DNA of 53,143 nt from a virus (Duplodnaviria; Caudoviricetes). The notes beneath the pieces are model-generated. The model had not been told where the DNA came from and did not search any database. It was given only the letters and a program-made list of their open reading frames with translations. The stretch covers positions 1 to 53,143 of IMG/VR virus record IMGVR_UViG_3300046028_008563; one strand, given 5' to 3'. Of the stretch, positions 1 to 53,143 are shown piece by piece (positions within the stretch are counted from its first letter, which is position 1; every line of letters starts with the position of its first letter). The translations under genes and the position numbers were made by a program.

Positions 1-3
1 AGA

Positions 4-129
4 GCCTACCTGTGCAGCCGCAGCGCGCACGTCATGAGCCTTGATGACCTCAAGACTCGCATCACCAAGGGCTACCCCACCGGGACGCTCGCAGGCTTTG
101 CGCGCAAGCTCAAGCTCGATGACCTCGCC
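4..129 (+). repeat. 126-bp terminal direct repeat (second copy at 53018-53143); circular assembly overlap
   Basis: Exact match of GCCTACCTGTGCAGCC...GATGACCTCGCC at both ends, falling in the middle of a gene. Confidence 0.95.
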
Positions 130-333
130 CACATGAGCGACCCCGAGCAGGACAAGGAGCGCCGCGCCCTGCTCGCCGCTGCGATCCTCGCCAAGATCGA
201 GGGCATCGACTCAGGCGACGCACCCGCCGAGGAGCTGGCCCGCCACGCTGCCCCCGCCTCCCCCAAGAAGACCTCCAAGAAGGTCAAGGCGGCGGCGGCT
301 GATGGGGCCGAGGCGCCTGAGGTCCAGTCGTGA
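34..333 (+). CDS. 3' part of a virion-module hypothetical protein that starts at 52919 and crosses the circular join (about 142 aa)
   Basis: In frame with the ATG at 52919 via the terminal repeat; follows the major capsid gene. Confidence 0.8.
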   Translation: MSLDDLKTRITKGYPTGTLAGFARKLKLDDLAHMSDPEQDKERRALLAAAILAKIEGIDSGDAPAEELARHAAPASPKKTSKKVKAAAADGAEAPEVQS

Positions 334-752
334 GCATCGCCGTCTTTGGTCTCACATGGCAAGACGTCTTGCCTGAGCTGCCCTTTGATACAACCTCGAT
401 CGGCACCACCTCGACGCCCTCATCTGGCGACCTCACGGACTACCTTGAGGATGCGGGGAGCCAGCTCGCAGGCGTGCTGGCCAAGGCGGGCATCTCGCTC
501 ACGGGGCTTGACGACAACACGACGCGCCAGGTGCAAGACGCCTGCAAGGCCTACGCAGCGGCCAAGGCGATGGCGCGGATCGGATACAGCGGGCGCGAGC
601 GCGATGCGCGTCAGGCCCGCTTTGATAAGCTGCTCGCCGACTTCGCTGCCCGTCCCCAGCTGCTCGTGGCGGGGCAAGCCTCGCCGCGCACAAACGTGGA
701 CACCTCGTCAAACAAGACGCCGCGCACCTACGGGCTCGGCTACAAGTGGTGA
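330..752 (+). CDS. Putative head-tail connector/adaptor
   Basis: 140 aa, helical; lies between capsid and virion morphogenesis genes; GTGA overlap with upstream gene. Confidence 0.55.
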   Translation: MSIAVFGLTWQDVLPELPFDTTSIGTTSTPSSGDLTDYLEDAGSQLAGVLAKAGISLTGLDDNTTRQVQDACKAYAAAKAMARIGYSGRERDARQARFDKLLADFAARPQLLVAGQASPRTNVDTSSNKTPRTYGLGYKW

Positions 753-758
753 TGCGCC

Positions 759-1268
759 GTGGCCGACAAGACCCCTGACACGCTCGCCAAGGTGATGCGT
801 GAGCTTGGCGAGCGCATCACCCGCTGGCAGGACACCTCTCCGAAGCTCCACAAGTGGCTGCTGCTGCGCATCAAGCAGCAGATCGAGAGCCAGGGGCAGG
901 CCGAGGGGACGCCGTGGCCAGCGCTTGAGCAGAGCGAGCCGCGGTGGGCGAAGCTCAAGGCAGCGCTCGGCGCGGACCCCCGGCCGCTGCGCTGGAAGCC
1001 TGGTGAACAGGAGCGGCTCGTGCCCTCGCTCATCAACCCGCGCCACCCGCTGCACATCTTCGCGGCCCGCGGCGATGCGCAGGTCTTCGGCACGGCGGTC
1101 CCCTACGCCGCCCGCCACCAAAATGGCACGGGCACCAACCCCTTTGGCGAGCCGATCCCCAGACGCCCGCTCGTGACGCTCTCGGAGCGCTCACGCAGCC
1201 GTCTGGCGCAGCTGCTCGCCATCTACATCGCCCGCGGTCAGACACGCGGCAACCGCTGGGATCAGTGA
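759..1268 (+). CDS. Virion morphogenesis (Mu gpG-like/tail completion) protein
   Basis: Motifs G.PW..L, FGTAVPYAARHQNG and IPRRPL typical of this family. Confidence 0.8.
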   Translation: MADKTPDTLAKVMRELGERITRWQDTSPKLHKWLLLRIKQQIESQGQAEGTPWPALEQSEPRWAKLKAALGADPRPLRWKPGEQERLVPSLINPRHPLHIFAARGDAQVFGTAVPYAARHQNGTGTNPFGEPIPRRPLVTLSERSRSRLAQLLAIYIARGQTRGNRWDQ

Positions 1269-1846
1269 CCATGGCGCAGATTAGCATCGCAGAGAGCAGG
1301 CGGCTCGCCCTTGAGCGCGTGCGCACGGTGCTCGCCGCACAGCTCGGCGCCGAGATCACCGCGAGCGTGGTCGCCACCTCGCTCGCGCTGGAGTGTCCCG
1401 CCCCGACTGGTCTGTTCTTGCAGCAGACCATTGACTATACAGCGATCGCACGGGCGCACAGCTGCTTCGTCGTGATCGCCCCCGACGCCCCGCGGCGCAT
1501 CGTGCAAGCCGCGTCGGGTGGGCCGTCCACCTACAAGGCGACGAGTGAGCTCGACGTCGCGATCGCGCTCGCCTACCAGTACCGCCCACAGGTCCCCATC
1601 TCTGTCGGCGGCGTGCCGCTGCAAGCTGATGAGCTGATGCTGCGGCGCGGTGAGGTCTACCTCTCGGCGCTGCTCAACTGCCTGCACAAGTACCTGTGCG
1701 ATCAGGTGGCGGTGCACGACCTGACGCCGATCTCTGACGTCGCCGACGTGATCGCAGAGGACGGCTTCCCGGCGTGGGGTGTCGCCCAGCTCACGCTCAC
1801 GCTCACGCAGCTCCTCGCCATCCCGCAGCGCCGCCCGCTGCCTTGA
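1265..1846 (+). CDS. Putative tail terminator/completion protein
   Basis: Directly upstream of the tail tube gene; size fits. Confidence 0.45.
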   Translation: MTMAQISIAESRRLALERVRTVLAAQLGAEITASVVATSLALECPAPTGLFLQQTIDYTAIARAHSCFVVIAPDAPRRIVQAASGGPSTYKATSELDVAIALAYQYRPQVPISVGGVPLQADELMLRRGEVYLSALLNCLHKYLCDQVAVHDLTPISDVADVIAEDGFPAWGVAQLTLTLTQLLAIPQRRPLP

Positions 1847-1876
1847 CCTTCCCGCTCGCACAAGGAGACCTGATAA

Positions 1877-2974
1877 ATGGCTGACATCTCAGCAAACTAC
1901 AAGCGCATCCTCGCATACTCCGAGGGCACCTATGGCACCGACGCGGTAGAGCCGATCCTCACCACGGCGACAGCGGATATCGTCTGGCAGGACGTCCGCC
2001 AGAATTTTACCATCGCGCCTGTGCGCACGGTGGTGGAGATCGATCGGGCGCGTGGCTCGCAGTCGGGTGTGCCCCACAAGACGATCGCTGACCGGGCGAC
2101 CATCACGGGCGACATCCCGCTGTCAGGCTGGATCAGCGGCGACGCTGGCGAGGAGATGCCTTACTATGCGTGGGCGCTCAAGGCGTGCGGCATGAGCGAG
2201 ACGATCGTGTCTGCGACCTCTGCGACCTATCGCCCCTCGACCGCCCAGCAGGCAGGCGCCACGATCTACCTCTACACGCGCAACCTCGACGACAACAACT
2301 GGCGCCTCCAGTACACGACGGGCGTGCGCGGGTCGGCGAACTTCCAGTTCGCCTTGAACCAGGAGGCGTTCTTCTCGTTCAACGGGACGGGGCGCTACAC
2401 CGAGGAGATCAGCGACGCGGCGGCCTTCATCGGCGCGAGCACGGGTGCAGCGGCCCTCTTGAAGGATGGGTCCACGGCGGTCACAGCGCGCTCGGGCGGC
2501 GGCACCGAAGCCTACGCCAACAAGAGCCCGATCATGTGCACCAACATGACGGTCACGGTCGGCGGCAACACCTACTGCGTCAGCGCCTTGAACCTCGACC
2601 TGAACTGGACGCAGGACGTCAAGCAGTGCATGGGCGCAGCCGCCAACGTGCGCAACGTCTACCTCACCCGCGCCGCGGCCCAGCGCATCGCCGGGAGCTT
2701 CGACCTGCTCGACGGCGCCACGGCGCATGATCAGGTCGTGGACAGCTTCGTCAGCGGGGCGGAGCTCGCCTTCTCGATCGTGCTCACCGAGGGCACTGGC
2801 GCGACGGGTTCGGCTCGCATCACCATCTCGGGCTCAAAGCTCCAGATCGGCGCCTACTCCCGCGGCGCCGAGGGCGGCATCCAGAACCTCACCGTCCCCT
2901 TCTTCCTCAACGGCGGGTGGGGTGACCTCACGCAAGATGACGATTTCTCAATCGTTTATGATGAGGTGCCCTGA
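1877..2974 (+). CDS. Major tail tube protein
   Basis: 365 aa, beta-rich; N-terminal E.TYG motif; AAGGAG RBS; precedes chaperones and tape measure. Confidence 0.75.
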   Translation: MADISANYKRILAYSEGTYGTDAVEPILTTATADIVWQDVRQNFTIAPVRTVVEIDRARGSQSGVPHKTIADRATITGDIPLSGWISGDAGEEMPYYAWALKACGMSETIVSATSATYRPSTAQQAGATIYLYTRNLDDNNWRLQYTTGVRGSANFQFALNQEAFFSFNGTGRYTEEISDAAAFIGASTGAAALLKDGSTAVTARSGGGTEAYANKSPIMCTNMTVTVGGNTYCVSALNLDLNWTQDVKQCMGAAANVRNVYLTRAAAQRIAGSFDLLDGATAHDQVVDSFVSGAELAFSIVLTEGTGATGSARITISGSKLQIGAYSRGAEGGIQNLTVPFFLNGGWGDLTQDDDFSIVYDEVP

Positions 2975-3590
2975 TCCATGGCGGCAGGCGGCGGGCGTGG
3001 TGTGGTGGGCGCTGCCGCCCGTGGAGGCTCAGGACGTGCTTGAGCTCATCGCCACGGGCGGCGCGCTGCTGCCTCCCCGCGCCGACCGCCTGACCGCGTG
3101 GCTCGCCGCCCGCATCGTCGAGGTGGAGGGGGTGGAGGGCGAGGGCGGGGCGCCGCTTGCGTGGGGCGACATCCCCATCTGGCGACGTCCCCGCGTGCTT
3201 GATCTGCTGCTCACATGGGGCGAGCAGCAGCAGCTCGCCCACCACCTGCTCGCCTCCGTCTCACTCACCCGCGAGGCCCATGGGGCGCTCACGGCGGCGT
3301 GTCGTGTCCTGTGGGATGGCGGGTGTGAGTGTCCTGTCTGCAAGGGTGAGGCAGGCCCGGCGCACATCCCCTGCCGCTACACCCCGCCCCAGCGGGCAGC
3401 GCTCGCCCAGCTCCTCGCCCACACCCCACAGCTTGATCAGCCCGACCTGTCCGCGCCGTGGTGGCTCTGGCAGATGAGCGCGATCTGGCGACACAGCAAG
3501 ACAGCCAAACAGGCAGACGCCCGCAAGCAGCGCCAGGAGCGCGAGCGCGTGCGTGACCGCCTCTCTCAGCTCGGACTGGTGCCACAATGA
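2961..3590 (+). CDS. Putative tail assembly chaperone region protein (contains CECPVC)
   Basis: Between tube and tape measure; start reassigned to the ATG near the tube gene stop (uncertain). Confidence 0.45.
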   Translation: MRCPDPWRQAAGVVWWALPPVEAQDVLELIATGGALLPPRADRLTAWLAARIVEVEGVEGEGGAPLAWGDIPIWRRPRVLDLLLTWGEQQQLAHHLLASVSLTREAHGALTAACRVLWDGGCECPVCKGEAGPAHIPCRYTPPQRAALAQLLAHTPQLDQPDLSAPWWLWQMSAIWRHSKTAKQADARKQRQERERVRDRLSQLGLVPQ

Positions 3591-4036
3591 TGAAGTTTTA
3601 CGGTGATGGTGTCTGGCTCAAGGTCCGCGTCCACGGCTCGCTCGTCAAGCTCAAGCGGCCCGCGGGCTCTCAGATCGCCTCGCTCGCGGACCGCGTGCCA
3701 AATGTCATGCGGGCCACCCGCATCGCAGCCGAGGCCCGCGCCGAGGATGCACAGGACATCAAGGTGGCGGTGCCTGCCGAGGAGATCCGCGAGGTGTGCG
3801 CCCTGCTCGCCGACCTGACCCTTGAGGTCGAGGGGCTTGACTGGGCAGGGCTTGACGCCGCCGCCCGTGAGCGCTGCTGGGACGAGCAGGGCGCCTCTCA
3901 GGTCTTCCGCACCTTCGGGCTCGTCTTCGGCGCGCACCTCGTGCCTGCCGCGGTCGAGGCGATCAACGCGACCTGTGACCCGATCCAGCCAGCCGCTGCC
4001 CCTGTGAAGAAGTCTCGCACCAACAAGAAGGTCTGA
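3587..4036 (+). CDS. Putative tail assembly chaperone
   Basis: 149 aa, immediately before the tape measure gene; ATGA overlap. Confidence 0.5.
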   Translation: MMKFYGDGVWLKVRVHGSLVKLKRPAGSQIASLADRVPNVMRATRIAAEARAEDAQDIKVAVPAEEIREVCALLADLTLEVEGLDWAGLDAAARERCWDEQGASQVFRTFGLVFGAHLVPAAVEAINATCDPIQPAAAPVKKSRTNKKV

Positions 4037-4037
4037 C

Positions 4038-6485
4038 ATGTCAGCCGCCGAGCAGGTCGTCATCATCATCCGCGTCAAGGACGACGCCGCGACAGACGCG
4101 CTCGCACGCGCCGCCGAGGAGGCAGAGCGTCTGGGCAAGGCGAGCGAGGGGGCAGGCAAGGCGACCGAGGAGGCGGGCGGCAAGTCTGACCGCTGGGCGA
4201 CCGTGCTCACCGGGCTCTCAAGCGGCCTTGAGCTGGCCCGCTCCGCTGCGGCGCTCGCCGCGTCTGCGATCACTGGCGTCGCTGGTGCGATCTCTGGCGC
4301 CGTGGAGGCGTACCGCGAGCAGGAGGGCGCGAACCGCCTGCTGATCGAGTCGCTCTCAAGGGCGGGGCTGCAAGGTGAGGCGCTTGAGACCCGCTTTGAT
4401 ACCCTGGCGGCGGCGGCGGCAGACTTCGCGGACCGCACAGCCTTCGGCGATGAGGCGATCTTTGCGGGCCTCTCCAAGTATATCCAGCTCACGGGGCAAG
4501 CAGAGGTCACCACCAAGGATCTCTCGATCATCCTCGGCATCGCTGCCCGCCAGCAGATCGAGGCCAAGGATGCCGCCGACCTGTACGGCAAGGCGATCAA
4601 GGGCGACATCGGCCCCCTGATCGATCTCGTCGCGATCACCAAGGATCAGGAGGCGGTGCTTGAGGCGATCCCCACCTCGGCGGGCAAGGCGGCGGCTGCA
4701 CAGAAGCTCCTCGCGGAGAGCTATGCGGGTGCGGCGGAGGGCGGCAACGCCAACTTTCAGAGCCTCAAAAACCTGACAGACGCGACGGGTGAGCTGACGC
4801 AGAAGGTCGGTGAGGTCATCGTCGAGTCGGGCCTCTTTCAGGCTGTCTTGCAGCCGCTCACCAAGGCGCTGCGTCTGGTCGAGGGGATGGTCGAGGAGAA
4901 CAAGGAGGGGCTCCAAGGCCTGATCCTTGACGGGCTGGACATGGCGATCGATGCCGTCCAGTCGTTCAGCATCACGCTCGCACAGAACGCCGATTTTATC
5001 GCAGGTGTCGTGACGGTCGTGCGCCTCGGCGTCAACGCCTTCCGCGCCATGTTCGACATTATCACCGCCGTCAACAAGGTGGTGTTCGCCTTCGTTACGG
5101 GTGCGCTGACTGGTGTGGTCGAGGGCTTGAGCCAGCTTATCAACCTCGCCGCGCTCGCCGCCGAGAAGGTAGACGAGGATCTTGCAGTGTCGCTGCGCGG
5201 TGCGTCTGCCGCAGCGGGCGAGATCAGCGAGCGGCTCGCGGGGCTCTCGCTTGGTGCGCTGGAGGGGGCGGCTGAGAATATCGGGGATCTTGGGCAGGTC
5301 TGGGAGAACGTCGGCGAGGCGCTCGATGACACGCTCCCGATCTCCAACAAGCTCGCCGCCGCCTTCGGTGAGGTCGGCACACAGGCCGCGAGGAGCCGTC
5401 TGCAGGTGCAAGAGCTGCGCAAGGAGATCGGCAAGGAGCAGGGGGGCGACGGCAAGAAGAAGCCACCACCCCGCCCGCCCGCCTCGGTGGACGGCGCGGC
5501 CAAGGCCGAGGAGGCGCGCAAGAAGCGCTTTGAGGAGCAGCTCGCAGGCATCCGGCTCGCTGCGCTGGAGACAGAGGACAAGCGGGCGCAGGCCCAGCTC
5601 GAGCTCAACGCCAAGCTCCTTGAGATCGAGCGCGACAGGCTGGAGGGCAACAGCCGCCTGCTCGCGACCGCCGAGGCGACGGTTGCCTACAAGCAGCAAA
5701 TCGCCACGCTGGAGCGCGAGGCCGCCGAGGCTGCGACCAGGGCCGCCGAGGAGGAGAAGAAGCGTCAGGAGGAGGCGCTGCGCACGCTCGCCGCGAGGAT
5801 CGAGCAGGAGCAGGCGTTGAATGACGCCATCACCTCCCAGCTTGACAGCTTCGCCACGTCGGGCGGCACGCTCGGGCGCGTGGCGGCTGGCGCGGCGCGG
5901 CTCAATGAAGTGCTCGGCAAGAGCGTCACCATCAGCCGCAACCTTGAGGCGGGGCTGATCGGCGGCGCCGAGGCAGCACAACAGGCGATCGGCGTCGCGG
6001 GCGGGGCGGCTGTCACGTTTGCCTCCCAGCTCGGCGCCTCCGCGTCGGAGCAGGCGGGCATCCTCGCGCTCTTTGAGGGTGCGGCGGCGCTCGCGAGCTT
6101 CGCCGTGGGCGACCTGCGCGGCGGCGCCCAGCACGCCGCCGCCGCCGCCCTGTATGGGGTGGTCGCAGGGACAGGGGCCGCCGCTGCGTCAGGCCCCTCT
6201 GGTGGCAGCGCTGGTGCCTCGACAGGTGGCGGCGCGGGCAACGCGTCGGGTGCGTCTGGGGAGGACGGTGCGCGACGTGGGGCGCAGGTGCTCGCCGAGG
6301 AGATCGCATCAGCGATGGGTGAGTCGTCGGCGCCCATCGTCATCAACTACGACCAGCGGGGGAGCTTCCTCGTGGACAGCCCGGCAGGTCAAAGGATGCT
6401 GTTCAATGCGGCGGCAGGCGGCGGCCGACAGGTCGGCGTGGACCTCGAAGACCTCAAGGCGAGCAGACAGGGGAGGCGAGTATGA
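4038..6485 (+). CDS. Tail tape measure protein
   Basis: 815 aa, Ala/Leu-rich helical; N-terminal IIIRVKDDAT; hydrophobic central segment; coiled coils. Confidence 0.88.
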   Translation: MSAAEQVVIIIRVKDDAATDALARAAEEAERLGKASEGAGKATEEAGGKSDRWATVLTGLSSGLELARSAAALAASAITGVAGAISGAVEAYREQEGANRLLIESLSRAGLQGEALETRFDTLAAAAADFADRTAFGDEAIFAGLSKYIQLTGQAEVTTKDLSIILGIAARQQIEAKDAADLYGKAIKGDIGPLIDLVAITKDQEAVLEAIPTSAGKAAAAQKLLAESYAGAAEGGNANFQSLKNLTDATGELTQKVGEVIVESGLFQAVLQPLTKALRLVEGMVEENKEGLQGLILDGLDMAIDAVQSFSITLAQNADFIAGVVTVVRLGVNAFRAMFDIITAVNKVVFAFVTGALTGVVEGLSQLINLAALAAEKVDEDLAVSLRGASAAAGEISERLAGLSLGALEGAAENIGDLGQVWENVGEALDDTLPISNKLAAAFGEVGTQAARSRLQVQELRKEIGKEQGGDGKKKPPPRPPASVDGAAKAEEARKKRFEEQLAGIRLAALETEDKRAQAQLELNAKLLEIERDRLEGNSRLLATAEATVAYKQQIATLEREAAEAATRAAEEEKKRQEEALRTLAARIEQEQALNDAITSQLDSFATSGGTLGRVAAGAARLNEVLGKSVTISRNLEAGLIGGAEAAQQAIGVAGGAAVTFASQLGASASEQAGILALFEGAAALASFAVGDLRGGAQHAAAAALYGVVAGTGAAAASGPSGGSAGASTGGGAGNASGASGEDGARRGAQVLAEEIASAMGESSAPIVINYDQRGSFLVDSPAGQRMLFNAAAGGGRQVGVDLEDLKASRQGRRV

Positions 6486-7399
6486 CCAGCTATCGACAGG
6501 GACAGGACGTCTGGCTCTACCCCGTGGTGGTGCCCACGAGCTGCAGCATCGCGTGGACCGAGACGGCAGGCGATCAGGTGGCATCAGTGCCCGCTGGCAC
6601 CTATTGGGCCTACGCGGGGGCGACCCTGCCGGGATACCCCTCGCTGCTCAACGCGCTCGCGGCTGCGATGAGCGCGGCGAGCGCGTTTGCGGGTGACGTC
6701 GTGACGTACTCGTCGCGTGCCCTCACGCCCATACACTCCCCGGAGCAGACATGGGCAGGCATCGCGCTCGTGGGCAGCTCAGCTGACTTCCTGTCGCTGG
6801 ACCTCGACAACACCCACGAGCTGCTGCGCAAGGTCTTGGGCTTTGACGCCGCGCTCACCGCGACCATCTCCACGGTGGTCGGCACCACGAGCGCTCGCCG
6901 CGAGGTGCAAGGGCGCTTTACGAGGTGGGGCGCGTGGCTCTCCCCGGCGCCCGCGTCAAGCAGGATGCGCTCGCCCCGCCGCCTCATCGAGTGGGCCACT
7001 GAATACACCGAGCGCGATGATGCGTATGCGGTGGATCACGGCGACAGGTCCACCCGCGAGTGGGTCTATGAGTGGATCCTCGGCGGCCATGTCTTCTCGG
7101 CGCTGGCGCTGGATATCCAGTACGCCGACGCCGCGGGGCTCGCCGTGGGCGACGTCTACAACGCGTTTGAGGACGTGTGGCGGGCGCTCGCGCAGCTCGA
7201 TGAGGTTGTAGTGATCCACCACAACGAGGGCGACGCGGTGGATCTCGCGGTCATCACCCACGCCTACGACGTGGTGCGGCTCGCGAACCGGGACCAGGCG
7301 CGAGACTTCCGCCGCGTGGCAGAGCTGCTGCGCACCGCGGGCGAGTATTACAAGCTGACGGTCGAGTGTGCGATAAGGGTGAGCGGCGATGGCTACTAA
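6482..7399 (+). CDS. Putative distal tail/tail tip protein
   Basis: First gene after tape measure; ATGA-coupled. Confidence 0.5.
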   Translation: MTSYRQGQDVWLYPVVVPTSCSIAWTETAGDQVASVPAGTYWAYAGATLPGYPSLLNALAAAMSAASAFAGDVVTYSSRALTPIHSPEQTWAGIALVGSSADFLSLDLDNTHELLRKVLGFDAALTATISTVVGTTSARREVQGRFTRWGAWLSPAPASSRMRSPRRLIEWATEYTERDDAYAVDHGDRSTREWVYEWILGGHVFSALALDIQYADAAGLAVGDVYNAFEDVWRALAQLDEVVVIHHNEGDAVDLAVITHAYDVVRLANRDQARDFRRVAELLRTAGEYYKLTVECAIRVSGDGY

Positions 7400-9635
7400 G
7401 CGCGTGCTGATCGGCTTCCAGTTCGAGGGCGTGGGGCTCGATACGGACAAGGCAGGCGGCCTGTGCGTCTCGTGGGGCCGCTGGTCCCCGCATGCCAGCT
7501 CCGCTCTGGAGTGGGTGGAGGCGCTCGCGAGCTTACCCGCCGCGGTGTCCACGGAGGTCAACCCGTATACTGGCGACTGGAGCACCTCATCCTTTAGCGT
7601 CCAGCTCCTCGCGAGCGACCGGCTGGCGCGGCTGTTCCTCTCCGACCAGCGCCGGGCGCAGGGCGCGTTGACCGTCGCGATCGGGGCGGGTACCACGTCC
7701 GGGATCTCGGTCGGCCTCACCACGCTCGCAGGGCAGGTGATCTGGGTTGACGATGAGGCGATCCTGCTCGGCGAGCACACCTCCGGCGGCGCCTACGTCG
7801 ACTGCGTGCGCGGCTTCTGGGGCAGCTCGGCGGTGAGCCATGCGCTCGGCGCGCTCGTCTACACGCGCATCCCCCAGTGGCAGATGCGGCTCGTGCGGCT
7901 CATCGAGCATGACGTGGACACGGGCACCGAGCGGGTGCGCTGGCGTGGGCTGGTGCGCGACATCGACATGGACCGGGGGATGATCACCGTGTCGTGTGAT
8001 GAGTACCTCGCGGCGCTGACGCGGGCCTCCGTCAACCGCAGCGCTCGCGATCTGGCGCAGGGCGCGGGGCTCAGATGGGAGGTGCGCCCGGCCTCGGTGG
8101 TGCTGCGCGGCGCGTCTGCCATCGCGGCGCCGAGCAGCGTGGCGCAGGGCACTGGCTCGCTCCTGTACGTCGAGGCGGAGGGCTACATCTCCTCGATTGA
8201 GCAGGTCACGCTGGAGGGCGGCGCGCCCCTGTTTGTGGACCAGTGGAGCTACGGGCGGCGTCCCGAGGCGACCGATGGGGACACCTACAGCGGCTCGCTC
8301 TGGGAGGTGCTGGTGCTCCCCGACACGCTGGATGGGCTTGTCACCGCCTACCCCCACGCCCACCCGCTGACCTGTGCGCTGGCGCTGCTGACCTCATCGG
8401 GCACTGGCTCGCTCGGCGACTTCGACGCGCTCGGCGTCGCGTGGGGCTTGGGGCTCGACGTGGTGGACCTCGCGTCATGGACCGCGGAGATCGAGCGGAC
8501 GCCCTACCTCGCGATCGATCATCTCGTGCTGGGCGCAGGCGGCGAGGCGGTCAACGCCCTGCAGGTCGTGCAAGACACCCTGCTGCGCCCCTTCGGGTAC
8601 TTCTTGGCCGTGACGATCGAGGGTCTCCTCTCGATCGCAAGACTCGGCCTGCCCACCCTTGCTGCGCAGGCGGCGGCGGGCAGCGGCGCGAGCGTCTACC
8701 CTGACGGTCCGCTCGTGCTGGAGCGGGCGCTCGGAGAGCAGGCGCTGGAGGTGTCCGCGCAGGTCGGCGGCACGCCCGGCACAGGTGATGGGCGCTCGGT
8801 GCTGCTGCGCGAGCCGAACAGCTACACGCGCCGCTCCCAGCTCGGCGACGCCCGCCGCCTCTCCTACGACCTCCAGGCGATCAGCCCGCGGCGCCTCTCC
8901 ACGCTCCGGCGCGGCGGTGGCGCGCTCGTCTCCGCGCTCGCCTCGCTGCTCTCGCTGGGGCTCGACACCGTGCCTCGGCTGCGCGTGCGGATCGCTGACC
9001 ACACGGTCACGGGCACCGCAGCGCCAGACCTCGGCGCGTGGGTGACGCTTGCAGACCTTGGACCGCTGCAAGACGCGTGGCTCGTGAACGCAGATGGCGA
9101 GCGGGTGAGCGATGTGACAGGCCCGTCGTGGATCGGGATGGTCACAGGCCGCGCATGGGATCTCTCAGACCACAGCTACACGCTCACGCTGCTGCTGCTC
9201 GGTTACCGCGTCGGCGCCTACGTCCGCGAGCGTGCGCCCGCGGCGGTGGTGTTCAGCTACAACGCAGGCACGCTCACCATCGTAACGGAGGACAGCATCT
9301 TTGGCGGCGACCCGTATGACGCCACAGCGTTCACGGTGGGTGATGAGGTCGCGCTGTACGAGCGGGATGGCAGGCTCGCGAGCTTCGACGTCAGGACGGT
9401 GACATCGGTGAGCTTCAACGCCATCACCATCTCGTCAGCCTTCAGTTCTGCACCCTCGGCAGGTCGCGTGCTGGGCCTGCCATACTCCAACGAGTTCGCC
9501 AACACCTCCCGCTACCCCGCGACGCCGAGGCCCTACGCTGCGATCGCAGACGTGGGCGAGGGGATCATCGAGGAGCTGGACGGCTCCAACAGCCCGCCCG
9601 ACATCTACGGCTCGTCAGTCTATGGAGGTGTGTAA
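7389..9635 (+). CDS. Putative tail tip/baseplate hub protein
   Basis: 748 aa; motif VDDEAI..G......VDCVRGFWGS.A.SH; position in tail module. Confidence 0.6.
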   Translation: MATKRVLIGFQFEGVGLDTDKAGGLCVSWGRWSPHASSALEWVEALASLPAAVSTEVNPYTGDWSTSSFSVQLLASDRLARLFLSDQRRAQGALTVAIGAGTTSGISVGLTTLAGQVIWVDDEAILLGEHTSGGAYVDCVRGFWGSSAVSHALGALVYTRIPQWQMRLVRLIEHDVDTGTERVRWRGLVRDIDMDRGMITVSCDEYLAALTRASVNRSARDLAQGAGLRWEVRPASVVLRGASAIAAPSSVAQGTGSLLYVEAEGYISSIEQVTLEGGAPLFVDQWSYGRRPEATDGDTYSGSLWEVLVLPDTLDGLVTAYPHAHPLTCALALLTSSGTGSLGDFDALGVAWGLGLDVVDLASWTAEIERTPYLAIDHLVLGAGGEAVNALQVVQDTLLRPFGYFLAVTIEGLLSIARLGLPTLAAQAAAGSGASVYPDGPLVLERALGEQALEVSAQVGGTPGTGDGRSVLLREPNSYTRRSQLGDARRLSYDLQAISPRRLSTLRRGGGALVSALASLLSLGLDTVPRLRVRIADHTVTGTAAPDLGAWVTLADLGPLQDAWLVNADGERVSDVTGPSWIGMVTGRAWDLSDHSYTLTLLLLGYRVGAYVRERAPAAVVFSYNAGTLTIVTEDSIFGGDPYDATAFTVGDEVALYERDGRLASFDVRTVTSVSFNAITISSAFSSAPSAGRVLGLPYSNEFANTSRYPATPRPYAAIADVGEGIIEELDGSNSPPDIYGSSVYGGV

Positions 9636-11278
9636 TGCCAGCAGGTTATGATGGCGATGAGTTCGTGGGGATCGACGAGGAGTGCATCGAGCCGAACGGG
9701 GCGGCGGCGCGCTTCTGGTCCACCTACTTTGACAACGCACTGGCGAACAACATCCAATACGTCGCCGAGCTGGGGCATGAGGTGGCGTGGGCGCCGCTCA
9801 CGAACAACGGCGGCGACTACAACAACAAGGAGGGGGTGCGCCCCTACACCTCGCTCAACAGGACGTCCGTGTTTGTGGTGCCGTGGATCTTCGCCGAGGA
9901 CGTGACGCAGCTGCAGCTCGGGCTCATCGCCCGCGTCGCAGATGAGCCGGGCGACGGGCAGGGTGTGGGCGTGGCGTTGCAGCGACGCACCGCCGACCTC
10001 GCCACGATCGTGCGCTCCTCGACCACCGCCTCTCTCGGCTCCACCGTGGGCGCCTCGCCGGAGTTTCAGGACCACAAGATCCTGCTGCCCACAGGTGAGC
10101 AGGTGAGCGACGTGGTGGGCGCCGTCGCCTTCTGGGTGACGGGGGTAGCCCCCAACGCGGACCTCGCCACCACGCTCGGCGGCGGCTCACAGCGCACCTC
10201 CACGATCTACAAGGCCGACGACACCGACTTCTACCTTGACGGCTCGCTGTCAGGCCGCCCTGACGCCGACTCGCTCGATCTCCAGTACACCAGCCTGACA
10301 GGGGTAGGGACAAAGGCGGAGCACGTCTTCTATCCGCAGGGGCTTGGGAGCGCAGACGGCGAGGTGATCGGGACGCTCGGACCGACGCGCCCGGTCCCAA
10401 ACCAGCTCGCGCGTCGCGCCCTGTCGTACCTCCAGATCAAGGGCGCGACGCTGTGGCAGACCTTCACCGACGCGACGCGACCTGACGTGCAAGCCTACGC
10501 CGCCCAGCGCGCCATCGTGGGTGAGGTGGCGGTGACACACGCGCTCAGGACCGACGCGGTGTACACGCGCCCGCGGCCTGTCTGGATGGGGCCTGTGGGC
10601 TACCTCCCCGATCCCGAGGCGAGCGAGTGGCCGACAGGATACGCGTACCGCTTCGGGCGTGTGTACGGCGACAGCGCCTCGACGCAGCGCCTGATGTCCG
10701 CCTCGCTCGCGCTGGAGACGGTCAACCCGATCGTGCGGGTGATGGCGTATGTCGCGCCGCTGCACGTCTTCCCGGTGACACAGCCCGAAGGCGCAGACCT
10801 CGCAGCCCTCACCCCGCAGATCGAGTGGGAGCACACGCTTGAGCTCAAGCAGCTCGCAGACGGCGACGCCTCGTGGGCAGACGCTACACCCCTCGGCGAC
10901 GTGGACGCTGTGGTGCGCCACGCCCACCGTCCCTATGAGGAGGGCTCGCTGCTGTGTGTGACCGAGGCTGCGATCCGCTACCCGTTCAGCGGTGACCCTG
11001 CTGGACAGGGTTACGCGTACCGCGAGGGGCAGCTCTCCGAGGAGGATCTGTCGCGGCTGGAGCTCGTGAGCTTCGACATCCAGACGACCTACGACCCGAC
11101 CGCGGACCGCCCGATGCTGCTGACGTGGGACGTGCTGACCCTGAACCCGATCGAGGAGGACTGGGGCAACGTCGGGGATGAGCCCAACCCCTTCTTTCCC
11201 GACACGGAGCGGGCGCGTGACCTCGACACGCTCGGCCTCCTGCTGGTCGGCGTCACGATCTGGGAGGTGCCGCGGTGA
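9635..11278 (+). CDS. Putative minor tail protein
   Basis: 547 aa, acidic; translationally coupled within tail operon. Confidence 0.5.
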   Translation: MPAGYDGDEFVGIDEECIEPNGAAARFWSTYFDNALANNIQYVAELGHEVAWAPLTNNGGDYNNKEGVRPYTSLNRTSVFVVPWIFAEDVTQLQLGLIARVADEPGDGQGVGVALQRRTADLATIVRSSTTASLGSTVGASPEFQDHKILLPTGEQVSDVVGAVAFWVTGVAPNADLATTLGGGSQRTSTIYKADDTDFYLDGSLSGRPDADSLDLQYTSLTGVGTKAEHVFYPQGLGSADGEVIGTLGPTRPVPNQLARRALSYLQIKGATLWQTFTDATRPDVQAYAAQRAIVGEVAVTHALRTDAVYTRPRPVWMGPVGYLPDPEASEWPTGYAYRFGRVYGDSASTQRLMSASLALETVNPIVRVMAYVAPLHVFPVTQPEGADLAALTPQIEWEHTLELKQLADGDASWADATPLGDVDAVVRHAHRPYEEGSLLCVTEAAIRYPFSGDPAGQGYAYREGQLSEEDLSRLELVSFDIQTTYDPTADRPMLLTWDVLTLNPIEEDWGNVGDEPNPFFPDTERARDLDTLGLLLVGVTIWEVPR

Positions 11279-11868
11279 GCAAGACAACCAACGCGCTCTA
11301 CGATCCGCCCTCGCTGGTGCGGTACTCGGCGGGCGAGCAGATCCTGTACCCCGACGCGTCGGCGCTCGTGAGGAACGGGCACCACCTGTGGAGCCGCGCA
11401 GGCGCCCGCGCCCCGCTGCTCACCAAGACCCTCAACCCGTTTGAGACGACGTCTGCCACGCTCACCGCGAGCGACGACGGCCCGGATGGGCTTGACCTCA
11501 CCCGCACCGACACGGCGATCCAGCTGCTGCGCCCCGTCGTGGTGTCTGGCAACACGCGCCATCAGCTCATCTGGCGCGTCTACGGGCGCGACTTCGTGGT
11601 GCGGCTCTCGGTGTATGCACCAGACGGGGCCACCCTGCTCACCACACAAGACCTGACACGGGCGGCGGCGGCGGGCTGGGGCTGGTCCACAGGCACGATC
11701 GACCTGACCCCCGCACAGGTGGGCGACGGTGGCGTGGGAGGGGCAGCGCCGCGGATGATCGGCCTCTCGCTCACGGCGCGTCGTGAGACGACCAAGGCGG
11801 AGCTGTGGCAGGCGTGGGCGCAAGAGGTGGTTGCAACGGCATCAAGCTACCTGCCCACAGGAGCATGA
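11275..11868 (+). CDS. Putative minor tail protein
   Basis: GTGA overlap; tail operon. Confidence 0.45.
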   Translation: MSKTTNALYDPPSLVRYSAGEQILYPDASALVRNGHHLWSRAGARAPLLTKTLNPFETTSATLTASDDGPDGLDLTRTDTAIQLLRPVVVSGNTRHQLIWRVYGRDFVVRLSVYAPDGATLLTTQDLTRAAAAGWGWSTGTIDLTPAQVGDGGVGGAAPRMIGLSLTARRETTKAELWQAWAQEVVATASSYLPTGA

Positions 11869-12231
11869 TCAGTAGCAGTAGCGGCGGTCACCAGGCGCGA
11901 TGTCGAGGCGGGGCGACGGCGGACCCCCGGAGCCGCCGTCATCACAGGTCAGCAACATGCGGTCGTTCCCCTTGCCGCAGAACACGGTGCCCACCCACTC
12001 CCCCTCGACCTCATAGGGCCAGCCCGAGCATGTGTCTGTGCAGTAGACCCGGCCTGTACCCTCAAGGCGGACCTTCACAAAGAAGCGCCCATCGATGTCG
12101 CAGGAGGCGTCAAGCGCCTCCATGCCGAGCAGCGTCGGCGTCCAGTCGCGGGGCTTCGGCTCCTCGACATCTTCACCACACGCGCTGACCAGCAGCGCAC
12201 CCATCACAAAAACCATCACGAGTCGTCTCAT
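11869..12231 (-). CDS. Lipoprotein (moron-like; possible superinfection exclusion)
   Basis: MRRLVMVFVMGALLVSA|C lipobox signal; AGGAGGT RBS; antisense to tail operon; Cys-rich mature part. Confidence 0.75.
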   Translation of the reverse strand: MRRLVMVFVMGALLVSACGEDVEEPKPRDWTPTLLGMEALDASCDIDGRFFVKVRLEGTGRVYCTDTCSGWPYEVEGEWVGTVFCGKGNDRMLLTCDDGGSGGPPSPRLDIAPGDRRYCY

Positions 12232-12252
12232 CGCAGACCTCCTGTGAGAGCG

Positions 12253-12280
12253 ATCATGCACCCCGCTGCGTGATCGTCAA
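12253..12280 (-). promoter_or_regulatory. Candidate sigma70-type promoter for the lipoprotein gene
   Basis: TTGACG-N16-CATGAT on the minus strand just upstream of the RBS. Confidence 0.4.
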
Positions 12281-12305
12281 GACACCACCCTGTAAGGAGC
12301 CCGTC

Positions 12306-12719
12306 ATGCCTACTGCCTACAAGCGCCGCAAGCCCTCTCCCACCAACACCACCGTGGTCGCCGCTGGTGATGGCGCCGTCACCACGATCGATCTCGCAGG
12401 CTCCGCCATCCCGATCCCGCTCGATGCTGAGGATGCGCTGCTCGCCGCCGCCGATCGAGGCTGGATTGACCTGCGCGGGCAGCGCTCGATCTTCGCCAGC
12501 GGCAGCGCGGCCGGAGCGCAGGCGACCTTCACGGCGCAGATCAAGGCCCACAAGGATGCGCCCGCCGTCGCGCTCGCGCTCACGGACGGCGTGGTCGCCA
12601 GCGGCGCACACGAGATCCTGATCGATGCCGACTCGCGAGCGGCCTTCATCCGCTTCCTCGTCGCTGGCACGGCCTCGCCAGGCGTCAATATGGCGAACCT
12701 CTACTTCGTCACCAAGTGA
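12306..12719 (+). CDS. Hypothetical virion protein
   Basis: AAGGAG RBS before ATG at 12306; beta-rich. Confidence 0.6.
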   Translation: MPTAYKRRKPSPTNTTVVAAGDGAVTTIDLAGSAIPIPLDAEDALLAAADRGWIDLRGQRSIFASGSAAGAQATFTAQIKAHKDAPAVALALTDGVVASGAHEILIDADSRAAFIRFLVAGTASPGVNMANLYFVTK

Positions 12720-12728
12720 GACTTCATC

Positions 12729-13052
12729 ATGGGAAATATGACGCTCGCCCCTCGCTATCAGGGCGAGGCGGTGGATCTGGTCCTGACGTGCACGGCGTCG
12801 GGCACCCCGATCGATCTGACCGGGGCCACGGTGGTGGCGCGGATCGGCGTGCGGGGCAACGAGCTCATCAAGAGCCCCACCGTCACGCTCACCACGCCTG
12901 CCGCTGGCGTGATCACCGTGGCGCTCGCCGCCGCCGACACCCAGCTCGCGCCCGGCGCCTACACGCTGGAGGTGCGGCGCACCTCTGGATCGCCGCTCAC
13001 GCTCGCCGTGGGCACGCTCACGATCCTCGACTCACTCTTCTTTGAGGGCTAA
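12729..13052 (+). CDS. Ig-like/BppU-N-like tail accessory protein
   Basis: YQGE...GTPIDLTGATV...G.I.V.L..ADT...GAY.LEV pattern. Confidence 0.6.
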   Translation: MGNMTLAPRYQGEAVDLVLTCTASGTPIDLTGATVVARIGVRGNELIKSPTVTLTTPAAGVITVALAAADTQLAPGAYTLEVRRTSGSPLTLAVGTLTILDSLFFEG

Positions 13053-13055
13053 ACC

Positions 13056-14054
13056 ATGGCGACTGAGACGATCACGGTCAACGTGGGCGGCCAGCCCGCG
13101 CTTGCTGTCGCGGTGGAGGTGGAGCAGGTCAGCGGCACCGCCCCGCCCGACTTTGTGGCGACGCTGCGGGGTCTGTCGCCCGGCGACGACGTCCCGATCA
13201 ACACCTACGCGACCGACCTCGATACCTATGTGACGGGCATCGACGAGGCGCAAGACCTGCTCGACGCCGCGCAGGCCGCGGGAGACGTCGCGACTGCGAT
13301 CGCGCTGCTGTCGGGCAGCGCGCCTGCGACCTTCGCTGACCGCGCCGACGCGCTCATCGACGGCGATACCGCGGTGATGATCGTCCCCACCCCTGCCGCC
13401 TCGCCATACCTCACAGACCTCGTGGGGGCGATCGCGAGCGGCGGGTGGTCTGCCGCGCTCACGATCCTCGCAGGCACGGAGGCGGGTGGCTACGCAGGCC
13501 GCAGCGGCACCTCCACGACGGTGGGAGCAAGCGGCCCCGTGCAGATCCCAGGGGCAAGCTCGATCCACCTCGTGATGAGTGATTTGTCCAGCGGGGGCAG
13601 CGTCGGCTACCTCGCGTCCGTATCGGGCGCCGGGGAGACCGAGGCAGCAAACTACCTGTGGTCAATCGAAGCCCAGCCAACGATTTACGGCTACTTTGCC
13701 GAGACAGGGGCAGGCTCCAATCAGAGCGCGACGTGGACGCGCACGATGTCCGCCGCCAAGTCGCGGACGGTGCTCCTGAGCCTCACCCGCTCCTCCTCCG
13801 GGCGGCTGCGCCTGTACGAAAACGGCACGCTGCTCACGGCCACAGCGGTGAGCGGATCAGGCGGCAGCGTCGGCCCGGCAGGGGCTTACGTCGATCTGCC
13901 GCTCCCCACGGGCGGCTCCTCCTCACAGCTCTGGTGGGGGTCTGACCCCACCGAGCCAAGCCCCAGCGCAGAGATATCCCTGATCGGGATCTACGACGTG
14001 GAGCACGACGCGACCAAGGTCCTCAGCGTGGCGCAAGCGCTGGGCTTTGCCTGA
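13056..14054 (+). CDS. Tail-associated protein with C-terminal LamG/concanavalin-like domain
   Basis: LSLTRSSSGRLRLYENG and ISLIGIYD motifs. Confidence 0.55.
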   Translation: MATETITVNVGGQPALAVAVEVEQVSGTAPPDFVATLRGLSPGDDVPINTYATDLDTYVTGIDEAQDLLDAAQAAGDVATAIALLSGSAPATFADRADALIDGDTAVMIVPTPAASPYLTDLVGAIASGGWSAALTILAGTEAGGYAGRSGTSTTVGASGPVQIPGASSIHLVMSDLSSGGSVGYLASVSGAGETEAANYLWSIEAQPTIYGYFAETGAGSNQSATWTRTMSAAKSRTVLLSLTRSSSGRLRLYENGTLLTATAVSGSGGSVGPAGAYVDLPLPTGGSSSQLWWGSDPTEPSPSAEISLIGIYDVEHDATKVLSVAQALGFA

Positions 14055-14079
14055 CCACCACAACCCATAAGGTGACGTA

Positions 14080-14397
14080 ATGACTGCACTTAATACGACA
14101 TTGGTGATAGGGGAGGATCGAGAGCTGACCCTTGACCTCAAGGAGTCGGACGGCACCACCGCGCTTGTCGTGGCGGGCTGGACGATCGAGCTGAGGCTTG
14201 GATCTGGCACCGCCTCACGCCTCACCAAGGCGCTCGCGGTCGATGGCGGGGTCACCGGGCGCGTCTCGTGCGACTTCACCCCCTCGGAGCTCGTCGCGGT
14301 GGGCTCAGGATCGGCGCAGTACAGCGTGTGGCGCACAGACGCCGGGGCACGCACGTTGCTCGCCCACGGCACCGTCACCGTGCTGGAGGTGCTCTGA
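14080..14397 (+). CDS. Second Ig-like/BppU-N-like tail accessory protein
   Basis: Same pattern as 12729-13052 (GED..L.L, G.V......SE, L..GT.T.L). Confidence 0.55.
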   Translation: MTALNTTLVIGEDRELTLDLKESDGTTALVVAGWTIELRLGSGTASRLTKALAVDGGVTGRVSCDFTPSELVAVGSGSAQYSVWRTDAGARTLLAHGTVTVLEVL

Positions 14398-14678
14398 TGT
14401 GTCGCTTCACCCTCGTCACGCGCCGCCCGCTGCTCGCCGCGCCCGTCACGACGCGCCCGCCTTACGCCGCCGCGCCGCTCACCACACGCGCTCGCCCCGC
14501 TGCCCTGCGCGTCGTGTCGCGCCTGCCGTGGGCAGCCCTCCCGCTCGCCACGCTGGCGCGCCCCGCTGCCCTGCGCGTCGTGACGCTCGCCACGCAGCTG
14601 CGCCTCCTCACCCAATCCGGCGCCTACCTCGTCACACAGGACGGCCGCCGCCTCGTCGTGGGGGTGTGCTATGCCTGA
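14397..14678 (+). CDS. Small tail-associated protein
   Basis: C-terminal LLTQSGAYLVTQDG..L motif common next to fibre genes; internal RPAALRVV duplication. Confidence 0.5.
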   Translation: MCRFTLVTRRPLLAAPVTTRPPYAAAPLTTRARPAALRVVSRLPWAALPLATLARPAALRVVTLATQLRLLTQSGAYLVTQDGRRLVVGVCYA

Positions 14679-15015
14679 CGACATCTCGATCCCCGGACTG
14701 CCAGCCGCCGCCGCCCTGACAGGTGACGAGCTGATCCCTGTGGCGCAAGGCCCCACCACGGTCAAGCTGTCCACGGGCGCGCTCGCCGCCTACGCGCAGG
14801 GCACCGCGCCGCTCACATGGACGGCGCTCGCGACGTCGTGGACGACACCCCCGACGCTCGCCGCCACCATCGCTGCGGGCCAGGTCTACGCCTACCCGCT
14901 GGGCGGCACGACGCGGTATCGGCTCGTGCCCTCACCTTACGACGCGGCGGATGACGCCTTCTATACAACTTTTGCAGGCGGCATCTTGAGCGGCCTGATC
15001 GCAGCGCGAGGCTAA
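14671..15015 (+). CDS. Tail fibre-associated protein
   Basis: N-terminal ISIPGLPAAAALTGDELIPVAQG fibre-attachment-type motif. Confidence 0.6.
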   Translation: MPDDISIPGLPAAAALTGDELIPVAQGPTTVKLSTGALAAYAQGTAPLTWTALATSWTTPPTLAATIAAGQVYAYPLGGTTRYRLVPSPYDAADDAFYTTFAGGILSGLIAARG

Positions 15016-15021
15016 AAGAGC

Positions 15022-18000
15022 ATGGCTAACCAGACAGTTACAACCGTCGTTAATTATGATGACGCTGCGATCTCCGGCCTCTTGAATGGCGAGAGCATCA
15101 CCATCAACGGCGGGACGGTCACGATCGATGCTGACGTGCGGCACAATCAGCAGGCGGCGGTCTTCGGCGCTGTGACCCTGTCCGCGTCGCTTGGCGGCTC
15201 GTTCCTGCTGGACGGTACGCGGATCTGGGAGGTGCCCTTCTCGGCGTCCACGGGCAACGTCCCGGCACAGCTGGCGCTCGGGTCCAATGGGGTCACGGGC
15301 GGCACGAGCGGCGCGACGGGTGAGCTGACGCGCGTATGGGCGACTGGCTCGCTCACACCGGCGGCGGCGGGCGGCGCGATGCCCGCGTCAGGCTACATCA
15401 AGCTTCGCAGCAAGACGGGGGACTTTGGGGTCGGCGAGGTCATCACACTACCAGGCGGCGCGACCATCACGACGTCCAGCGCGGGCAAGCGGAGCTGGAT
15501 CCACGTGGTCGGGCGAGGCACCACCACGGGCACGGCCTCGCTCCTCACGATCCCGCGCCTCGGAGTCTTTGAGGCGAACGGCGACTGGTACGAACTGGGC
15601 ACGACGAACGGCGCGGACAACCAGACGCTCCAATACCCCGTCGCCGACCAGTGCCCCGCCATCTGGATCGAGACGGCGCCTGCGTCGGGTGTCTATGAGG
15701 TCTGGCTCAATGCGGGCGACCGCTGGTCAAACGGGGCTGTAGCGCTCACGGATCGGCGCGGGATGTACTTCGGCTGCGTGACCGCCACGGGCGTCATCAC
15801 GCTCGCCCTGCGCGGCGGGAGCAATGCCGGGCTCAAGCCCCCGACAGGGTGTAGGGTCCGCATCCCCAATGTCATCATGTCGCAGGCGAACGGCACGGCG
15901 CCTGACTACAATTCAAACATCCTGCCCGCTGGTCTCACGTCTCGATACAGCTTCGTGACGACGGGCGCCGGATCCATCACGATGGATAAGGTGTCGTGTA
16001 ACTGGTATATCATTACTGCGTCAGCGTTTGGCATCGACATCACCGACAGCGGCATCGGCGGTTCTGTGTCGTTTTCGAACACAGGCACCACCATCAACAT
16101 GTCGAATTGCGGGATCGGCATCGTGGACACCGTCGCACAGACGCCCCTCGCGATCACGACAAGCTTCGGCGGTGGCACGCTCACCGACGTCTTCTGCTCG
16201 CGTCGATTGGGCGCCACCAACTCCTTCAATGTCGTGCTGACAGATACGGCAGACTTCACGCTAACGCGCTGTCGGTCTGACGTTTTTGGTGCTGTAACCA
16301 CGAACGTCCCGATCGTGTCACATTCGTGTTTTGAGACGGCGCGTGCCATCAACACGACGATGGTGGACTGTGTCGCGATCGGCGGAATCGGCATGGACGC
16401 ACAGCCCGCCTTCGGACTGAGCATCACGGGCCTGCGCTACGCCTCCCGCACGATCGGCACGACGCAGACCTCGGAGACGGCCGCTGCCATCAGCGCGGGC
16501 GTCGGGTCTACTGATCTCTTTGTGGACGGCTACGACAACTTTGACAATGTCGCAAACGTCCACCCTTATGCCAACATCATCCTCACCGCATCCGGCATGA
16601 ATGCTGTGGAGATCCGCAATATTGGCACGCCCGCTGCCCCCTATAATATGGGAACCGCCAACCCGTGCGGCGTGGTGCTCAGCGCGAACGTGACACGCAG
16701 CGTGATCGTGCGGCGCGTCTACACGCAGAACACGCGCACGGCGCCCTTCGGGGTGGCAAATACTGTGCAGGGGTTTGAGGTGTATAACTTTTGGGGTGAC
16801 GGCGCCGACGCTCAGGCGAACGCGGCGATCAACTCGACGATCCGCGGCGGGCGCTACACCCCGGCAACCACGGGCCAGGTGGCAGTCTACGGCACGCACT
16901 GGCAGGACATGTGGGTGTCGACGACGGCAGGGCGCCTGATCATCGCGTGCAACGAACCCACTGCTGACACGGCGGATCAGTGCACCTTCACGCTCAACAC
17001 GGCGTCGGGCTCTGGCTTCACCAGCGCGGGCAACGTGAGTATGAAAACGCTCACCGATTCAGTCACTTGGGAGATGCCATACTATGCGCTTGGCATCACA
17101 GGATTTGCTGCTGTGGCCCCGACGATCACAGGTACAAATGCTGGAAATCACACGTTCGATTTTCAGTATGACTTGAACGACGGTGCGGGCTATAACGGCA
17201 CATGGCTCACCCTTAACTCGACAAACCTGTCTGCGATCACGGTGGACCCTGCTGACGGCGTCAAGCTCAAGGTACGGGCCACGGTCAACACGGCCAATAC
17301 AGGCAACCTGTTGACATACATCCGCATTGACACCGTCACCAACTCGGTCGCGCAGCAAACAGAGTACCCGCTCCCGGTGGTGCTCAACACCGCTCAAGTC
17401 ACGAATATCCTGACGGGCTCGCGTATCCGCGTGTACAACACCACGACGGCGACTGAGATCGCAAATGAGATCGTCGTGGGCACGTCGTGGACGCTGCTCT
17501 ACGTCGAGGGCGCGGGCTTCACGTCGGGCGACGTCCTCAATATCAGGCTGACCCGCTGCGATGGTGCCACCGCCTCGCTTGGCTTCCAGGCGACAGCGAT
17601 CGCGGGGGCGTCGGGCTGGTCACTCTTCGCCGCGCAGATCAACGATACGGTGTACGCCACGAACGCGATTGACGGCAGCGCTGTTGACGAGTTCACACTC
17701 GACTATCCGAATGTGCAAGTCGACATTGACGACCCGGACGGCACAAGCACAATCACCCGCCTATATGCGTGGTTTGTCAATGAGCTGACCACCGAGCAGG
17801 GTATCAGAACACTCGTGGGTGGGCTGTTCGCTGAGGACGTGGCAAACTATAGAATCAACGCCAGCGTCCTGAATCTCAAGCTCGACAATGTGGCGGCGAC
17901 GGGTGTGCAGTTTGTCGGCGACCTGCGCCTCTACCGCGACGATGGCGCCTCGCCTGTGGTCGCGACCACGACGGGCGGCGGCTCGATCGTGCTCTTTGCT

Positions 18001-19014
18001 GGCAAGGTCTACACGGTGGAAGGGGGCGGCGGCGGCGGCGGTGCGACGGCGCTGGAGATCTGGACATACAGCTCTCGCACCCTGACCGCGAACCCCGGCC
18101 CCACAGCAGCGGCCACGGCGTCTGCTGTCCGCACTGAGCTCGCAACGGAGCTGGCGCGTGTGGACGTGGCGACCTCTACACGGCTCGCCACGGCGGGCTA
18201 CACGGCGCCGGACAACGCCTCGATCAGCGCGATCCTCGTGGACACGGGCACCACCCTCCCGGCGCAGATCGCAGCGCTCCCAGCTCCGCTTGACGCCACG
18301 GCGACACAGGCCGCCGCCGCCGCCGCCTTGACTGCCTATGACGCTGCGACTGCAGCCGACCTGACCCCGCTCGCGACTGCCTCAGCGGTGGCCGCGATCC
18401 CCACCACCCCGCTGCTCACGGGTGATGCGCGACTGAACAACCTCGACACGCCGATCTCGAGCCGCCTCGCCACCGCTGGCTACACCGCGCCGCTCAACTC
18501 TGGAGCGACGCAGGCCGCCGCCGCCGCTGCCCTGACGGCTTATGACGCCGTGACTGCAGCCGACCTCTCAGGGCTCGCCACCGCAGCCGCCGTGGCAGCG
18601 ATCCCCACGACGCCGCTGCTCACGGGCGACACGCGGCTTGACGCGCTGGACGTGGCGATCTCCAGCCGCCTCGCAGCTGCGGACTATGACGCGCCGCTTG
18701 ATGCGACAGCGACACAGGCGGCGGCGGCGGCGGCGCTCACCGCTGCGGAGCCGCTGGATGCCAATGTGACGCAGGTCGCGGGCGGCGCGGTGGCAGGCGT
18801 AGCGGACTTCCGCGCTGACCTGACGGGCGTGCTGGCGGCCATCGCAGCGCTCCCTGAGGAGGTGCGCACAGAGCTCGCCGTGGAGCTGGCGCGGATCGAT
18901 GTCGCCACCTCGACAAGGGAGTCCAACACCAACGCCCTCTCTCGCGCCACCACGATCAACGAGGGCGTCCAGAAGGCCTCGCTGCTCATCCCGCACACCG
19001 GCTCGATCACCTGA
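15022..19014 (+). CDS. Large tail fibre/receptor-binding protein (1330 aa)
   Basis: Thr/Gly/Asn-rich with a beta-helix-like centre and C-terminal Ala-rich repeats; lower GC in the middle. Confidence 0.75.
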   Translation: MANQTVTTVVNYDDAAISGLLNGESITINGGTVTIDADVRHNQQAAVFGAVTLSASLGGSFLLDGTRIWEVPFSASTGNVPAQLALGSNGVTGGTSGATGELTRVWATGSLTPAAAGGAMPASGYIKLRSKTGDFGVGEVITLPGGATITTSSAGKRSWIHVVGRGTTTGTASLLTIPRLGVFEANGDWYELGTTNGADNQTLQYPVADQCPAIWIETAPASGVYEVWLNAGDRWSNGAVALTDRRGMYFGCVTATGVITLALRGGSNAGLKPPTGCRVRIPNVIMSQANGTAPDYNSNILPAGLTSRYSFVTTGAGSITMDKVSCNWYIITASAFGIDITDSGIGGSVSFSNTGTTINMSNCGIGIVDTVAQTPLAITTSFGGGTLTDVFCSRRLGATNSFNVVLTDTADFTLTRCRSDVFGAVTTNVPIVSHSCFETARAINTTMVDCVAIGGIGMDAQPAFGLSITGLRYASRTIGTTQTSETAAAISAGVGSTDLFVDGYDNFDNVANVHPYANIILTASGMNAVEIRNIGTPAAPYNMGTANPCGVVLSANVTRSVIVRRVYTQNTRTAPFGVANTVQGFEVYNFWGDGADAQANAAINSTIRGGRYTPATTGQVAVYGTHWQDMWVSTTAGRLIIACNEPTADTADQCTFTLNTASGSGFTSAGNVSMKTLTDSVTWEMPYYALGITGFAAVAPTITGTNAGNHTFDFQYDLNDGAGYNGTWLTLNSTNLSAITVDPADGVKLKVRATVNTANTGNLLTYIRIDTVTNSVAQQTEYPLPVVLNTAQVTNILTGSRIRVYNTTTATEIANEIVVGTSWTLLYVEGAGFTSGDVLNIRLTRCDGATASLGFQATAIAGASGWSLFAAQINDTVYATNAIDGSAVDEFTLDYPNVQVDIDDPDGTSTITRLYAWFVNELTTEQGIRTLVGGLFAEDVANYRINASVLNLKLDNVAATGVQFVGDLRLYRDDGASPVVATTTGGGSIVLFAGKVYTVEGGGGGGGATALEIWTYSSRTLTANPGPTAAATASAVRTELATELARVDVATSTRLATAGYTAPDNASISAILVDTGTTLPAQIAALPAPLDATATQAAAAAALTAYDAATAADLTPLATASAVAAIPTTPLLTGDARLNNLDTPISSRLATAGYTAPLNSGATQAAAAAALTAYDAVTAADLSGLATAAAVAAIPTTPLLTGDTRLDALDVAISSRLAAADYDAPLDATATQAAAAAALTAAEPLDANVTQVAGGAVAGVADFRADLTGVLAAIAALPEEVRTELAVELARIDVATSTRESNTNALSRATTINEGVQKASLLIPHTGSIT
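18128..18915 (+). repeat. Intragenic repeats: APL.A.ATQAAAAAALTA (x3), AVAAIPTTPLLTGD.RL (x2), VRTELA.ELAR.DVATSTR (x2)
   Basis: Visible in both the translation and the DNA. Confidence 0.85.
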
Positions 19015-19041
19015 TCCCCACCACCACCACAAGGAGACCCC

Positions 19042-20118
19042 ATGTGTACCACCCCCACGCTCACCTGGCGCGAGCTGCGCGCCGCCCACCCCGACCACGA
19101 CGTCGCGATCCTCCAGCGCCTCGGCATCGACCAGAGCGGCCGGGCGCTCGTCTGTGATGGCAAGGTCGGGCCGCGCACCGAGGGCGCCGTCTACCTTAAT
19201 CCTGCCGCCGTCGTGACGCCTGTGGCCAAGGTCGCGCTCGCGGAGCTGATGCGCGGCGCGGGCGAGAGCCTCGGCAACAACCGCGGCCCGGACATCTCCA
19301 AGTACATGGACGACGACAACCCCAGCGCGCAGCAAGGCCCGTGGTGTGCGGGGTTCGCCACGTGGGCGATGCGGCAGGTCTACCCCTCGGCGCCCCGCTC
19401 GCTCAACGCACGGCGCTCTGTCTCCCAGCTCCGCCACAAGGTGATCCAGCGCCTGATCCGCCCCGACGACCTGATCGCGTGGGAGCGCGAGGTGGACGGC
19501 AAGATCAGCGACGTCCATGGGCACGTCGAGATCGTGGCCTTGGTGGTCGGCGACACGGTGTGGACGATCGGCGGCAACGTCGACGTCCGCCCCGGCGCTG
19601 CTGGTGATGGCGTGGCGGCGCGCAGCTACTCGCTCGCAGCTGGGCTCGTGAACAGGAGCGGCAACCGCTGTGTGGGGATCGGGCGACATGTGCAGCTCGC
19701 GCCCGCGCCGCCGCAGATAGTCGTGGGCCCGCTCGCCTTCACGCTGGCGCAGGCGTCTGAGGCGCTCGCGATCCCCGTCGTCAACCTGACCGCCACGCAG
19801 GCCGTGATGGGCCTCGCAGGCTTGGGGGCTGCGCTCGCGGTGCTTGTGGAGGTGATCAAGCAACTCCTCCCGGTGCACGTCAAGGCGGGCCACGCGTGGG
19901 CGAAGGTCCTCCCGGTGCTTGCGCCGCTGCTCGGCGCGCTGCTCGCCCCGCTGCTCGCCGCGGGCTGGTCCGTGGAGGGTGTGCCGCTGTCCCTTGGCGC
20001 GCACGCGCTCGCGGGGCTCGTGGCGGGCTCGATGTCCGGCGGCCTGTATTCGGTCGTGGCGCAGTCGCTGATGGGGCGCGATCGGCGCCTCGGGGCGGGC
20101 GGCACCAGCGCAGAGTGA
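19042..20118 (+). CDS. Endolysin (peptidoglycan-binding remnant + CHAP-type amidase) fused to a C-terminal holin-like membrane domain
   Basis: DGKVGPRT, PWCAGFATW, GHVEIV and TIGGN, followed by three hydrophobic helices with VEVIK and GL.AG....GLYS. Confidence 0.75.
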   Translation: MCTTPTLTWRELRAAHPDHDVAILQRLGIDQSGRALVCDGKVGPRTEGAVYLNPAAVVTPVAKVALAELMRGAGESLGNNRGPDISKYMDDDNPSAQQGPWCAGFATWAMRQVYPSAPRSLNARRSVSQLRHKVIQRLIRPDDLIAWEREVDGKISDVHGHVEIVALVVGDTVWTIGGNVDVRPGAAGDGVAARSYSLAAGLVNRSGNRCVGIGRHVQLAPAPPQIVVGPLAFTLAQASEALAIPVVNLTATQAVMGLAGLGAALAVLVEVIKQLLPVHVKAGHAWAKVLPVLAPLLGALLAPLLAAGWSVEGVPLSLGAHALAGLVAGSMSGGLYSVVAQSLMGRDRRLGAGGTSAE

Positions 20119-20161
20119 CCTGATGCGGCGGCGCCATGATGCGCGCCGCCTTCACCCCACC

Positions 20162-20200
20162 CTCCGGCGCAACGCGGGGATGCGCCGTGCCGGAGCTTTT
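20162..20200 (+). terminator. Candidate intrinsic terminator after the lysin gene
   Basis: CTCCGGCGC...GTGCCGGAG stem followed by CTTTT. Confidence 0.4.
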
Positions 20201-20237
20201 CGCCATGTATTTAGCTACTTGGGACAGCAGGTATGCC

Positions 20238-20609
20238 GTGGAAGACACATCACAGAAGACCCCAGCCCGCACGCTGGCTGAGAGCCCGTGGACGCAGATC
20301 CTTGCGCCTGCGGTGATCTCGATCCTCGGCGTCGGCGCCATGCTGTGGCAGCAATCCGCCGTCACACATGCCCGCCTCACCGCGCTGGAGAGCCAGCAAG
20401 CAGCCCTTGAGGCACGGCTTGCGCAGGTGGACCGCGCCCAGCTCTCCCTTGAGGCAGACCACAGGGCGACCAAGGAGCAGGTCACGCAGGTGCGAGATGC
20501 GATGACTGAGATCCGCAACTATCACGCGGCGACCATGAAGGAGGTGCGCGATCTAGGTGTAGGTATGGCTAGAATTGAAGGAACCATCAAGAAGGAATCG
20601 AGAAGATGA
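20238..20609 (+). CDS. Single-TM coiled-coil lysis-module protein (holin/XhlA-like)
   Basis: One hydrophobic helix then a coiled coil ending MARIEG; start uncertain. Confidence 0.5.
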   Translation: MEDTSQKTPARTLAESPWTQILAPAVISILGVGAMLWQQSAVTHARLTALESQQAALEARLAQVDRAQLSLEADHRATKEQVTQVRDAMTEIRNYHAATMKEVRDLGVGMARIEGTIKKESRR

Positions 20610-21112
20610 GACACTACAACACGCCTTATTACTATCGTCTGGGCGAGGTGATCCACACGGTCACCACCCTGCGCGCCCTGCGCTTCGTCGTGGACCCGCC
20701 TGAGCCCGTGGATCCCGATCCTCCTGACCCCGTCCCGGTGGACCCGCCCGACCCCGCGCCGTCCCCCGACCCTGAGCCCCCGCCCAATCCTGAGCCGACG
20801 CCGCTCCCCGACAACGATCCGCCGCTCCCGCCCGATCCTGACCCCGTCGATTACGACGATCCGATCTTCGCCGGCGCTATGGTGCTCGCCAACGCCAAGC
20901 ACGCCAAGTCACAGGATGGCGACTGGTGGTGGCAGATCACGGACGACGTGCTGGATGGGTGGCAGCCGCAGAATGCGCGGCACCTGCTCAGGATGCTCGG
21001 CAAGATCGCCACACCGCAGCGCTCGTGCGTCGCCTTCACGCTGAGTCAAAGTCGTGGCTGGTGGGAGCTTGTGGCCCAGCTCACGCCCCGCGGCCTCGTG
21101 ATCCTCGACTGA
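20606..21112 (+). CDS. Hypothetical protein with Pro/Asp-rich linker
   Basis: ATGA overlap; about 50-aa PD/PE tract. Confidence 0.55.
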   Translation: MRHYNTPYYYRLGEVIHTVTTLRALRFVVDPPEPVDPDPPDPVPVDPPDPAPSPDPEPPPNPEPTPLPDNDPPLPPDPDPVDYDDPIFAGAMVLANAKHAKSQDGDWWWQITDDVLDGWQPQNARHLLRMLGKIATPQRSCVAFTLSQSRGWWELVAQLTPRGLVILD

Positions 21113-21116
21113 CACC

Positions 21117-21147
21117 GACAGGGCGCCTCGCGGTGAGGCGCCCTGTC
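21117..21147. other. Intergenic 13-bp stem-loop
   Basis: GACAGGGCGCCTC-GCGGT-GAGGCGCCCTGTC, directly before an RBS; no U tract. Confidence 0.7.
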
Positions 21148-21163
21148 ACAAGGAGATCCGACA

Positions 21164-21568
21164 ATGACCCCTCACCTTCTGGCGGCGGCGGCGGGCGCGC
21201 TCGTGTGCCTCGCCGCCGTCATCCTCATCACCAGGCGGGCGCAGATCGTGAGCGCGGCGCGTCGCTCCCCGGCTGTGTCAGGCGCGCTCGTCACGCTCGC
21301 CGCGGCCGCTGTGTGGCTCGCCCACCTCGCAGGCCGCCGCCGCCTGCCCCCTGTCCCATCACCAGATCGGGATATGACCCCCACCCCGCGCGTGCCGCCT
21401 GTGCCGCCCGCGCCTCGCCCCGCAGAGGTTGATCATGCCGCGCACCTGCCTCCTGACACCGTCCCTGACCCCGCCGCCCCGCTGGTGGCTGATCCTGATC
21501 CTGACCTTGGCGCTGTGGTGGACCACCTCGATCAACGCGCTCGCTCACGCTCAGGCACCGCCGAGTGA
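21164..21568 (+). CDS. Two-TM, Pro-rich membrane protein (lysis accessory)
   Basis: AAGGAG RBS; two hydrophobic helices. Confidence 0.55.
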   Translation: MTPHLLAAAAGALVCLAAVILITRRAQIVSAARRSPAVSGALVTLAAAAVWLAHLAGRRRLPPVPSPDRDMTPTPRVPPVPPAPRPAEVDHAAHLPPDTVPDPAAPLVADPDPDLGAVVDHLDQRARSRSGTAE

Positions 21569-21869
21569 GGCGGAGCTTGTGCGTGTGCCTGTGAGGGTGC
21601 TGCGCCAGTGCGAGCAGGACGCCGCCGCTGTGGACGGGCTTGAGAGCCGCTTGCGTGCGTGTCAGCGTGACCTCGACGCGGGGAGCGGGGCGCTGGGGGA
21701 GAGCCAGCGGAGGGAGCTTGAGCAGCGGGTGGAGGTGGCGCGGCTGACCCTGCGCGTCGCGGAGTTGGAGCGGCAGGACGCGGCGCGCTGGAGCCCGTGG
21801 GCGTGGATCGGGGTGGGCGCAGGCGGGGCGCTCGTCGCGGTGGTGGTCGCGGTGATCGTCGCCAGATGA
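21429..21869 (+). CDS. Signal peptide, coiled coil and C-terminal TM protein (spanin-like)
   Basis: Hydrophobic N-terminus ending AHA|Q, coiled coil with two Cys, C-terminal TM; overlaps upstream gene. Confidence 0.5.
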   Translation: MIMPRTCLLTPSLTPPPRWWLILILTLALWWTTSINALAHAQAPPSEAELVRVPVRVLRQCEQDAAAVDGLESRLRACQRDLDAGSGALGESQRRELEQRVEVARLTLRVAELERQDAARWSPWAWIGVGAGGALVAVVVAVIVAR

Positions 21870-21905
21870 ACAACGCCCCGCTGAGAGCTCTCAGCGGGGC
21901 GTTGT
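21870..21905. terminator. Perfect 36-bp palindrome where the two transcription arms converge; likely bidirectional terminator
   Basis: ACAACGCCCCGCTGAGAG|CTCTCAGCGGGGCGTTGT. Confidence 0.7.
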
Positions 21906-21912
21906 GGACTGG

Positions 21913-22155
21913 TCAGGCGCGGGCAGCGCGCATCACCTCCCAGCTGATGCTTGCGGCCTCGCTGTGGCCGATGATCGTGCCGAGATCCACGACGATCTCA
22001 ACGGTGCGGTGGAGCGCGGCACAGGACCACTCGTAAGCGTCCATCTCCTCGTCGTGGCGGCGCTCGTCGAACGCCGCGTCACGGGTGCGCCACGCAGCAA
22101 CGCGCAGTGCGTGGGTCGCCTTGAGATCATCGATCAATTCATCCTTGCTCATCAT
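21913..22155 (-). CDS. Hypothetical protein
   Basis: GAGGAG RBS; last gene of the minus arm. Confidence 0.65.
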   Translation of the reverse strand: MMSKDELIDDLKATHALRVAAWRTRDAAFDERRHDEEMDAYEWSCAALHRTVEIVVDLGTIIGHSEAASISWEVMRAARA

Positions 22156-22246
22156 CTCTCCTCATGCCCCGTGGGGCGTTGGTGTCGCCTCATGGCGACG
22201 TGGTGTAGACGCGGCCCGCAGCGCTCGCTGACAGGTCGCGGGATCT

Positions 22247-22516
22247 CTATTCTGTCTCGTGGAGGTCGAAGCTCACCCCCACCTCTACCCGCATCCCCAC
22301 AGCGGCGGCGTATGCGGCGAGCTGGGCGTAGGGGATCGGCCTGTCGCCGCGCTCATACTGCCCCACGCGGAGCTGGGCCTGCTTTGGGGTCAGGCCCATC
22401 GCCTCCCCCACTTGACGCTGGCTCATCCCCAGCGCCTCGCGCCGCTCGCGGAGCTTGCGCACCGCATCAAGGGCGGCGGCCTCGCGAGCCGCCGCGAAGA
22501 TCGTCTTCTCGCTCAT
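22247..22516 (-). CDS. XRE-family HTH regulator
   Basis: LRERREALGMSQRQVGEAMG...VGQYERG. Confidence 0.88.
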   Translation of the reverse strand: MSEKTIFAAAREAAALDAVRKLRERREALGMSQRQVGEAMGLTPKQAQLRVGQYERGDRPIPYAQLAAYAAAVGMRVEVGVSFDLHETE

Positions 22517-22526
22517 CTCTCGCACC

Positions 22527-22985
22527 TCACAGCAGGACGTAGAAGGTGGTGGCGCCCATGGTGCGGGCGTCGTCATAGAAGAGGCCGCTCGCTTGAATGA
22601 GCGGCGCACTCACACGGCGCAGTCGCCACGGCGCCCACACGAGGCCGGGGAGGGCGCGGGGTGCATCCTTGGCGCACAGCAAGGGCTGCGGCTTGGCGAG
22701 CATCACGCCGCACAAGGAGAGCGCACCCGGCGCTGCCTTGCCCATATCGAAAGATGCAGCCCGCAGCGCCTCGCGATCTGTGACCTGCCCGATCCACACA
22801 TCGACCTCCTCGCCGTGCGTGAGGTAGCCGCGCACGAGCTCGGCATCCTCGGCGCTGATGTGGGCGCTGTACTCCATCAGGACTCCCCACCACCCGAGGG
22901 CGAGGAGGGCGCGCACGTCGCCTGTGGTGAGCATCTTGCCACGGGTCCAAGCTCCAGCGCGGAAGGGTGCGATCCAGTCTGCCAT
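22527..22985 (-). CDS. Hypothetical protein
   Basis: AGGAG RBS before ATG at 22985. Confidence 0.6.
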   Translation of the reverse strand: MADWIAPFRAGAWTRGKMLTTGDVRALLALGWWGVLMEYSAHISAEDAELVRGYLTHGEEVDVWIGQVTDREALRAASFDMGKAAPGALSLCGVMLAKPQPLLCAKDAPRALPGLVWAPWRLRRVSAPLIQASGLFYDDARTMGATTFYVLL

Positions 22986-23016
22986 GATGTGATCTCCTGT
23001 GGGGGTGTGGGGTGTA

Positions 23017-23472
23017 TCAGGCCGCAGCGAGCCAAGCAAAGCCGCCATCCTCGACGCGATCCAGCGGCCCGATGTGGACCACATCGCCCGACGCCATCAC
23101 GGCGTGAAGCTGGACGGCGTAGGCGCGGACGGGGGCGTTGGGGCGGTTGGCGACCACAGCGTAGTGGGCGACCTCACGCAGCGCCACCACGCGAGCTGCA
23201 TCCGCCTTGCGCATCCGCCCGGAGGCGAGCTGTGCGATCCAGGCGACCATCTCGGCGTGGTCAATGCCCGCCTTGCTCGCCATGTCCGCGACCATCATCT
23301 CAGCGGCGATCTTGTCGCCGTGCTTGGGGGCCGCGACCTCGACGATGCCCAGCGACGTCTTCAGCACGTCCAGCGAGCGCGCCAGAGAGGCAGCGCGCTT
23401 GCCGTTGATGTCGTACACAAAGCCCGTTGCCTTGCGGCAGGAGTAGGTGCGGATCAGCGTGAAGGTGTTCAT
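23017..23472 (-). CDS. Hypothetical protein
   Basis: First gene after a strong promoter; typical codon usage. Confidence 0.65.
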   Translation of the reverse strand: MNTFTLIRTYSCRKATGFVYDINGKRAASLARSLDVLKTSLGIVEVAAPKHGDKIAAEMMVADMASKAGIDHAEMVAWIAQLASGRMRKADAARVVALREVAHYAVVANRPNAPVRAYAVQLHAVMASGDVVHIGPLDRVEDGGFAWLAAA

Positions 23473-23525
23473 CGGGGGCTCTCTTGCGCGGGAGGCGACA
23501 CACCGTGCGTCGCGTCCATGTCCTC

Positions 23526-23554
23526 AAACTACCCACCCTCTCCCCTTCTGTCAA
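23526..23554 (-). promoter_or_regulatory. Sigma70-type promoter
   Basis: TTGACA-N17-TAGTTT with an A-rich upstream tract. Confidence 0.75.
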
Positions 23555-23743
23555 TCCTTTTTTTGGGATTGTGCGCAGAATCTTTCTTGGGCTGGTGTCA
23601 CCCTTCAAGACGCGCCAGCGAGGCGCCGCTGACAGCCCCACCCCACTTTTCTCTTGCCAGCCGCCGCCGCCCCTAAATCCTAATATGAATCAATAAAATA
23701 AGGCAGGCGGCGGCAAGCTCAAGCCACGCGCACCGCTGCCAGC

Positions 23744-24619
23744 TCATCCACCCTTGACGGGGTAGGGCAGGCCGATCATCGGCTTCGTCGGGCGCTTCCT
23801 GTCGCGCTGCCAGACGTAGGCGTGATTGCCCGGATGCCACACCTTGCCGATCCTGCCCGACGCAAGGCAGCGCGCCAAGAAGCTCTCCCCGCTCTCGCCC
23901 TGCCAGCGCTTCAGCTCGCACGCCTGCTCAAGCTGGCGGGTGGCGTACTGCCAGCCCTTCTCGTCATTGACCAGCTTGGAGATCGTGCGCTCGCTGATCA
24001 CATCCCCCGTGGCGAGGTCCACCGTGTGCGTGCGGCCCTTGGCGCGGCCCTCGTAGCTCCAGCCAAGCGCCTTGTAGATCCCGCCGATATGCCCCGGCTT
24101 GAACACCTCGCCCGCCGCGTTCCTGCGCTCGACCGGGTCCGCGTAGGAGAGGATCGCGTGGAGCTGGGGATGCGCCTCGATGAGCGCCCGCTGCGCCCGC
24201 GACGCGAACCAGCTCTCGGCATTGTATGGCTCCTCATCGGCCAGCACGAGGCGGTTGCACTCCAGCGCCCCCACGACGCCGTCTCTCACAGGCCCGACGC
24301 CGCACCAGGCGCGCAAGATCCGCTCGCCCATCCCCTCGCCGTAGGTGATGACGCCGACAAGCTCGGGCTTCACCACCCCGCCGCGCGTCTTGTACAGCCC
24401 GTAGCGGGCCACAGCAGGCGCCGGATTGCGAGCGTAGTGGTGGGTCCGCAGGTAGGCGCACGACGTCTCATAGTCCAGCTCCTCGACGCCGTAGAGCCGC
24501 GTGTCCATCACCGTGTGGTGCGGCACCCAGCGCTCCCGCTTGTGGCTCCAGCGCTGCGCCCATTCGACGAGATCGAGCTGCGCAGACGGGGCGGCGGGAG
24601 GCGTGTGGCACTTGCTCAC
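23744..24619 (-). CDS. Mom-like (GNAT-fold) DNA modification protein
   Basis: HHY, LVGVITYG, LECNRLVL, NAESWF, ILSYADP and GHIGGIYKA.GW.YEG motifs; GTGA-coupled start. Confidence 0.82.
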   Translation of the reverse strand: MSKCHTPPAAPSAQLDLVEWAQRWSHKRERWVPHHTVMDTRLYGVEELDYETSCAYLRTHHYARNPAPAVARYGLYKTRGGVVKPELVGVITYGEGMGERILRAWCGVGPVRDGVVGALECNRLVLADEEPYNAESWFASRAQRALIEAHPQLHAILSYADPVERRNAAGEVFKPGHIGGIYKALGWSYEGRAKGRTHTVDLATGDVISERTISKLVNDEKGWQYATRQLEQACELKRWQGESGESFLARCLASGRIGKVWHPGNHAYVWQRDRKRPTKPMIGLPYPVKGG

Positions 24620-24978
24620 AGCCCGCTCTCCCCGCCGAGATCCTCGACAAGCGAGCGCCCCAAGCTCTTGCGCCACGCCGCGACCAGACGCCCCCACGCG
24701 TCCCCCACCACCTCGCCTTGCGGGCCTGTGGCGGGGATGACGTAGCCGTCCACAGACCAGCCATCGACCCGCCACGACTTGAGCCGCGGCAGGTAGTGGA
24801 GGATCGCCACAAGCTCCAACTCGGAGCGGCAGAGATAGAGCGCGGTCCCATCCTCGCCCTCGCTGTGGAGGGCCACGGCGGCGCGGGGGAGCGCGATCTT
24901 GAGCCGCGCCTGAAGCTCCTCAAGGGTGCGCGCCCGCTCACCCCCAAGCGCGCTCGCGACGGACATGCACGCGCTCAT
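24616..24978 (-). CDS. Hypothetical protein
   Basis: Coupled between DHFR and the Mom-like gene. Confidence 0.6.
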   Translation of the reverse strand: MSACMSVASALGGERARTLEELQARLKIALPRAAVALHSEGEDGTALYLCRSELELVAILHYLPRLKSWRVDGWSVDGYVIPATGPQGEVVGDAWGRLVAAWRKSLGRSLVEDLGGESGL

Positions 24979-25595
24979 CACACACCTTCCTTGAGCCACA
25001 CGCTGGACAGATCCGATCCCATGTCCGGCTCATACAGCGCCACATGCACCGGGTCGCGCACGAGCCGCAGCTGCGTCCAGCCGTGCGGCGCCCCCTCCTC
25101 GGCGGGGCGGTCCATGCGCGCCGCCACCACCCACCCGTGCCACGAGAGCGCAGGGAAGGTCACATCATGCGCCCACCCTTCGGGCTGGTGGATCACGCTC
25201 AGGTGAATCACGTCCACCACGTCCGCCTCAAGGGCTGCGCGGTAGACCTCCCCGCCGCCGATGATGACGATGCCGCCGCCGCCACGCCCCTCGAACTTTG
25301 CCGCCGACTGTGCCGCCCAGATCGCCGAGTTGATGTGCTGCTCAACCGTGTACGGATCGTTGTCCTCCGGGCGCTGCATCGTGTGGCTCAGGATGATGTT
25401 GTGACGGCCCTTGAGCGGCCTGTGCTGCTCGGGCAAGCTCTCCCAGGTCTTGCGCCCCATGATGACCGCCTTGCCCTTCGTTACCCGCTGGAACAGTGCC
25501 ATGTCGCCCTTGATGCGGGGCCATGGCATCCCGCCCTGAAACCCCAGCTCCCAATGCGGCCCGACCGCTGCGATCAGCTCAACGTGCTGCCTCAT
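24978..25595 (-). CDS. folA: Dihydrofolate reductase
   Basis: LIAAV, MPW...[36 protein letters not shown]. Confidence 0.96.
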
Positions 25596-26509
25596 ACCGC
25601 CACCTCTCCCTTGATCGCCGCGTGGCACCTGTAGCCCGCCAGCTTGATCTGATCCGCCGTCCATCCATCCACGCTCTCCAGCGAGCCTGCCAGCTCAAGC
25701 TCCGGCGCGTCGAACGGCTCGCGCCCCAACTGCTCTCTCACCTGATCCAAGTGATTCAGGTAAATATGCGCGTCGCCCAGCGTGTGAACAAAGCGCCCCG
25801 GCTTTAGTCCTGTCACGCGAGCGACCATGTGCGTCAACAGCGCGTAAGATGCGATATTGAAGGGGATCCCAAGGAGCGCATCCCCGCTCCTTTGATATAA
25901 CTGACAATCGAGTCTTGCGCCACCTGTAATATAGTCTCCACGGCGCACATAGAACTGAAATAAAAGGTGACAGGGCGGCAGTGCCATCTGATCCAGCTCC
26001 GCCACGTTCCAGGCGGAGACGATGAGGCGGCGGCTGTCGGGGTTGCGGCGGATCTCATCGATGACCCACGCGATCTGGTCGATCCAGCGCGTCGGGCTCC
26101 TGTCTTTAGCAATGTTGTGGTGCATGCGCCCGGGCTCGTAGCTCCACATACTCCCCGGCTGCGGCACATCAAGGAAGGACGCGACCTGATGGCCCCACGA
26201 GCGCCACTGCTTGCCGTAGACCGGGCCAAGCTCGCCCCCCTCGCGCTCCCATGCGTCCCAGATGTGGACGCCCTTCTCTTGCAGCTCGCGGGCATTGGTG
26301 CTGCCGCGCAGGAACCACAGCAGCTCCTCCACCACCCCGCGCCAGAACAGGCGTTTGGTGGTCACAGCTGGAAAGCCCTGCGCGAGATCGTAGGTGGATT
26401 GGTGCCCAAATATGGAGATGGTCCCCGTCCCGGTGCGGTCCTCTCGGCGCTCGCCCTCGCTCAGAATGCGGTGCAGAAGGGCGTGGTATGTCGTGTCGTG
26501 TGGGTTCAC
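25592..26509 (-). CDS. thyA: Thymidylate synthase
   Basis: [48 protein letters not shown]. Confidence 0.97.
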
Positions 26510-26961
26510 TTTGAGCCTCCAAAGAGTGCGGTGTGGATCATGGCGCGGGGCGGCATCACCACCTCGCGCACCTCGATGAAGCTGTCTTGCTGCTCGTAGA
26601 TCGCCAAGAGCTCCACGGCGCGATCCCCGTCAAGGAGCGCCACGAGCGCAAACAGCGCCTCCGGGTCGGTGTCGTGGAGCGCGAGCAGCGGGCAGCCGTG
26701 GGCGCGTAGCAGCGCGGCTCCTGTGCGCGGGCGGACGGCCACGCCAAGCCCGGTGGCGATCCGCGGCAACTCCACGACGCGCAGCGGGCGCTCCTCATCG
26801 AGCAGCTCTGCGACGTCGCGAGGGACGGCGACAGGGAGTAAGGCGACCCAGCGGCGCTCCCCGAACATGTCCGCCTCGCAGATCGTGGCGGTCGGGGCGT
26901 CGTGCGCGGTGCATCGGGAGATGGCGCCCCAGCGGGCGGCAGGCTTGCGGTGTGTGGTCAT
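26506..26961 (-). CDS. Hypothetical protein
   Basis: GGAG RBS; coupled on both sides. Confidence 0.6.
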
Positions 26962-27878
26962 GGTGTCTCCAGTATGAGCTTGACTTGATTGGTGGTGGTG
27001 TTCGCCACCGTGGCGATCTGTTCCACGCTCCCGCCCGCGCCGCGCATCGCCCACACCGCGATCCTCAGCAGCGCATCAAGGCGCGCACGAGCCTCTTGCT
27101 CAAGCTCACGCTTGACCTTGAGCCCGGCCTTTTTGGCGACGTCGCGCACCACCCCATCGCTCACGTCGAAGGCGGCGGCTACCTCTTTGGTGGCGAGCCC
27201 CTGCTTGAGCAGCGCTGCGATATTGGCGTTGCGCTCGCTCTGATCACAGCCGCGCATCGTGACGCCGCGCCGCTTGAGCGCCGAGAGGACCGTGGAAGGG
27301 GAGAGCTCGAAGCGCTTGGAGAGGGTGTAGCTACCCACGCCGGACTCGTAGAGCCTGACGATCTCCATGTCCCGCGCCTCTCCGGTCAGCGTCTTGAGCC
27401 GCCCCGTGTCATCCTGCGCCGCCTTCTTGGCTGCCCACAGCTCGCGCCTGCGAGCGTTGCGGGCGAGGCGCTTCACATCCACCTTGCCCACCCGCTCGCG
27501 TATCTTCGTCTTGGGGGCGGCGGCCCGCTTGGCTCGTCGCTCCTCCACGAGCCGCTTGCTCCGCTCTTCATCCGCCCGCCTCAGCGCCGCTTGCGCCTCA
27601 CGCCGCGCACGCACTGCCTCTTTGTCGGGCGGCACCGTGGGCGCCTTCTCCTTGACCTTCACAGCAGGGGCAGGCGGCGGCGGCAAGCTCTCAGCGACGC
27701 GGGGCAGGGGCAGCTCGTGATACGCACACCAGCGCGCCACGTCGTCCGCGCCGTCAAGCCCCAGCTCCTCGGCGATCTCCGCAGCGGTCCACCCGCTCGC
27801 GAGGCAGTCGGCGAGCGCGTCGCGACTGACCTCCTCGTCAAGATCCAGATCGAGCTTGCCCGGCTCACAGCGGCTCAC
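26958..27878 (-). CDS. Multi-HTH DNA-binding protein
   Basis: About four HTH-like units (GWTAAEIAEELG, GVGSYTLSKRF, GLATKEVAAAF, GGSVEQIA). Confidence 0.7.
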   Translation of the reverse strand: MSRCEPGKLDLDLDEEVSRDALADCLASGWTAAEIAEELGLDGADDVARWCAYHELPLPRVAESLPPPPAPAVKVKEKAPTVPPDKEAVRARREAQAALRRADEERSKRLVEERRAKRAAAPKTKIRERVGKVDVKRLARNARRRELWAAKKAAQDDTGRLKTLTGEARDMEIVRLYESGVGSYTLSKRFELSPSTVLSALKRRGVTMRGCDQSERNANIAALLKQGLATKEVAAAFDVSDGVVRDVAKKAGLKVKRELEQEARARLDALLRIAVWAMRGAGGSVEQIATVANTTTNQVKLILETP

Positions 27879-28456
27879 TTCACCACCTCCCCTGTCTGCG
27901 CGGGCGGCGTCGCGCCCGTCTGCCCCTGGTAGTGACTCCCCAGTTCCTTCGACCCATACGGGTGATCCGTCACGCTGGAGAGGCGGGCGACCTTGAACTG
28001 CCCCAGCGGCGCCCGGTCAAGGATGCGGATCGGGCGCGGCCCCGCGTTGTGCAGCTCAAGCGTCACCTGCCCCTTGAAGCCCGGATCGCACCAGCCCGCC
28101 GTGACGTGGATCGCGAGGAACAGCCGCCCGATGGATGAGCGCCCGCACACCTCGATCGCGAGGTCAGGCGGGATCTCCACATGGTCCAGCGTCGTGACGA
28201 GCGCGCACTCCCCCGGCTTGAGCAAGAGCCCCTCGACGCATGGATCGTGGAGGTACTTCGCGCCCGTGATGCCGCCCGGCCCCACCACGATCTCCCCCTC
28301 GGCGTCTGGATCTGGTCGCTTGGCGCCGCCCGACAGGTCCACGACAAAATCGATAGACGCGGGCTGCACTCTTGCCGCGTCTGGTGGTGGGTCCACCACG
28401 AGGCCGCCGCCAGCCGCCAGCCGCCGCTTAATATCTCGATCTGATAGAATGGTCAT
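27875..28456 (-). CDS. dcd: dCTP deaminase
   Basis: ILSDRDI, QPASID, GRSSIGRL...H.TAG..DPGF.GQ.TLE, YG......HYQGQ. Confidence 0.93.
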   Translation of the reverse strand: MTILSDRDIKRRLAAGGGLVVDPPPDAARVQPASIDFVVDLSGGAKRPDPDAEGEIVVGPGGITGAKYLHDPCVEGLLLKPGECALVTTLDHVEIPPDLAIEVCGRSSIGRLFLAIHVTAGWCDPGFKGQVTLELHNAGPRPIRILDRAPLGQFKVARLSSVTDHPYGSKELGSHYQGQTGATPPAQTGEVVK

Positions 28457-28803
28457 TCGATGTTCTCCGCTGCTCTCAGCTTGTTCCGCACCGTCTTCGC
28501 ACACACGTTGTATCTCGCCGCGATCACGTCCCATGTCTCACCCCGCGCCCGCGCCGCCCGCACCTCATCGAGCGGGAGATCCTTGCGAGGCTTGCCCCCT
28601 CTGCCCTCCCGCTCCTTGCGCGCCGCCTTGCGCTGCTCAAGCGTGAGCGGCGGTCTCAAGCTCTGGCGCCGCTGCTCACGGCTCATCTCCAGCTGGCGCA
28701 TCACGCGGCACACCTCATCGACCGTGACGCCCTGATCCCAGGCGATGTCGTCGATGGTCCAGCCGCTCGCCATCGCCTGCTTGACCACCTCAGCGGGGAG
28801 CAT
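28453..28803 (-). CDS. Double-HTH small protein
   Basis: GWTIDDIA and GETWDVIAARYNVCAKTVRN. Confidence 0.7.
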   Translation of the reverse strand: MLPAEVVKQAMASGWTIDDIAWDQGVTVDEVCRVMRQLEMSREQRRQSLRPPLTLEQRKAARKEREGRGGKPRKDLPLDEVRAARARGETWDVIAARYNVCAKTVRNKLRAAENIE

Positions 28804-29080
28804 CAGCCGCCCCCTTGACGAGCGCCATCAGGTCGCCCCCGCACGTCCCACCCTCGACGCACCACAGCTCATCCACGAGCGAGATCACCACCTGCTTGCG
28901 CTGCGGCCCCGCGACCACGATCCGCCACGCCGCCATGTCGAGCTGCATCAGCCGCACGCCTGCCACCTCCCCACACAGCAGCGCCCGCGCCGTCTCTTGG
29001 AGGTCTGCGCGCCTGTCACGCCGCAGCCTCGCCAGAGCGAGCGCGCCATCTGCTCTCTTCACCTGCTCACATGCGCTCAT
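28790..29080 (-). CDS. Hypothetical protein
   Basis: GAGGTG RBS; fills the operon. Confidence 0.55.
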   Translation of the reverse strand: MSACEQVKRADGALALARLRRDRRADLQETARALLCGEVAGVRLMQLDMAAWRIVVAGPQRKQVVISLVDELWCVEGGTCGGDLMALVKGAADAPR

Positions 29081-30545
29081 CGCTCACCTCCCATCCCCGG
29101 ATCACATAAGCAGGCCCGACCCACACAGGCTCGCCGCTCATCAGCAGGCCGCCCGCGTCACAGGCTATCAGGGTGCGCAGACAGCTCGCCCCGATAGCGC
29201 GGGCGGCGGGCGGCGGCACCGCATTGCCGATCCGCTTGATCCAGCCCTGCTTGGAGTTGCCATCGAGCTTGATCCAGCGCCCATCCTCGCCACAGGGCTC
29301 AAAGCCTTGCAGCGCGAACAGCTCGAGCGCGGTCAGCGGGCGGTGCCATGTCCCATCCTCCGCCTCGATGACAGCGTGGATCGGGCGCTTGTCCTCCAGT
29401 GCTGGCAGCGGCCCCGCGCCGTCCAGCTCCACAAGCGGCACCCTCGGATCTGCGCAGCTCGCCCAGCTGACGTCCACGTTTGCATGAGCGATGACCGCGT
29501 GAGCTGGATCCTGCCAGCCGTTCACCCCGTAGCCCCCATTCTGGCGCCCGCGGCGCGTCGCAAGCCGAGGGTCGGCAACCTGGAGCGCCGTGTTCTGGAT
29601 GCTGGCAGCGCCGATCACAGCGTGCGTCGGGCTCGCCCACCCCGTCACACCCAGCGCACCCTCACGACGGCTGCACACGCTGCGAGGGTCGCAGATCGCC
29701 CACATGCCATTGTCGATGCGCGCCTCGCCCACGACGGTCCCGCAAGCCGCCTGCCACCCATTGACCCCATACACACCCGAGCGAGGCGCACACGCGACGG
29801 CGACGCTCTCAGGCAGCGCCCGCCAGTCCTTGCCAGCGGGGATCAAGGCGAGCCGGATCCAGTTGAGCAGGCTCAAGCGCGGCAAGGCGTGCATCGCCCC
29901 GCCCTCGGCGCTGTGAGGCAGCGGCACGGGCAGCGCCTCCAGCACCTCCCCGATCCCGCGCACGCGCTGCATGGGCGGCTCATAGAGGAACTCCGGCACC
30001 TGTGCGCGGTGCCTCGCCACGCCGAGGAAGCGGCGGCGGTGCTGCGCGAGCCCGCCCAGCTCGCCGCAGTCGTGCGTCGTCTCCCTCCACGCGTACCCGT
30101 AGGAGGCGAACAGGGCGGCCAGATCATCAAGCCACTCCCTGCCCCGCGACTGGATGCGGGGCACGTTCTCAATCAGAATGAGCGGCGGCGGGCTGTCCTG
30201 CCACGCTTCCAACGCGAGCCAGATCCCCCGGAACGCCAGCGACGAGATCGCCTGGTACTCAGGCGTCACGCTCTGGGCTTGCGGCAGGCAGCCGGAGAAC
30301 GCGACGCACGGCGGCGAGCTGATCAGCACGTCAGGCCGCACGGGCGACAGGGCGCGCAGCTCATCCGGCGTCATCGTGGCGAGGTCTGCCACCGTCGCGG
30401 CGTCGCCGCAGATCGTCTCGTGGTCGCGGCAGGCGGCGGCGTCGAAGTCCACCGCGAAAGCCTGCTCAAGCCCCGCATCCTTGAACCCGCGAGACAGCCC
30501 GCCGAGGCCCGCAAACAGCACTCCGAACCTGTAAACTTTGCTCAT
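29067..30545 (-). CDS. DNA (cytosine-5) methyltransferase
   Basis: Motif I FAGLGG, IV SPPC, VI ENV, VIII Q.R.R, X IGNAVPP. Confidence 0.95.
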   Translation of the reverse strand: MSKVYRFGVLFAGLGGLSRGFKDAGLEQAFAVDFDAAACRDHETICGDAATVADLATMTPDELRALSPVRPDVLISSPPCVAFSGCLPQAQSVTPEYQAISSLAFRGIWLALEAWQDSPPPLILIENVPRIQSRGREWLDDLAALFASYGYAWRETTHDCGELGGLAQHRRRFLGVARHRAQVPEFLYEPPMQRVRGIGEVLEALPVPLPHSAEGGAMHALPRLSLLNWIRLALIPAGKDWRALPESVAVACAPRSGVYGVNGWQAACGTVVGEARIDNGMWAICDPRSVCSRREGALGVTGWASPTHAVIGAASIQNTALQVADPRLATRRGRQNGGYGVNGWQDPAHAVIAHANVDVSWASCADPRVPLVELDGAGPLPALEDKRPIHAVIEAEDGTWHRPLTALELFALQGFEPCGEDGRWIKLDGNSKQGWIKRIGNAVPPPAARAIGASCLRTLIACDAGGLLMSGEPVWVGPAYVIRGWEVSDERM

Positions 30546-30925
30546 CTCACCACCTCCACGCCCGCTGCCCGCCTTGCCTCTTCAAAAGCCCGCACCACCC
30601 CTTGCGACACGGACTCCCCATCCTCGGCATCCTCCAGCGGCCACACGGTGACGGTGGCCAGCCAGCCGCCGCCGCTGACCTGGTGTACTGAGCAGGTCGC
30701 CACGCCCTCGCGCTCCCCGCAGATCACCCCGTTCTTGTTGACCGCCCACCCCCACTGAGGGTGCCGCTCGCGGAGCTGGAGCAAGGCGGCGCGGATCTCC
30801 TTGCTGTGCGTGCTGCCCGTCCCGTAGCAGGCCGCGCAAGCCTCGCGGCGCACCACCTCATCACCCCAGAACTCATGCACCTCGCGGGTCTCCCCGCAGC
30901 CCTTGCAGGCGTCGCAGATGCTCAT
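30542..30925 (-). CDS. DnaJ-like zinc-finger protein
   Basis: CDACKGCG...CAACYGTG. Confidence 0.7.
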   Translation of the reverse strand: MSICDACKGCGETREVHEFWGDEVVRREACAACYGTGSTHSKEIRAALLQLRERHPQWGWAVNKNGVICGEREGVATCSVHQVSGGGWLATVTVWPLEDAEDGESVSQGVVRAFEEARRAAGVEVVR

Positions 30926-31434
30926 GTTGCCACCTCATCGAGCTGCACAGGCGGCGCATCCAGCGCCTCGATCATCGCCCACACCTCATCGCTCACCCGC
31001 ACCTGCCACAGCAGCTCGCCGTCGCGATCCTCCTGACACCACTCCAGCTCTGCGACCAGCGCTGCCTTGCTGCGCGGCTCGTACCAGTCCGGCCCCACGC
31101 CCGTCTCCGCCGCCCACTCGCTCACCAGCGCATCGATGCGCTCCGCGAGATCCTTGCGCTGCGCGTCGCTGATGGCGAGGTCGCTTGAGCCCACCGGGCC
31201 GTTGTCCCACCAATGCTCCGCAAGCATTTCAGGGACGCGGTAGCCGACGCGGGGCAGCTTCGCCTGGTCGCAGAAGTAGACCTCCAACTTGAGCGCGCCG
31301 CGATCTTCCACGTCCCAAGCGCGGTCCCAATTATACAACTCGATCATGCTCGCCACGGCCTCACAAGCCGTGGGGCTCACGGTCCCGCACTCATCGTCGG
31401 GCCAGCCGTTCAACTGCGCGATCCACATCCTCAT
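30922..31434 (-). CDS. Hypothetical protein
   Basis: GAGGAG RBS; coupled to downstream gene. Confidence 0.65.
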   Translation of the reverse strand: MRMWIAQLNGWPDDECGTVSPTACEAVASMIELYNWDRAWDVEDRGALKLEVYFCDQAKLPRVGYRVPEMLAEHWWDNGPVGSSDLAISDAQRKDLAERIDALVSEWAAETGVGPDWYEPRSKAALVAELEWCQEDRDGELLWQVRVSDEVWAMIEALDAPPVQLDEVAT

Positions 31435-31566
31435 CTCCTCTCACGGTACATAGCGGCCCGGCCTCTGCCGATCCTGGCGCCCTCGTAGCGCCTGCCGCTG
31501 GTCACTCCCCGGCGCGGTCGCGGGCCGCGCTGCCAGTCTGTGAGCTGGTCGGGGTGGGGGGTCAGG

Positions 31567-31809
31567 TCAAAACAGGGGCGGCATCGCCTCAAGTTCGCGC
31601 TCATCATCCTCAGTCCAGGCGCTGATCGCCTTCGGCGGCAGTGGCCCCAGCGACAACTCAACATCCTCATTATCCATCTCGATGGTGACGCGCTCTTGCT
31701 CGTTCACCGCCTTGATCGTCCAGCGCTGCCCTACAAACATCCCCATCTTCAAACCCTTGAGTATGGCATCGCTTAACCTACACTTATCGCCTACCTTGAA
31801 CTCGCTCAT
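31567..31809 (-). CDS. Small SH3/KOW-like protein
   Basis: MSEFKVGDK; AAGGAG RBS; lower GC. Confidence 0.6.
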   Translation of the reverse strand: MSEFKVGDKCRLSDAILKGLKMGMFVGQRWTIKAVNEQERVTIEMDNEDVELSLGPLPPKAISAWTEDDERELEAMPPLF

Positions 31810-31945
31810 CTCGTCTCTCCTTGTAGATACTCCACGACCATCACCACCACGAGCGCGAGGGCCACAGACCCGCACAGCATCAGCACCTCATGTGCCGTCC
31901 GCTGCGTCGCGCTCTCCGCTATCAGCAGGGCGCCTCCGATCTTCG

Positions 31946-32293
31946 TCACGCCCTCACCCCGATCCTCGCGAGCAGCGCATCAGCCACCGCCCGCCCACCG
32001 TTGCTCCCGCGCACCACAGGCGCGGGCGCCATCACCTCCGGCACATCCAGCTCGACGCGCCGCCCGCCATCCTGTGGAGCATCCCAGCGCACCACCGCGC
32101 CCTGCGCCGCATCATCCGGCACCATCACCCGCACCACTTCCCCATCCATCCCCTCGCAGAACACGACGCGCCCCCACCCCATCACTGCACAGCTCGCCCC
32201 GTGCGCCTCAAGCGCGCCGCACAACGCCAGCGCCTCACGACGGGGCACTTCTCTAATTCCAATGTGACGGTAACTTTGAAGTAGGCTTGCCAT
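31946..32293 (-). CDS. Hypothetical protein
   Basis: AGGAGGTG RBS. Confidence 0.6.
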   Translation of the reverse strand: MASLLQSYRHIGIREVPRREALALCGALEAHGASCAVMGWGRVVFCEGMDGEVVRVMVPDDAAQGAVVRWDAPQDGGRRVELDVPEVMAPAPVVRGSNGGRAVADALLARIGVRA

Positions 32294-32360
32294 AGCATCA
32301 CCTCCTGAATCGACATTAGCGGCTGGATGATCGCGTGTCCATAGGGGACTGGATTAAAAT

Positions 32361-32702
32361 TCAGCACCCACCATCAAAGGGCGGCTGGCGGCGGCCATGC
32401 CGATCAATGATCTGCTGACGATACTCGGCAAGCTGGCGGGCGTGCTGCTCGTGAGCCTCGGCGCGATCCGCCCAGATCTCAGCGCCCTCGACATCACCCC
32501 GCGCCTCGCAGCGCGTCGCGTTGCGCCTCGCGTGAGAGGCGAGGCGCGCCACGTCCGCCCGGTGCGCGTCGATGTCGGCGGCCATCACCTCCAAGCCGTG
32601 CGGGTGACACAGCAGATCGGCGAGCGCCTGCTGTACGCCCGCCTCGCGACGGCTCAACACTTCGACCACCTCAACCTCGACCACTTCACAATCGCTCATC
32701 AT
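32361..32702 (-). CDS. Hypothetical helical protein
   Basis: GAGG RBS; typical codon usage. Confidence 0.6.
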   Translation of the reverse strand: MMSDCEVVEVEVVEVLSRREAGVQQALADLLCHPHGLEVMAADIDAHRADVARLASHARRNATRCEARGDVEGAEIWADRAEAHEQHARQLAEYRQQIIDRHGRRQPPFDGGC

Positions 32703-32755
32703 ATCCTCGCCTTGTGCTGCCCGTCGCTCAACTCTTGCCGCCGCCGCCTGCCCTG

Positions 32756-33046
32756 TCACCCCAGAATCTTCTTGCACCAGCCCATGAACAGCTCCCCGAA
32801 CGACTCCTCATGCAGCCCCATCGGCACCGGGCGCGTATCGAGCGCCCCCGTCGCAGCCTTGAGCGCCGCCCGCTCACACGCCTCCTCGATGATCCGCTCC
32901 CGCTGCGCAGCGACACCGCGACGCATCACCTCAACCGCCGACTGCTCGGGCGCGGGCATCTTGAACTTCACGATGTCCCCAACCTGGAGAGCCTGAACCA
33001 CCTTGCGCTCATGCGCGCTGCGCTCGAACCCGTGACACTTCGCCAT
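32756..33046 (-). CDS. Hypothetical protein
   Basis: GAGGTG RBS before ATG at 33046. Confidence 0.6.
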   Translation of the reverse strand: MAKCHGFERSAHERKVVQALQVGDIVKFKMPAPEQSAVEVMRRGVAAQRERIIEEACERAALKAATGALDTRPVPMGLHEESFGELFMGWCKKILG

Positions 33047-33096
33047 CTCACACCTCATCTTGTCGTCTTGTCTGTGTGCGCCGCCATCAGCGGCAG

Positions 33097-33159
33097 GACC
33101 AGTGCGGGAGTTGAACCCGCTGCGCACCGTGCCTGACACACGGTGCGCCCTGTCTGGTC
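33097..33159 (-). ncRNA. tRNA-like element lacking a D-arm
   Basis: GACCAG/CTGGTC closing stem; 10-bp hairpin with 7-nt loop TGTCAGG; T-arm GCGGG-TTCAACT-CCCGC; intergenic. Confidence 0.6.
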
Positions 33160-33466
33160 AGTAGGGGAAGTCAGCGACGGGCGGCGCGGGCGGGGCGCTG
33201 TCCTCAACCCGGCGCATCTCGCCGAGGATGAACGCCGCCAACTCTGCGCACTGGACCTCGCGCTTGCTGTAGTCCAGCCCCGCCGTGGTGTGGGCGATCC
33301 ACAGACCCGGCTGGATCGCTGCATCAGCCGTGACCGAGCCGTTCGCGTGGTGCGTCGTGATGTGGCCGCACACCGCATTGAACCCGACAGACCAGCCGCG
33401 GCGACCAGCCATCATCTCCAGCGCCTCATCGATCACACCGTCAACCGCATCAAACTCGTACATCAC
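33158..33466 (-). CDS. Hypothetical protein (first gene of the leftward operon)
   Basis: GGAG RBS; downstream of the promoter at 33515-33543. Confidence 0.65.
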   Translation of the reverse strand: MMYEFDAVDGVIDEALEMMAGRRGWSVGFNAVCGHITTHHANGSVTADAAIQPGLWIAHTTAGLDYSKREVQCAELAAFILGEMRRVEDSAPPAPPVADFPY

Positions 33467-33514
33467 ACGCTCCGTCAGGTAGTTGCGGTGTGCGTCATCG
33501 CCACCGTGAGAATG

Positions 33515-33543
33515 ATAATAGCGCCTCCCCTCCCCTCAGTCAA
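33515..33543 (-). promoter_or_regulatory. Sigma70-type leftward promoter
   Basis: TTGACT-N17-TATTAT. Confidence 0.75.
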
Positions 33544-33544
33544 G

Positions 33545-33737
33545 CATTTTGCTAAACATTTTGCTAAAACTTTTGTGGTCAGGAAAGAGATCGTGACCAC
33601 GTTGAGGGGCAGGCAGGCGGCGGCGGCTCACTCGCTCGCATGCCGATCAGCTCCCATGCGCCTCTGACGGCTCATGCGGGGCTGGTGCGGGCCACACTGA
33701 ACATGCGTCTAAGCATCCTGCTAAGAATTGCGCTAGG
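33545..33737. repeat. Two clusters of phased 12-bp repeats (operator or parS candidates)
   Basis: CATTTTGCTAAA x2 at 33545-33568; CATGCGTCTAAG, CATCCTGCTAAG, AATTGCGCTAGG at 33702-33737. Confidence 0.6.
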
Positions 33738-33808
33738 CGTATTTACAAGCGCGCTGCTCATGTGGCAGGGCTTGTGGTGGTGGCATGGCCCGACACATGG
33801 AGGTCAAG

Positions 33809-34090
33809 ATGGGCGATCAAAGGCTGGAGACGATGACACAAGAAGACAAGCTGGAGCTGGCACGGGCGGTCACGAGGCTGCGCGAGTTCGTGGGGAAGTC
33901 GCAGAAGGACGTGGCAGAGGCAGCGGGCATCCCCCGCTCCACCTACACGAACATGGAGCGGTACGGCATGGGCTCGCCGGAGACCTTCACCAAAGCCCTC
34001 ACCGCGCTCAACACAGACCTTGACCGTGTGCGCGAGTGGTACGCGGGCGCCCAGCTCCTGACCAGCAAGGCGACGGGGACAGCGGGATGA
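33809..34090 (+). CDS. XRE-family HTH regulator (Cro/repressor-like)
   Basis: LREFVGKSQKDVAEAAGIPRSTYTNMER; at the divergence point; GGAGG RBS. Confidence 0.88.
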   Translation: MGDQRLETMTQEDKLELARAVTRLREFVGKSQKDVAEAAGIPRSTYTNMERYGMGSPETFTKALTALNTDLDRVREWYAGAQLLTSKATGTAG

Positions 34091-34839
34091 CCCACACCCT
34101 CGCCATAGCCACCCAGAAGGGCGGCAGCGGCAAGACAACCACGGCGGTCAACCTCGCCGCCGCGCTCGCAGCGGCGGGCCAGCGCGTGCTGCTCATCGAC
34201 CTTGACGGGCAGGCGAGCGCGAGCGCGTGGCTTGGCGCGTCCGCTCAGGACGGCGGCACCTTCGACGTGTTGGCCGGGGAGGCGGAGCTGGGGGCCGTGC
34301 TGACCACCCCGCTTGAGAGGCTGGACGTGTGCGCCGCCGACGCCCGCCTGTTCCGCCTTGACCGGGCGCTGGGTGGGGAGCCAGGGGCAGAGGCCATACT
34401 GCGCGCCGCGCTCGCCGCCGCCGCCCCCTCCCATGACTGGATCATCTGCGACTGCCCCCCGGCGCTGGGGCTCGCCACGACGCAAGCTCTCGTCGCGATG
34501 AGGCGCGTGCTTGTCCCGGTCGAACCCTCGGCGCTCGCCCTGCCCGGCGTGACGGAGCTGGACGCGGCGATCAAGCGCGTCCAGCGCATCGAGCAAGGCG
34601 TGCATGTGGGCGCGGTGGTGGTGGTGAGGGCAGACGCGAGGACGAAGATCACAGGCGAGGTCACAGACCAGCTCCGCGCCCATTGGGGTGAGCTTGTGTG
34701 CGCCACCCAGATCCGGGAGGACGTGAAGCTCAAGCAGGCGCCCGCCGCGCACCTCCCCGCCCATCTCTACGCCCCCGACTCGCGGGCCGCCGCCGACTAC
34801 GCAGCGCTCGCCGTCGAGCTCAAAGCGAGGTGGGCATGA
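34087..34839 (+). CDS. parA: ParA partition ATPase
   Basis: QKGGSGKTTT, LLIDLDGQ, IICDCPP. Confidence 0.95.
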   Translation: MTHTLAIATQKGGSGKTTTAVNLAAALAAAGQRVLLIDLDGQASASAWLGASAQDGGTFDVLAGEAELGAVLTTPLERLDVCAADARLFRLDRALGGEPGAEAILRAALAAAAPSHDWIICDCPPALGLATTQALVAMRRVLVPVEPSALALPGVTELDAAIKRVQRIEQGVHVGAVVVVRADARTKITGEVTDQLRAHWGELVCATQIREDVKLKQAPAAHLPAHLYAPDSRAAADYAALAVELKARWA

Positions 34840-35975
34840 GCGCCAAGAACATCATCACCCGCGCCCTGCCCGCGGACTATGTGGAGAGGTTGATCGAGCG
34901 GGCCAAGCCTGTGACGCGGGCCAACCCGTTCAGCGAGGGCAAGCTGGCGGCGGCAGGTGTCGAGGTGCCACTCGATGACATAACCCGTGATGAAACCTTG
35001 CAGCCCCGCGACGGGCTCAAGGATGCGCATGTGAGGGCGATCCAGACGGCGCTGGAGTCGGGGGTCGAGATGCCGCCCGTCGTGCTGTACCAGCTCGGCG
35101 ACACGCTCGCCCTGGTGGATGGCTGGCACCGCTTCGCAGCGCATCAGCGGGCGGGCAAGGTCAAGATCAGCGCCGACCTCTACGACGGCGACAGGGACGA
35201 CGCCATCGCTCACGCGGGCGCGGCGAACGTGGGGGACAAGCTCGGGCTCACGGCGAGCGAGCGGGTGAGCTTCCTGCTCGCGCTGCTCAAACTCCCCAAG
35301 TACCGCAAGCTGTCTGACCGGGCGCTGGCGAGGATGGTAGGCGTCGCCGCTGCGACCGTCGCCAAGTACAAGCGCCAGATCGATCAGGGCGCCGCTCAAA
35401 ATGAGCAGCCCGACACCCGTTCAGTATCGCTCGCCACCGCCGCCGCCGATCTCGAAGGGATCACACAGCATCCCGCGCCCGGTCGTGTCCTGCGCCGCTC
35501 CGAGGGCCGCGCCGATGAGATCCAGCCCCGACACGTCCAACCAGGTGAGGCGCTCACCGTGACGCAGATCGTACCGCCCGCGCCTCCCGAACCTGCTGTG
35601 CGCCACGTCGCGGCGTACACCTCGCGCAAGCGGGTGGTGGGGGTGGGCTGGCTGCGCGAGTGCGAAGACGACAAGATCGCGATCCTCTACTGCCCGGACC
35701 GCGTGCCTGTGGGTCTGACCGACTTCCTCCGATCCTCGCAGATCGTGGCAGGCGGCGCCGTCATCATCCCGCTTGAGCTGCACAGCGAGGGGACGTGGGC
35801 GGAGCTGGTCAAGCAGGGGCTCGCCCTCCTGTGGTGGGCGACCGGGCCGGGCGGGGAGGTGTGGCTTGTGTGGGGAGCGGGGCGCCCACCGCGAGGTGTG
35901 CCGTCGAGGGTGGGAGATCTGGGGGAGCTTATCAGCGCGCTCGATGCCGGGCGCGGGCTGCTTGTGGAGATATGA
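34836..35975 (+). CDS. ParB-like protein (ParB N-terminal domain + HTH)
   Basis: LQPR, PPVVL, LVDGWHRFAA, LSDRALARMVGV..TV; coupled to parA. Confidence 0.8.
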   Translation: MSAKNIITRALPADYVERLIERAKPVTRANPFSEGKLAAAGVEVPLDDITRDETLQPRDGLKDAHVRAIQTALESGVEMPPVVLYQLGDTLALVDGWHRFAAHQRAGKVKISADLYDGDRDDAIAHAGAANVGDKLGLTASERVSFLLALLKLPKYRKLSDRALARMVGVAAATVAKYKRQIDQGAAQNEQPDTRSVSLATAAADLEGITQHPAPGRVLRRSEGRADEIQPRHVQPGEALTVTQIVPPAPPEPAVRHVAAYTSRKRVVGVGWLRECEDDKIAILYCPDRVPVGLTDFLRSSQIVAGGAVIIPLELHSEGTWAELVKQGLALLWWATGPGGEVWLVWGAGRPPRGVPSRVGDLGELISALDAGRGLLVEI

Positions 35976-36029
35976 AAAATGCTGATGTCCGCCGATACCA
36001 CTAGACAACTGTTCAAGGAGACCGCTACC

Positions 36030-36593
36030 ATGCCGAAGCCTACCACACAACCTGCCATCCCAAAGCAGGCGGCGGGCGCAAAAAACAACCCCCCGGCATC
36101 TGTGGAAGGAGGCGGGGGGTTGTCGTCGAGGTCCGATCACGAACCCAAACACGAGGTGAACTTACCCGCCAACGAACCAAAGCACAACGAACATTTTGAT
36201 CGTGGGGAGACCGAAAACTCTCTTGGCCAAGAAAGGCGAGAGCCCCAAGACCGCTACAGTCCGGGGCTCTCTGACCACTCCAGGGTCAACGAGGGAGAGT
36301 TTAGTCTCGACCAGTGGTCGCGTCAAGTGTTCAGTGCACGAATTGACGCGACCAGCAAGCTCCTCTTGCTCGCCATGGGCCAGCTCGCAGACACCAGCGG
36401 CGTCTGTTGGCCGACGCAGGCGACGCTCGCGCACATGCTCAACTCCGGCCGCGGCACCGTGATCAGCGCCATCACCCGCATGGAACAAGCGGGGTGGCTT
36501 CTTGTAGATAGGGACAGGACCGCGCAGGGGCACAAGCTCCATCACTACATACTGTTACCGCTCATCAACGACGAGAGCCATGTTCAAAAATAG
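36030..36593 (+). CDS. Winged-HTH protein of replication-initiator type (start uncertain)
   Basis: KLLLLAM..LAD..GVCWPTQATLA......RGTV..AI..MEQAGWL. Confidence 0.7.
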   Translation: MPKPTTQPAIPKQAAGAKNNPPASVEGGGGLSSRSDHEPKHEVNLPANEPKHNEHFDRGETENSLGQERREPQDRYSPGLSDHSRVNEGEFSLDQWSRQVFSARIDATSKLLLLAMGQLADTSGVCWPTQATLAHMLNSGRGTVISAITRMEQAGWLLVDRDRTAQGHKLHHYILLPLINDESHVQK

Positions 36594-36607
36594 TACACAC
36601 CTATTCG

Positions 36608-36636
36608 TTGACAGAACATGGCCAACCCCCTACACT
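36608..36636 (+). promoter_or_regulatory. Sigma70-type promoter for the replication operon
   Basis: TTGACA-N17-TACACT, overlapped by the inverted repeat GCCATGTTC/GAACATGGC. Confidence 0.78.
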
Positions 36637-36713
36637 GACTCTCGCGGTTGAACCTACGCTACCCGGCATCGCCGGTGGTTCCTCCGAGCGACAAAGACAC
36701 TCCAAGGATCAAC

Positions 36714-37769
36714 ATGACCTCCCCCACCTCTGGGCAGAATTACTTTGTGGACAGATGGCGTAAACTAGCTTTCAAGCTGAGGATCAAGGGCGATGCGAAG
36801 CTGGTGCTTCTCGCTCTGGTCGAACTCTACGCCGGTCACAAAGACGGTTCCAACTGCTACCCCTCCATCGACTCCCTCGTCTGGCACACTGAGCTGTCCA
36901 GGCGCACCGTCCAGCGGGCGCTGGATCTGCTTGAGGAGCGCTCCATCGTGACGCGCATCCAGTGCGTCGGCACCTCCAACCTCTATGAGTTTGGCGACGC
37001 CGACAAGCTGGAGAGCGCCATCCCGGAGCGCCCCGCTCGTCAAGCACGGGTGTCACAGGGACACCCCCGTCAGGCTGACACCAGTGTCGCGCTGACACCC
37101 CCGTCAGGTCACGCTGACACCCCCCCTGTGTCACAGGGACACCCCCCCTGTGTCAGCGTGACACCCTACCACTCGCAGGGAACACCCTCATTAAACACTC
37201 CCAATGAGCAGGCGGCAGCCACACGCACGCATGAGGGCGAGCGCACGCATGAGGCACGCCAGCCAGCCGCCGCCCCCAAGGGTCAGGATTTGAATCTTGA
37301 CCATGACCAGCCCAAGCAGGCGGCGGCGGCAAGCAGGGAGCCTGCTCAGACCTCCACAGCGGCCTCGCAGGACGAGCCGTCTGAGGAGCTGGTGGTGTGG
37401 CTCGGGACGACGATCAAGGAGCGCGTGGCGGGGCTCGTGCAGACGCCCGGCGAGGTCAAGCGCGGACAGGTCAAGGCAGCGGCGCGGACGCTGAAGCGCT
37501 GGGCGAAGGGCGATGAGGCGCAGGTGAGGGCATACCTCGCCGATGAGCTGGACCGCCAGGAGGGCCGCGACGATTCGGGCAAGGCGCGGAACGTGGGGAA
37601 GCTCATCGAGTGGATCGCCGACCGCAAGGCGTGGGAGAGGTGGCAGGCGAGCGAGACGGCGCCGACGCCGGAGCATCACCGCGCCACGGTGCGGGGCGGC
37701 AAGCGCCATGGGAGCGCGTTCTTACACGAGCCAGAGACGTCGGCATGGGCTGCGACGCTTGAGCGCTGA
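36714..37769 (+). CDS. Replication initiator (N-terminal winged HTH, lambda O-like organisation)
   Basis: KLVLLAL...CYPSIDSL...ELSRRTVQRAL..LEE; internal iterons; upstream of loader and helicase. Confidence 0.85.
   Translation: MTSPTSGQNYFVDRWRKLAFKLRIKGDAKLVLLALVELYAGHKDGSNCYPSIDSLVWHTELSRRTVQRALDLLEERSIVTRIQCVGTSNLYEFGDADKLESAIPERPARQARVSQGHPRQADTSVALTPPSGHADTPPVSQGHPPCVSVTPYHSQGTPSLNTPNEQAAATRTHEGERTHEARQPAAAPKGQDLNLDHDQPKQAAAASREPAQTSTAASQDEPSEELVVWLGTTIKERVAGLVQTPGEVKRGQVKAAARTLKRWAKGDEAQVRAYLADELDRQEGRDDSGKARNVGKLIEWIADRKAWERWQASETAPTPEHHRATVRGGKRHGSAFLHEPETSAWAATLER
37050..37166. repeat. Six iterons GTCRNNNKGACACC; putative replication origin
   Basis: GTCACAGGGACACC x2, GTCAGGCTGACACC, GTCGCGCTGACACC, GTCACGCTGACACC, GTCAGCGTGACACC. 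Confidence 0.82.
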
Positions 37770-37787
37770 ACTACAAGGGAGGACGAG

Positions 37788-38606
37788 ATGACATCGAAGC
37801 GTATGGATGATCTGACAGGGCTCTTGGGCGAGGTGAGCGAGCGCCCCCAGCCCGGCAAGTGTGAGCGGTGCGGGCAGGCCGTGCCGCCGATGGACACGAA
37901 GATGGGAGGCTGGTTCACCCCGCCGATCTGCACACCGTGTGTGGAGGGCGAGCGGGCGGCGCAGCGCAAGAATGAGCGGGCGGCGCGCATCAAGGCGTGG
38001 ACCAAGGAGCTTGAGCGGCAGCAAGGCGGGCCGCTGTGCGTGAAGCGGCGCGTGGACCTGCCCGACCTGCTCGCCGCGTTCGTGGTCGGCGGCGGCTGGC
38101 TTGAGGGGCAGAGCGCGGTGTACCTGACGGGGCACACGGGCACCGGCAAGACGCAGGCGATGACCGAGATGGCGCAGCGCCTGATCGAGCGGTACGCCGA
38201 TGAGCCGCGGGCGACGTCGCCTGTGGCGTATGTGTCGATGCAAGACCTGCTCGATATGCTGCGGGCGCGGGAGGATGTGAGCGCGCTCACGTCGGCGCCC
38301 TGGCTGTTCCTCGATGAGATCGGCGCTGTGGCTCTGACCGATTGGGGGCATGAGCAGGTGTTCAAGCTCATCAGCGCTCGCTGCCACTCGGAGCGCCCGA
38401 CGGTCTACGCGTCGAACCACCACCTCATCGACCTGCTGTTGTGGGCGGGCGAGTCGACGTCGCCGGGCGCGTTCTACGGCGTCGCCGGGTGGGACCACCG
38501 CATCACCACCCGCTTGCTCGCAGCGATCGGCGGGCAGGATGAGCGTAAGCGCTTGCCCGGTGTCATCACCTTCGAGCGCCGCTGGCGTCTGGAGGTGCGC
38601 CGATGA
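37788..38606 (+). CDS. DnaC/IstB-like AAA+ helicase loader
   Basis: Two CxxC motifs, GHTGTGKT, LFLDEIG, PTVYASN. Confidence 0.88.
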   Translation: MTSKRMDDLTGLLGEVSERPQPGKCERCGQAVPPMDTKMGGWFTPPICTPCVEGERAAQRKNERAARIKAWTKELERQQGGPLCVKRRVDLPDLLAAFVVGGGWLEGQSAVYLTGHTGTGKTQAMTEMAQRLIERYADEPRATSPVAYVSMQDLLDMLRAREDVSALTSAPWLFLDEIGAVALTDWGHEQVFKLISARCHSERPTVYASNHHLIDLLLWAGESTSPGAFYGVAGWDHRITTRLLAAIGGQDERKRLPGVITFERRWRLEVRR

Positions 38607-39991
38607 GCCGCAATCAGGACGCGATCCGCGTCGCACCCCACAACGATGAGGCGGAGCGCTCGATGATCGGCGCTGCGCTCGTCGACAACCGCATGATCCA
38701 GCAGCTCCGCGCCATCGTCGCGCCGGGCGACATGTACCGCGAGGGGCACCGCCACATCTGGCGCGCCATCGACGCGTTGCACGAGCGCGGCGACGTGGTG
38801 GACGTCATCACGCTCGCCGACCAGCTCCACGCCGAGGGGCTGCTTGAGGCAGTCGGCGGCCCCAACGTGCTGCTCGCCCTCACAAGGGAGCTGCCCAGCG
38901 CGGCGAACAGCACCTATTACGCGCAGATCGTGGCCCGCAAGGCCCAGCTCCGCGCCATCATCAGCGCCTCGCTCGCGACCGCAGACGCGGCGTATGAGGA
39001 TCTGGACGGCGAGGATCACGACGCATGGTGCGCCCGCACCGCCACGCGCCTCACGGGCCTGCTCGTCGCGCAGCATGGGAGCGACACGGCGCACCATGCC
39101 GAAGAATTTACGAAGGCGCTCACCGCGCACATCTACCACGGCGCAGAGCTTGGCCCGCGCTGGGACACACCGTTCCCCTCGTTCAACGCTGCGCTTGACG
39201 GCGGGCGCTTTGAGGCGGGCCAGCTCATCGTGGTGGGCGCGAGGCCGGGCGGCGGCAAGACGGCGTGGGCGCTTCAGGTGGCGCTGCACAACGCGATGGC
39301 GGGGCACAACAGCCTGTTCTTCAGTATGGAGATGATGCGCGTCCAACTGGCCCTGCGGATGCTCGCCTGCCACTCCCGCGTGGATGCGCCGATCATCAAG
39401 GCGCGGTCGATGAGCGACCGCCAGTGGTCGCGCATCATCGACAGCTTGCAGGCGATCCGGGATGCGCGGATCTGGGTGGATGAGCGCACCTCGCTCACGC
39501 TCGCCCACGTCGAGGCGGAGTGTGCGCGGCTCGCGAGCGTCGGGCATCCTCCCGCGATCGTGGTGGTCGATTATCTCCAGCTTGTGCGGCCTGCGCAGTC
39601 GAGCGCCAACAAGGCCGACCAGCTCGATCTCATCGCGCAGGGCTTGCACGAGATCGCCCAGCGCCAGCGGTGCGTGGTGATCGCGCTCGCCCAGCTCAAC
39701 CGCAGCTCCGGCGCCGCCGAGGGCAGCCCAGGTCAGGGATCGTTCAAGGGCTCAGGCGGCATCGAGGCGGCGGCAGACGTGGCGCTCGTGCTGTGGCGCG
39801 AGGATGGCGGTGAGGACAAGGACAAGAAGACAGGTGCCGAGGGCGCTCCGGCGCGGCATGATGCGGGTGGCCCGGTGGCCATCAAGGCGGCCATCGTCAA
39901 GAACAGGTCGGGCTCTATCGGGCCGCTCGAATTCAACTTCCACGGAGCGCAGTACCGCTTCGAGGATCCCACAGCAGAAGACGACAGATAA
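38603..39991 (+). CDS. dnaB: Replicative DNA helicase
   Basis: PHN.EAE, GARPGGGKT, FSMEM, VDYLQL, LAQLNR, KNR.G. Confidence 0.95.
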   Translation: MSRNQDAIRVAPHNDEAERSMIGAALVDNRMIQQLRAIVAPGDMYREGHRHIWRAIDALHERGDVVDVITLADQLHAEGLLEAVGGPNVLLALTRELPSAANSTYYAQIVARKAQLRAIISASLATADAAYEDLDGEDHDAWCARTATRLTGLLVAQHGSDTAHHAEEFTKALTAHIYHGAELGPRWDTPFPSFNAALDGGRFEAGQLIVVGARPGGGKTAWALQVALHNAMAGHNSLFFSMEMMRVQLALRMLACHSRVDAPIIKARSMSDRQWSRIIDSLQAIRDARIWVDERTSLTLAHVEAECARLASVGHPPAIVVVDYLQLVRPAQSSANKADQLDLIAQGLHEIAQRQRCVVIALAQLNRSSGAAEGSPGQGSFKGSGGIEAAADVALVLWREDGGEDKDKKTGAEGAPARHDAGGPVAIKAAIVKNRSGSIGPLEFNFHGAQYRFEDPTAEDDR

Positions 39992-39998
39992 GACCCCA

Positions 39999-40046
39999 GA
40001 CGCACCCCACGCACACTCGATTGGAACCCGAATGCGTGGGGGCGTC
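39999..40046 (+). other. Leader stem-loop upstream of the antirepressor-like gene
   Basis: GACGCACCCCACGCA...TGCGTGGGGGCGTC. Confidence 0.55.
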
Positions 40047-40090
40047 ACCAACCCACAAATGAGCCGTAGATGACGGCGAAGGATTAGACC

Positions 40091-41341
40091 ATGACGACGT
40101 GCAACACAAGCCCCAACGCCCCCCACATCCCCATGCGCGACCGCCTGCGCGCCGCCCGCCTCGCCTTGAAGGCCAAGCAGGACGATCTGTCTGCGCTGTG
40201 GGGGCTCTCCAACCGCCAGGTGGTGAGCGACTGGGAGCGCGACCGCCAGCCGATCCCCGATGAGGTGGTGCCCAAGATCGAGCAGCTCGAAGGGTGGGCG
40301 GCGGCAGGCGGCACACTCGACGCGGTGCGTGAGGAGATCGCGAAGATCAAGGATGCGGAGCTGGCGGCGCAGATCGAGCGCGCCCACAGCAAGGCGACCA
40401 GCTGGCAGGCGATGGGCTCGCGCCCTGTGCCGCTGATCGAGCAGCCCGCGCAGCTCACCCTTGAGGGTGCCGCGCCCATGACGCCCGCGCCTCGCCCTGA
40501 GCCTGCCGCCGCCGCTGCCCCCTCGCCTGACACCTACACCACGATCTCATGGGAGAGCTTTGTGGTGGAGGTGGACGGCAAGCGCGGGGTGTCGCTGCGG
40601 GCGCTCGTTGCGGCGGGCCTGTTCTCGCGCTTGGATCACGGTGTTGATGCGCTCACGCGCGCAGGGGTCCAGTTCTCCCGCGTTCGCGGGGGAACCTCCG
40701 CGCAGGGTGGGCGGCCACAGGAGGATCATCTGATGGGCTTGCGCGAGGCGCAGCGCTTCTGCGCTCGCGTGCGGACCGCTGTGGGTGAGCGCATCCTTGA
40801 TCAGATCCTTGACCACCATGACGAGCTCCAGCGGCTCATCGCTGGCGACGCCGACGCGCACCAGCGGCTCGCCGATGTGCAGCCGCCCGCCCCCACCCCT
40901 GCCCTCTCGCCCACGATGGTTGCCTTGCAGGCCGCGCTCGAGCATGAGGCGAAGATCATCCAGCTTCAGCACGACGTCGCGGCGCTCCAGCGGGCAGAGG
41001 CGATCCGTCGCGAGGAGAGCGAGCGGATGCTTGCGCGGCTCAAGGGCGCGGGCCTGCCTGAGCCCACGGTGGATGCTCCGGCGCTCACCACCCGCAAGGC
41101 GCTCGTCGCCCAGCTCGCCCGCGTCGGGGTGGACGCTGGCAACGGGCGCGACCACCACCACGCTGCGTGGGTCCACCTGTACAGCCAGTATGAACACCGG
41201 GCAGGCGTGGATCTCAAGACGCGGGCCAAGAACGCGGGGCAGACGGTGCTTGACTACGCGGAGACGCACGACCACCTCGACGCGCTGTATGCGCTGGCGT
41301 GTGAGCTGTGGCCGACAGACGGGGCAGGGGCGCGGGCCTGA
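40091..41341 (+). CDS. XRE-HTH fused to antirepressor-like domains
   Basis: N-terminal HTH (LKAKQDDLS..WG...VSDWE); central GGRPQEDH.M.L; coiled coil; C-terminal DLKTRAKN...LDY domain. Confidence 0.7.
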   Translation: MTTCNTSPNAPHIPMRDRLRAARLALKAKQDDLSALWGLSNRQVVSDWERDRQPIPDEVVPKIEQLEGWAAAGGTLDAVREEIAKIKDAELAAQIERAHSKATSWQAMGSRPVPLIEQPAQLTLEGAAPMTPAPRPEPAAAAAPSPDTYTTISWESFVVEVDGKRGVSLRALVAAGLFSRLDHGVDALTRAGVQFSRVRGGTSAQGGRPQEDHLMGLREAQRFCARVRTAVGERILDQILDHHDELQRLIAGDADAHQRLADVQPPAPTPALSPTMVALQAALEHEAKIIQLQHDVAALQRAEAIRREESERMLARLKGAGLPEPTVDAPALTTRKALVAQLARVGVDAGNGRDHHHAAWVHLYSQYEHRAGVDLKTRAKNAGQTVLDYAETHDHLDALYALACELWPTDGAGARA

Positions 41342-41413
41342 TCCAATAACAAAGACATGAGGGCGGCAGGCGGCGGCAAGAGATGCGCGCCGTGTGCCGC
41401 TGGAGAGAGGGTG

Positions 41414-42139
41414 ATGATGGACGAGAGGATGATCGAGGTCGCGGATCTGCGCGAGGGTGACGTGTTCGAGCTGCCCGGCGTCGGCACGTTCGGCGTGGTG
41501 CGCATATGGGGTGGCGGTGAGGTGCGAACGATCCACCTTGAGGCGTGGACGCAGGGCGCGGGCTGTGAGCTGAGGCTGCGGAGCGCGCTCAAGGTGCGGC
41601 TCTTGAGCAGGGCGCCGGATGACCTGCTGAAGCGTGTGCAGGATGAGCGGCGGGATGCGTCGCTGGCGAGCCTCGACGCGCTGTTCCGCGAGGTGGATGA
41701 GGCGCCCGACGCTGAGGAGGCGCCCGATGACGGGCTCGCTCACGACGATTGGGAGATGCCGCCCTCGCTTGAGGGCGTGGCGCAGGTGCGCGAGGCGCTG
41801 CGGCGCGCTGACCTCGCGCTGGCGGGGCTGCGCAACGCGCTTGTGGTAGAGCGTGAGCTGCAAGCCAGGTGCGCGGAGCTGGAGCGGGAGCGTGATGAGC
41901 TCATCGCAACCGCCGCCGCTGGTGCCGCCGAGATCGCCAAGTCGCGCCAAGAGGAGCGCGACTACAAGGCGCAGATCGCGGCGCTCAGGTGCGAGTTGGA
42001 TAAGGTGACCGAGGCTCGGGACATGGCCGTGTACCTGATGACCCGTCGGCAGGGTGAGTATGACCAGATGCAGGCGGAGCGTGACGCGGCGCGGGCGGAG
42101 CGTGACGCCCTGCGCGCAGGTATGGGAGGTGCGTCATGA
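41414..42139 (+). CDS. Coiled-coil hypothetical protein
   Basis: V.DLREGD N-terminal beta domain plus long heptad region. Confidence 0.65.
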   Translation: MMDERMIEVADLREGDVFELPGVGTFGVVRIWGGGEVRTIHLEAWTQGAGCELRLRSALKVRLLSRAPDDLLKRVQDERRDASLASLDALFREVDEAPDAEEAPDDGLAHDDWEMPPSLEGVAQVREALRRADLALAGLRNALVVERELQARCAELERERDELIATAAAGAAEIAKSRQEERDYKAQIAALRCELDKVTEARDMAVYLMTRRQGEYDQMQAERDAARAERDALRAGMGGAS

Positions 42140-42555
42140 ACAGGCGGCAGGCAGAGGAGGCAGCGGCGGCGCTGCGTGTGGCGTTCCCGGACGTGGTGTG
42201 GTCGCTGTACGAGGCGCGCAGCACTACGCGTCTGGACGTGTGCGGGGAGCTTGGCGGGTTGCGTCATGCCATCGTGCGCGACCATCACCGGGGAGGCTAC
42301 ACCGCCGACACGCTCATCAGGCCCGACAACGAGTGGGCTTTGGATGTGGATGATGTGGGGCGTGGCATGGGTGATGACCCGGTGTCTGCCATGCGCGATG
42401 CGCTCACGCAGCATGACGGGCGCTGGGAGAGTGAGGAGCTGCGCCGCGCATACGTCCTGACGCTGTTGCGCGAGCGCGAGGCATACCTGGTGGCGCAGCT
42501 GGAGGATTGCCGGGCGGGGATCGCGGACTTGGAGAGCAAGGGAGGTGGCAGATGA
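42136..42555 (+). CDS. Hypothetical protein
   Basis: GGAGGT RBS; ATGA overlap. Confidence 0.65.
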   Translation: MNRRQAEEAAAALRVAFPDVVWSLYEARSTTRLDVCGELGGLRHAIVRDHHRGGYTADTLIRPDNEWALDVDDVGRGMGDDPVSAMRDALTQHDGRWESEELRRAYVLTLLREREAYLVAQLEDCRAGIADLESKGGGR

Positions 42556-42923
42556 CCAGCTGCAAGGCTCCTGACCACCGCGACGCTGCCACCACCCTCT
42601 ACGACGCGCTGCGCGATGAGCTTCGCGCCCAGCGCTTCGACGCCAAGCAGGTGGATGGCACGGCGTTGCTGATGATGGGCGACCTCTTGGAGTGCACCAA
42701 GGGCGTGGTGAGCGATCTCTTGGAGGGGCGTGAGGTGTGCGCCCGCGTTCTGTGTACCCTCAAAGACAGGACGGCTGGCGGCGGCGGCCTGCAAGGTGCG
42801 CGTGACCAGCGGGCGCGGGAGTGGCAGAGGATACAGGAGCGGCAGGACGCGGCGATCGAGGGCGTCAAGGAGGAGGTCGCGGCGGGCAAGGTGGAGACGT
42901 GGCAACCGGGGATGTCTGGGTGA
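42552..42923 (+). CDS. Hypothetical protein
   Basis: GGAGGT RBS; ATGA overlap. Confidence 0.6.
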   Translation: MTSCKAPDHRDAATTLYDALRDELRAQRFDAKQVDGTALLMMGDLLECTKGVVSDLLEGREVCARVLCTLKDRTAGGGGLQGARDQRAREWQRIQERQDAAIEGVKEEVAAGKVETWQPGMSG

Positions 42924-43058
42924 TATGTTGATTGTGTCCACGCCCACCGTGCTTCAAGACTGTGGACACGATGTGCCTATATCGAGCGTGTGATGTCTAT
43001 GGGCGTGGAGATCACACGAAAAAAGTGCAGGATCGTGGATAAAAAATAGGTTGATTGG

Positions 43059-43086
43059 TTGATTCATTTGGTCAATCTGTTATAAT
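43059..43086 (+). promoter_or_regulatory. Extended -10 sigma70-type promoter
   Basis: TTGATT-N16-TATAAT with a TGn extension, in an AT-rich intergenic region. Confidence 0.75.
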
Positions 43087-43090
43087 AGTT

Positions 43091-43112
43091 GGGCAGGCGG
43101 CGGCGGCAAGAG
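43091..43112 (+). repeat. Representative copy of the dispersed motif GGCAGGCGGCGGC(GGC)AAGAG
   Basis: 22/22 identical to the reverse complement of 32732-32753; related copies at 23702, 27668, 33612, 37316, 41365, 44594, 45960 and 49071. Confidence 0.75.
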
Positions 43113-43145
43113 CTGTGCGTCGCGAGGCTTTTGAGAGGTGATGTG

Positions 43146-43379
43146 ATGAGTCATTGTGCAGCGGGGCTTGAGCCCGCCCCGAACATCGTCGAGTTCGTCT
43201 ATGAGAACCACCGCGGGGAGGTGCGCCCCGTGCGCATCGACGCGGCGACGACTCACCTGTGGAGCGGCACGACGGCGTACTACCCGGAGCATCAGCCGCT
43301 GCTCACCGCGTGGGATATGGACCGGGGTGAGGAGCGGACCTATGCGCTCAAGCGCGTGCGGTCGTGGGGAGGTGTGTGA
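43146..43379 (+). CDS. Stand-alone WYL-domain protein
   Basis: VEFVYENHRGE...R......W.G.T.YYPE.Q.LL.AWD.DR...RTYAL. Confidence 0.8.
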   Translation: MSHCAAGLEPAPNIVEFVYENHRGEVRPVRIDAATTHLWSGTTAYYPEHQPLLTAWDMDRGEERTYALKRVRSWGGV

Positions 43380-43735
43380 TGCGGGCCTGGTTGGTGGTGT
43401 TGGAGCGGCGCGGCGTGTTCATCTGGCCGCTGCGCGTGGTGGTGCATGTGGCTGCGCTGTTGCCTGTGGGGTGGCTCGTCAGCCTTGGTGCGCATGAGCG
43501 TGATTTTGTCGTCACTGCGTGTATGGGCATCCTGCTTGGTGGGCTCACCACGACGCTGACGAGCCATGTGCATGTCTTCGGGCTCATGATCCTTGAGGCG
43601 CTTGAGCAGTCGGCTCGTGCTGCGCTTGAGGATCTGCGTCAAGAGGTGCGCAGGGTTGAGATGGGCGAGGAAGCGGCGGCGGCTCAAGCTGGCGCGCTGT
43701 CCGTTTTTGAGCAAGATGGGGAGGGTGTGCGATGA
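43379..43735 (+). CDS. Membrane protein
   Basis: Two hydrophobic segments; TGATG coupling. Confidence 0.55.
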   Translation: MRAWLVVLERRGVFIWPLRVVVHVAALLPVGWLVSLGAHERDFVVTACMGILLGGLTTTLTSHVHVFGLMILEALEQSARAALEDLRQEVRRVEMGEEAAAAQAGALSVFEQDGEGVR

Positions 43736-43947
43736 GTAAGTGGTCAAGATCGGGGTTGACGCCCCGTGTCGCCATCCCCGGCGTGTGGGTGACGGTCGGC
43801 GCTGATGGTGTATCCAGCGTGAGCATTGAGCCGCAGGCGATCCGGGCGTCGTGTCGTGAGGCGACGGCGCACGGCTACACCGCGCAAGAGGCGCTGCTCA
43901 AGGCGATCAAGGCGTGGCAGCGGGAGAAGGCGAGGGCCGCACGATGA
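43732..43947 (+). CDS. Hypothetical protein
   Basis: ATGA coupling. Confidence 0.6.
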   Translation: MSKWSRSGLTPRVAIPGVWVTVGADGVSSVSIEPQAIRASCREATAHGYTAQEALLKAIKAWQREKARAAR

Positions 43948-44180
43948 AGCGTTCTGACTATGCCCGCGCCTCGCTGGCGATAGGTATGCTGACCACCGTG
44001 GGCTCGCTCACCCTCTTGGATGAGGGTGGCGCCGATGAGCTCATCGCCCGCCTCGACAAGCAGCGCGAGCAGGAGCTTTGGGCGCTCGGGCTGGGTCCGC
44101 GTCGCACACCACCCAAGCCCGTTGGGCAGCGTCGCGCCAAGAGCGCCGCCCGCCGCCGCCGCCTGAGGGGGCAGGGATGA
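43944..44180 (+). CDS. Hypothetical basic protein
   Basis: ATGA coupling on both sides. Confidence 0.55.
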   Translation: MKRSDYARASLAIGMLTTVGSLTLLDEGGADELIARLDKQREQELWALGLGPRRTPPKPVGQRRAKSAARRRRLRGQG

Positions 44181-44575
44181 CCGCCTGCCCCAGCTCCATC
44201 GTCTTCGACGTCCCCGGCAAGCCTCGCCCCAAGGCCCGCCCGCGTGTCACCTCTCACGGCACCTTCACCCCCAAGCACGTCGCGGACTGGGAGAAGGTCG
44301 TGGGGCAGTACGCCCTCCTCGCGGGGCTGCGGCCGGTGGATGGTGCGTGTGAGGTGCGCGTGTGGCTGTGTGGCGTGGGGCTCACAGGCGACGTGGACAA
44401 CTACCTCAAAGCGATCCTCGACGGGCTCAACGGGGTCGCCTACGCGGACGACAGGCAGGTCAAGGCGGCGCACGTCTACAAGCTCGCCGGGCGCGGGGCG
44501 CTGTGTAGGGTCGAGGTGGTGCGGCTGGAGGTGGGGTGGGAGGAGCAGGTGGTGATGCCGGAGGTGGTGAAGTGA
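44177..44575 (+). CDS. rusA: RusA-family Holliday junction resolvase
   Basis: VPGKPRPKARPR and DVDNYLKAILDGLNGVAYADDRQV. Confidence 0.93.
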   Translation: MTACPSSIVFDVPGKPRPKARPRVTSHGTFTPKHVADWEKVVGQYALLAGLRPVDGACEVRVWLCGVGLTGDVDNYLKAILDGLNGVAYADDRQVKAAHVYKLAGRGALCRVEVVRLEVGWEEQVVMPEVVK

Positions 44576-44623
44576 GTAGACACACGGGGCGGCGGCAGGC
44601 GGCGGCAAGAGAGAGGTGGTGAG

Positions 44624-45097
44624 GTGAAGAAGGGCGATCGATTAAGCGAGAAGCAGCGCCGCTTTGTGGATCTGTACATGGGGGAGGCGGCAGGCAACGC
44701 GACCGAGGCGGCGCGTCTCGCTGGCTACAAGGGGAGCGATGGCACGCTGCGCGTCGTCGCGACCGAGAACTTATCAAAACCTAACATTCAAGCGGCGATC
44801 CGTGAACGGGTCAGCAAGCGGCCAGAGGTGGCGAGCCGGGATGAGCGACAGGAGTTCTACTCGGCGATCATGCGCGGGGTGGATCCGTACAGCCGCGACG
44901 ATGGCGAGCCGATCCCGATCAAGGACAGGCTCAAGGCGTGCGAGACGCTCGGCAAGATGCAAGGCGACTTCCTTGAGAGGCACGAGGTCAAGCTGACGGG
45001 CGAGACGACGACGACGCTCAGGATGGGCGAGCTGTCTGACGCTGCGCTGCTGGAGCTGGTCAAGGCGGTCGCGCCCAAGACGGGAGGTGAGCAGTGA
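44624..45097 (+). CDS. terS: Terminase small subunit
   Basis: LSEKQRRFV..Y...NATEAARLAGY...A.ENL.KP.I and DRLKA.E.LGK. Confidence 0.92.
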   Translation: MKKGDRLSEKQRRFVDLYMGEAAGNATEAARLAGYKGSDGTLRVVATENLSKPNIQAAIRERVSKRPEVASRDERQEFYSAIMRGVDPYSRDDGEPIPIKDRLKACETLGKMQGDFLERHEVKLTGETTTTLRMGELSDAALLELVKAVAPKTGGEQ

Positions 45098-45636
45098 GCG
45101 CATGTGACCTGATCCCTGATGAGCATGACGTGGTGCGTGAGTACGCCACGGCCCGCGAGGCGGCGAGCGTTTACGGTGCGCTGCGTGAGAGCGCACCTGG
45201 CACCTGCCGCGCACAGGACTACTCCAAGCTCGTGCTCGCTGGCGTCCAGATGAACGCCGGGCCTGACGCGGGCATGTGGCAGATCGAGGCGCTCGATGCG
45301 CTGCGTGACCTTGAGCGGGCCTTTGAGGCAGCGCGGGCTGTGGTGCTCACGTGGGAGGAAGGCGAGGGGATGTGGCGTGTGTGGTGGCAGGTGCGCGTGG
45401 AGCAGGTCAGTCTGCGCAAGGTGCCAGACGTCGCCCGCTCGACCGCCGACCGCATCACCCGCAGCGTGGATCGCGCCGTGCAGGACGCGCTTGATGCCCG
45501 CGAGCTGCGCCGCCTCACCGTGAGCGAGGGCCGCAGCGCCGAGCTCAACAGCCCTGCTCCACAAGTGCGCACCTGCATGATCCTGTATGGCGATGAGACC
45601 TTTCGTGACGCGAAGAGCAAGGAGGTGGTGAAGTGA
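45094..45636 (+). CDS. Hypothetical protein, possibly a late transcription regulator (sigma region 4-like)
   Basis: VSLRKV...ARSTADR HTH-like segment; upstream of late genes. Confidence 0.4.
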   Translation: MSACDLIPDEHDVVREYATAREAASVYGALRESAPGTCRAQDYSKLVLAGVQMNAGPDAGMWQIEALDALRDLERAFEAARAVVLTWEEGEGMWRVWWQVRVEQVSLRKVPDVARSTADRITRSVDRAVQDALDARELRRLTVSEGRSAELNSPAPQVRTCMILYGDETFRDAKSKEVVK

Positions 45637-45902
45637 GCACATGCAAGCGGTTCGTCCTGAACGTGATCGAGCGCAAGATGGGCGTGCGGCAGGCAGCACG
45701 CGCTGCTGGCTTTGCGCAGGGCGTGCCCTCACCCCAGGCCCGCCGCCTGCTCAAGATGGCCCAGCTCATCCGCGAGACTCCGGGGATGGCCGACGCGGTG
45801 GCACGCGATCACGCCCTCGCGCAGTCCGCCCTCGCCCGCGCCGCCGACAAGGCAGCCTCCGCCTCGGCGTGGCATGAGGCGCTCACGATCCTCAAGGGCT
45901 AG
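45633..45902 (+). CDS. Small HTH-like protein
   Basis: RFV......MGVRQAARAAGFA resembles a TerS N-terminal HTH. Confidence 0.55.
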   Translation: MSTCKRFVLNVIERKMGVRQAARAAGFAQGVPSPQARRLLKMAQLIRETPGMADAVARDHALAQSALARAADKAASASAWHEALTILKG

Positions 45903-46028
45903 CGTAGACAGCCAAGCTCACTACACCGCCCAACCTGTCTCACCTCAAAAAATGGGCATGGCAGGCGGCGGCGGCTGACTCGTGGTGCGTCAAGGGGGCC
46001 ACGTTCTGCACAGGGTAGAGGTGCACGC

Positions 46029-47558
46029 GTGGTGACACAGACCCTGACCCTACACGAGCCGCCCCACCGCTTGCGTGAGCGGGCAGAGGCAGAGCTTGCG
46101 CGCCGCTCGCTCGCGTACTTTGTGCGCTGCGCGTGGCACGTCGTGGAGCCGGGGACGCCGCTCGTGTGGAACTGGCACATCGACCTGATCTGTCAGCGCC
46201 TCGAAGCAGTCACCCGCAAGGAGTGTCTGCGGCTGGTCATCAACATCCCGCCGGGCCATATGAAGTCGCTGCTCGTGGCGGTCTTCTGGCCCGCGTGGGA
46301 GTGGCTGACACGTCCCGAGGAGCGCACCCTCTTCCTCGCCAACTCCGCCGACCTCGCAGCGCGTGACTCGCGCCGATGCCGTGAGGTGATCCAGAGCGAG
46401 TGGTATCAGCGCGTGCTGGCCTTGACGAGCAGTGAGCGCGGCCTTGAGCCGTGGACGCTCGCGGGCGATCAGAATGAGAAGATCAACTACGAGAACACCC
46501 GCCGCGGCTTCCGCGAGTGTCTCTCGATCGGCGCCAAGGTCACGGGCAAGCGGTCAGACAAGCAGGTCTTGGATGACCCGTATGACGCCAAGGAGCTCCA
46601 GATCGGCAGCCCGGAGCAGGTCGCCCGACGCCTCCACGAGGTGACGGCGATCTATGACGGCGTGCTGGCCTCGCGCTTGAACGACCTCGCGACAGGCGCC
46701 CGCGTGCTCATCATGCAGCGCCTGCATATGGATGACCTCGCGGCCCATTGTATCGCGGCGGGCTACGAGGTGGTGTGCCTCCCCACCGAGTATGACCCGG
46801 CCCACCCCCACGTCTGCCCCGATGACCCGCGGCAGGAGGCGGGTGAGCTGCTCTTTGAGGCCAAGTTCGGACGCGCTGTGATCGAGGAGATCAAGCGCAA
46901 CCCCCTGTCAAACTACGGGGGCCAGCACCAGCAGACCCCCCGCCCACAAGGCGGCGGGCTGTTCCGCGCTGCCCACTTCCCACGCTTTGACGTCGCGCCC
47001 ATCCAAGCCCCCGGTACCTGGTATCAGAGCTGGGACTTTCGCCACGGCGGCAAGGGCAAGGAGACAAGCTATGTCGTCGGCAACCTCTACTTCCGGCCCT
47101 CCGCAGCCCCCGCCACCGTCTACCTTGTGGATGTGGTGCGTGATCGCTGGGATCCTGACGAGAGCTTGCGGCAGTTCGACCTGCGCCAAGCCGACCCCCT
47201 GTGGGGCCGCGCCAAGGTGATCTTGATCGAGGAGAAAGCCGACGGCATCACGGTCCTGTCCATGAGACGGCGGCAGGTGGCAGGCATGATCCCGGTCAAG
47301 CCGCTCACCGACAAGGAGAGTAGGGCGCGGGCAGTGCAGCCGATCACGCAGTCCGGCTGTGTGCTGCTGCCAGAGTCCGCCCCGTGGCTCGCCGAGTGGG
47401 AGCGTGAGGTGTTCGCGTTCCCGGCCACCTCGCACGACGATCAGGTTGATACCCTGTCCCAGATGCTTGAGTACCTCCACGGCATCCTCAAGCCGAACTT
47501 CTCACAGCTCCCCACCTTCGCGGCCCGCAAGGGCCACGTCCCCTCACCGATCAGGTAG
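46029..47558 (+). CDS. terL: Terminase large subunit
   Basis: RLVINIPPGHMKS, LDDP, IMQRLH.DDL, IEEKA.G, HDDQVD. Confidence 0.95.
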   Translation: MVTQTLTLHEPPHRLRERAEAELARRSLAYFVRCAWHVVEPGTPLVWNWHIDLICQRLEAVTRKECLRLVINIPPGHMKSLLVAVFWPAWEWLTRPEERTLFLANSADLAARDSRRCREVIQSEWYQRVLALTSSERGLEPWTLAGDQNEKINYENTRRGFRECLSIGAKVTGKRSDKQVLDDPYDAKELQIGSPEQVARRLHEVTAIYDGVLASRLNDLATGARVLIMQRLHMDDLAAHCIAAGYEVVCLPTEYDPAHPHVCPDDPRQEAGELLFEAKFGRAVIEEIKRNPLSNYGGQHQQTPRPQGGGLFRAAHFPRFDVAPIQAPGTWYQSWDFRHGGKGKETSYVVGNLYFRPSAAPATVYLVDVVRDRWDPDESLRQFDLRQADPLWGRAKVILIEEKADGITVLSMRRRQVAGMIPVKPLTDKESRARAVQPITQSGCVLLPESAPWLAEWEREVFAFPATSHDDQVDTLSQMLEYLHGILKPNFSQLPTFAARKGHVPSPIR

Positions 47559-47560
47559 CG

Positions 47561-50257
47561 ATGACAGCCGACAAGACGATGCTCGCGGTGCTCAAGCGCT
47601 ACGGGCTCAAGCCCTCCACCTTCGCCGCGCCGCCTGAGCCGCAGGTGGTGCGCCTTGAGGAGTGGGCCGCTGACGACAAGGAGCCGCGTGAGCTGGTCGA
47701 GTCGCTGACGGGTGGCAAGCACGCGAGCGCCAAGCTCCTGCAGCTCGCCGAGGAAGATGAGGCGCTCAAGCCCTACCTCTCGGATATGCCCGCGCCCGAC
47801 GTCGAGATCGGCACGCCTGGCACGCCGATCTACGGCGGCATCCTGCGCGTGGACCCCTCCTACCGCATGTCGCCCTTTGTGGCGCGTGGTCACGCCTCCT
47901 CGCTCGGCGTGTATGAGGAGCACCTGCGCGAGCCGCTCGTGTATCAGTGCTTCCAGACGCTTCGCCAGCTGCTCGTGACGGGTAGCTGGACCATTCAGAT
48001 GCCGGAGCTCGCACAGGAGTGGATGACCCCTGCCCAACTCGGCGCGCTGGAGCGCGAGATCGACACGATCTGGTCGGCGCTGCTCAACACGGAGGATGGC
48101 TGGGACCACTACGTCGAGCACGCCGCGACCGCGATCATCTTCGGCTTCTCGATCTTCGAGGTGGTGTGGCGCCAGACCTCCAAGGGCTGGCTCCCCTCAC
48201 GGCTCGCCTTCCGCGAGGCGTCCACGGTGGACCAGTGGTTGATGACCGCACGTCAGGATCGGCTGGTCGGCGTGCGCTTTGCCACGGGCTCGCCCGGCTC
48301 CACCTACGTCCTGCCCGCATGGGGTGACACGCTCACCTCGCGCCGCGTCCTGCTCAACACGCTCGGCGGTCGGGGCAACAACTTCGAGGGCATCCCCCCG
48401 ACGCGTCCCATCGACACGCTGATCACCTACAAGAAGCTGCTGCTCACGATCGCGGCGGCGGCGGCGGAGCGCTTCGGGTCGCCCGTCCTGCTCGCCAAGG
48501 TGGACGCGGGGCTCAAGGATCTGCCGGGCTTTAACCCCTCACAGGAGCAGTGGGACGGCTTCATGGCGATCCTTGAGACGATGCGCGCGTTGGAGACCCC
48601 CACGCTCGCCGCGCCTCCTGGCCTTGACGCTGCCTATCTTGGCCCTCCCGGCACGATGCCGGACCTGCTCGGCCAACTGGAGTATTGCGACAAGCAGATC
48701 ATGCTGGCCTTCAGCAACCAGGGGAGCTTGCTCGGACAGGGCGCCCACGGCTCCTACGCGCTCGCTGAGGTGCAAGACAACCAGCTCCTGCGCTCCGCCC
48801 CCTATTACGCGCAGGTCATCACGCGCTCGCTCAACGGGCTCATCCGCGACCTGCTGCGCTCTCGTGGGTGGACGCTCCCGCAGTACCCGCAGATCAAGTG
48901 GCAGGTCGGCGGGGCCGCTGACGCCTCGCGCCTGCTCGCCGATCTCGGCTCCTTTATGTCGCAGGCTGGCAGTTGGCCGCGTGCTGCCCAGCAGCTCGGG
49001 CTGAAGCTCATGGGTCTGCCGGCTGACACGTTTGAGGCAGGGGATGCCTTTGATCCTCAAGATGACCAGCGGCAGGCGGCGGCGGCGGCTGATGCGCCCA
49101 CGCTCAACGCCGAGCATGGCGCTGGCTGTGGGTGTGGCGATGCGCTGACCGCGCTCGCCGAGAGCTACACGCCGCCCAAGGGTGTGCAGGATAACGCAGC
49201 CCGCGCCCTCGCGGTGCGTGAGGATAAGGTGGAGAGCGAGCGCGGCATGACCCCCGTGGGGATCGCCCGCGCCCGCGACCTCTCCAACGGCCGCCCCGTG
49301 AGCGAGGACACGCTGCGCCGGATGGTCGCCTACTTTGATCGCCACGAGAGCGACAAGCAGGGCGAGACGTGGGACGAGCAGGGCAAGGGGTGGCAGGCGT
49401 GGCACGGCTGGGGTGGTGATGAGGGCTGGCGTTGGGCCAAGCAGATCGTTGAGCGCCTCGATCGCGAGCGTGACGAGCTCGCCGACGCGCTCGCGCAGGG
49501 TGAGCTTGTGCAGCTCGCGGAGAGCGACTGGCCGCCCGCCGCCGCCGCCCTGATGGATGCCGCCGAGGCAGAGCTTGCGAAGGCGTTTGGGCAGATCCAG
49601 CGCGCCCAGCAGCAGCGGTGGCGTGAGCTGATCCGCGACAACACCGACGCCGCCGATCTCCTCGCAGACCGTGACCAGATCCGGCGTGAGTACCAGCCGC
49701 GCTACCTTGAGGCAGTGCAGCTCGTGATCGAGCAGGTGGGCGAGCGCGCTGGTGTGCAGCTCGGTAAGCAGCTCGGCGTGGAGCTTGGTATCCCCTTCGA
49801 GGTCACGCCAGAGCTCTCGCTGCTCGCCGCCAACGTGGCAGACGAGATGACGAGCCGCACGATCGGGCTCATGTCGTCTGCACAGGTCGAGCGGGAGCGA
49901 GGCTCCTCACGCCTCGCGGTCCCCATCCTCGCGACGGCGACGCTCACGCTCATCGCCTCACGCGCCGTCTCTGGCGCCTTCAACGCTGGTCGCGATCGCA
50001 TGATCCAGTCCGTGCTTGAGGCGTTCAAGAAGCGCACCGAGCAGACGCCCCGCTTCATCGCGGAGCGCTCGGCGGTGCTGGACCCCGCGACCTGTGAGAC
50101 CTGCGCCGCGCTCGATGGGGTGCAGGTGCTCGTGGGCAGCAAGCGCTACCGCGACCTCTCACCGCCGAACCGCTGCAAGGGCGGGGAGCGGTGTCGCTGT
50201 GTCTGGATCTACCGCGTGCCAGCCGGCATCGCGGACGTGCTCAAGGTGGAGACATGA
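47561..50257 (+). CDS. Portal protein (Mu gp29/DUF935-like) fused to a central domain and a gpF-like minor head domain
   Basis: FGFSIFEVVW, AERFGSP, GSYALAEV; then GM.PVG.ARA.DL...WGGD.G; then D.ATCETC..LDG...CRC. Confidence 0.85.
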   Translation: MTADKTMLAVLKRYGLKPSTFAAPPEPQVVRLEEWAADDKEPRELVESLTGGKHASAKLLQLAEEDEALKPYLSDMPAPDVEIGTPGTPIYGGILRVDPSYRMSPFVARGHASSLGVYEEHLREPLVYQCFQTLRQLLVTGSWTIQMPELAQEWMTPAQLGALEREIDTIWSALLNTEDGWDHYVEHAATAIIFGFSIFEVVWRQTSKGWLPSRLAFREASTVDQWLMTARQDRLVGVRFATGSPGSTYVLPAWGDTLTSRRVLLNTLGGRGNNFEGIPPTRPIDTLITYKKLLLTIAAAAAERFGSPVLLAKVDAGLKDLPGFNPSQEQWDGFMAILETMRALETPTLAAPPGLDAAYLGPPGTMPDLLGQLEYCDKQIMLAFSNQGSLLGQGAHGSYALAEVQDNQLLRSAPYYAQVITRSLNGLIRDLLRSRGWTLPQYPQIKWQVGGAADASRLLADLGSFMSQAGSWPRAAQQLGLKLMGLPADTFEAGDAFDPQDDQRQAAAAADAPTLNAEHGAGCGCGDALTALAESYTPPKGVQDNAARALAVREDKVESERGMTPVGIARARDLSNGRPVSEDTLRRMVAYFDRHESDKQGETWDEQGKGWQAWHGWGGDEGWRWAKQIVERLDRERDELADALAQGELVQLAESDWPPAAAALMDAAEAELAKAFGQIQRAQQQRWRELIRDNTDAADLLADRDQIRREYQPRYLEAVQLVIEQVGERAGVQLGKQLGVELGIPFEVTPELSLLAANVADEMTSRTIGLMSSAQVERERGSSRLAVPILATATLTLIASRAVSGAFNAGRDRMIQSVLEAFKKRTEQTPRFIAERSAVLDPATCETCAALDGVQVLVGSKRYRDLSPPNRCKGGERCRCVWIYRVPAGIADVLKVET

Positions 50258-51354
50258 CCCTGCACAAGCTTGGCGAGGCGAGCCGCCGCCGCTTCCAGAT
50301 CTTCACCTGGGGGCCTGTCGCTCACGAGGACGGTGACTTCCTCGTCGATGGTCAGTTCTACGAGGACCACAAGGCCTACCTCGCGGCGCGGGCGGCGGAT
50401 GGGTACTATGTCCCCATCTGGCGCAAGCACACCGACGAGGGGATCTCCTACGGGCTGCTGCTCGATCTCATCGCCACCGAGGCGGGCATTGACGCCGTGG
50501 TCGAGTTCGCGGGCGGGTGGGAGAAAGCCTTTGATGAGGGGCACCTGCCGCACTGGTCGCCCTCGTTTTACACGGGCTGGACCGACAGCACCGGGCAGAC
50601 GTGGGCGCGTGCGATGCGCGAGCTCTCGTTTGTCGGCGTGCCACATATGAAACAAGTACCTGTCGCGGGTACATTTTACGCGCTGTCCGAAGGGCTTGCG
50701 CGCAGAGAGGAGGTCAAGAGAATGGACGATGAGCTGATCGTGGTGCCCGTGCCTGAGGGCGACGAGGAGAGCGAGCCGATGGATCAGGAGCTGGCGGAGC
50801 CGCCCTATGAGATGGGTGACGTCAAGCGCGACATGGGCGAGGTGCGCTCGCTGCTCCAGCGCCTGATGGAGCTGATGGGCGCTGGCAAGGATGAGGAGCC
50901 CGCGGCGATGGCCGACGAGGAGAAGCCCGAGGAGATGGCGCTGGCCGAGCAGGTCCGCACCCTCAAGGCGGAGCTGAAGCAGCTCCGCGAGAGCAAGGCT
51001 CGCACCGAGATCCGCGCCGCGCTGCCCAAGGCAGACGAGGCGAAGATCAAGCGGCTCGTCGCGCTCTCCGAGGCAGACGAGGGGGTCTATCGCGACACCC
51101 TCAAGATGCTGTCCGAGGCGGCGGCGGCAGGCGGCAAGCAGGCGCCCACGCCCACCACCACCCCGGAGCGGGGCCAGCAGGGCAGCGCCGCGGCGACGGG
51201 CACTCCCACGCTCAAGCAGCTCTGCGAGCAGGCCAAGCGCGAGAACGTCACGCCGGGCCTGCCGCTGACCAAGTACCTCTCCACCAAGGGCGTGGATTGG
51301 CACAGCGTCAGCGAGGACGAGTACAAGCAGGCAAAGGCCGCCGTCTGGGGCTGA
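50254..51354 (+). CDS. Head maturation protease/scaffold (Mu gpI-like)
   Basis: H, WSPSF and LSFVGVP catalytic-type motifs; acidic coiled-coil C-terminal half. Confidence 0.75.
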   Translation: MTLHKLGEASRRRFQIFTWGPVAHEDGDFLVDGQFYEDHKAYLAARAADGYYVPIWRKHTDEGISYGLLLDLIATEAGIDAVVEFAGGWEKAFDEGHLPHWSPSFYTGWTDSTGQTWARAMRELSFVGVPHMKQVPVAGTFYALSEGLARREEVKRMDDELIVVPVPEGDEESEPMDQELAEPPYEMGDVKRDMGEVRSLLQRLMELMGAGKDEEPAAMADEEKPEEMALAEQVRTLKAELKQLRESKARTEIRAALPKADEAKIKRLVALSEADEGVYRDTLKMLSEAAAAGGKQAPTPTTTPERGQQGSAAATGTPTLKQLCEQAKRENVTPGLPLTKYLSTKGVDWHSVSEDEYKQAKAAVWG

Positions 51355-51422
51355 CCGCTCCCGACTCACACACAACCCACCACGGGACATAAACAACCCA
51401 CCTCACCAAAAGGATAGAGGAC

Positions 51423-51788
51423 ATGGACGGTTACATCATCAACAAGGTGACGAGCGCTGCGGTCAACCAGTACGCGCCCGTCAAGATCTCCTCCAACGCC
51501 GTCGCCCACTTCGCCGACGACACCGACACCCTGTTCGGCATCGCGACCGCCTCGGCGGACAGCGGCGCCAACGTGGGCGTGCAGGTCAACGGCGTCGCGC
51601 AGGTGCTCGTGGACGGCAGCGGCACCGCCGTCGTCGCGGGCGACCTGCTCATGGGCGGCGCGGCCAAGCTCGTCAAGTACGCGAGCGGCACGGGCCACAA
51701 GGCTGTCGCCCGCGCTCTGGAGCCTGCGAGCGTCTCCAAGGTCATCCGCGTGCAGCTGCTGGCCGATCGCCAGACCGCCGACGCCTGA
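51423..51788 (+). CDS. Capsid decoration/cement protein
   Basis: GIA........V.V...G and GDLL...ARALE motifs; between scaffold and major capsid. Confidence 0.7.
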   Translation: MDGYIINKVTSAAVNQYAPVKISSNAVAHFADDTDTLFGIATASADSGANVGVQVNGVAQVLVDGSGTAVVAGDLLMGGAAKLVKYASGTGHKAVARALEPASVSKVIRVQLLADRQTADA

Positions 51789-51904
51789 TCCCCCTCACAC
51801 GCCCACGCTGGCCCATCCGGGCTGCCTGATCCCCACATAAAACACAATCAGAGCCCGATGCGCGCACAGACGCCATCGGGCTTTTCTTTTGAAAGGAGGC
51901 CCAG

Positions 51905-52840
51905 ATGGGCGTCAACGTCGGCTCTATCCCCAACATCCTCGTCGCCGAGATCATGCAGCAGCTCATCACGAGCGAGCCTGCCCAGGCGGACACCATCTGC
52001 ACGCGGCGCACCGACCGCAGCACGCTGTCTGGCAGCATCCCCGTGCTCCAGTCCATCACCACGCTCGCCCGCGCCGAGGATGTCGGTGTGGGTCCCTTCG
52101 CCGAGGTCGCGGACCACGGCGGCTCGATGACCACGGCGGCCTACAACTGCCTCGCCCGCGTCGGCTCCTCGCACATCTCTGACGAGGAGGTCAACGACAT
52201 GGGCGCGCTCGGGCAGGATGCCATCGCCCTGCACCTCGGCATCTGCCGCGCCGTCGCGAACTTCAAGACGGACTTCGCGCTGGCTACGGCCCTCACGTCC
52301 GGCTCGCTCAACGGCACGTTCAACTGCAACTCGGATGGCGCTGGCGAGTGGGACGACAAGACCAACGGCACGCCGCTTGAGGATCTGCTCAAGGCGTCGC
52401 GCACGTTCGCCCCCGACGCCGACACGCTCGTGATCGGGCGCCGCGTCGCCGAGGCGCTGATGGCGCAGCCCGACATCAAGGCGGAGTCGTCGATGTTCTC
52501 GGCGGGTCAGCTCGACTACAACAGCCTTGAGGCGTACCTGCGCCGCAAGATCCCCAACATCCGCTTCATCCACATCCTCGACAAGCTCTACAACACCAAC
52601 TCGCTCGGCCAGACGCCCGTGGTGAGCCGCCTGTTCGAGATCAACGCGTGGCTCGGCTACAAGCGCGACCTGATCCTCGTCGAGCCTGCTGGCGCGCCGA
52701 TCCAGAACAAGGTGGAGCAGGAGCGCGTGGTCCGCAAGCGCGCCACGCTGCTCCAGTATGAGCGCTACAACGACATCCTGCGCCCGTCAGCCTCGCTCGG
52801 CGTGCGCTTCACCAACGTCATCACGGGCGGCTCCTACTGA
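51905..52840 (+). CDS. Major capsid protein
   Basis: 311 aa; AAGGAGG RBS; W.....TPL.D, DTLVIG...AL..P.I and C-terminal G..F.NVI pattern. Confidence 0.8.
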   Translation: MGVNVGSIPNILVAEIMQQLITSEPAQADTICTRRTDRSTLSGSIPVLQSITTLARAEDVGVGPFAEVADHGGSMTTAAYNCLARVGSSHISDEEVNDMGALGQDAIALHLGICRAVANFKTDFALATALTSGSLNGTFNCNSDGAGEWDDKTNGTPLEDLLKASRTFAPDADTLVIGRRVAEALMAQPDIKAESSMFSAGQLDYNSLEAYLRRKIPNIRFIHILDKLYNTNSLGQTPVVSRLFEINAWLGYKRDLILVEPAGAPIQNKVEQERVVRKRATLLQYERYNDILRPSASLGVRFTNVITGGSY

Positions 52841-52918
52841 CCCATGATCGACCGCACAGGCGCGGTGCGCACCGCGCCTGTGCATCCCCCCTCCCCTCTC
52901 TCCACAAGGAGCCGCATC

Positions 52919-53143
52919 ATGAGCCACAAGATCATCGCCGTCCGCGACGGCTTCAAGGATGAGGACGGTGTCTACTGGGACGCCTTCAAGATCGCGTCCG
53001 TCTCCTCGGCACACGCCGCCTACCTGTGCAGCCGCAGCGCGCACGTCATGAGCCTTGATGACCTCAAGACTCGCATCACCAAGGGCTACCCCACCGGGAC
53101 GCTCGCAGGCTTTGCGCGCAAGCTCAAGCTCGATGACCTCGCC
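52919..53143 (+). CDS. 5' part of the gene crossing the circular join (continues to 333)
   Basis: AAGGAG RBS; MSHKIIAVRDGFKDEDG...; open to the window end. Confidence 0.8.
   Translation, partial: MSHKIIAVRDGFKDEDGVYWDAFKIASVSSAHAAYLCSRSAHVMSLDDLKTRITKGYPTGTLAGFARKLKLDDLA

Follow-up and report, generated by a model that had tools for sequence, protein, structure and literature searches.

A short, GGC-rich, asymmetric motif recurs across the genome of a lake-water phage (68% G+C) and is probably a phage gene-control signal, as suggested by its high enrichment, its position upstream of genes, and its shared orientation. The window (the whole stretch of DNA analyzed, which is the entire 53 kb virus record) contains 12 exact copies of the 13-mer GGCAGGCGGCGGC, 10 on the plus strand and 2 on the minus strand; 7 of the 12 are intergenic, in a genome whose intergenic fraction as first called is 3038 nt (5.7%). 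We tentatively read the motif, with a probability of about 35%, as a polar, protein-bound operator or roadblock that would be stoperator-like in action but would stand outside that family.

Motif inventory and enrichment

Together with three GGCT-type variants, one single-mismatch copy, and one rearranged copy, the 12 exact copies make up a set of 17 sites, which are listed here with the only strong promoter match found directly upstream of any copy.

2983..2995, plus: copy with one mismatch in a 22-nt gap that separates two structural genes; it ends 1 nt before a GTG start at 2997.
6413..6425, plus: exact copy within an 815-aa structural gene, in the sense orientation (encodes AAGGG), 69 nt upstream of the next start codon.
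21336..21348, minus: exact copy, antisense in the holin-like ORF 21164-21568 (encodes RRRLP).
23651..23671, minus: rearranged copy GGCGGCGGCGGCTGGCAAGAG, inverted relative to 23702.
23702..23719, plus: copy GGCAGGCGGCGGCAAGCTC, 2 nt after TAAAAT; the only intergenic copy opposed to its flanking genes.
27669..27689, plus: exact copy, antisense in the multi-HTH gene 26958-27878 (PPPPA linker).
28403..28425, minus: GGCT-type variant GGCGGCTGGCGGCTGGCGGCGGC, 4 nt after GATATT; intergenic and 46 nt upstream of a dCTP-deaminase-like gene if that gene starts at 28369.
30428..30440, plus: exact copy, antisense in a DNA methyltransferase gene (encodes AAACR).
32383..32395, plus: GGCT-type variant, antisense near the 3' end of a 112-aa gene.
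32732..32752, minus: copy lying 53 nt before the 112-aa gene, within a gap of 56 nt; identical to the 43091-43112 copy over 22 nt.
33608..33634, plus: copy GGCAGGCAGGCGGCGGCGGCTCACTCG in a 330-nt divergent control region, 185 nt upstream of an XRE-ParA-ParB-like operon.
41362..41382, plus: copy GGCGGCAGGCGGCGGCAAGAG in the 69-nt gap between a 416-aa HTH gene and a 242-aa gene.
42773..42788, plus: GGCT-type variant on the sense strand of a 123-aa gene (encodes TAGGG).
43059..43086, plus: sigma-70-type promoter match TTGATT-N16-TATAAT (10/12), with TG before the -10 box.
43092..43112, plus: copy GGCAGGCGGCGGCGGCAAGAG at that promoter's predicted +1, 51-54 nt upstream of a 77/78-aa gene (start 43143/43146).
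44588..44611, plus: copy filling most of the 48-nt gap between a RusA-like gene and terS, ending 12 nt before the terS start codon, where there is a strong Shine-Dalgarno (SD) sequence.
45960..45982, plus: copy that ends GGCTGACTCG; terL lies 69 nt downstream, and AAAAAT precedes the copy by 6 nt.
49071..49094, plus: exact copy in the 898-aa Mu-type portal gene (encodes RQAAAAAD).

Motif length spans 13-21 bases. The copies contain 3-5 GGC units with an interrupting A/T whose position shifts, the 13-mer alone is constant, and the spacing of the motif's two conserved parts varies by 3 nt. A flanking AAGAG is kept in five copies, and the site has no dyad symmetry. The A/T interruption is present at all eight of eight intergenic loci, and about 17 uninterrupted (GGC)n≥4 runs are located in genes. 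The variant at 42773 is 90% identical to the 21319-21348 copy over 30 nt.

The seven intergenic copies of the initial annotation are all present (23702+, 32740-32752-, 33612+, 41365+, 43092+, 44594+, and 45960+), including those described as preceding terS (44624), terL (46029), and the XRE-ParA-ParB-like operon, and the near-identical pairs also hold: 32731-52(-)/43091-112, 41362/44591, and 33612/45960 (ending CTSACTCG). The initial observation is confirmed, but its list lacked the exact copies 6413+ and 30428+; among the copies that it assigned to protein linkers, the one at 37315 carries one mismatch, and 21336(-) lies in a two-TM holin-like ORF (RRRLP) rather than in a linker.

A chance origin of the motif set is excluded. 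Exact copies number 12 against 0.03-0.49 expected (Markov orders 2-5), and matches with at most one mismatch number 21, a count reached in 0 of 100 dinucleotide shuffles (expected, 1.2). Within genes, a synonymous-codon shuffle of all genes called before the holin-like ORF 21164-21568 was added to the map gives 4 observed copies against 0.055 expected, with 0 of 1000 shuffles reaching 4. Among 63 maximal (GGC)≥3 runs, GGCA precedes 12, GGCT precedes 3, and any other 4-mer precedes at most 3, and the motif k-mers are the most widely shared k-mers across intergenic gaps (8 of 28). The general claim of an asymmetric, genome-wide functional site, and not a by-product of (GGC)n or alanine runs, holds against the codon-aware, (GGC)n-run, Markov, and intergenic backgrounds alike and is supported by this enrichment and by a distant relative (see below).

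Placement, polarity, and conservation

Of the 10 intergenic sites, 9 run in the direction of the gene that follows, and the RNA-like strand is the G-rich one in 9. Eight of the 17 sites lie at most 100 nt upstream of a same-strand start codon, compared with 7.7% at random (p 1.6e-5), and these 8 are 14-69 nt before their start codons; the full range is 14 to 199 nt, and a separate SD sequence follows the motif. The coding copies as a group are not co-oriented (sense in 3 of 7), span three reading frames, and include exact antisense copies (21336, 27669, and 30428). Regardless of gene direction, one strand carries 12 of the 16 core sites.

All three main operons have a copy near the 5' end (32752-, 33612+, and 43092+), and the late operon has further co-oriented copies at 44594, 45960, 49071, 2983, and 6413. 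The late operon also has hairpins, read from the gap sequences, in the gaps 51789-51904, 52841-52918, and 21113-21163, one of which, with a T-run, is directly upstream of the capsid gene; such hairpins inside the operon would require read-through.

The window's best sigma-70-type promoter has a motif copy 5 nt past its -10 box: the TATAAT at 43081-43086, which the initial annotation had placed 5 nt before the 43092 copy, does end there and is part of the 43059 match, whose score of 11 has a background frequency of 2e-4. Promoter-like sequences upstream of most other intergenic copies score 5.5-7, a background level, which fits intra-operon sites. An all-A/T, -10-like hexamer lies at most 14 nt upstream of 4 of the 10 intergenic copies, against 4.8% at random.

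Two loci have notable predicted RNA structure. The copy at 41362..41382 can pair with downstream sequence in a hairpin (predicted -31 kcal/mol, z -4.3), and the 23651-23671 and 23702 copies are two hairpin arms separated by a 30-nt A+T-rich spacer (predicted fold of -41.5 kcal/mol in minus-strand RNA). Ten folded motif copies have no common fold, and no Rfam match with E ≤ 1 falls at the copies. The sole Rfam match in the window, a snoRNA at 7978-8021 (E 0.66), is unrelated to the motif.

Outside the window, 240 terL-related loci (3.22 Mb) have two motif copies, with none in the 1.18 Mb of such loci with G+C of at least 0.62, and five bacterial genomes have 6-16 copies each (about 1-3 per Mb), about equal to a reversed-pattern control. 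Positional conservation is seen in one distant relative, the 16-kb contig G006, whose portal and major capsid proteins are 35% and 28% identical to those of the window. This contig has three copies on the gene strand (two of them with the AAGAG flank), one of which precedes packaging genes, and has an exact 18-mer in common with the window at comparable junctions. Its portal-gene copy is at the homologous place but in another reading frame, which argues for selection on nucleotides; the place of the 49071 copy is the end of a separate portal gene in this contig. Lake-metagenome relatives have a replaced stretch, 49137-49474, that begins 43 nt past the 49071 copy, and their other replacement joints, 31560/31842 and 43381/43943, are away from copies.

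A proposed protein-bound site and its alternatives

We take the motif to be a direction-sensitive control site of the phage that acts in cis, most likely as double-stranded DNA bound by one sequence-specific phage protein, as the antisense copies within genes, the use of three frames, and the lack of a shared fold or Rfam match favor action at the DNA level over the RNA level. We infer that binding represses, and candidate binders would be the four-HTH protein (26958-27878), the 416-aa HTH protein (40091-41341), and the ParB-like protein (34836-35975). At the 43059 promoter, a bound protein would cover +1 to +21 and block initiation, and in short gaps within long operons, it would be a polar roadblock to RNA polymerase, a mode of action known from the operator/stoperator sites of cluster A mycobacteriophages.

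Some features sit uneasily with an operator. The variable number of GGC units and the shifting A/T would not be accepted by a protein that reads all 21 bp rigidly in the major groove, and the RNA-like G-rich strand suits an RNA or non-template-strand signal equally. The 33612 copy precedes the XRE-parA-parB operon, whose expression would be expected to continue in a plasmid prophage. Palindromic operators suited to small XRE proteins adjoin the two main promoters, so classical immunity control may not need the motif.

The cluster A mycobacteriophage stoperators (L5 gp71 and TipsytheTRex repressor), as far as PMC9283540 describes them, likewise have a 13-nt asymmetric core in many near-exact dispersed copies, lie across the temperate phage genome, both at a promoter and within short gaps between genes, and are oriented with transcription. 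The motif differs from them in its unrelated, GGC-repeat-based sequence of variable unit number, in its coding copies of either orientation, and in its 17 sites, whereas L5 has more than twenty. A Mu-type portal and parAB also set the window phage apart, and its host may lie outside the actinobacteria; sequence searches gave no homologue of the two-domain repressor in this phage, and none of its six HTH proteins matches the cluster A repressor among PDB sequences. The SAS/ESAS of cluster K mycobacteriophages, from the account in PMC3203893, are also 13 bp, asymmetric, almost always oriented alike, located ahead of only some genes, and phage specific, being absent from host-like genomes. SAS, however, include the SD core and are separated from the start codon by 3-7 bp (PMC3203893), whereas here the distance is 14-199 nt with a separate SD, and some copies fall in the structural operon or within genes.

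Among the mechanisms initially offered, we favor stoperator-like and leader/antitermination action over a parS set, given the co-orientation (9/10), the start-proximal sites (8/17), and the copy at a promoter's +1. It is conceivable, if rather doubtful, that the motif is instead a leader or non-template-strand signal, read in nascent RNA or in the open transcription bubble, that loads a processive antitermination factor or stabilizes or processes mRNA, with repeats along operons renewing the modification (cf. nut/put, qut, and RfaH-ops). Like ops/JUMPstart (RfaH), lambda nut, and HK022 put, the motif is short, conserved, orientation dependent, and early in long operons, and the window's operon also holds internal hairpins. 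The G-rich strand in the mRNA, the copy beginning at the predicted +1, the copies at the 5' ends of the three main operons and recurring along the late operon, whose hairpins would need read-through, the -10-like hexamers, and the same arrangement ahead of packaging genes in the distant relative all suit such a signal, and single-strand recognition suits tolerance of 3-5 GGC units. Against it, the motif has no boxB- or put-like fold, and many copies occur per operon rather than the one or two of known systems; three exact antisense gene copies (<0.06 expected, either orientation) are left unexplained; and only GGCGG is shared with the E. coli ops consensus. No NusG paralogue or N-like protein was found in the window, none of 43 window proteins scanned with Pfam (20 also with PHROGs) is a NusG/KOW protein, and the only antiterminator-like match is a zinc-finger protein (weak PHROG "Q-like," E 1e-4).

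A dispersed parS (centromere) set for the ParA/ParB-like pair is unlikely. The phage encodes ParA (PF13614, E 9e-39) and a ParB-like protein that matches PHROG 1033 (E 9e-9) and, weakly, Spo0J, including a G-x-x-R-x-x-A segment and the HTH; one copy is upstream of the par operon, and the sites are scattered genome-wide, in places of weak coding constraint. Chromosomal parS sites, however, are palindromic, and a centromere would not predict the polarity or the closeness to start codons. There is no motif cluster beside the par genes, the copies of the distant relative fall in its structural operon, and better par/XRE candidates lie by the par promoter, namely, TTTTGCTAAA (twice), TGCTAAG, and GTGGTCA-N12-TGACCAC. 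The precedent is the plasmid prophage N15, in which, according to PMC7205306, a ParA/ParB-type pair (SopAB) has four dispersed single sites (IR1-4), some near promoters, and SopB silences a nearby promoter, as ParB spreading might here; those four sites are palindromes (PMC7205306), whereas the motif is polar, without a dyad, and in 12-17 copies.

We consider it improbable that structure rather than sequence matters, i.e., that a two-layer G-quadruplex or GGC hairpin in the mRNA or displaced strand tunes transcription or translation. The 13-mer has exactly four GG tracts, joined by loops of 2, 1, and 1 nt; no variant has fewer than four, though the A/T moves; the RNA strand is the G-rich one in 9 of 10 intergenic copies; and ViennaRNA with a quadruplex term puts the run in a G-quadruplex in 6 of 8 co-oriented leaders, 4-14 kcal/mol lower than the quadruplex-free fold. 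Those model energies are uncertain, however, and two-layer quadruplexes are weak; plain (GGC)n≥4 would do, yet every intergenic locus is interrupted; the AAGAG flank is conserved; and antisense coding copies would give C-rich RNA. Slightly less probable are recombination linkers, short homologies that promote module exchange or are its footprints, with no role in expression. Copies at gene junctions, the strand bias irrespective of gene direction, the 18-mer common to a relative of 28-35% protein identity, and the replaced stretch just past the 49071 copy would fit, but the other joints are not at copies, direct repeats in one genome favor deletions, and the -10-like hexamers and promoter start point stay unexplained. 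Least probable is a promoter role, in which a sigma-like or RNA polymerase-modifying factor of the phage would recognize the motif as the core of its own promoter class: the motif is asymmetric, about 20 nt, gene oriented, and 14-69 nt upstream of eight start codons, and the multi-HTH protein weakly matches sigma-70 region 4, but the motif is G+C-rich without a meltable element, its conserved parts vary in spacing, sigma-54 spacing does not fit in an alignment against the consensus, the terS transcript leader would be 12 nt or less despite the strong SD, and the window proteins searched include neither a phage RNA polymerase nor a sigma region-2 domain.

The motif may plausibly belong to an undescribed system of this phage, as the initial annotation had proposed.

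Copies of the GGC-repeat motif and their enrichment

The asymmetric GGC-repeat sequence GGCAGGCGGCGGC (the motif, or 13-mer) occurs exactly 12 times in the window, 10 times on the + strand and twice on the - strand, and with five variants makes up a total of 17 sites. The coordinates at which the initial annotation had placed its copies proved correct on re-scanning.

Sites of the motif in the window (position, strand, form, and setting; in the GGCT type, GGCT replaces GGCA before the GGC run)
23702, +: exact copy, intergenic
32740, -: exact copy, intergenic
33612, +: exact copy, intergenic
41365, +: exact copy, intergenic
43092, +: exact copy, intergenic
44594, +: exact copy, intergenic
45960, +: exact copy, intergenic
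6413, +: exact copy, within a gene
49071, +: exact copy, within a gene
21336, -: exact copy, within a gene
27669, +: exact copy, within a gene
30428, +: exact copy, within a gene
2983, +: one-mismatch copy, in a 22-nt gap
28403-28425, -: GGCT-type variant, in a gap given the gene start chosen here
42773, +: GGCT-type variant, coding
32383, +: GGCT-type variant, coding
23651-23671, -: rearranged inverted copy

Under Markov models of orders 2 to 5, 0.03 to 0.49 exact copies are expected, against the 12 observed, and matches with at most one mismatch number 21, compared with 1.2 in dinucleotide shuffles. When synonymous codons were shuffled within every gene, a procedure that preserves the protein and the codon usage of the gene, 0.055 genic copies were expected versus the 4 observed under that gene map, and none of 1,000 shuffles reached 4. 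Among the 63 maximal runs of at least three GGC units, GGCA precedes 12 and GGCT precedes 3, with every other 4-mer preceding at most 3; the form interrupted by A or T is present at all eight intergenic loci, and about 17 uninterrupted runs of four or more units lie in genes. The k-mers most widely shared among the 28 gaps are those of the motif (8/28). Its density in the phage is ~226 copies per Mb, and the five bacterial genomes (5 to 10 Mb) with the nearest terL relatives contain 6 to 16 copies each, or ~1 to 3 per Mb, about the level of a reversed-pattern control. The initial annotation had staked the motif on enrichment over a codon-aware Markov background and beyond the effect of GGC and alanine runs, and this enrichment held in each test run. 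The motif exceeds both chance and the GGC/Ala-run effect, and it is a real, functional feature.

The sites have a constant part, GGC-(A/T)-GGC-GGC-GGC, to which zero to two extra GGC units are added before a tail of one of a few kinds: AAGAG (at 41365, 43092, 44594, 32752-, and the 23671- variant; minus-strand sites are named here by their higher coordinate), AAGCTC (23702 and 27669), GGCTSACTCG (33612 and 45960), or CTGCRAGG (21348- and 42773). Dyad symmetry is absent from the core and flanks. The coding copies occupy three reading frames on both strands and yield the peptides AAGGG, RQAAA, RRRLP, PPPPA, and AAACR. Pairs of 39 to 47 nt drop to ~50 to 60% identity outside the core and are therefore not counted as longer paired elements, the exception being the leaders at 32752 and 43092, which stand at an equal distance of 53 to 54 nt from similar start regions.

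Genome context and placement of the sites

The 53,143-base IMG/VR record has a G+C content of ~68% and a CheckV completeness estimate of 100%. It is labelled "linear"; bases 4-129 are an exact 126-nt direct repeat of 53018-53143, a terminal repeat that implies a genome of ~53,014 bp, circular or circularly permuted. Gene calling with a self-trained codon model, with one region mended by eye, gave 72 predicted proteins in three transcription blocks. No tRNA genes were found in the window, and an Rfam search over the window at E <= 1 gave one match, to an unrelated snoRNA (E 0.66) well away from all motif copies.

Transcription blocks and partition genes
33797 to 21869, +: XRE, ParA, ParB-like, two HTH_36, DnaC-like, DnaB, 416-aa HTH, RusA, terS, terL, Mu-type portal, capsid/tail, and a holin-like plus spanin-like pair
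21913-33466, -: Mom-like, DHFR, thymidylate synthase, four-HTH protein, dCTP-deaminase-like, and DNA methyltransferase
34087-34839, +: ParA, encoded by the same replicon as the ParB-like protein
34836-35975, +: ParB-like protein (PHROG 1033; weak Spo0J match)

Within the - block, the Mom-like, DHFR, thymidylate synthase, and dCTP-deaminase-like genes form a nucleotide/DNA-modification cluster (23744-28369), and a 492-aa DNA methyltransferase lies further upstream (29067-30545); these genes hint at modified DNA. The four-HTH protein of this block (26958-27878) belongs to a rare family, with 10 matches among 5.8 billion clustered proteins, whose invariant N-terminal C4/C27/C53/H56 set resembles a zinc site; the homologues P0010 and P0011 are encoded on contigs of 54 to 56 kb. 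In the + block, three ~30-nt direct repeats of the CACGGGTGTCACAGGGACACCCCCGTCAGG type (37045-37152, spaced by 34 and 44 nt) lie within the second HTH_36 gene and look like origin iterons inside an initiator gene, with no relation to the GGC motif, and the 1330-aa tape-measure-like gene contains 204-nt tandem repeats (18283-18743, 75% identity) with long GCC/GGC runs.

A further pattern concerns the starts of genes. Cysteine occupies residue 4 (M/V-S/T/A-x-C) in 12 of the 72 predicted proteins, versus a Cys frequency of 1.08% elsewhere (binomial p 2e-11). All 12 come from the nonstructural half and represent unrelated families, including the Mom-like, RusA, and multi-HTH proteins, with starts between 23744 and 45902 (24619-, 27878-, 29080-, 30925-, 32699-, 33046-, 40091+, 42552+, 43146+, 44177+, 45094+, and 45633+). 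In nucleotides, these starts read RTG-AGC/ACC-NNN-TGY, are often preceded by GAGGTG, and in several cases lie downstream of motif copies; the pattern may represent either an N-terminal tag or a signal associated with starts.

Ten of the 17 sites lie within gaps of 22 to 330 nt, and the intergenic sites match the direction of the next gene in 9 of 10 cases, the coding sites in 3 of 7, and all sites together in 12 of 17. For eight of the 17, a start codon on the same strand follows within 100 nt, compared with 7.7% of random positions (p 1.6e-5). For sites near a start, the distances from first base to next same-strand start are 14, 30, 46, 46, 51, 53, 69, 69, 185, and 199 nt, with a separate GAGG-type Shine-Dalgarno (SD) sequence downstream of the site; two sense coding copies are also start proximal, such as that at 6413, 69 nt ahead of the next start.

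A strong sigma-70-type promoter match lies directly upstream only at 43092 (TTGATT-N16-TATAAT, 10/12), where the copy begins 5 nt past the -10 box, at the predicted +1. The match at 28425(-) is weaker, and the other intergenic copies score at background; an all-A/T, -10-like hexamer no more than 14 nt upstream is nevertheless found at 4 of 10 intergenic copies versus 4.8% of random intergenic positions. A GACA word (AAGACA, TAGACA, GTGACA, or GGGACA) stands 1 to 6 nt upstream of 41362, 42773, 44588, 32752(-), and 21348(-); these five copies have no A+T hexamer, and attempts to fit a consistent promoter spacing to them failed. Two other promoter readings were rejected: sigma-54, because the spacing misfits when aligned with its consensus, and a reverse-strand promoter, because TTGCCG-N16-TATTAT occurs only at 43109-43082 and is absent at other copies.

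The sole intergenic exception to co-orientation, 23702+, forms a 12- to 13-bp stem with the inverted copy at 23651-71. On the - strand transcript this pair is predicted to fold at -41.5 kcal/mol, just past the Mom-like gene, and the hairpin may end or stabilize the Mom-like transcript, or the region may act at the DNA level, for example as a site of unwinding. The 30-nt spacer between the inverted copies (region 23640-23730) is ~80% A+T in a genome of 68% G+C. Elsewhere, the divergent control region at 33549-33737 carries two copies of CATTTTGCTAAA, together with further TGCTAAG and GCGCTAGG words that are nearly absent from the rest of the genome, and a GTGGTCA-N12-TGACCAC palindrome adjoins the 33612 copy; these repeats and the palindrome probably function as local operators for XRE or par.

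Relatives and conservation

The collections searched yielded no close relative of this phage. Relatives of terL in viral, genome, and metagenome contigs reach at most 44% identity, and the 13-mer has no copy in 160 viral and genome terL loci. Megablast of 40000-50000 against GenBank phages gave no match, searches with the 416-aa HTH and ParB-like proteins found no relatives, and searches with the portal, the portal alignment, and the multi-HTH alignment returned either nothing or only the contig G006 and its near-copy L047. An IMG/VR scan for the AAGAG form detected 79 contigs, most of which were rejected as relatives because the match is terminase Walker-A coding sequence (G-A-A-G-G-G-K-S), with G006 and L047 standing out from the rest, and a 16-mer scan of viral contigs yielded at least 119, none with more than two copies among the matches listed.

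G006 (also L012/L328; 16 kb, 64% G+C, CheckV 16%) is syntenic with the window, with protein identities of 35% for the portal, 28% for the capsid, and 29%, 29%, 25%, and 31% for others; its terL does not match that of the window. It contains three motif copies, all on the gene strand. The first is intergenic, upstream of the packaging genes, and follows an A+T-rich TGATAT-N7-TTAAAT-CA stretch resembling that ahead of 23702 (35 nt, 86% identity). The second is a GGCT-type copy close to the 3' end of the portal gene, in the place homologous to the 49071 copy, and both directly follow a common D-P-Q...Q segment. At this site the motif is read R-Q-A-A-A in the window and A-A-G-G-G in G006, so that the nucleotides have been kept despite a change of frame and peptide; a portal copy kept in another frame in a distant relative is unusually clean evidence for selection on nucleotides. 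The positional conservation in related phages that the initial annotation had looked for is seen in this one distant relative, at the homologous portal-gene site. In 240 terL-related loci (3.22 Mb) the 13-mer occurs only twice, and not at all in their 1.18 Mb with G+C >= 0.62.

The portal open reading frame of the window (47561-50257, 898 aa) corresponds to the G006 portal (528 aa) plus the next gene (374 aa), joined via the motif-encoded Ala linker, which places the 49071 copy at a former gene junction. In metagenome contigs from three runs, 49137-49474 is replaced by 17 other letters (joints 49136/49475), so the portal junction varies in the population. Four lake or unspecified metagenome runs contain relatives of 31000-50000 at ~90 to 97% identity, and several of the contigs end at copies; the runs listed as containing such sequence include no RNA run. 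Among the 40 of 1199 differences listed, one contig (X3) has no change in 32732-52 versus six in the next 33 nt, a weak contrast within ~30 nt of the contig end, and another (X2) carries two extra nucleotides in the GGC run, likewise weak and within ~30 nt of its end.

Possible modes of action

A transcription-linked, direction-sensitive function is suggested by the polarity in the gaps, by the nearness of sites to the starts of genes, and by the copy that coincides with the start point of the best promoter. No secondary structure is common to ten folded copies, whose shapes differ and of which 41355-41425 alone shows unusual stability (z -4.3); this lack of a shared fold, the exact antisense genic copies, and the near-invariant 13-mer argue that the motif is read as double-stranded DNA rather than RNA. 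Our leading, still tentative reading (probability about 35%) is that a protein would bind the site and act on it as on the operator/stoperator set of the cluster A mycobacteriophages. Candidate binders among the phage proteins are the four-HTH protein (26958-27878), the 416-aa HTH protein (40091-41341), the ParB-like protein (34836-35975), two XRE proteins (33797-34090 and 22247-22516), a further HTH protein (28453-28803), and a zinc-finger protein (30542-30925).

Both sets consist of dispersed, near-identical 13-bp asymmetric sites (here 12 exact plus 5 variants), found at promoters and within short gaps between genes, and L5 carries more than 20 stoperator-type sites (PMC9283540). Cluster A sites track the direction of transcription; the motif does so at 9/10 intergenic sites, 3/7 coding sites, and 12/17 sites overall. 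The cluster A repressor is a monomer with an N-terminal HTH and a Stoperator domain, whose binding stops initiation and elongation in one site orientation alone. At best, the motif resembles the stoperator set in action and falls outside that family, since its unit number varies, one copy precedes XRE-parAB, coding copies run either way, and no repressor homologue is found by sequence: in a sequence search against PDB sequences at E <= 1, none of six HTH proteins matched the L5 gp71-family repressor.

A signal in the leader or the non-template strand, serving antitermination or mRNA handling, is somewhat less probable. It would suit the G-rich strand being that of the RNA, the presence of a copy at +1, the recurrence of copies through the late operon, and the hairpins within that operon. 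Strong hairpins lie inside or at the end of it (51789-51904, 52841-52918, 21113-21163, and 21870-21912), one of them followed by TTTTCTTTT immediately upstream of the ribosome-binding site of the capsid gene, and late transcription must read through them or restart. However, such a signal leaves unexplained the antisense copies and the lack of a shared fold; the copies show no common RNA secondary structure such as nut boxB, put, or an Rfam family would have. No NGN/KOW (NusG-type) domain was found in the 43 of 72 window proteins scanned with Pfam; with the ops consensus of RfaH-type recruitment sites, the motif has only GGCGG in common. In a more specific and rather doubtful version, a host or phage factor would recognize the GGC-repeat element, shared by otherwise very distant lake phages, in single-stranded form, either in nascent RNA or in a displaced non-template strand and perhaps folded into a two-layer G-quadruplex. 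Its reiteration before many genes would keep RNA polymerase terminator resistant or gate each cistron. If true, this would be multi-site, repeat-based processive control without a described counterpart.

That the sites are a dispersed parS set is unlikely: the phage encodes a ParA/ParB-like pair and N15 provides a precedent, but the N15 centromere sites are palindromic (PMC7205306), whereas the motif is polar and without a dyad, offering no inverted repeat to suit a ParB dimer. Less likely still is a G-quadruplex alone, which ViennaRNA predicts in 6 of 8 leaders and for which the core holds four GG tracts, but which leaves unexplained the A/T interruption conserved at 8/8 intergenic loci and the AAGAG tail. 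Recombination linkers and, at the very bottom, a phage-specific promoter core are less likely than all of these.

Both the sequence of the motif and the phage lineage that carries it are new, but its general kind is known: dispersed asymmetric phage control repeats, such as stoperators and the start-associated sequences (SAS) of cluster K (PMC3203893). In the literature searched, the 13-mer and its complement occur as strings in 6 papers, none of which, by title and abstract, concerns phages or bacterial gene control. Cluster K SAS lie 3 to 7 bp from the start codon and contain the SD core, whereas the motif lies 14 to 199 nt away with a separate SD. What sets it apart is a triplet-repeat core of varying unit number, this placement off the ribosome-binding site, the maintenance of genic copies in tolerant linkers, and its occurrence in phages whose structural proteins are only ~30% identical.

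Only in actinobacteriophages (stoperators and SAS) have polar, asymmetric control sites that span the genome been well studied. The present example belongs to a lake phage, uncultured and high in G+C, that encodes a Mu-type portal and a plasmid-type partition module; it suggests that whole-genome control of this style has a wider distribution and more than one origin. Being short and exact, the site lends itself to reporter tests in any sigma-70 host; if its binder is the four-HTH or the ParB-like protein, it would represent a new mode of DNA recognition or a link between partition and gene silencing.
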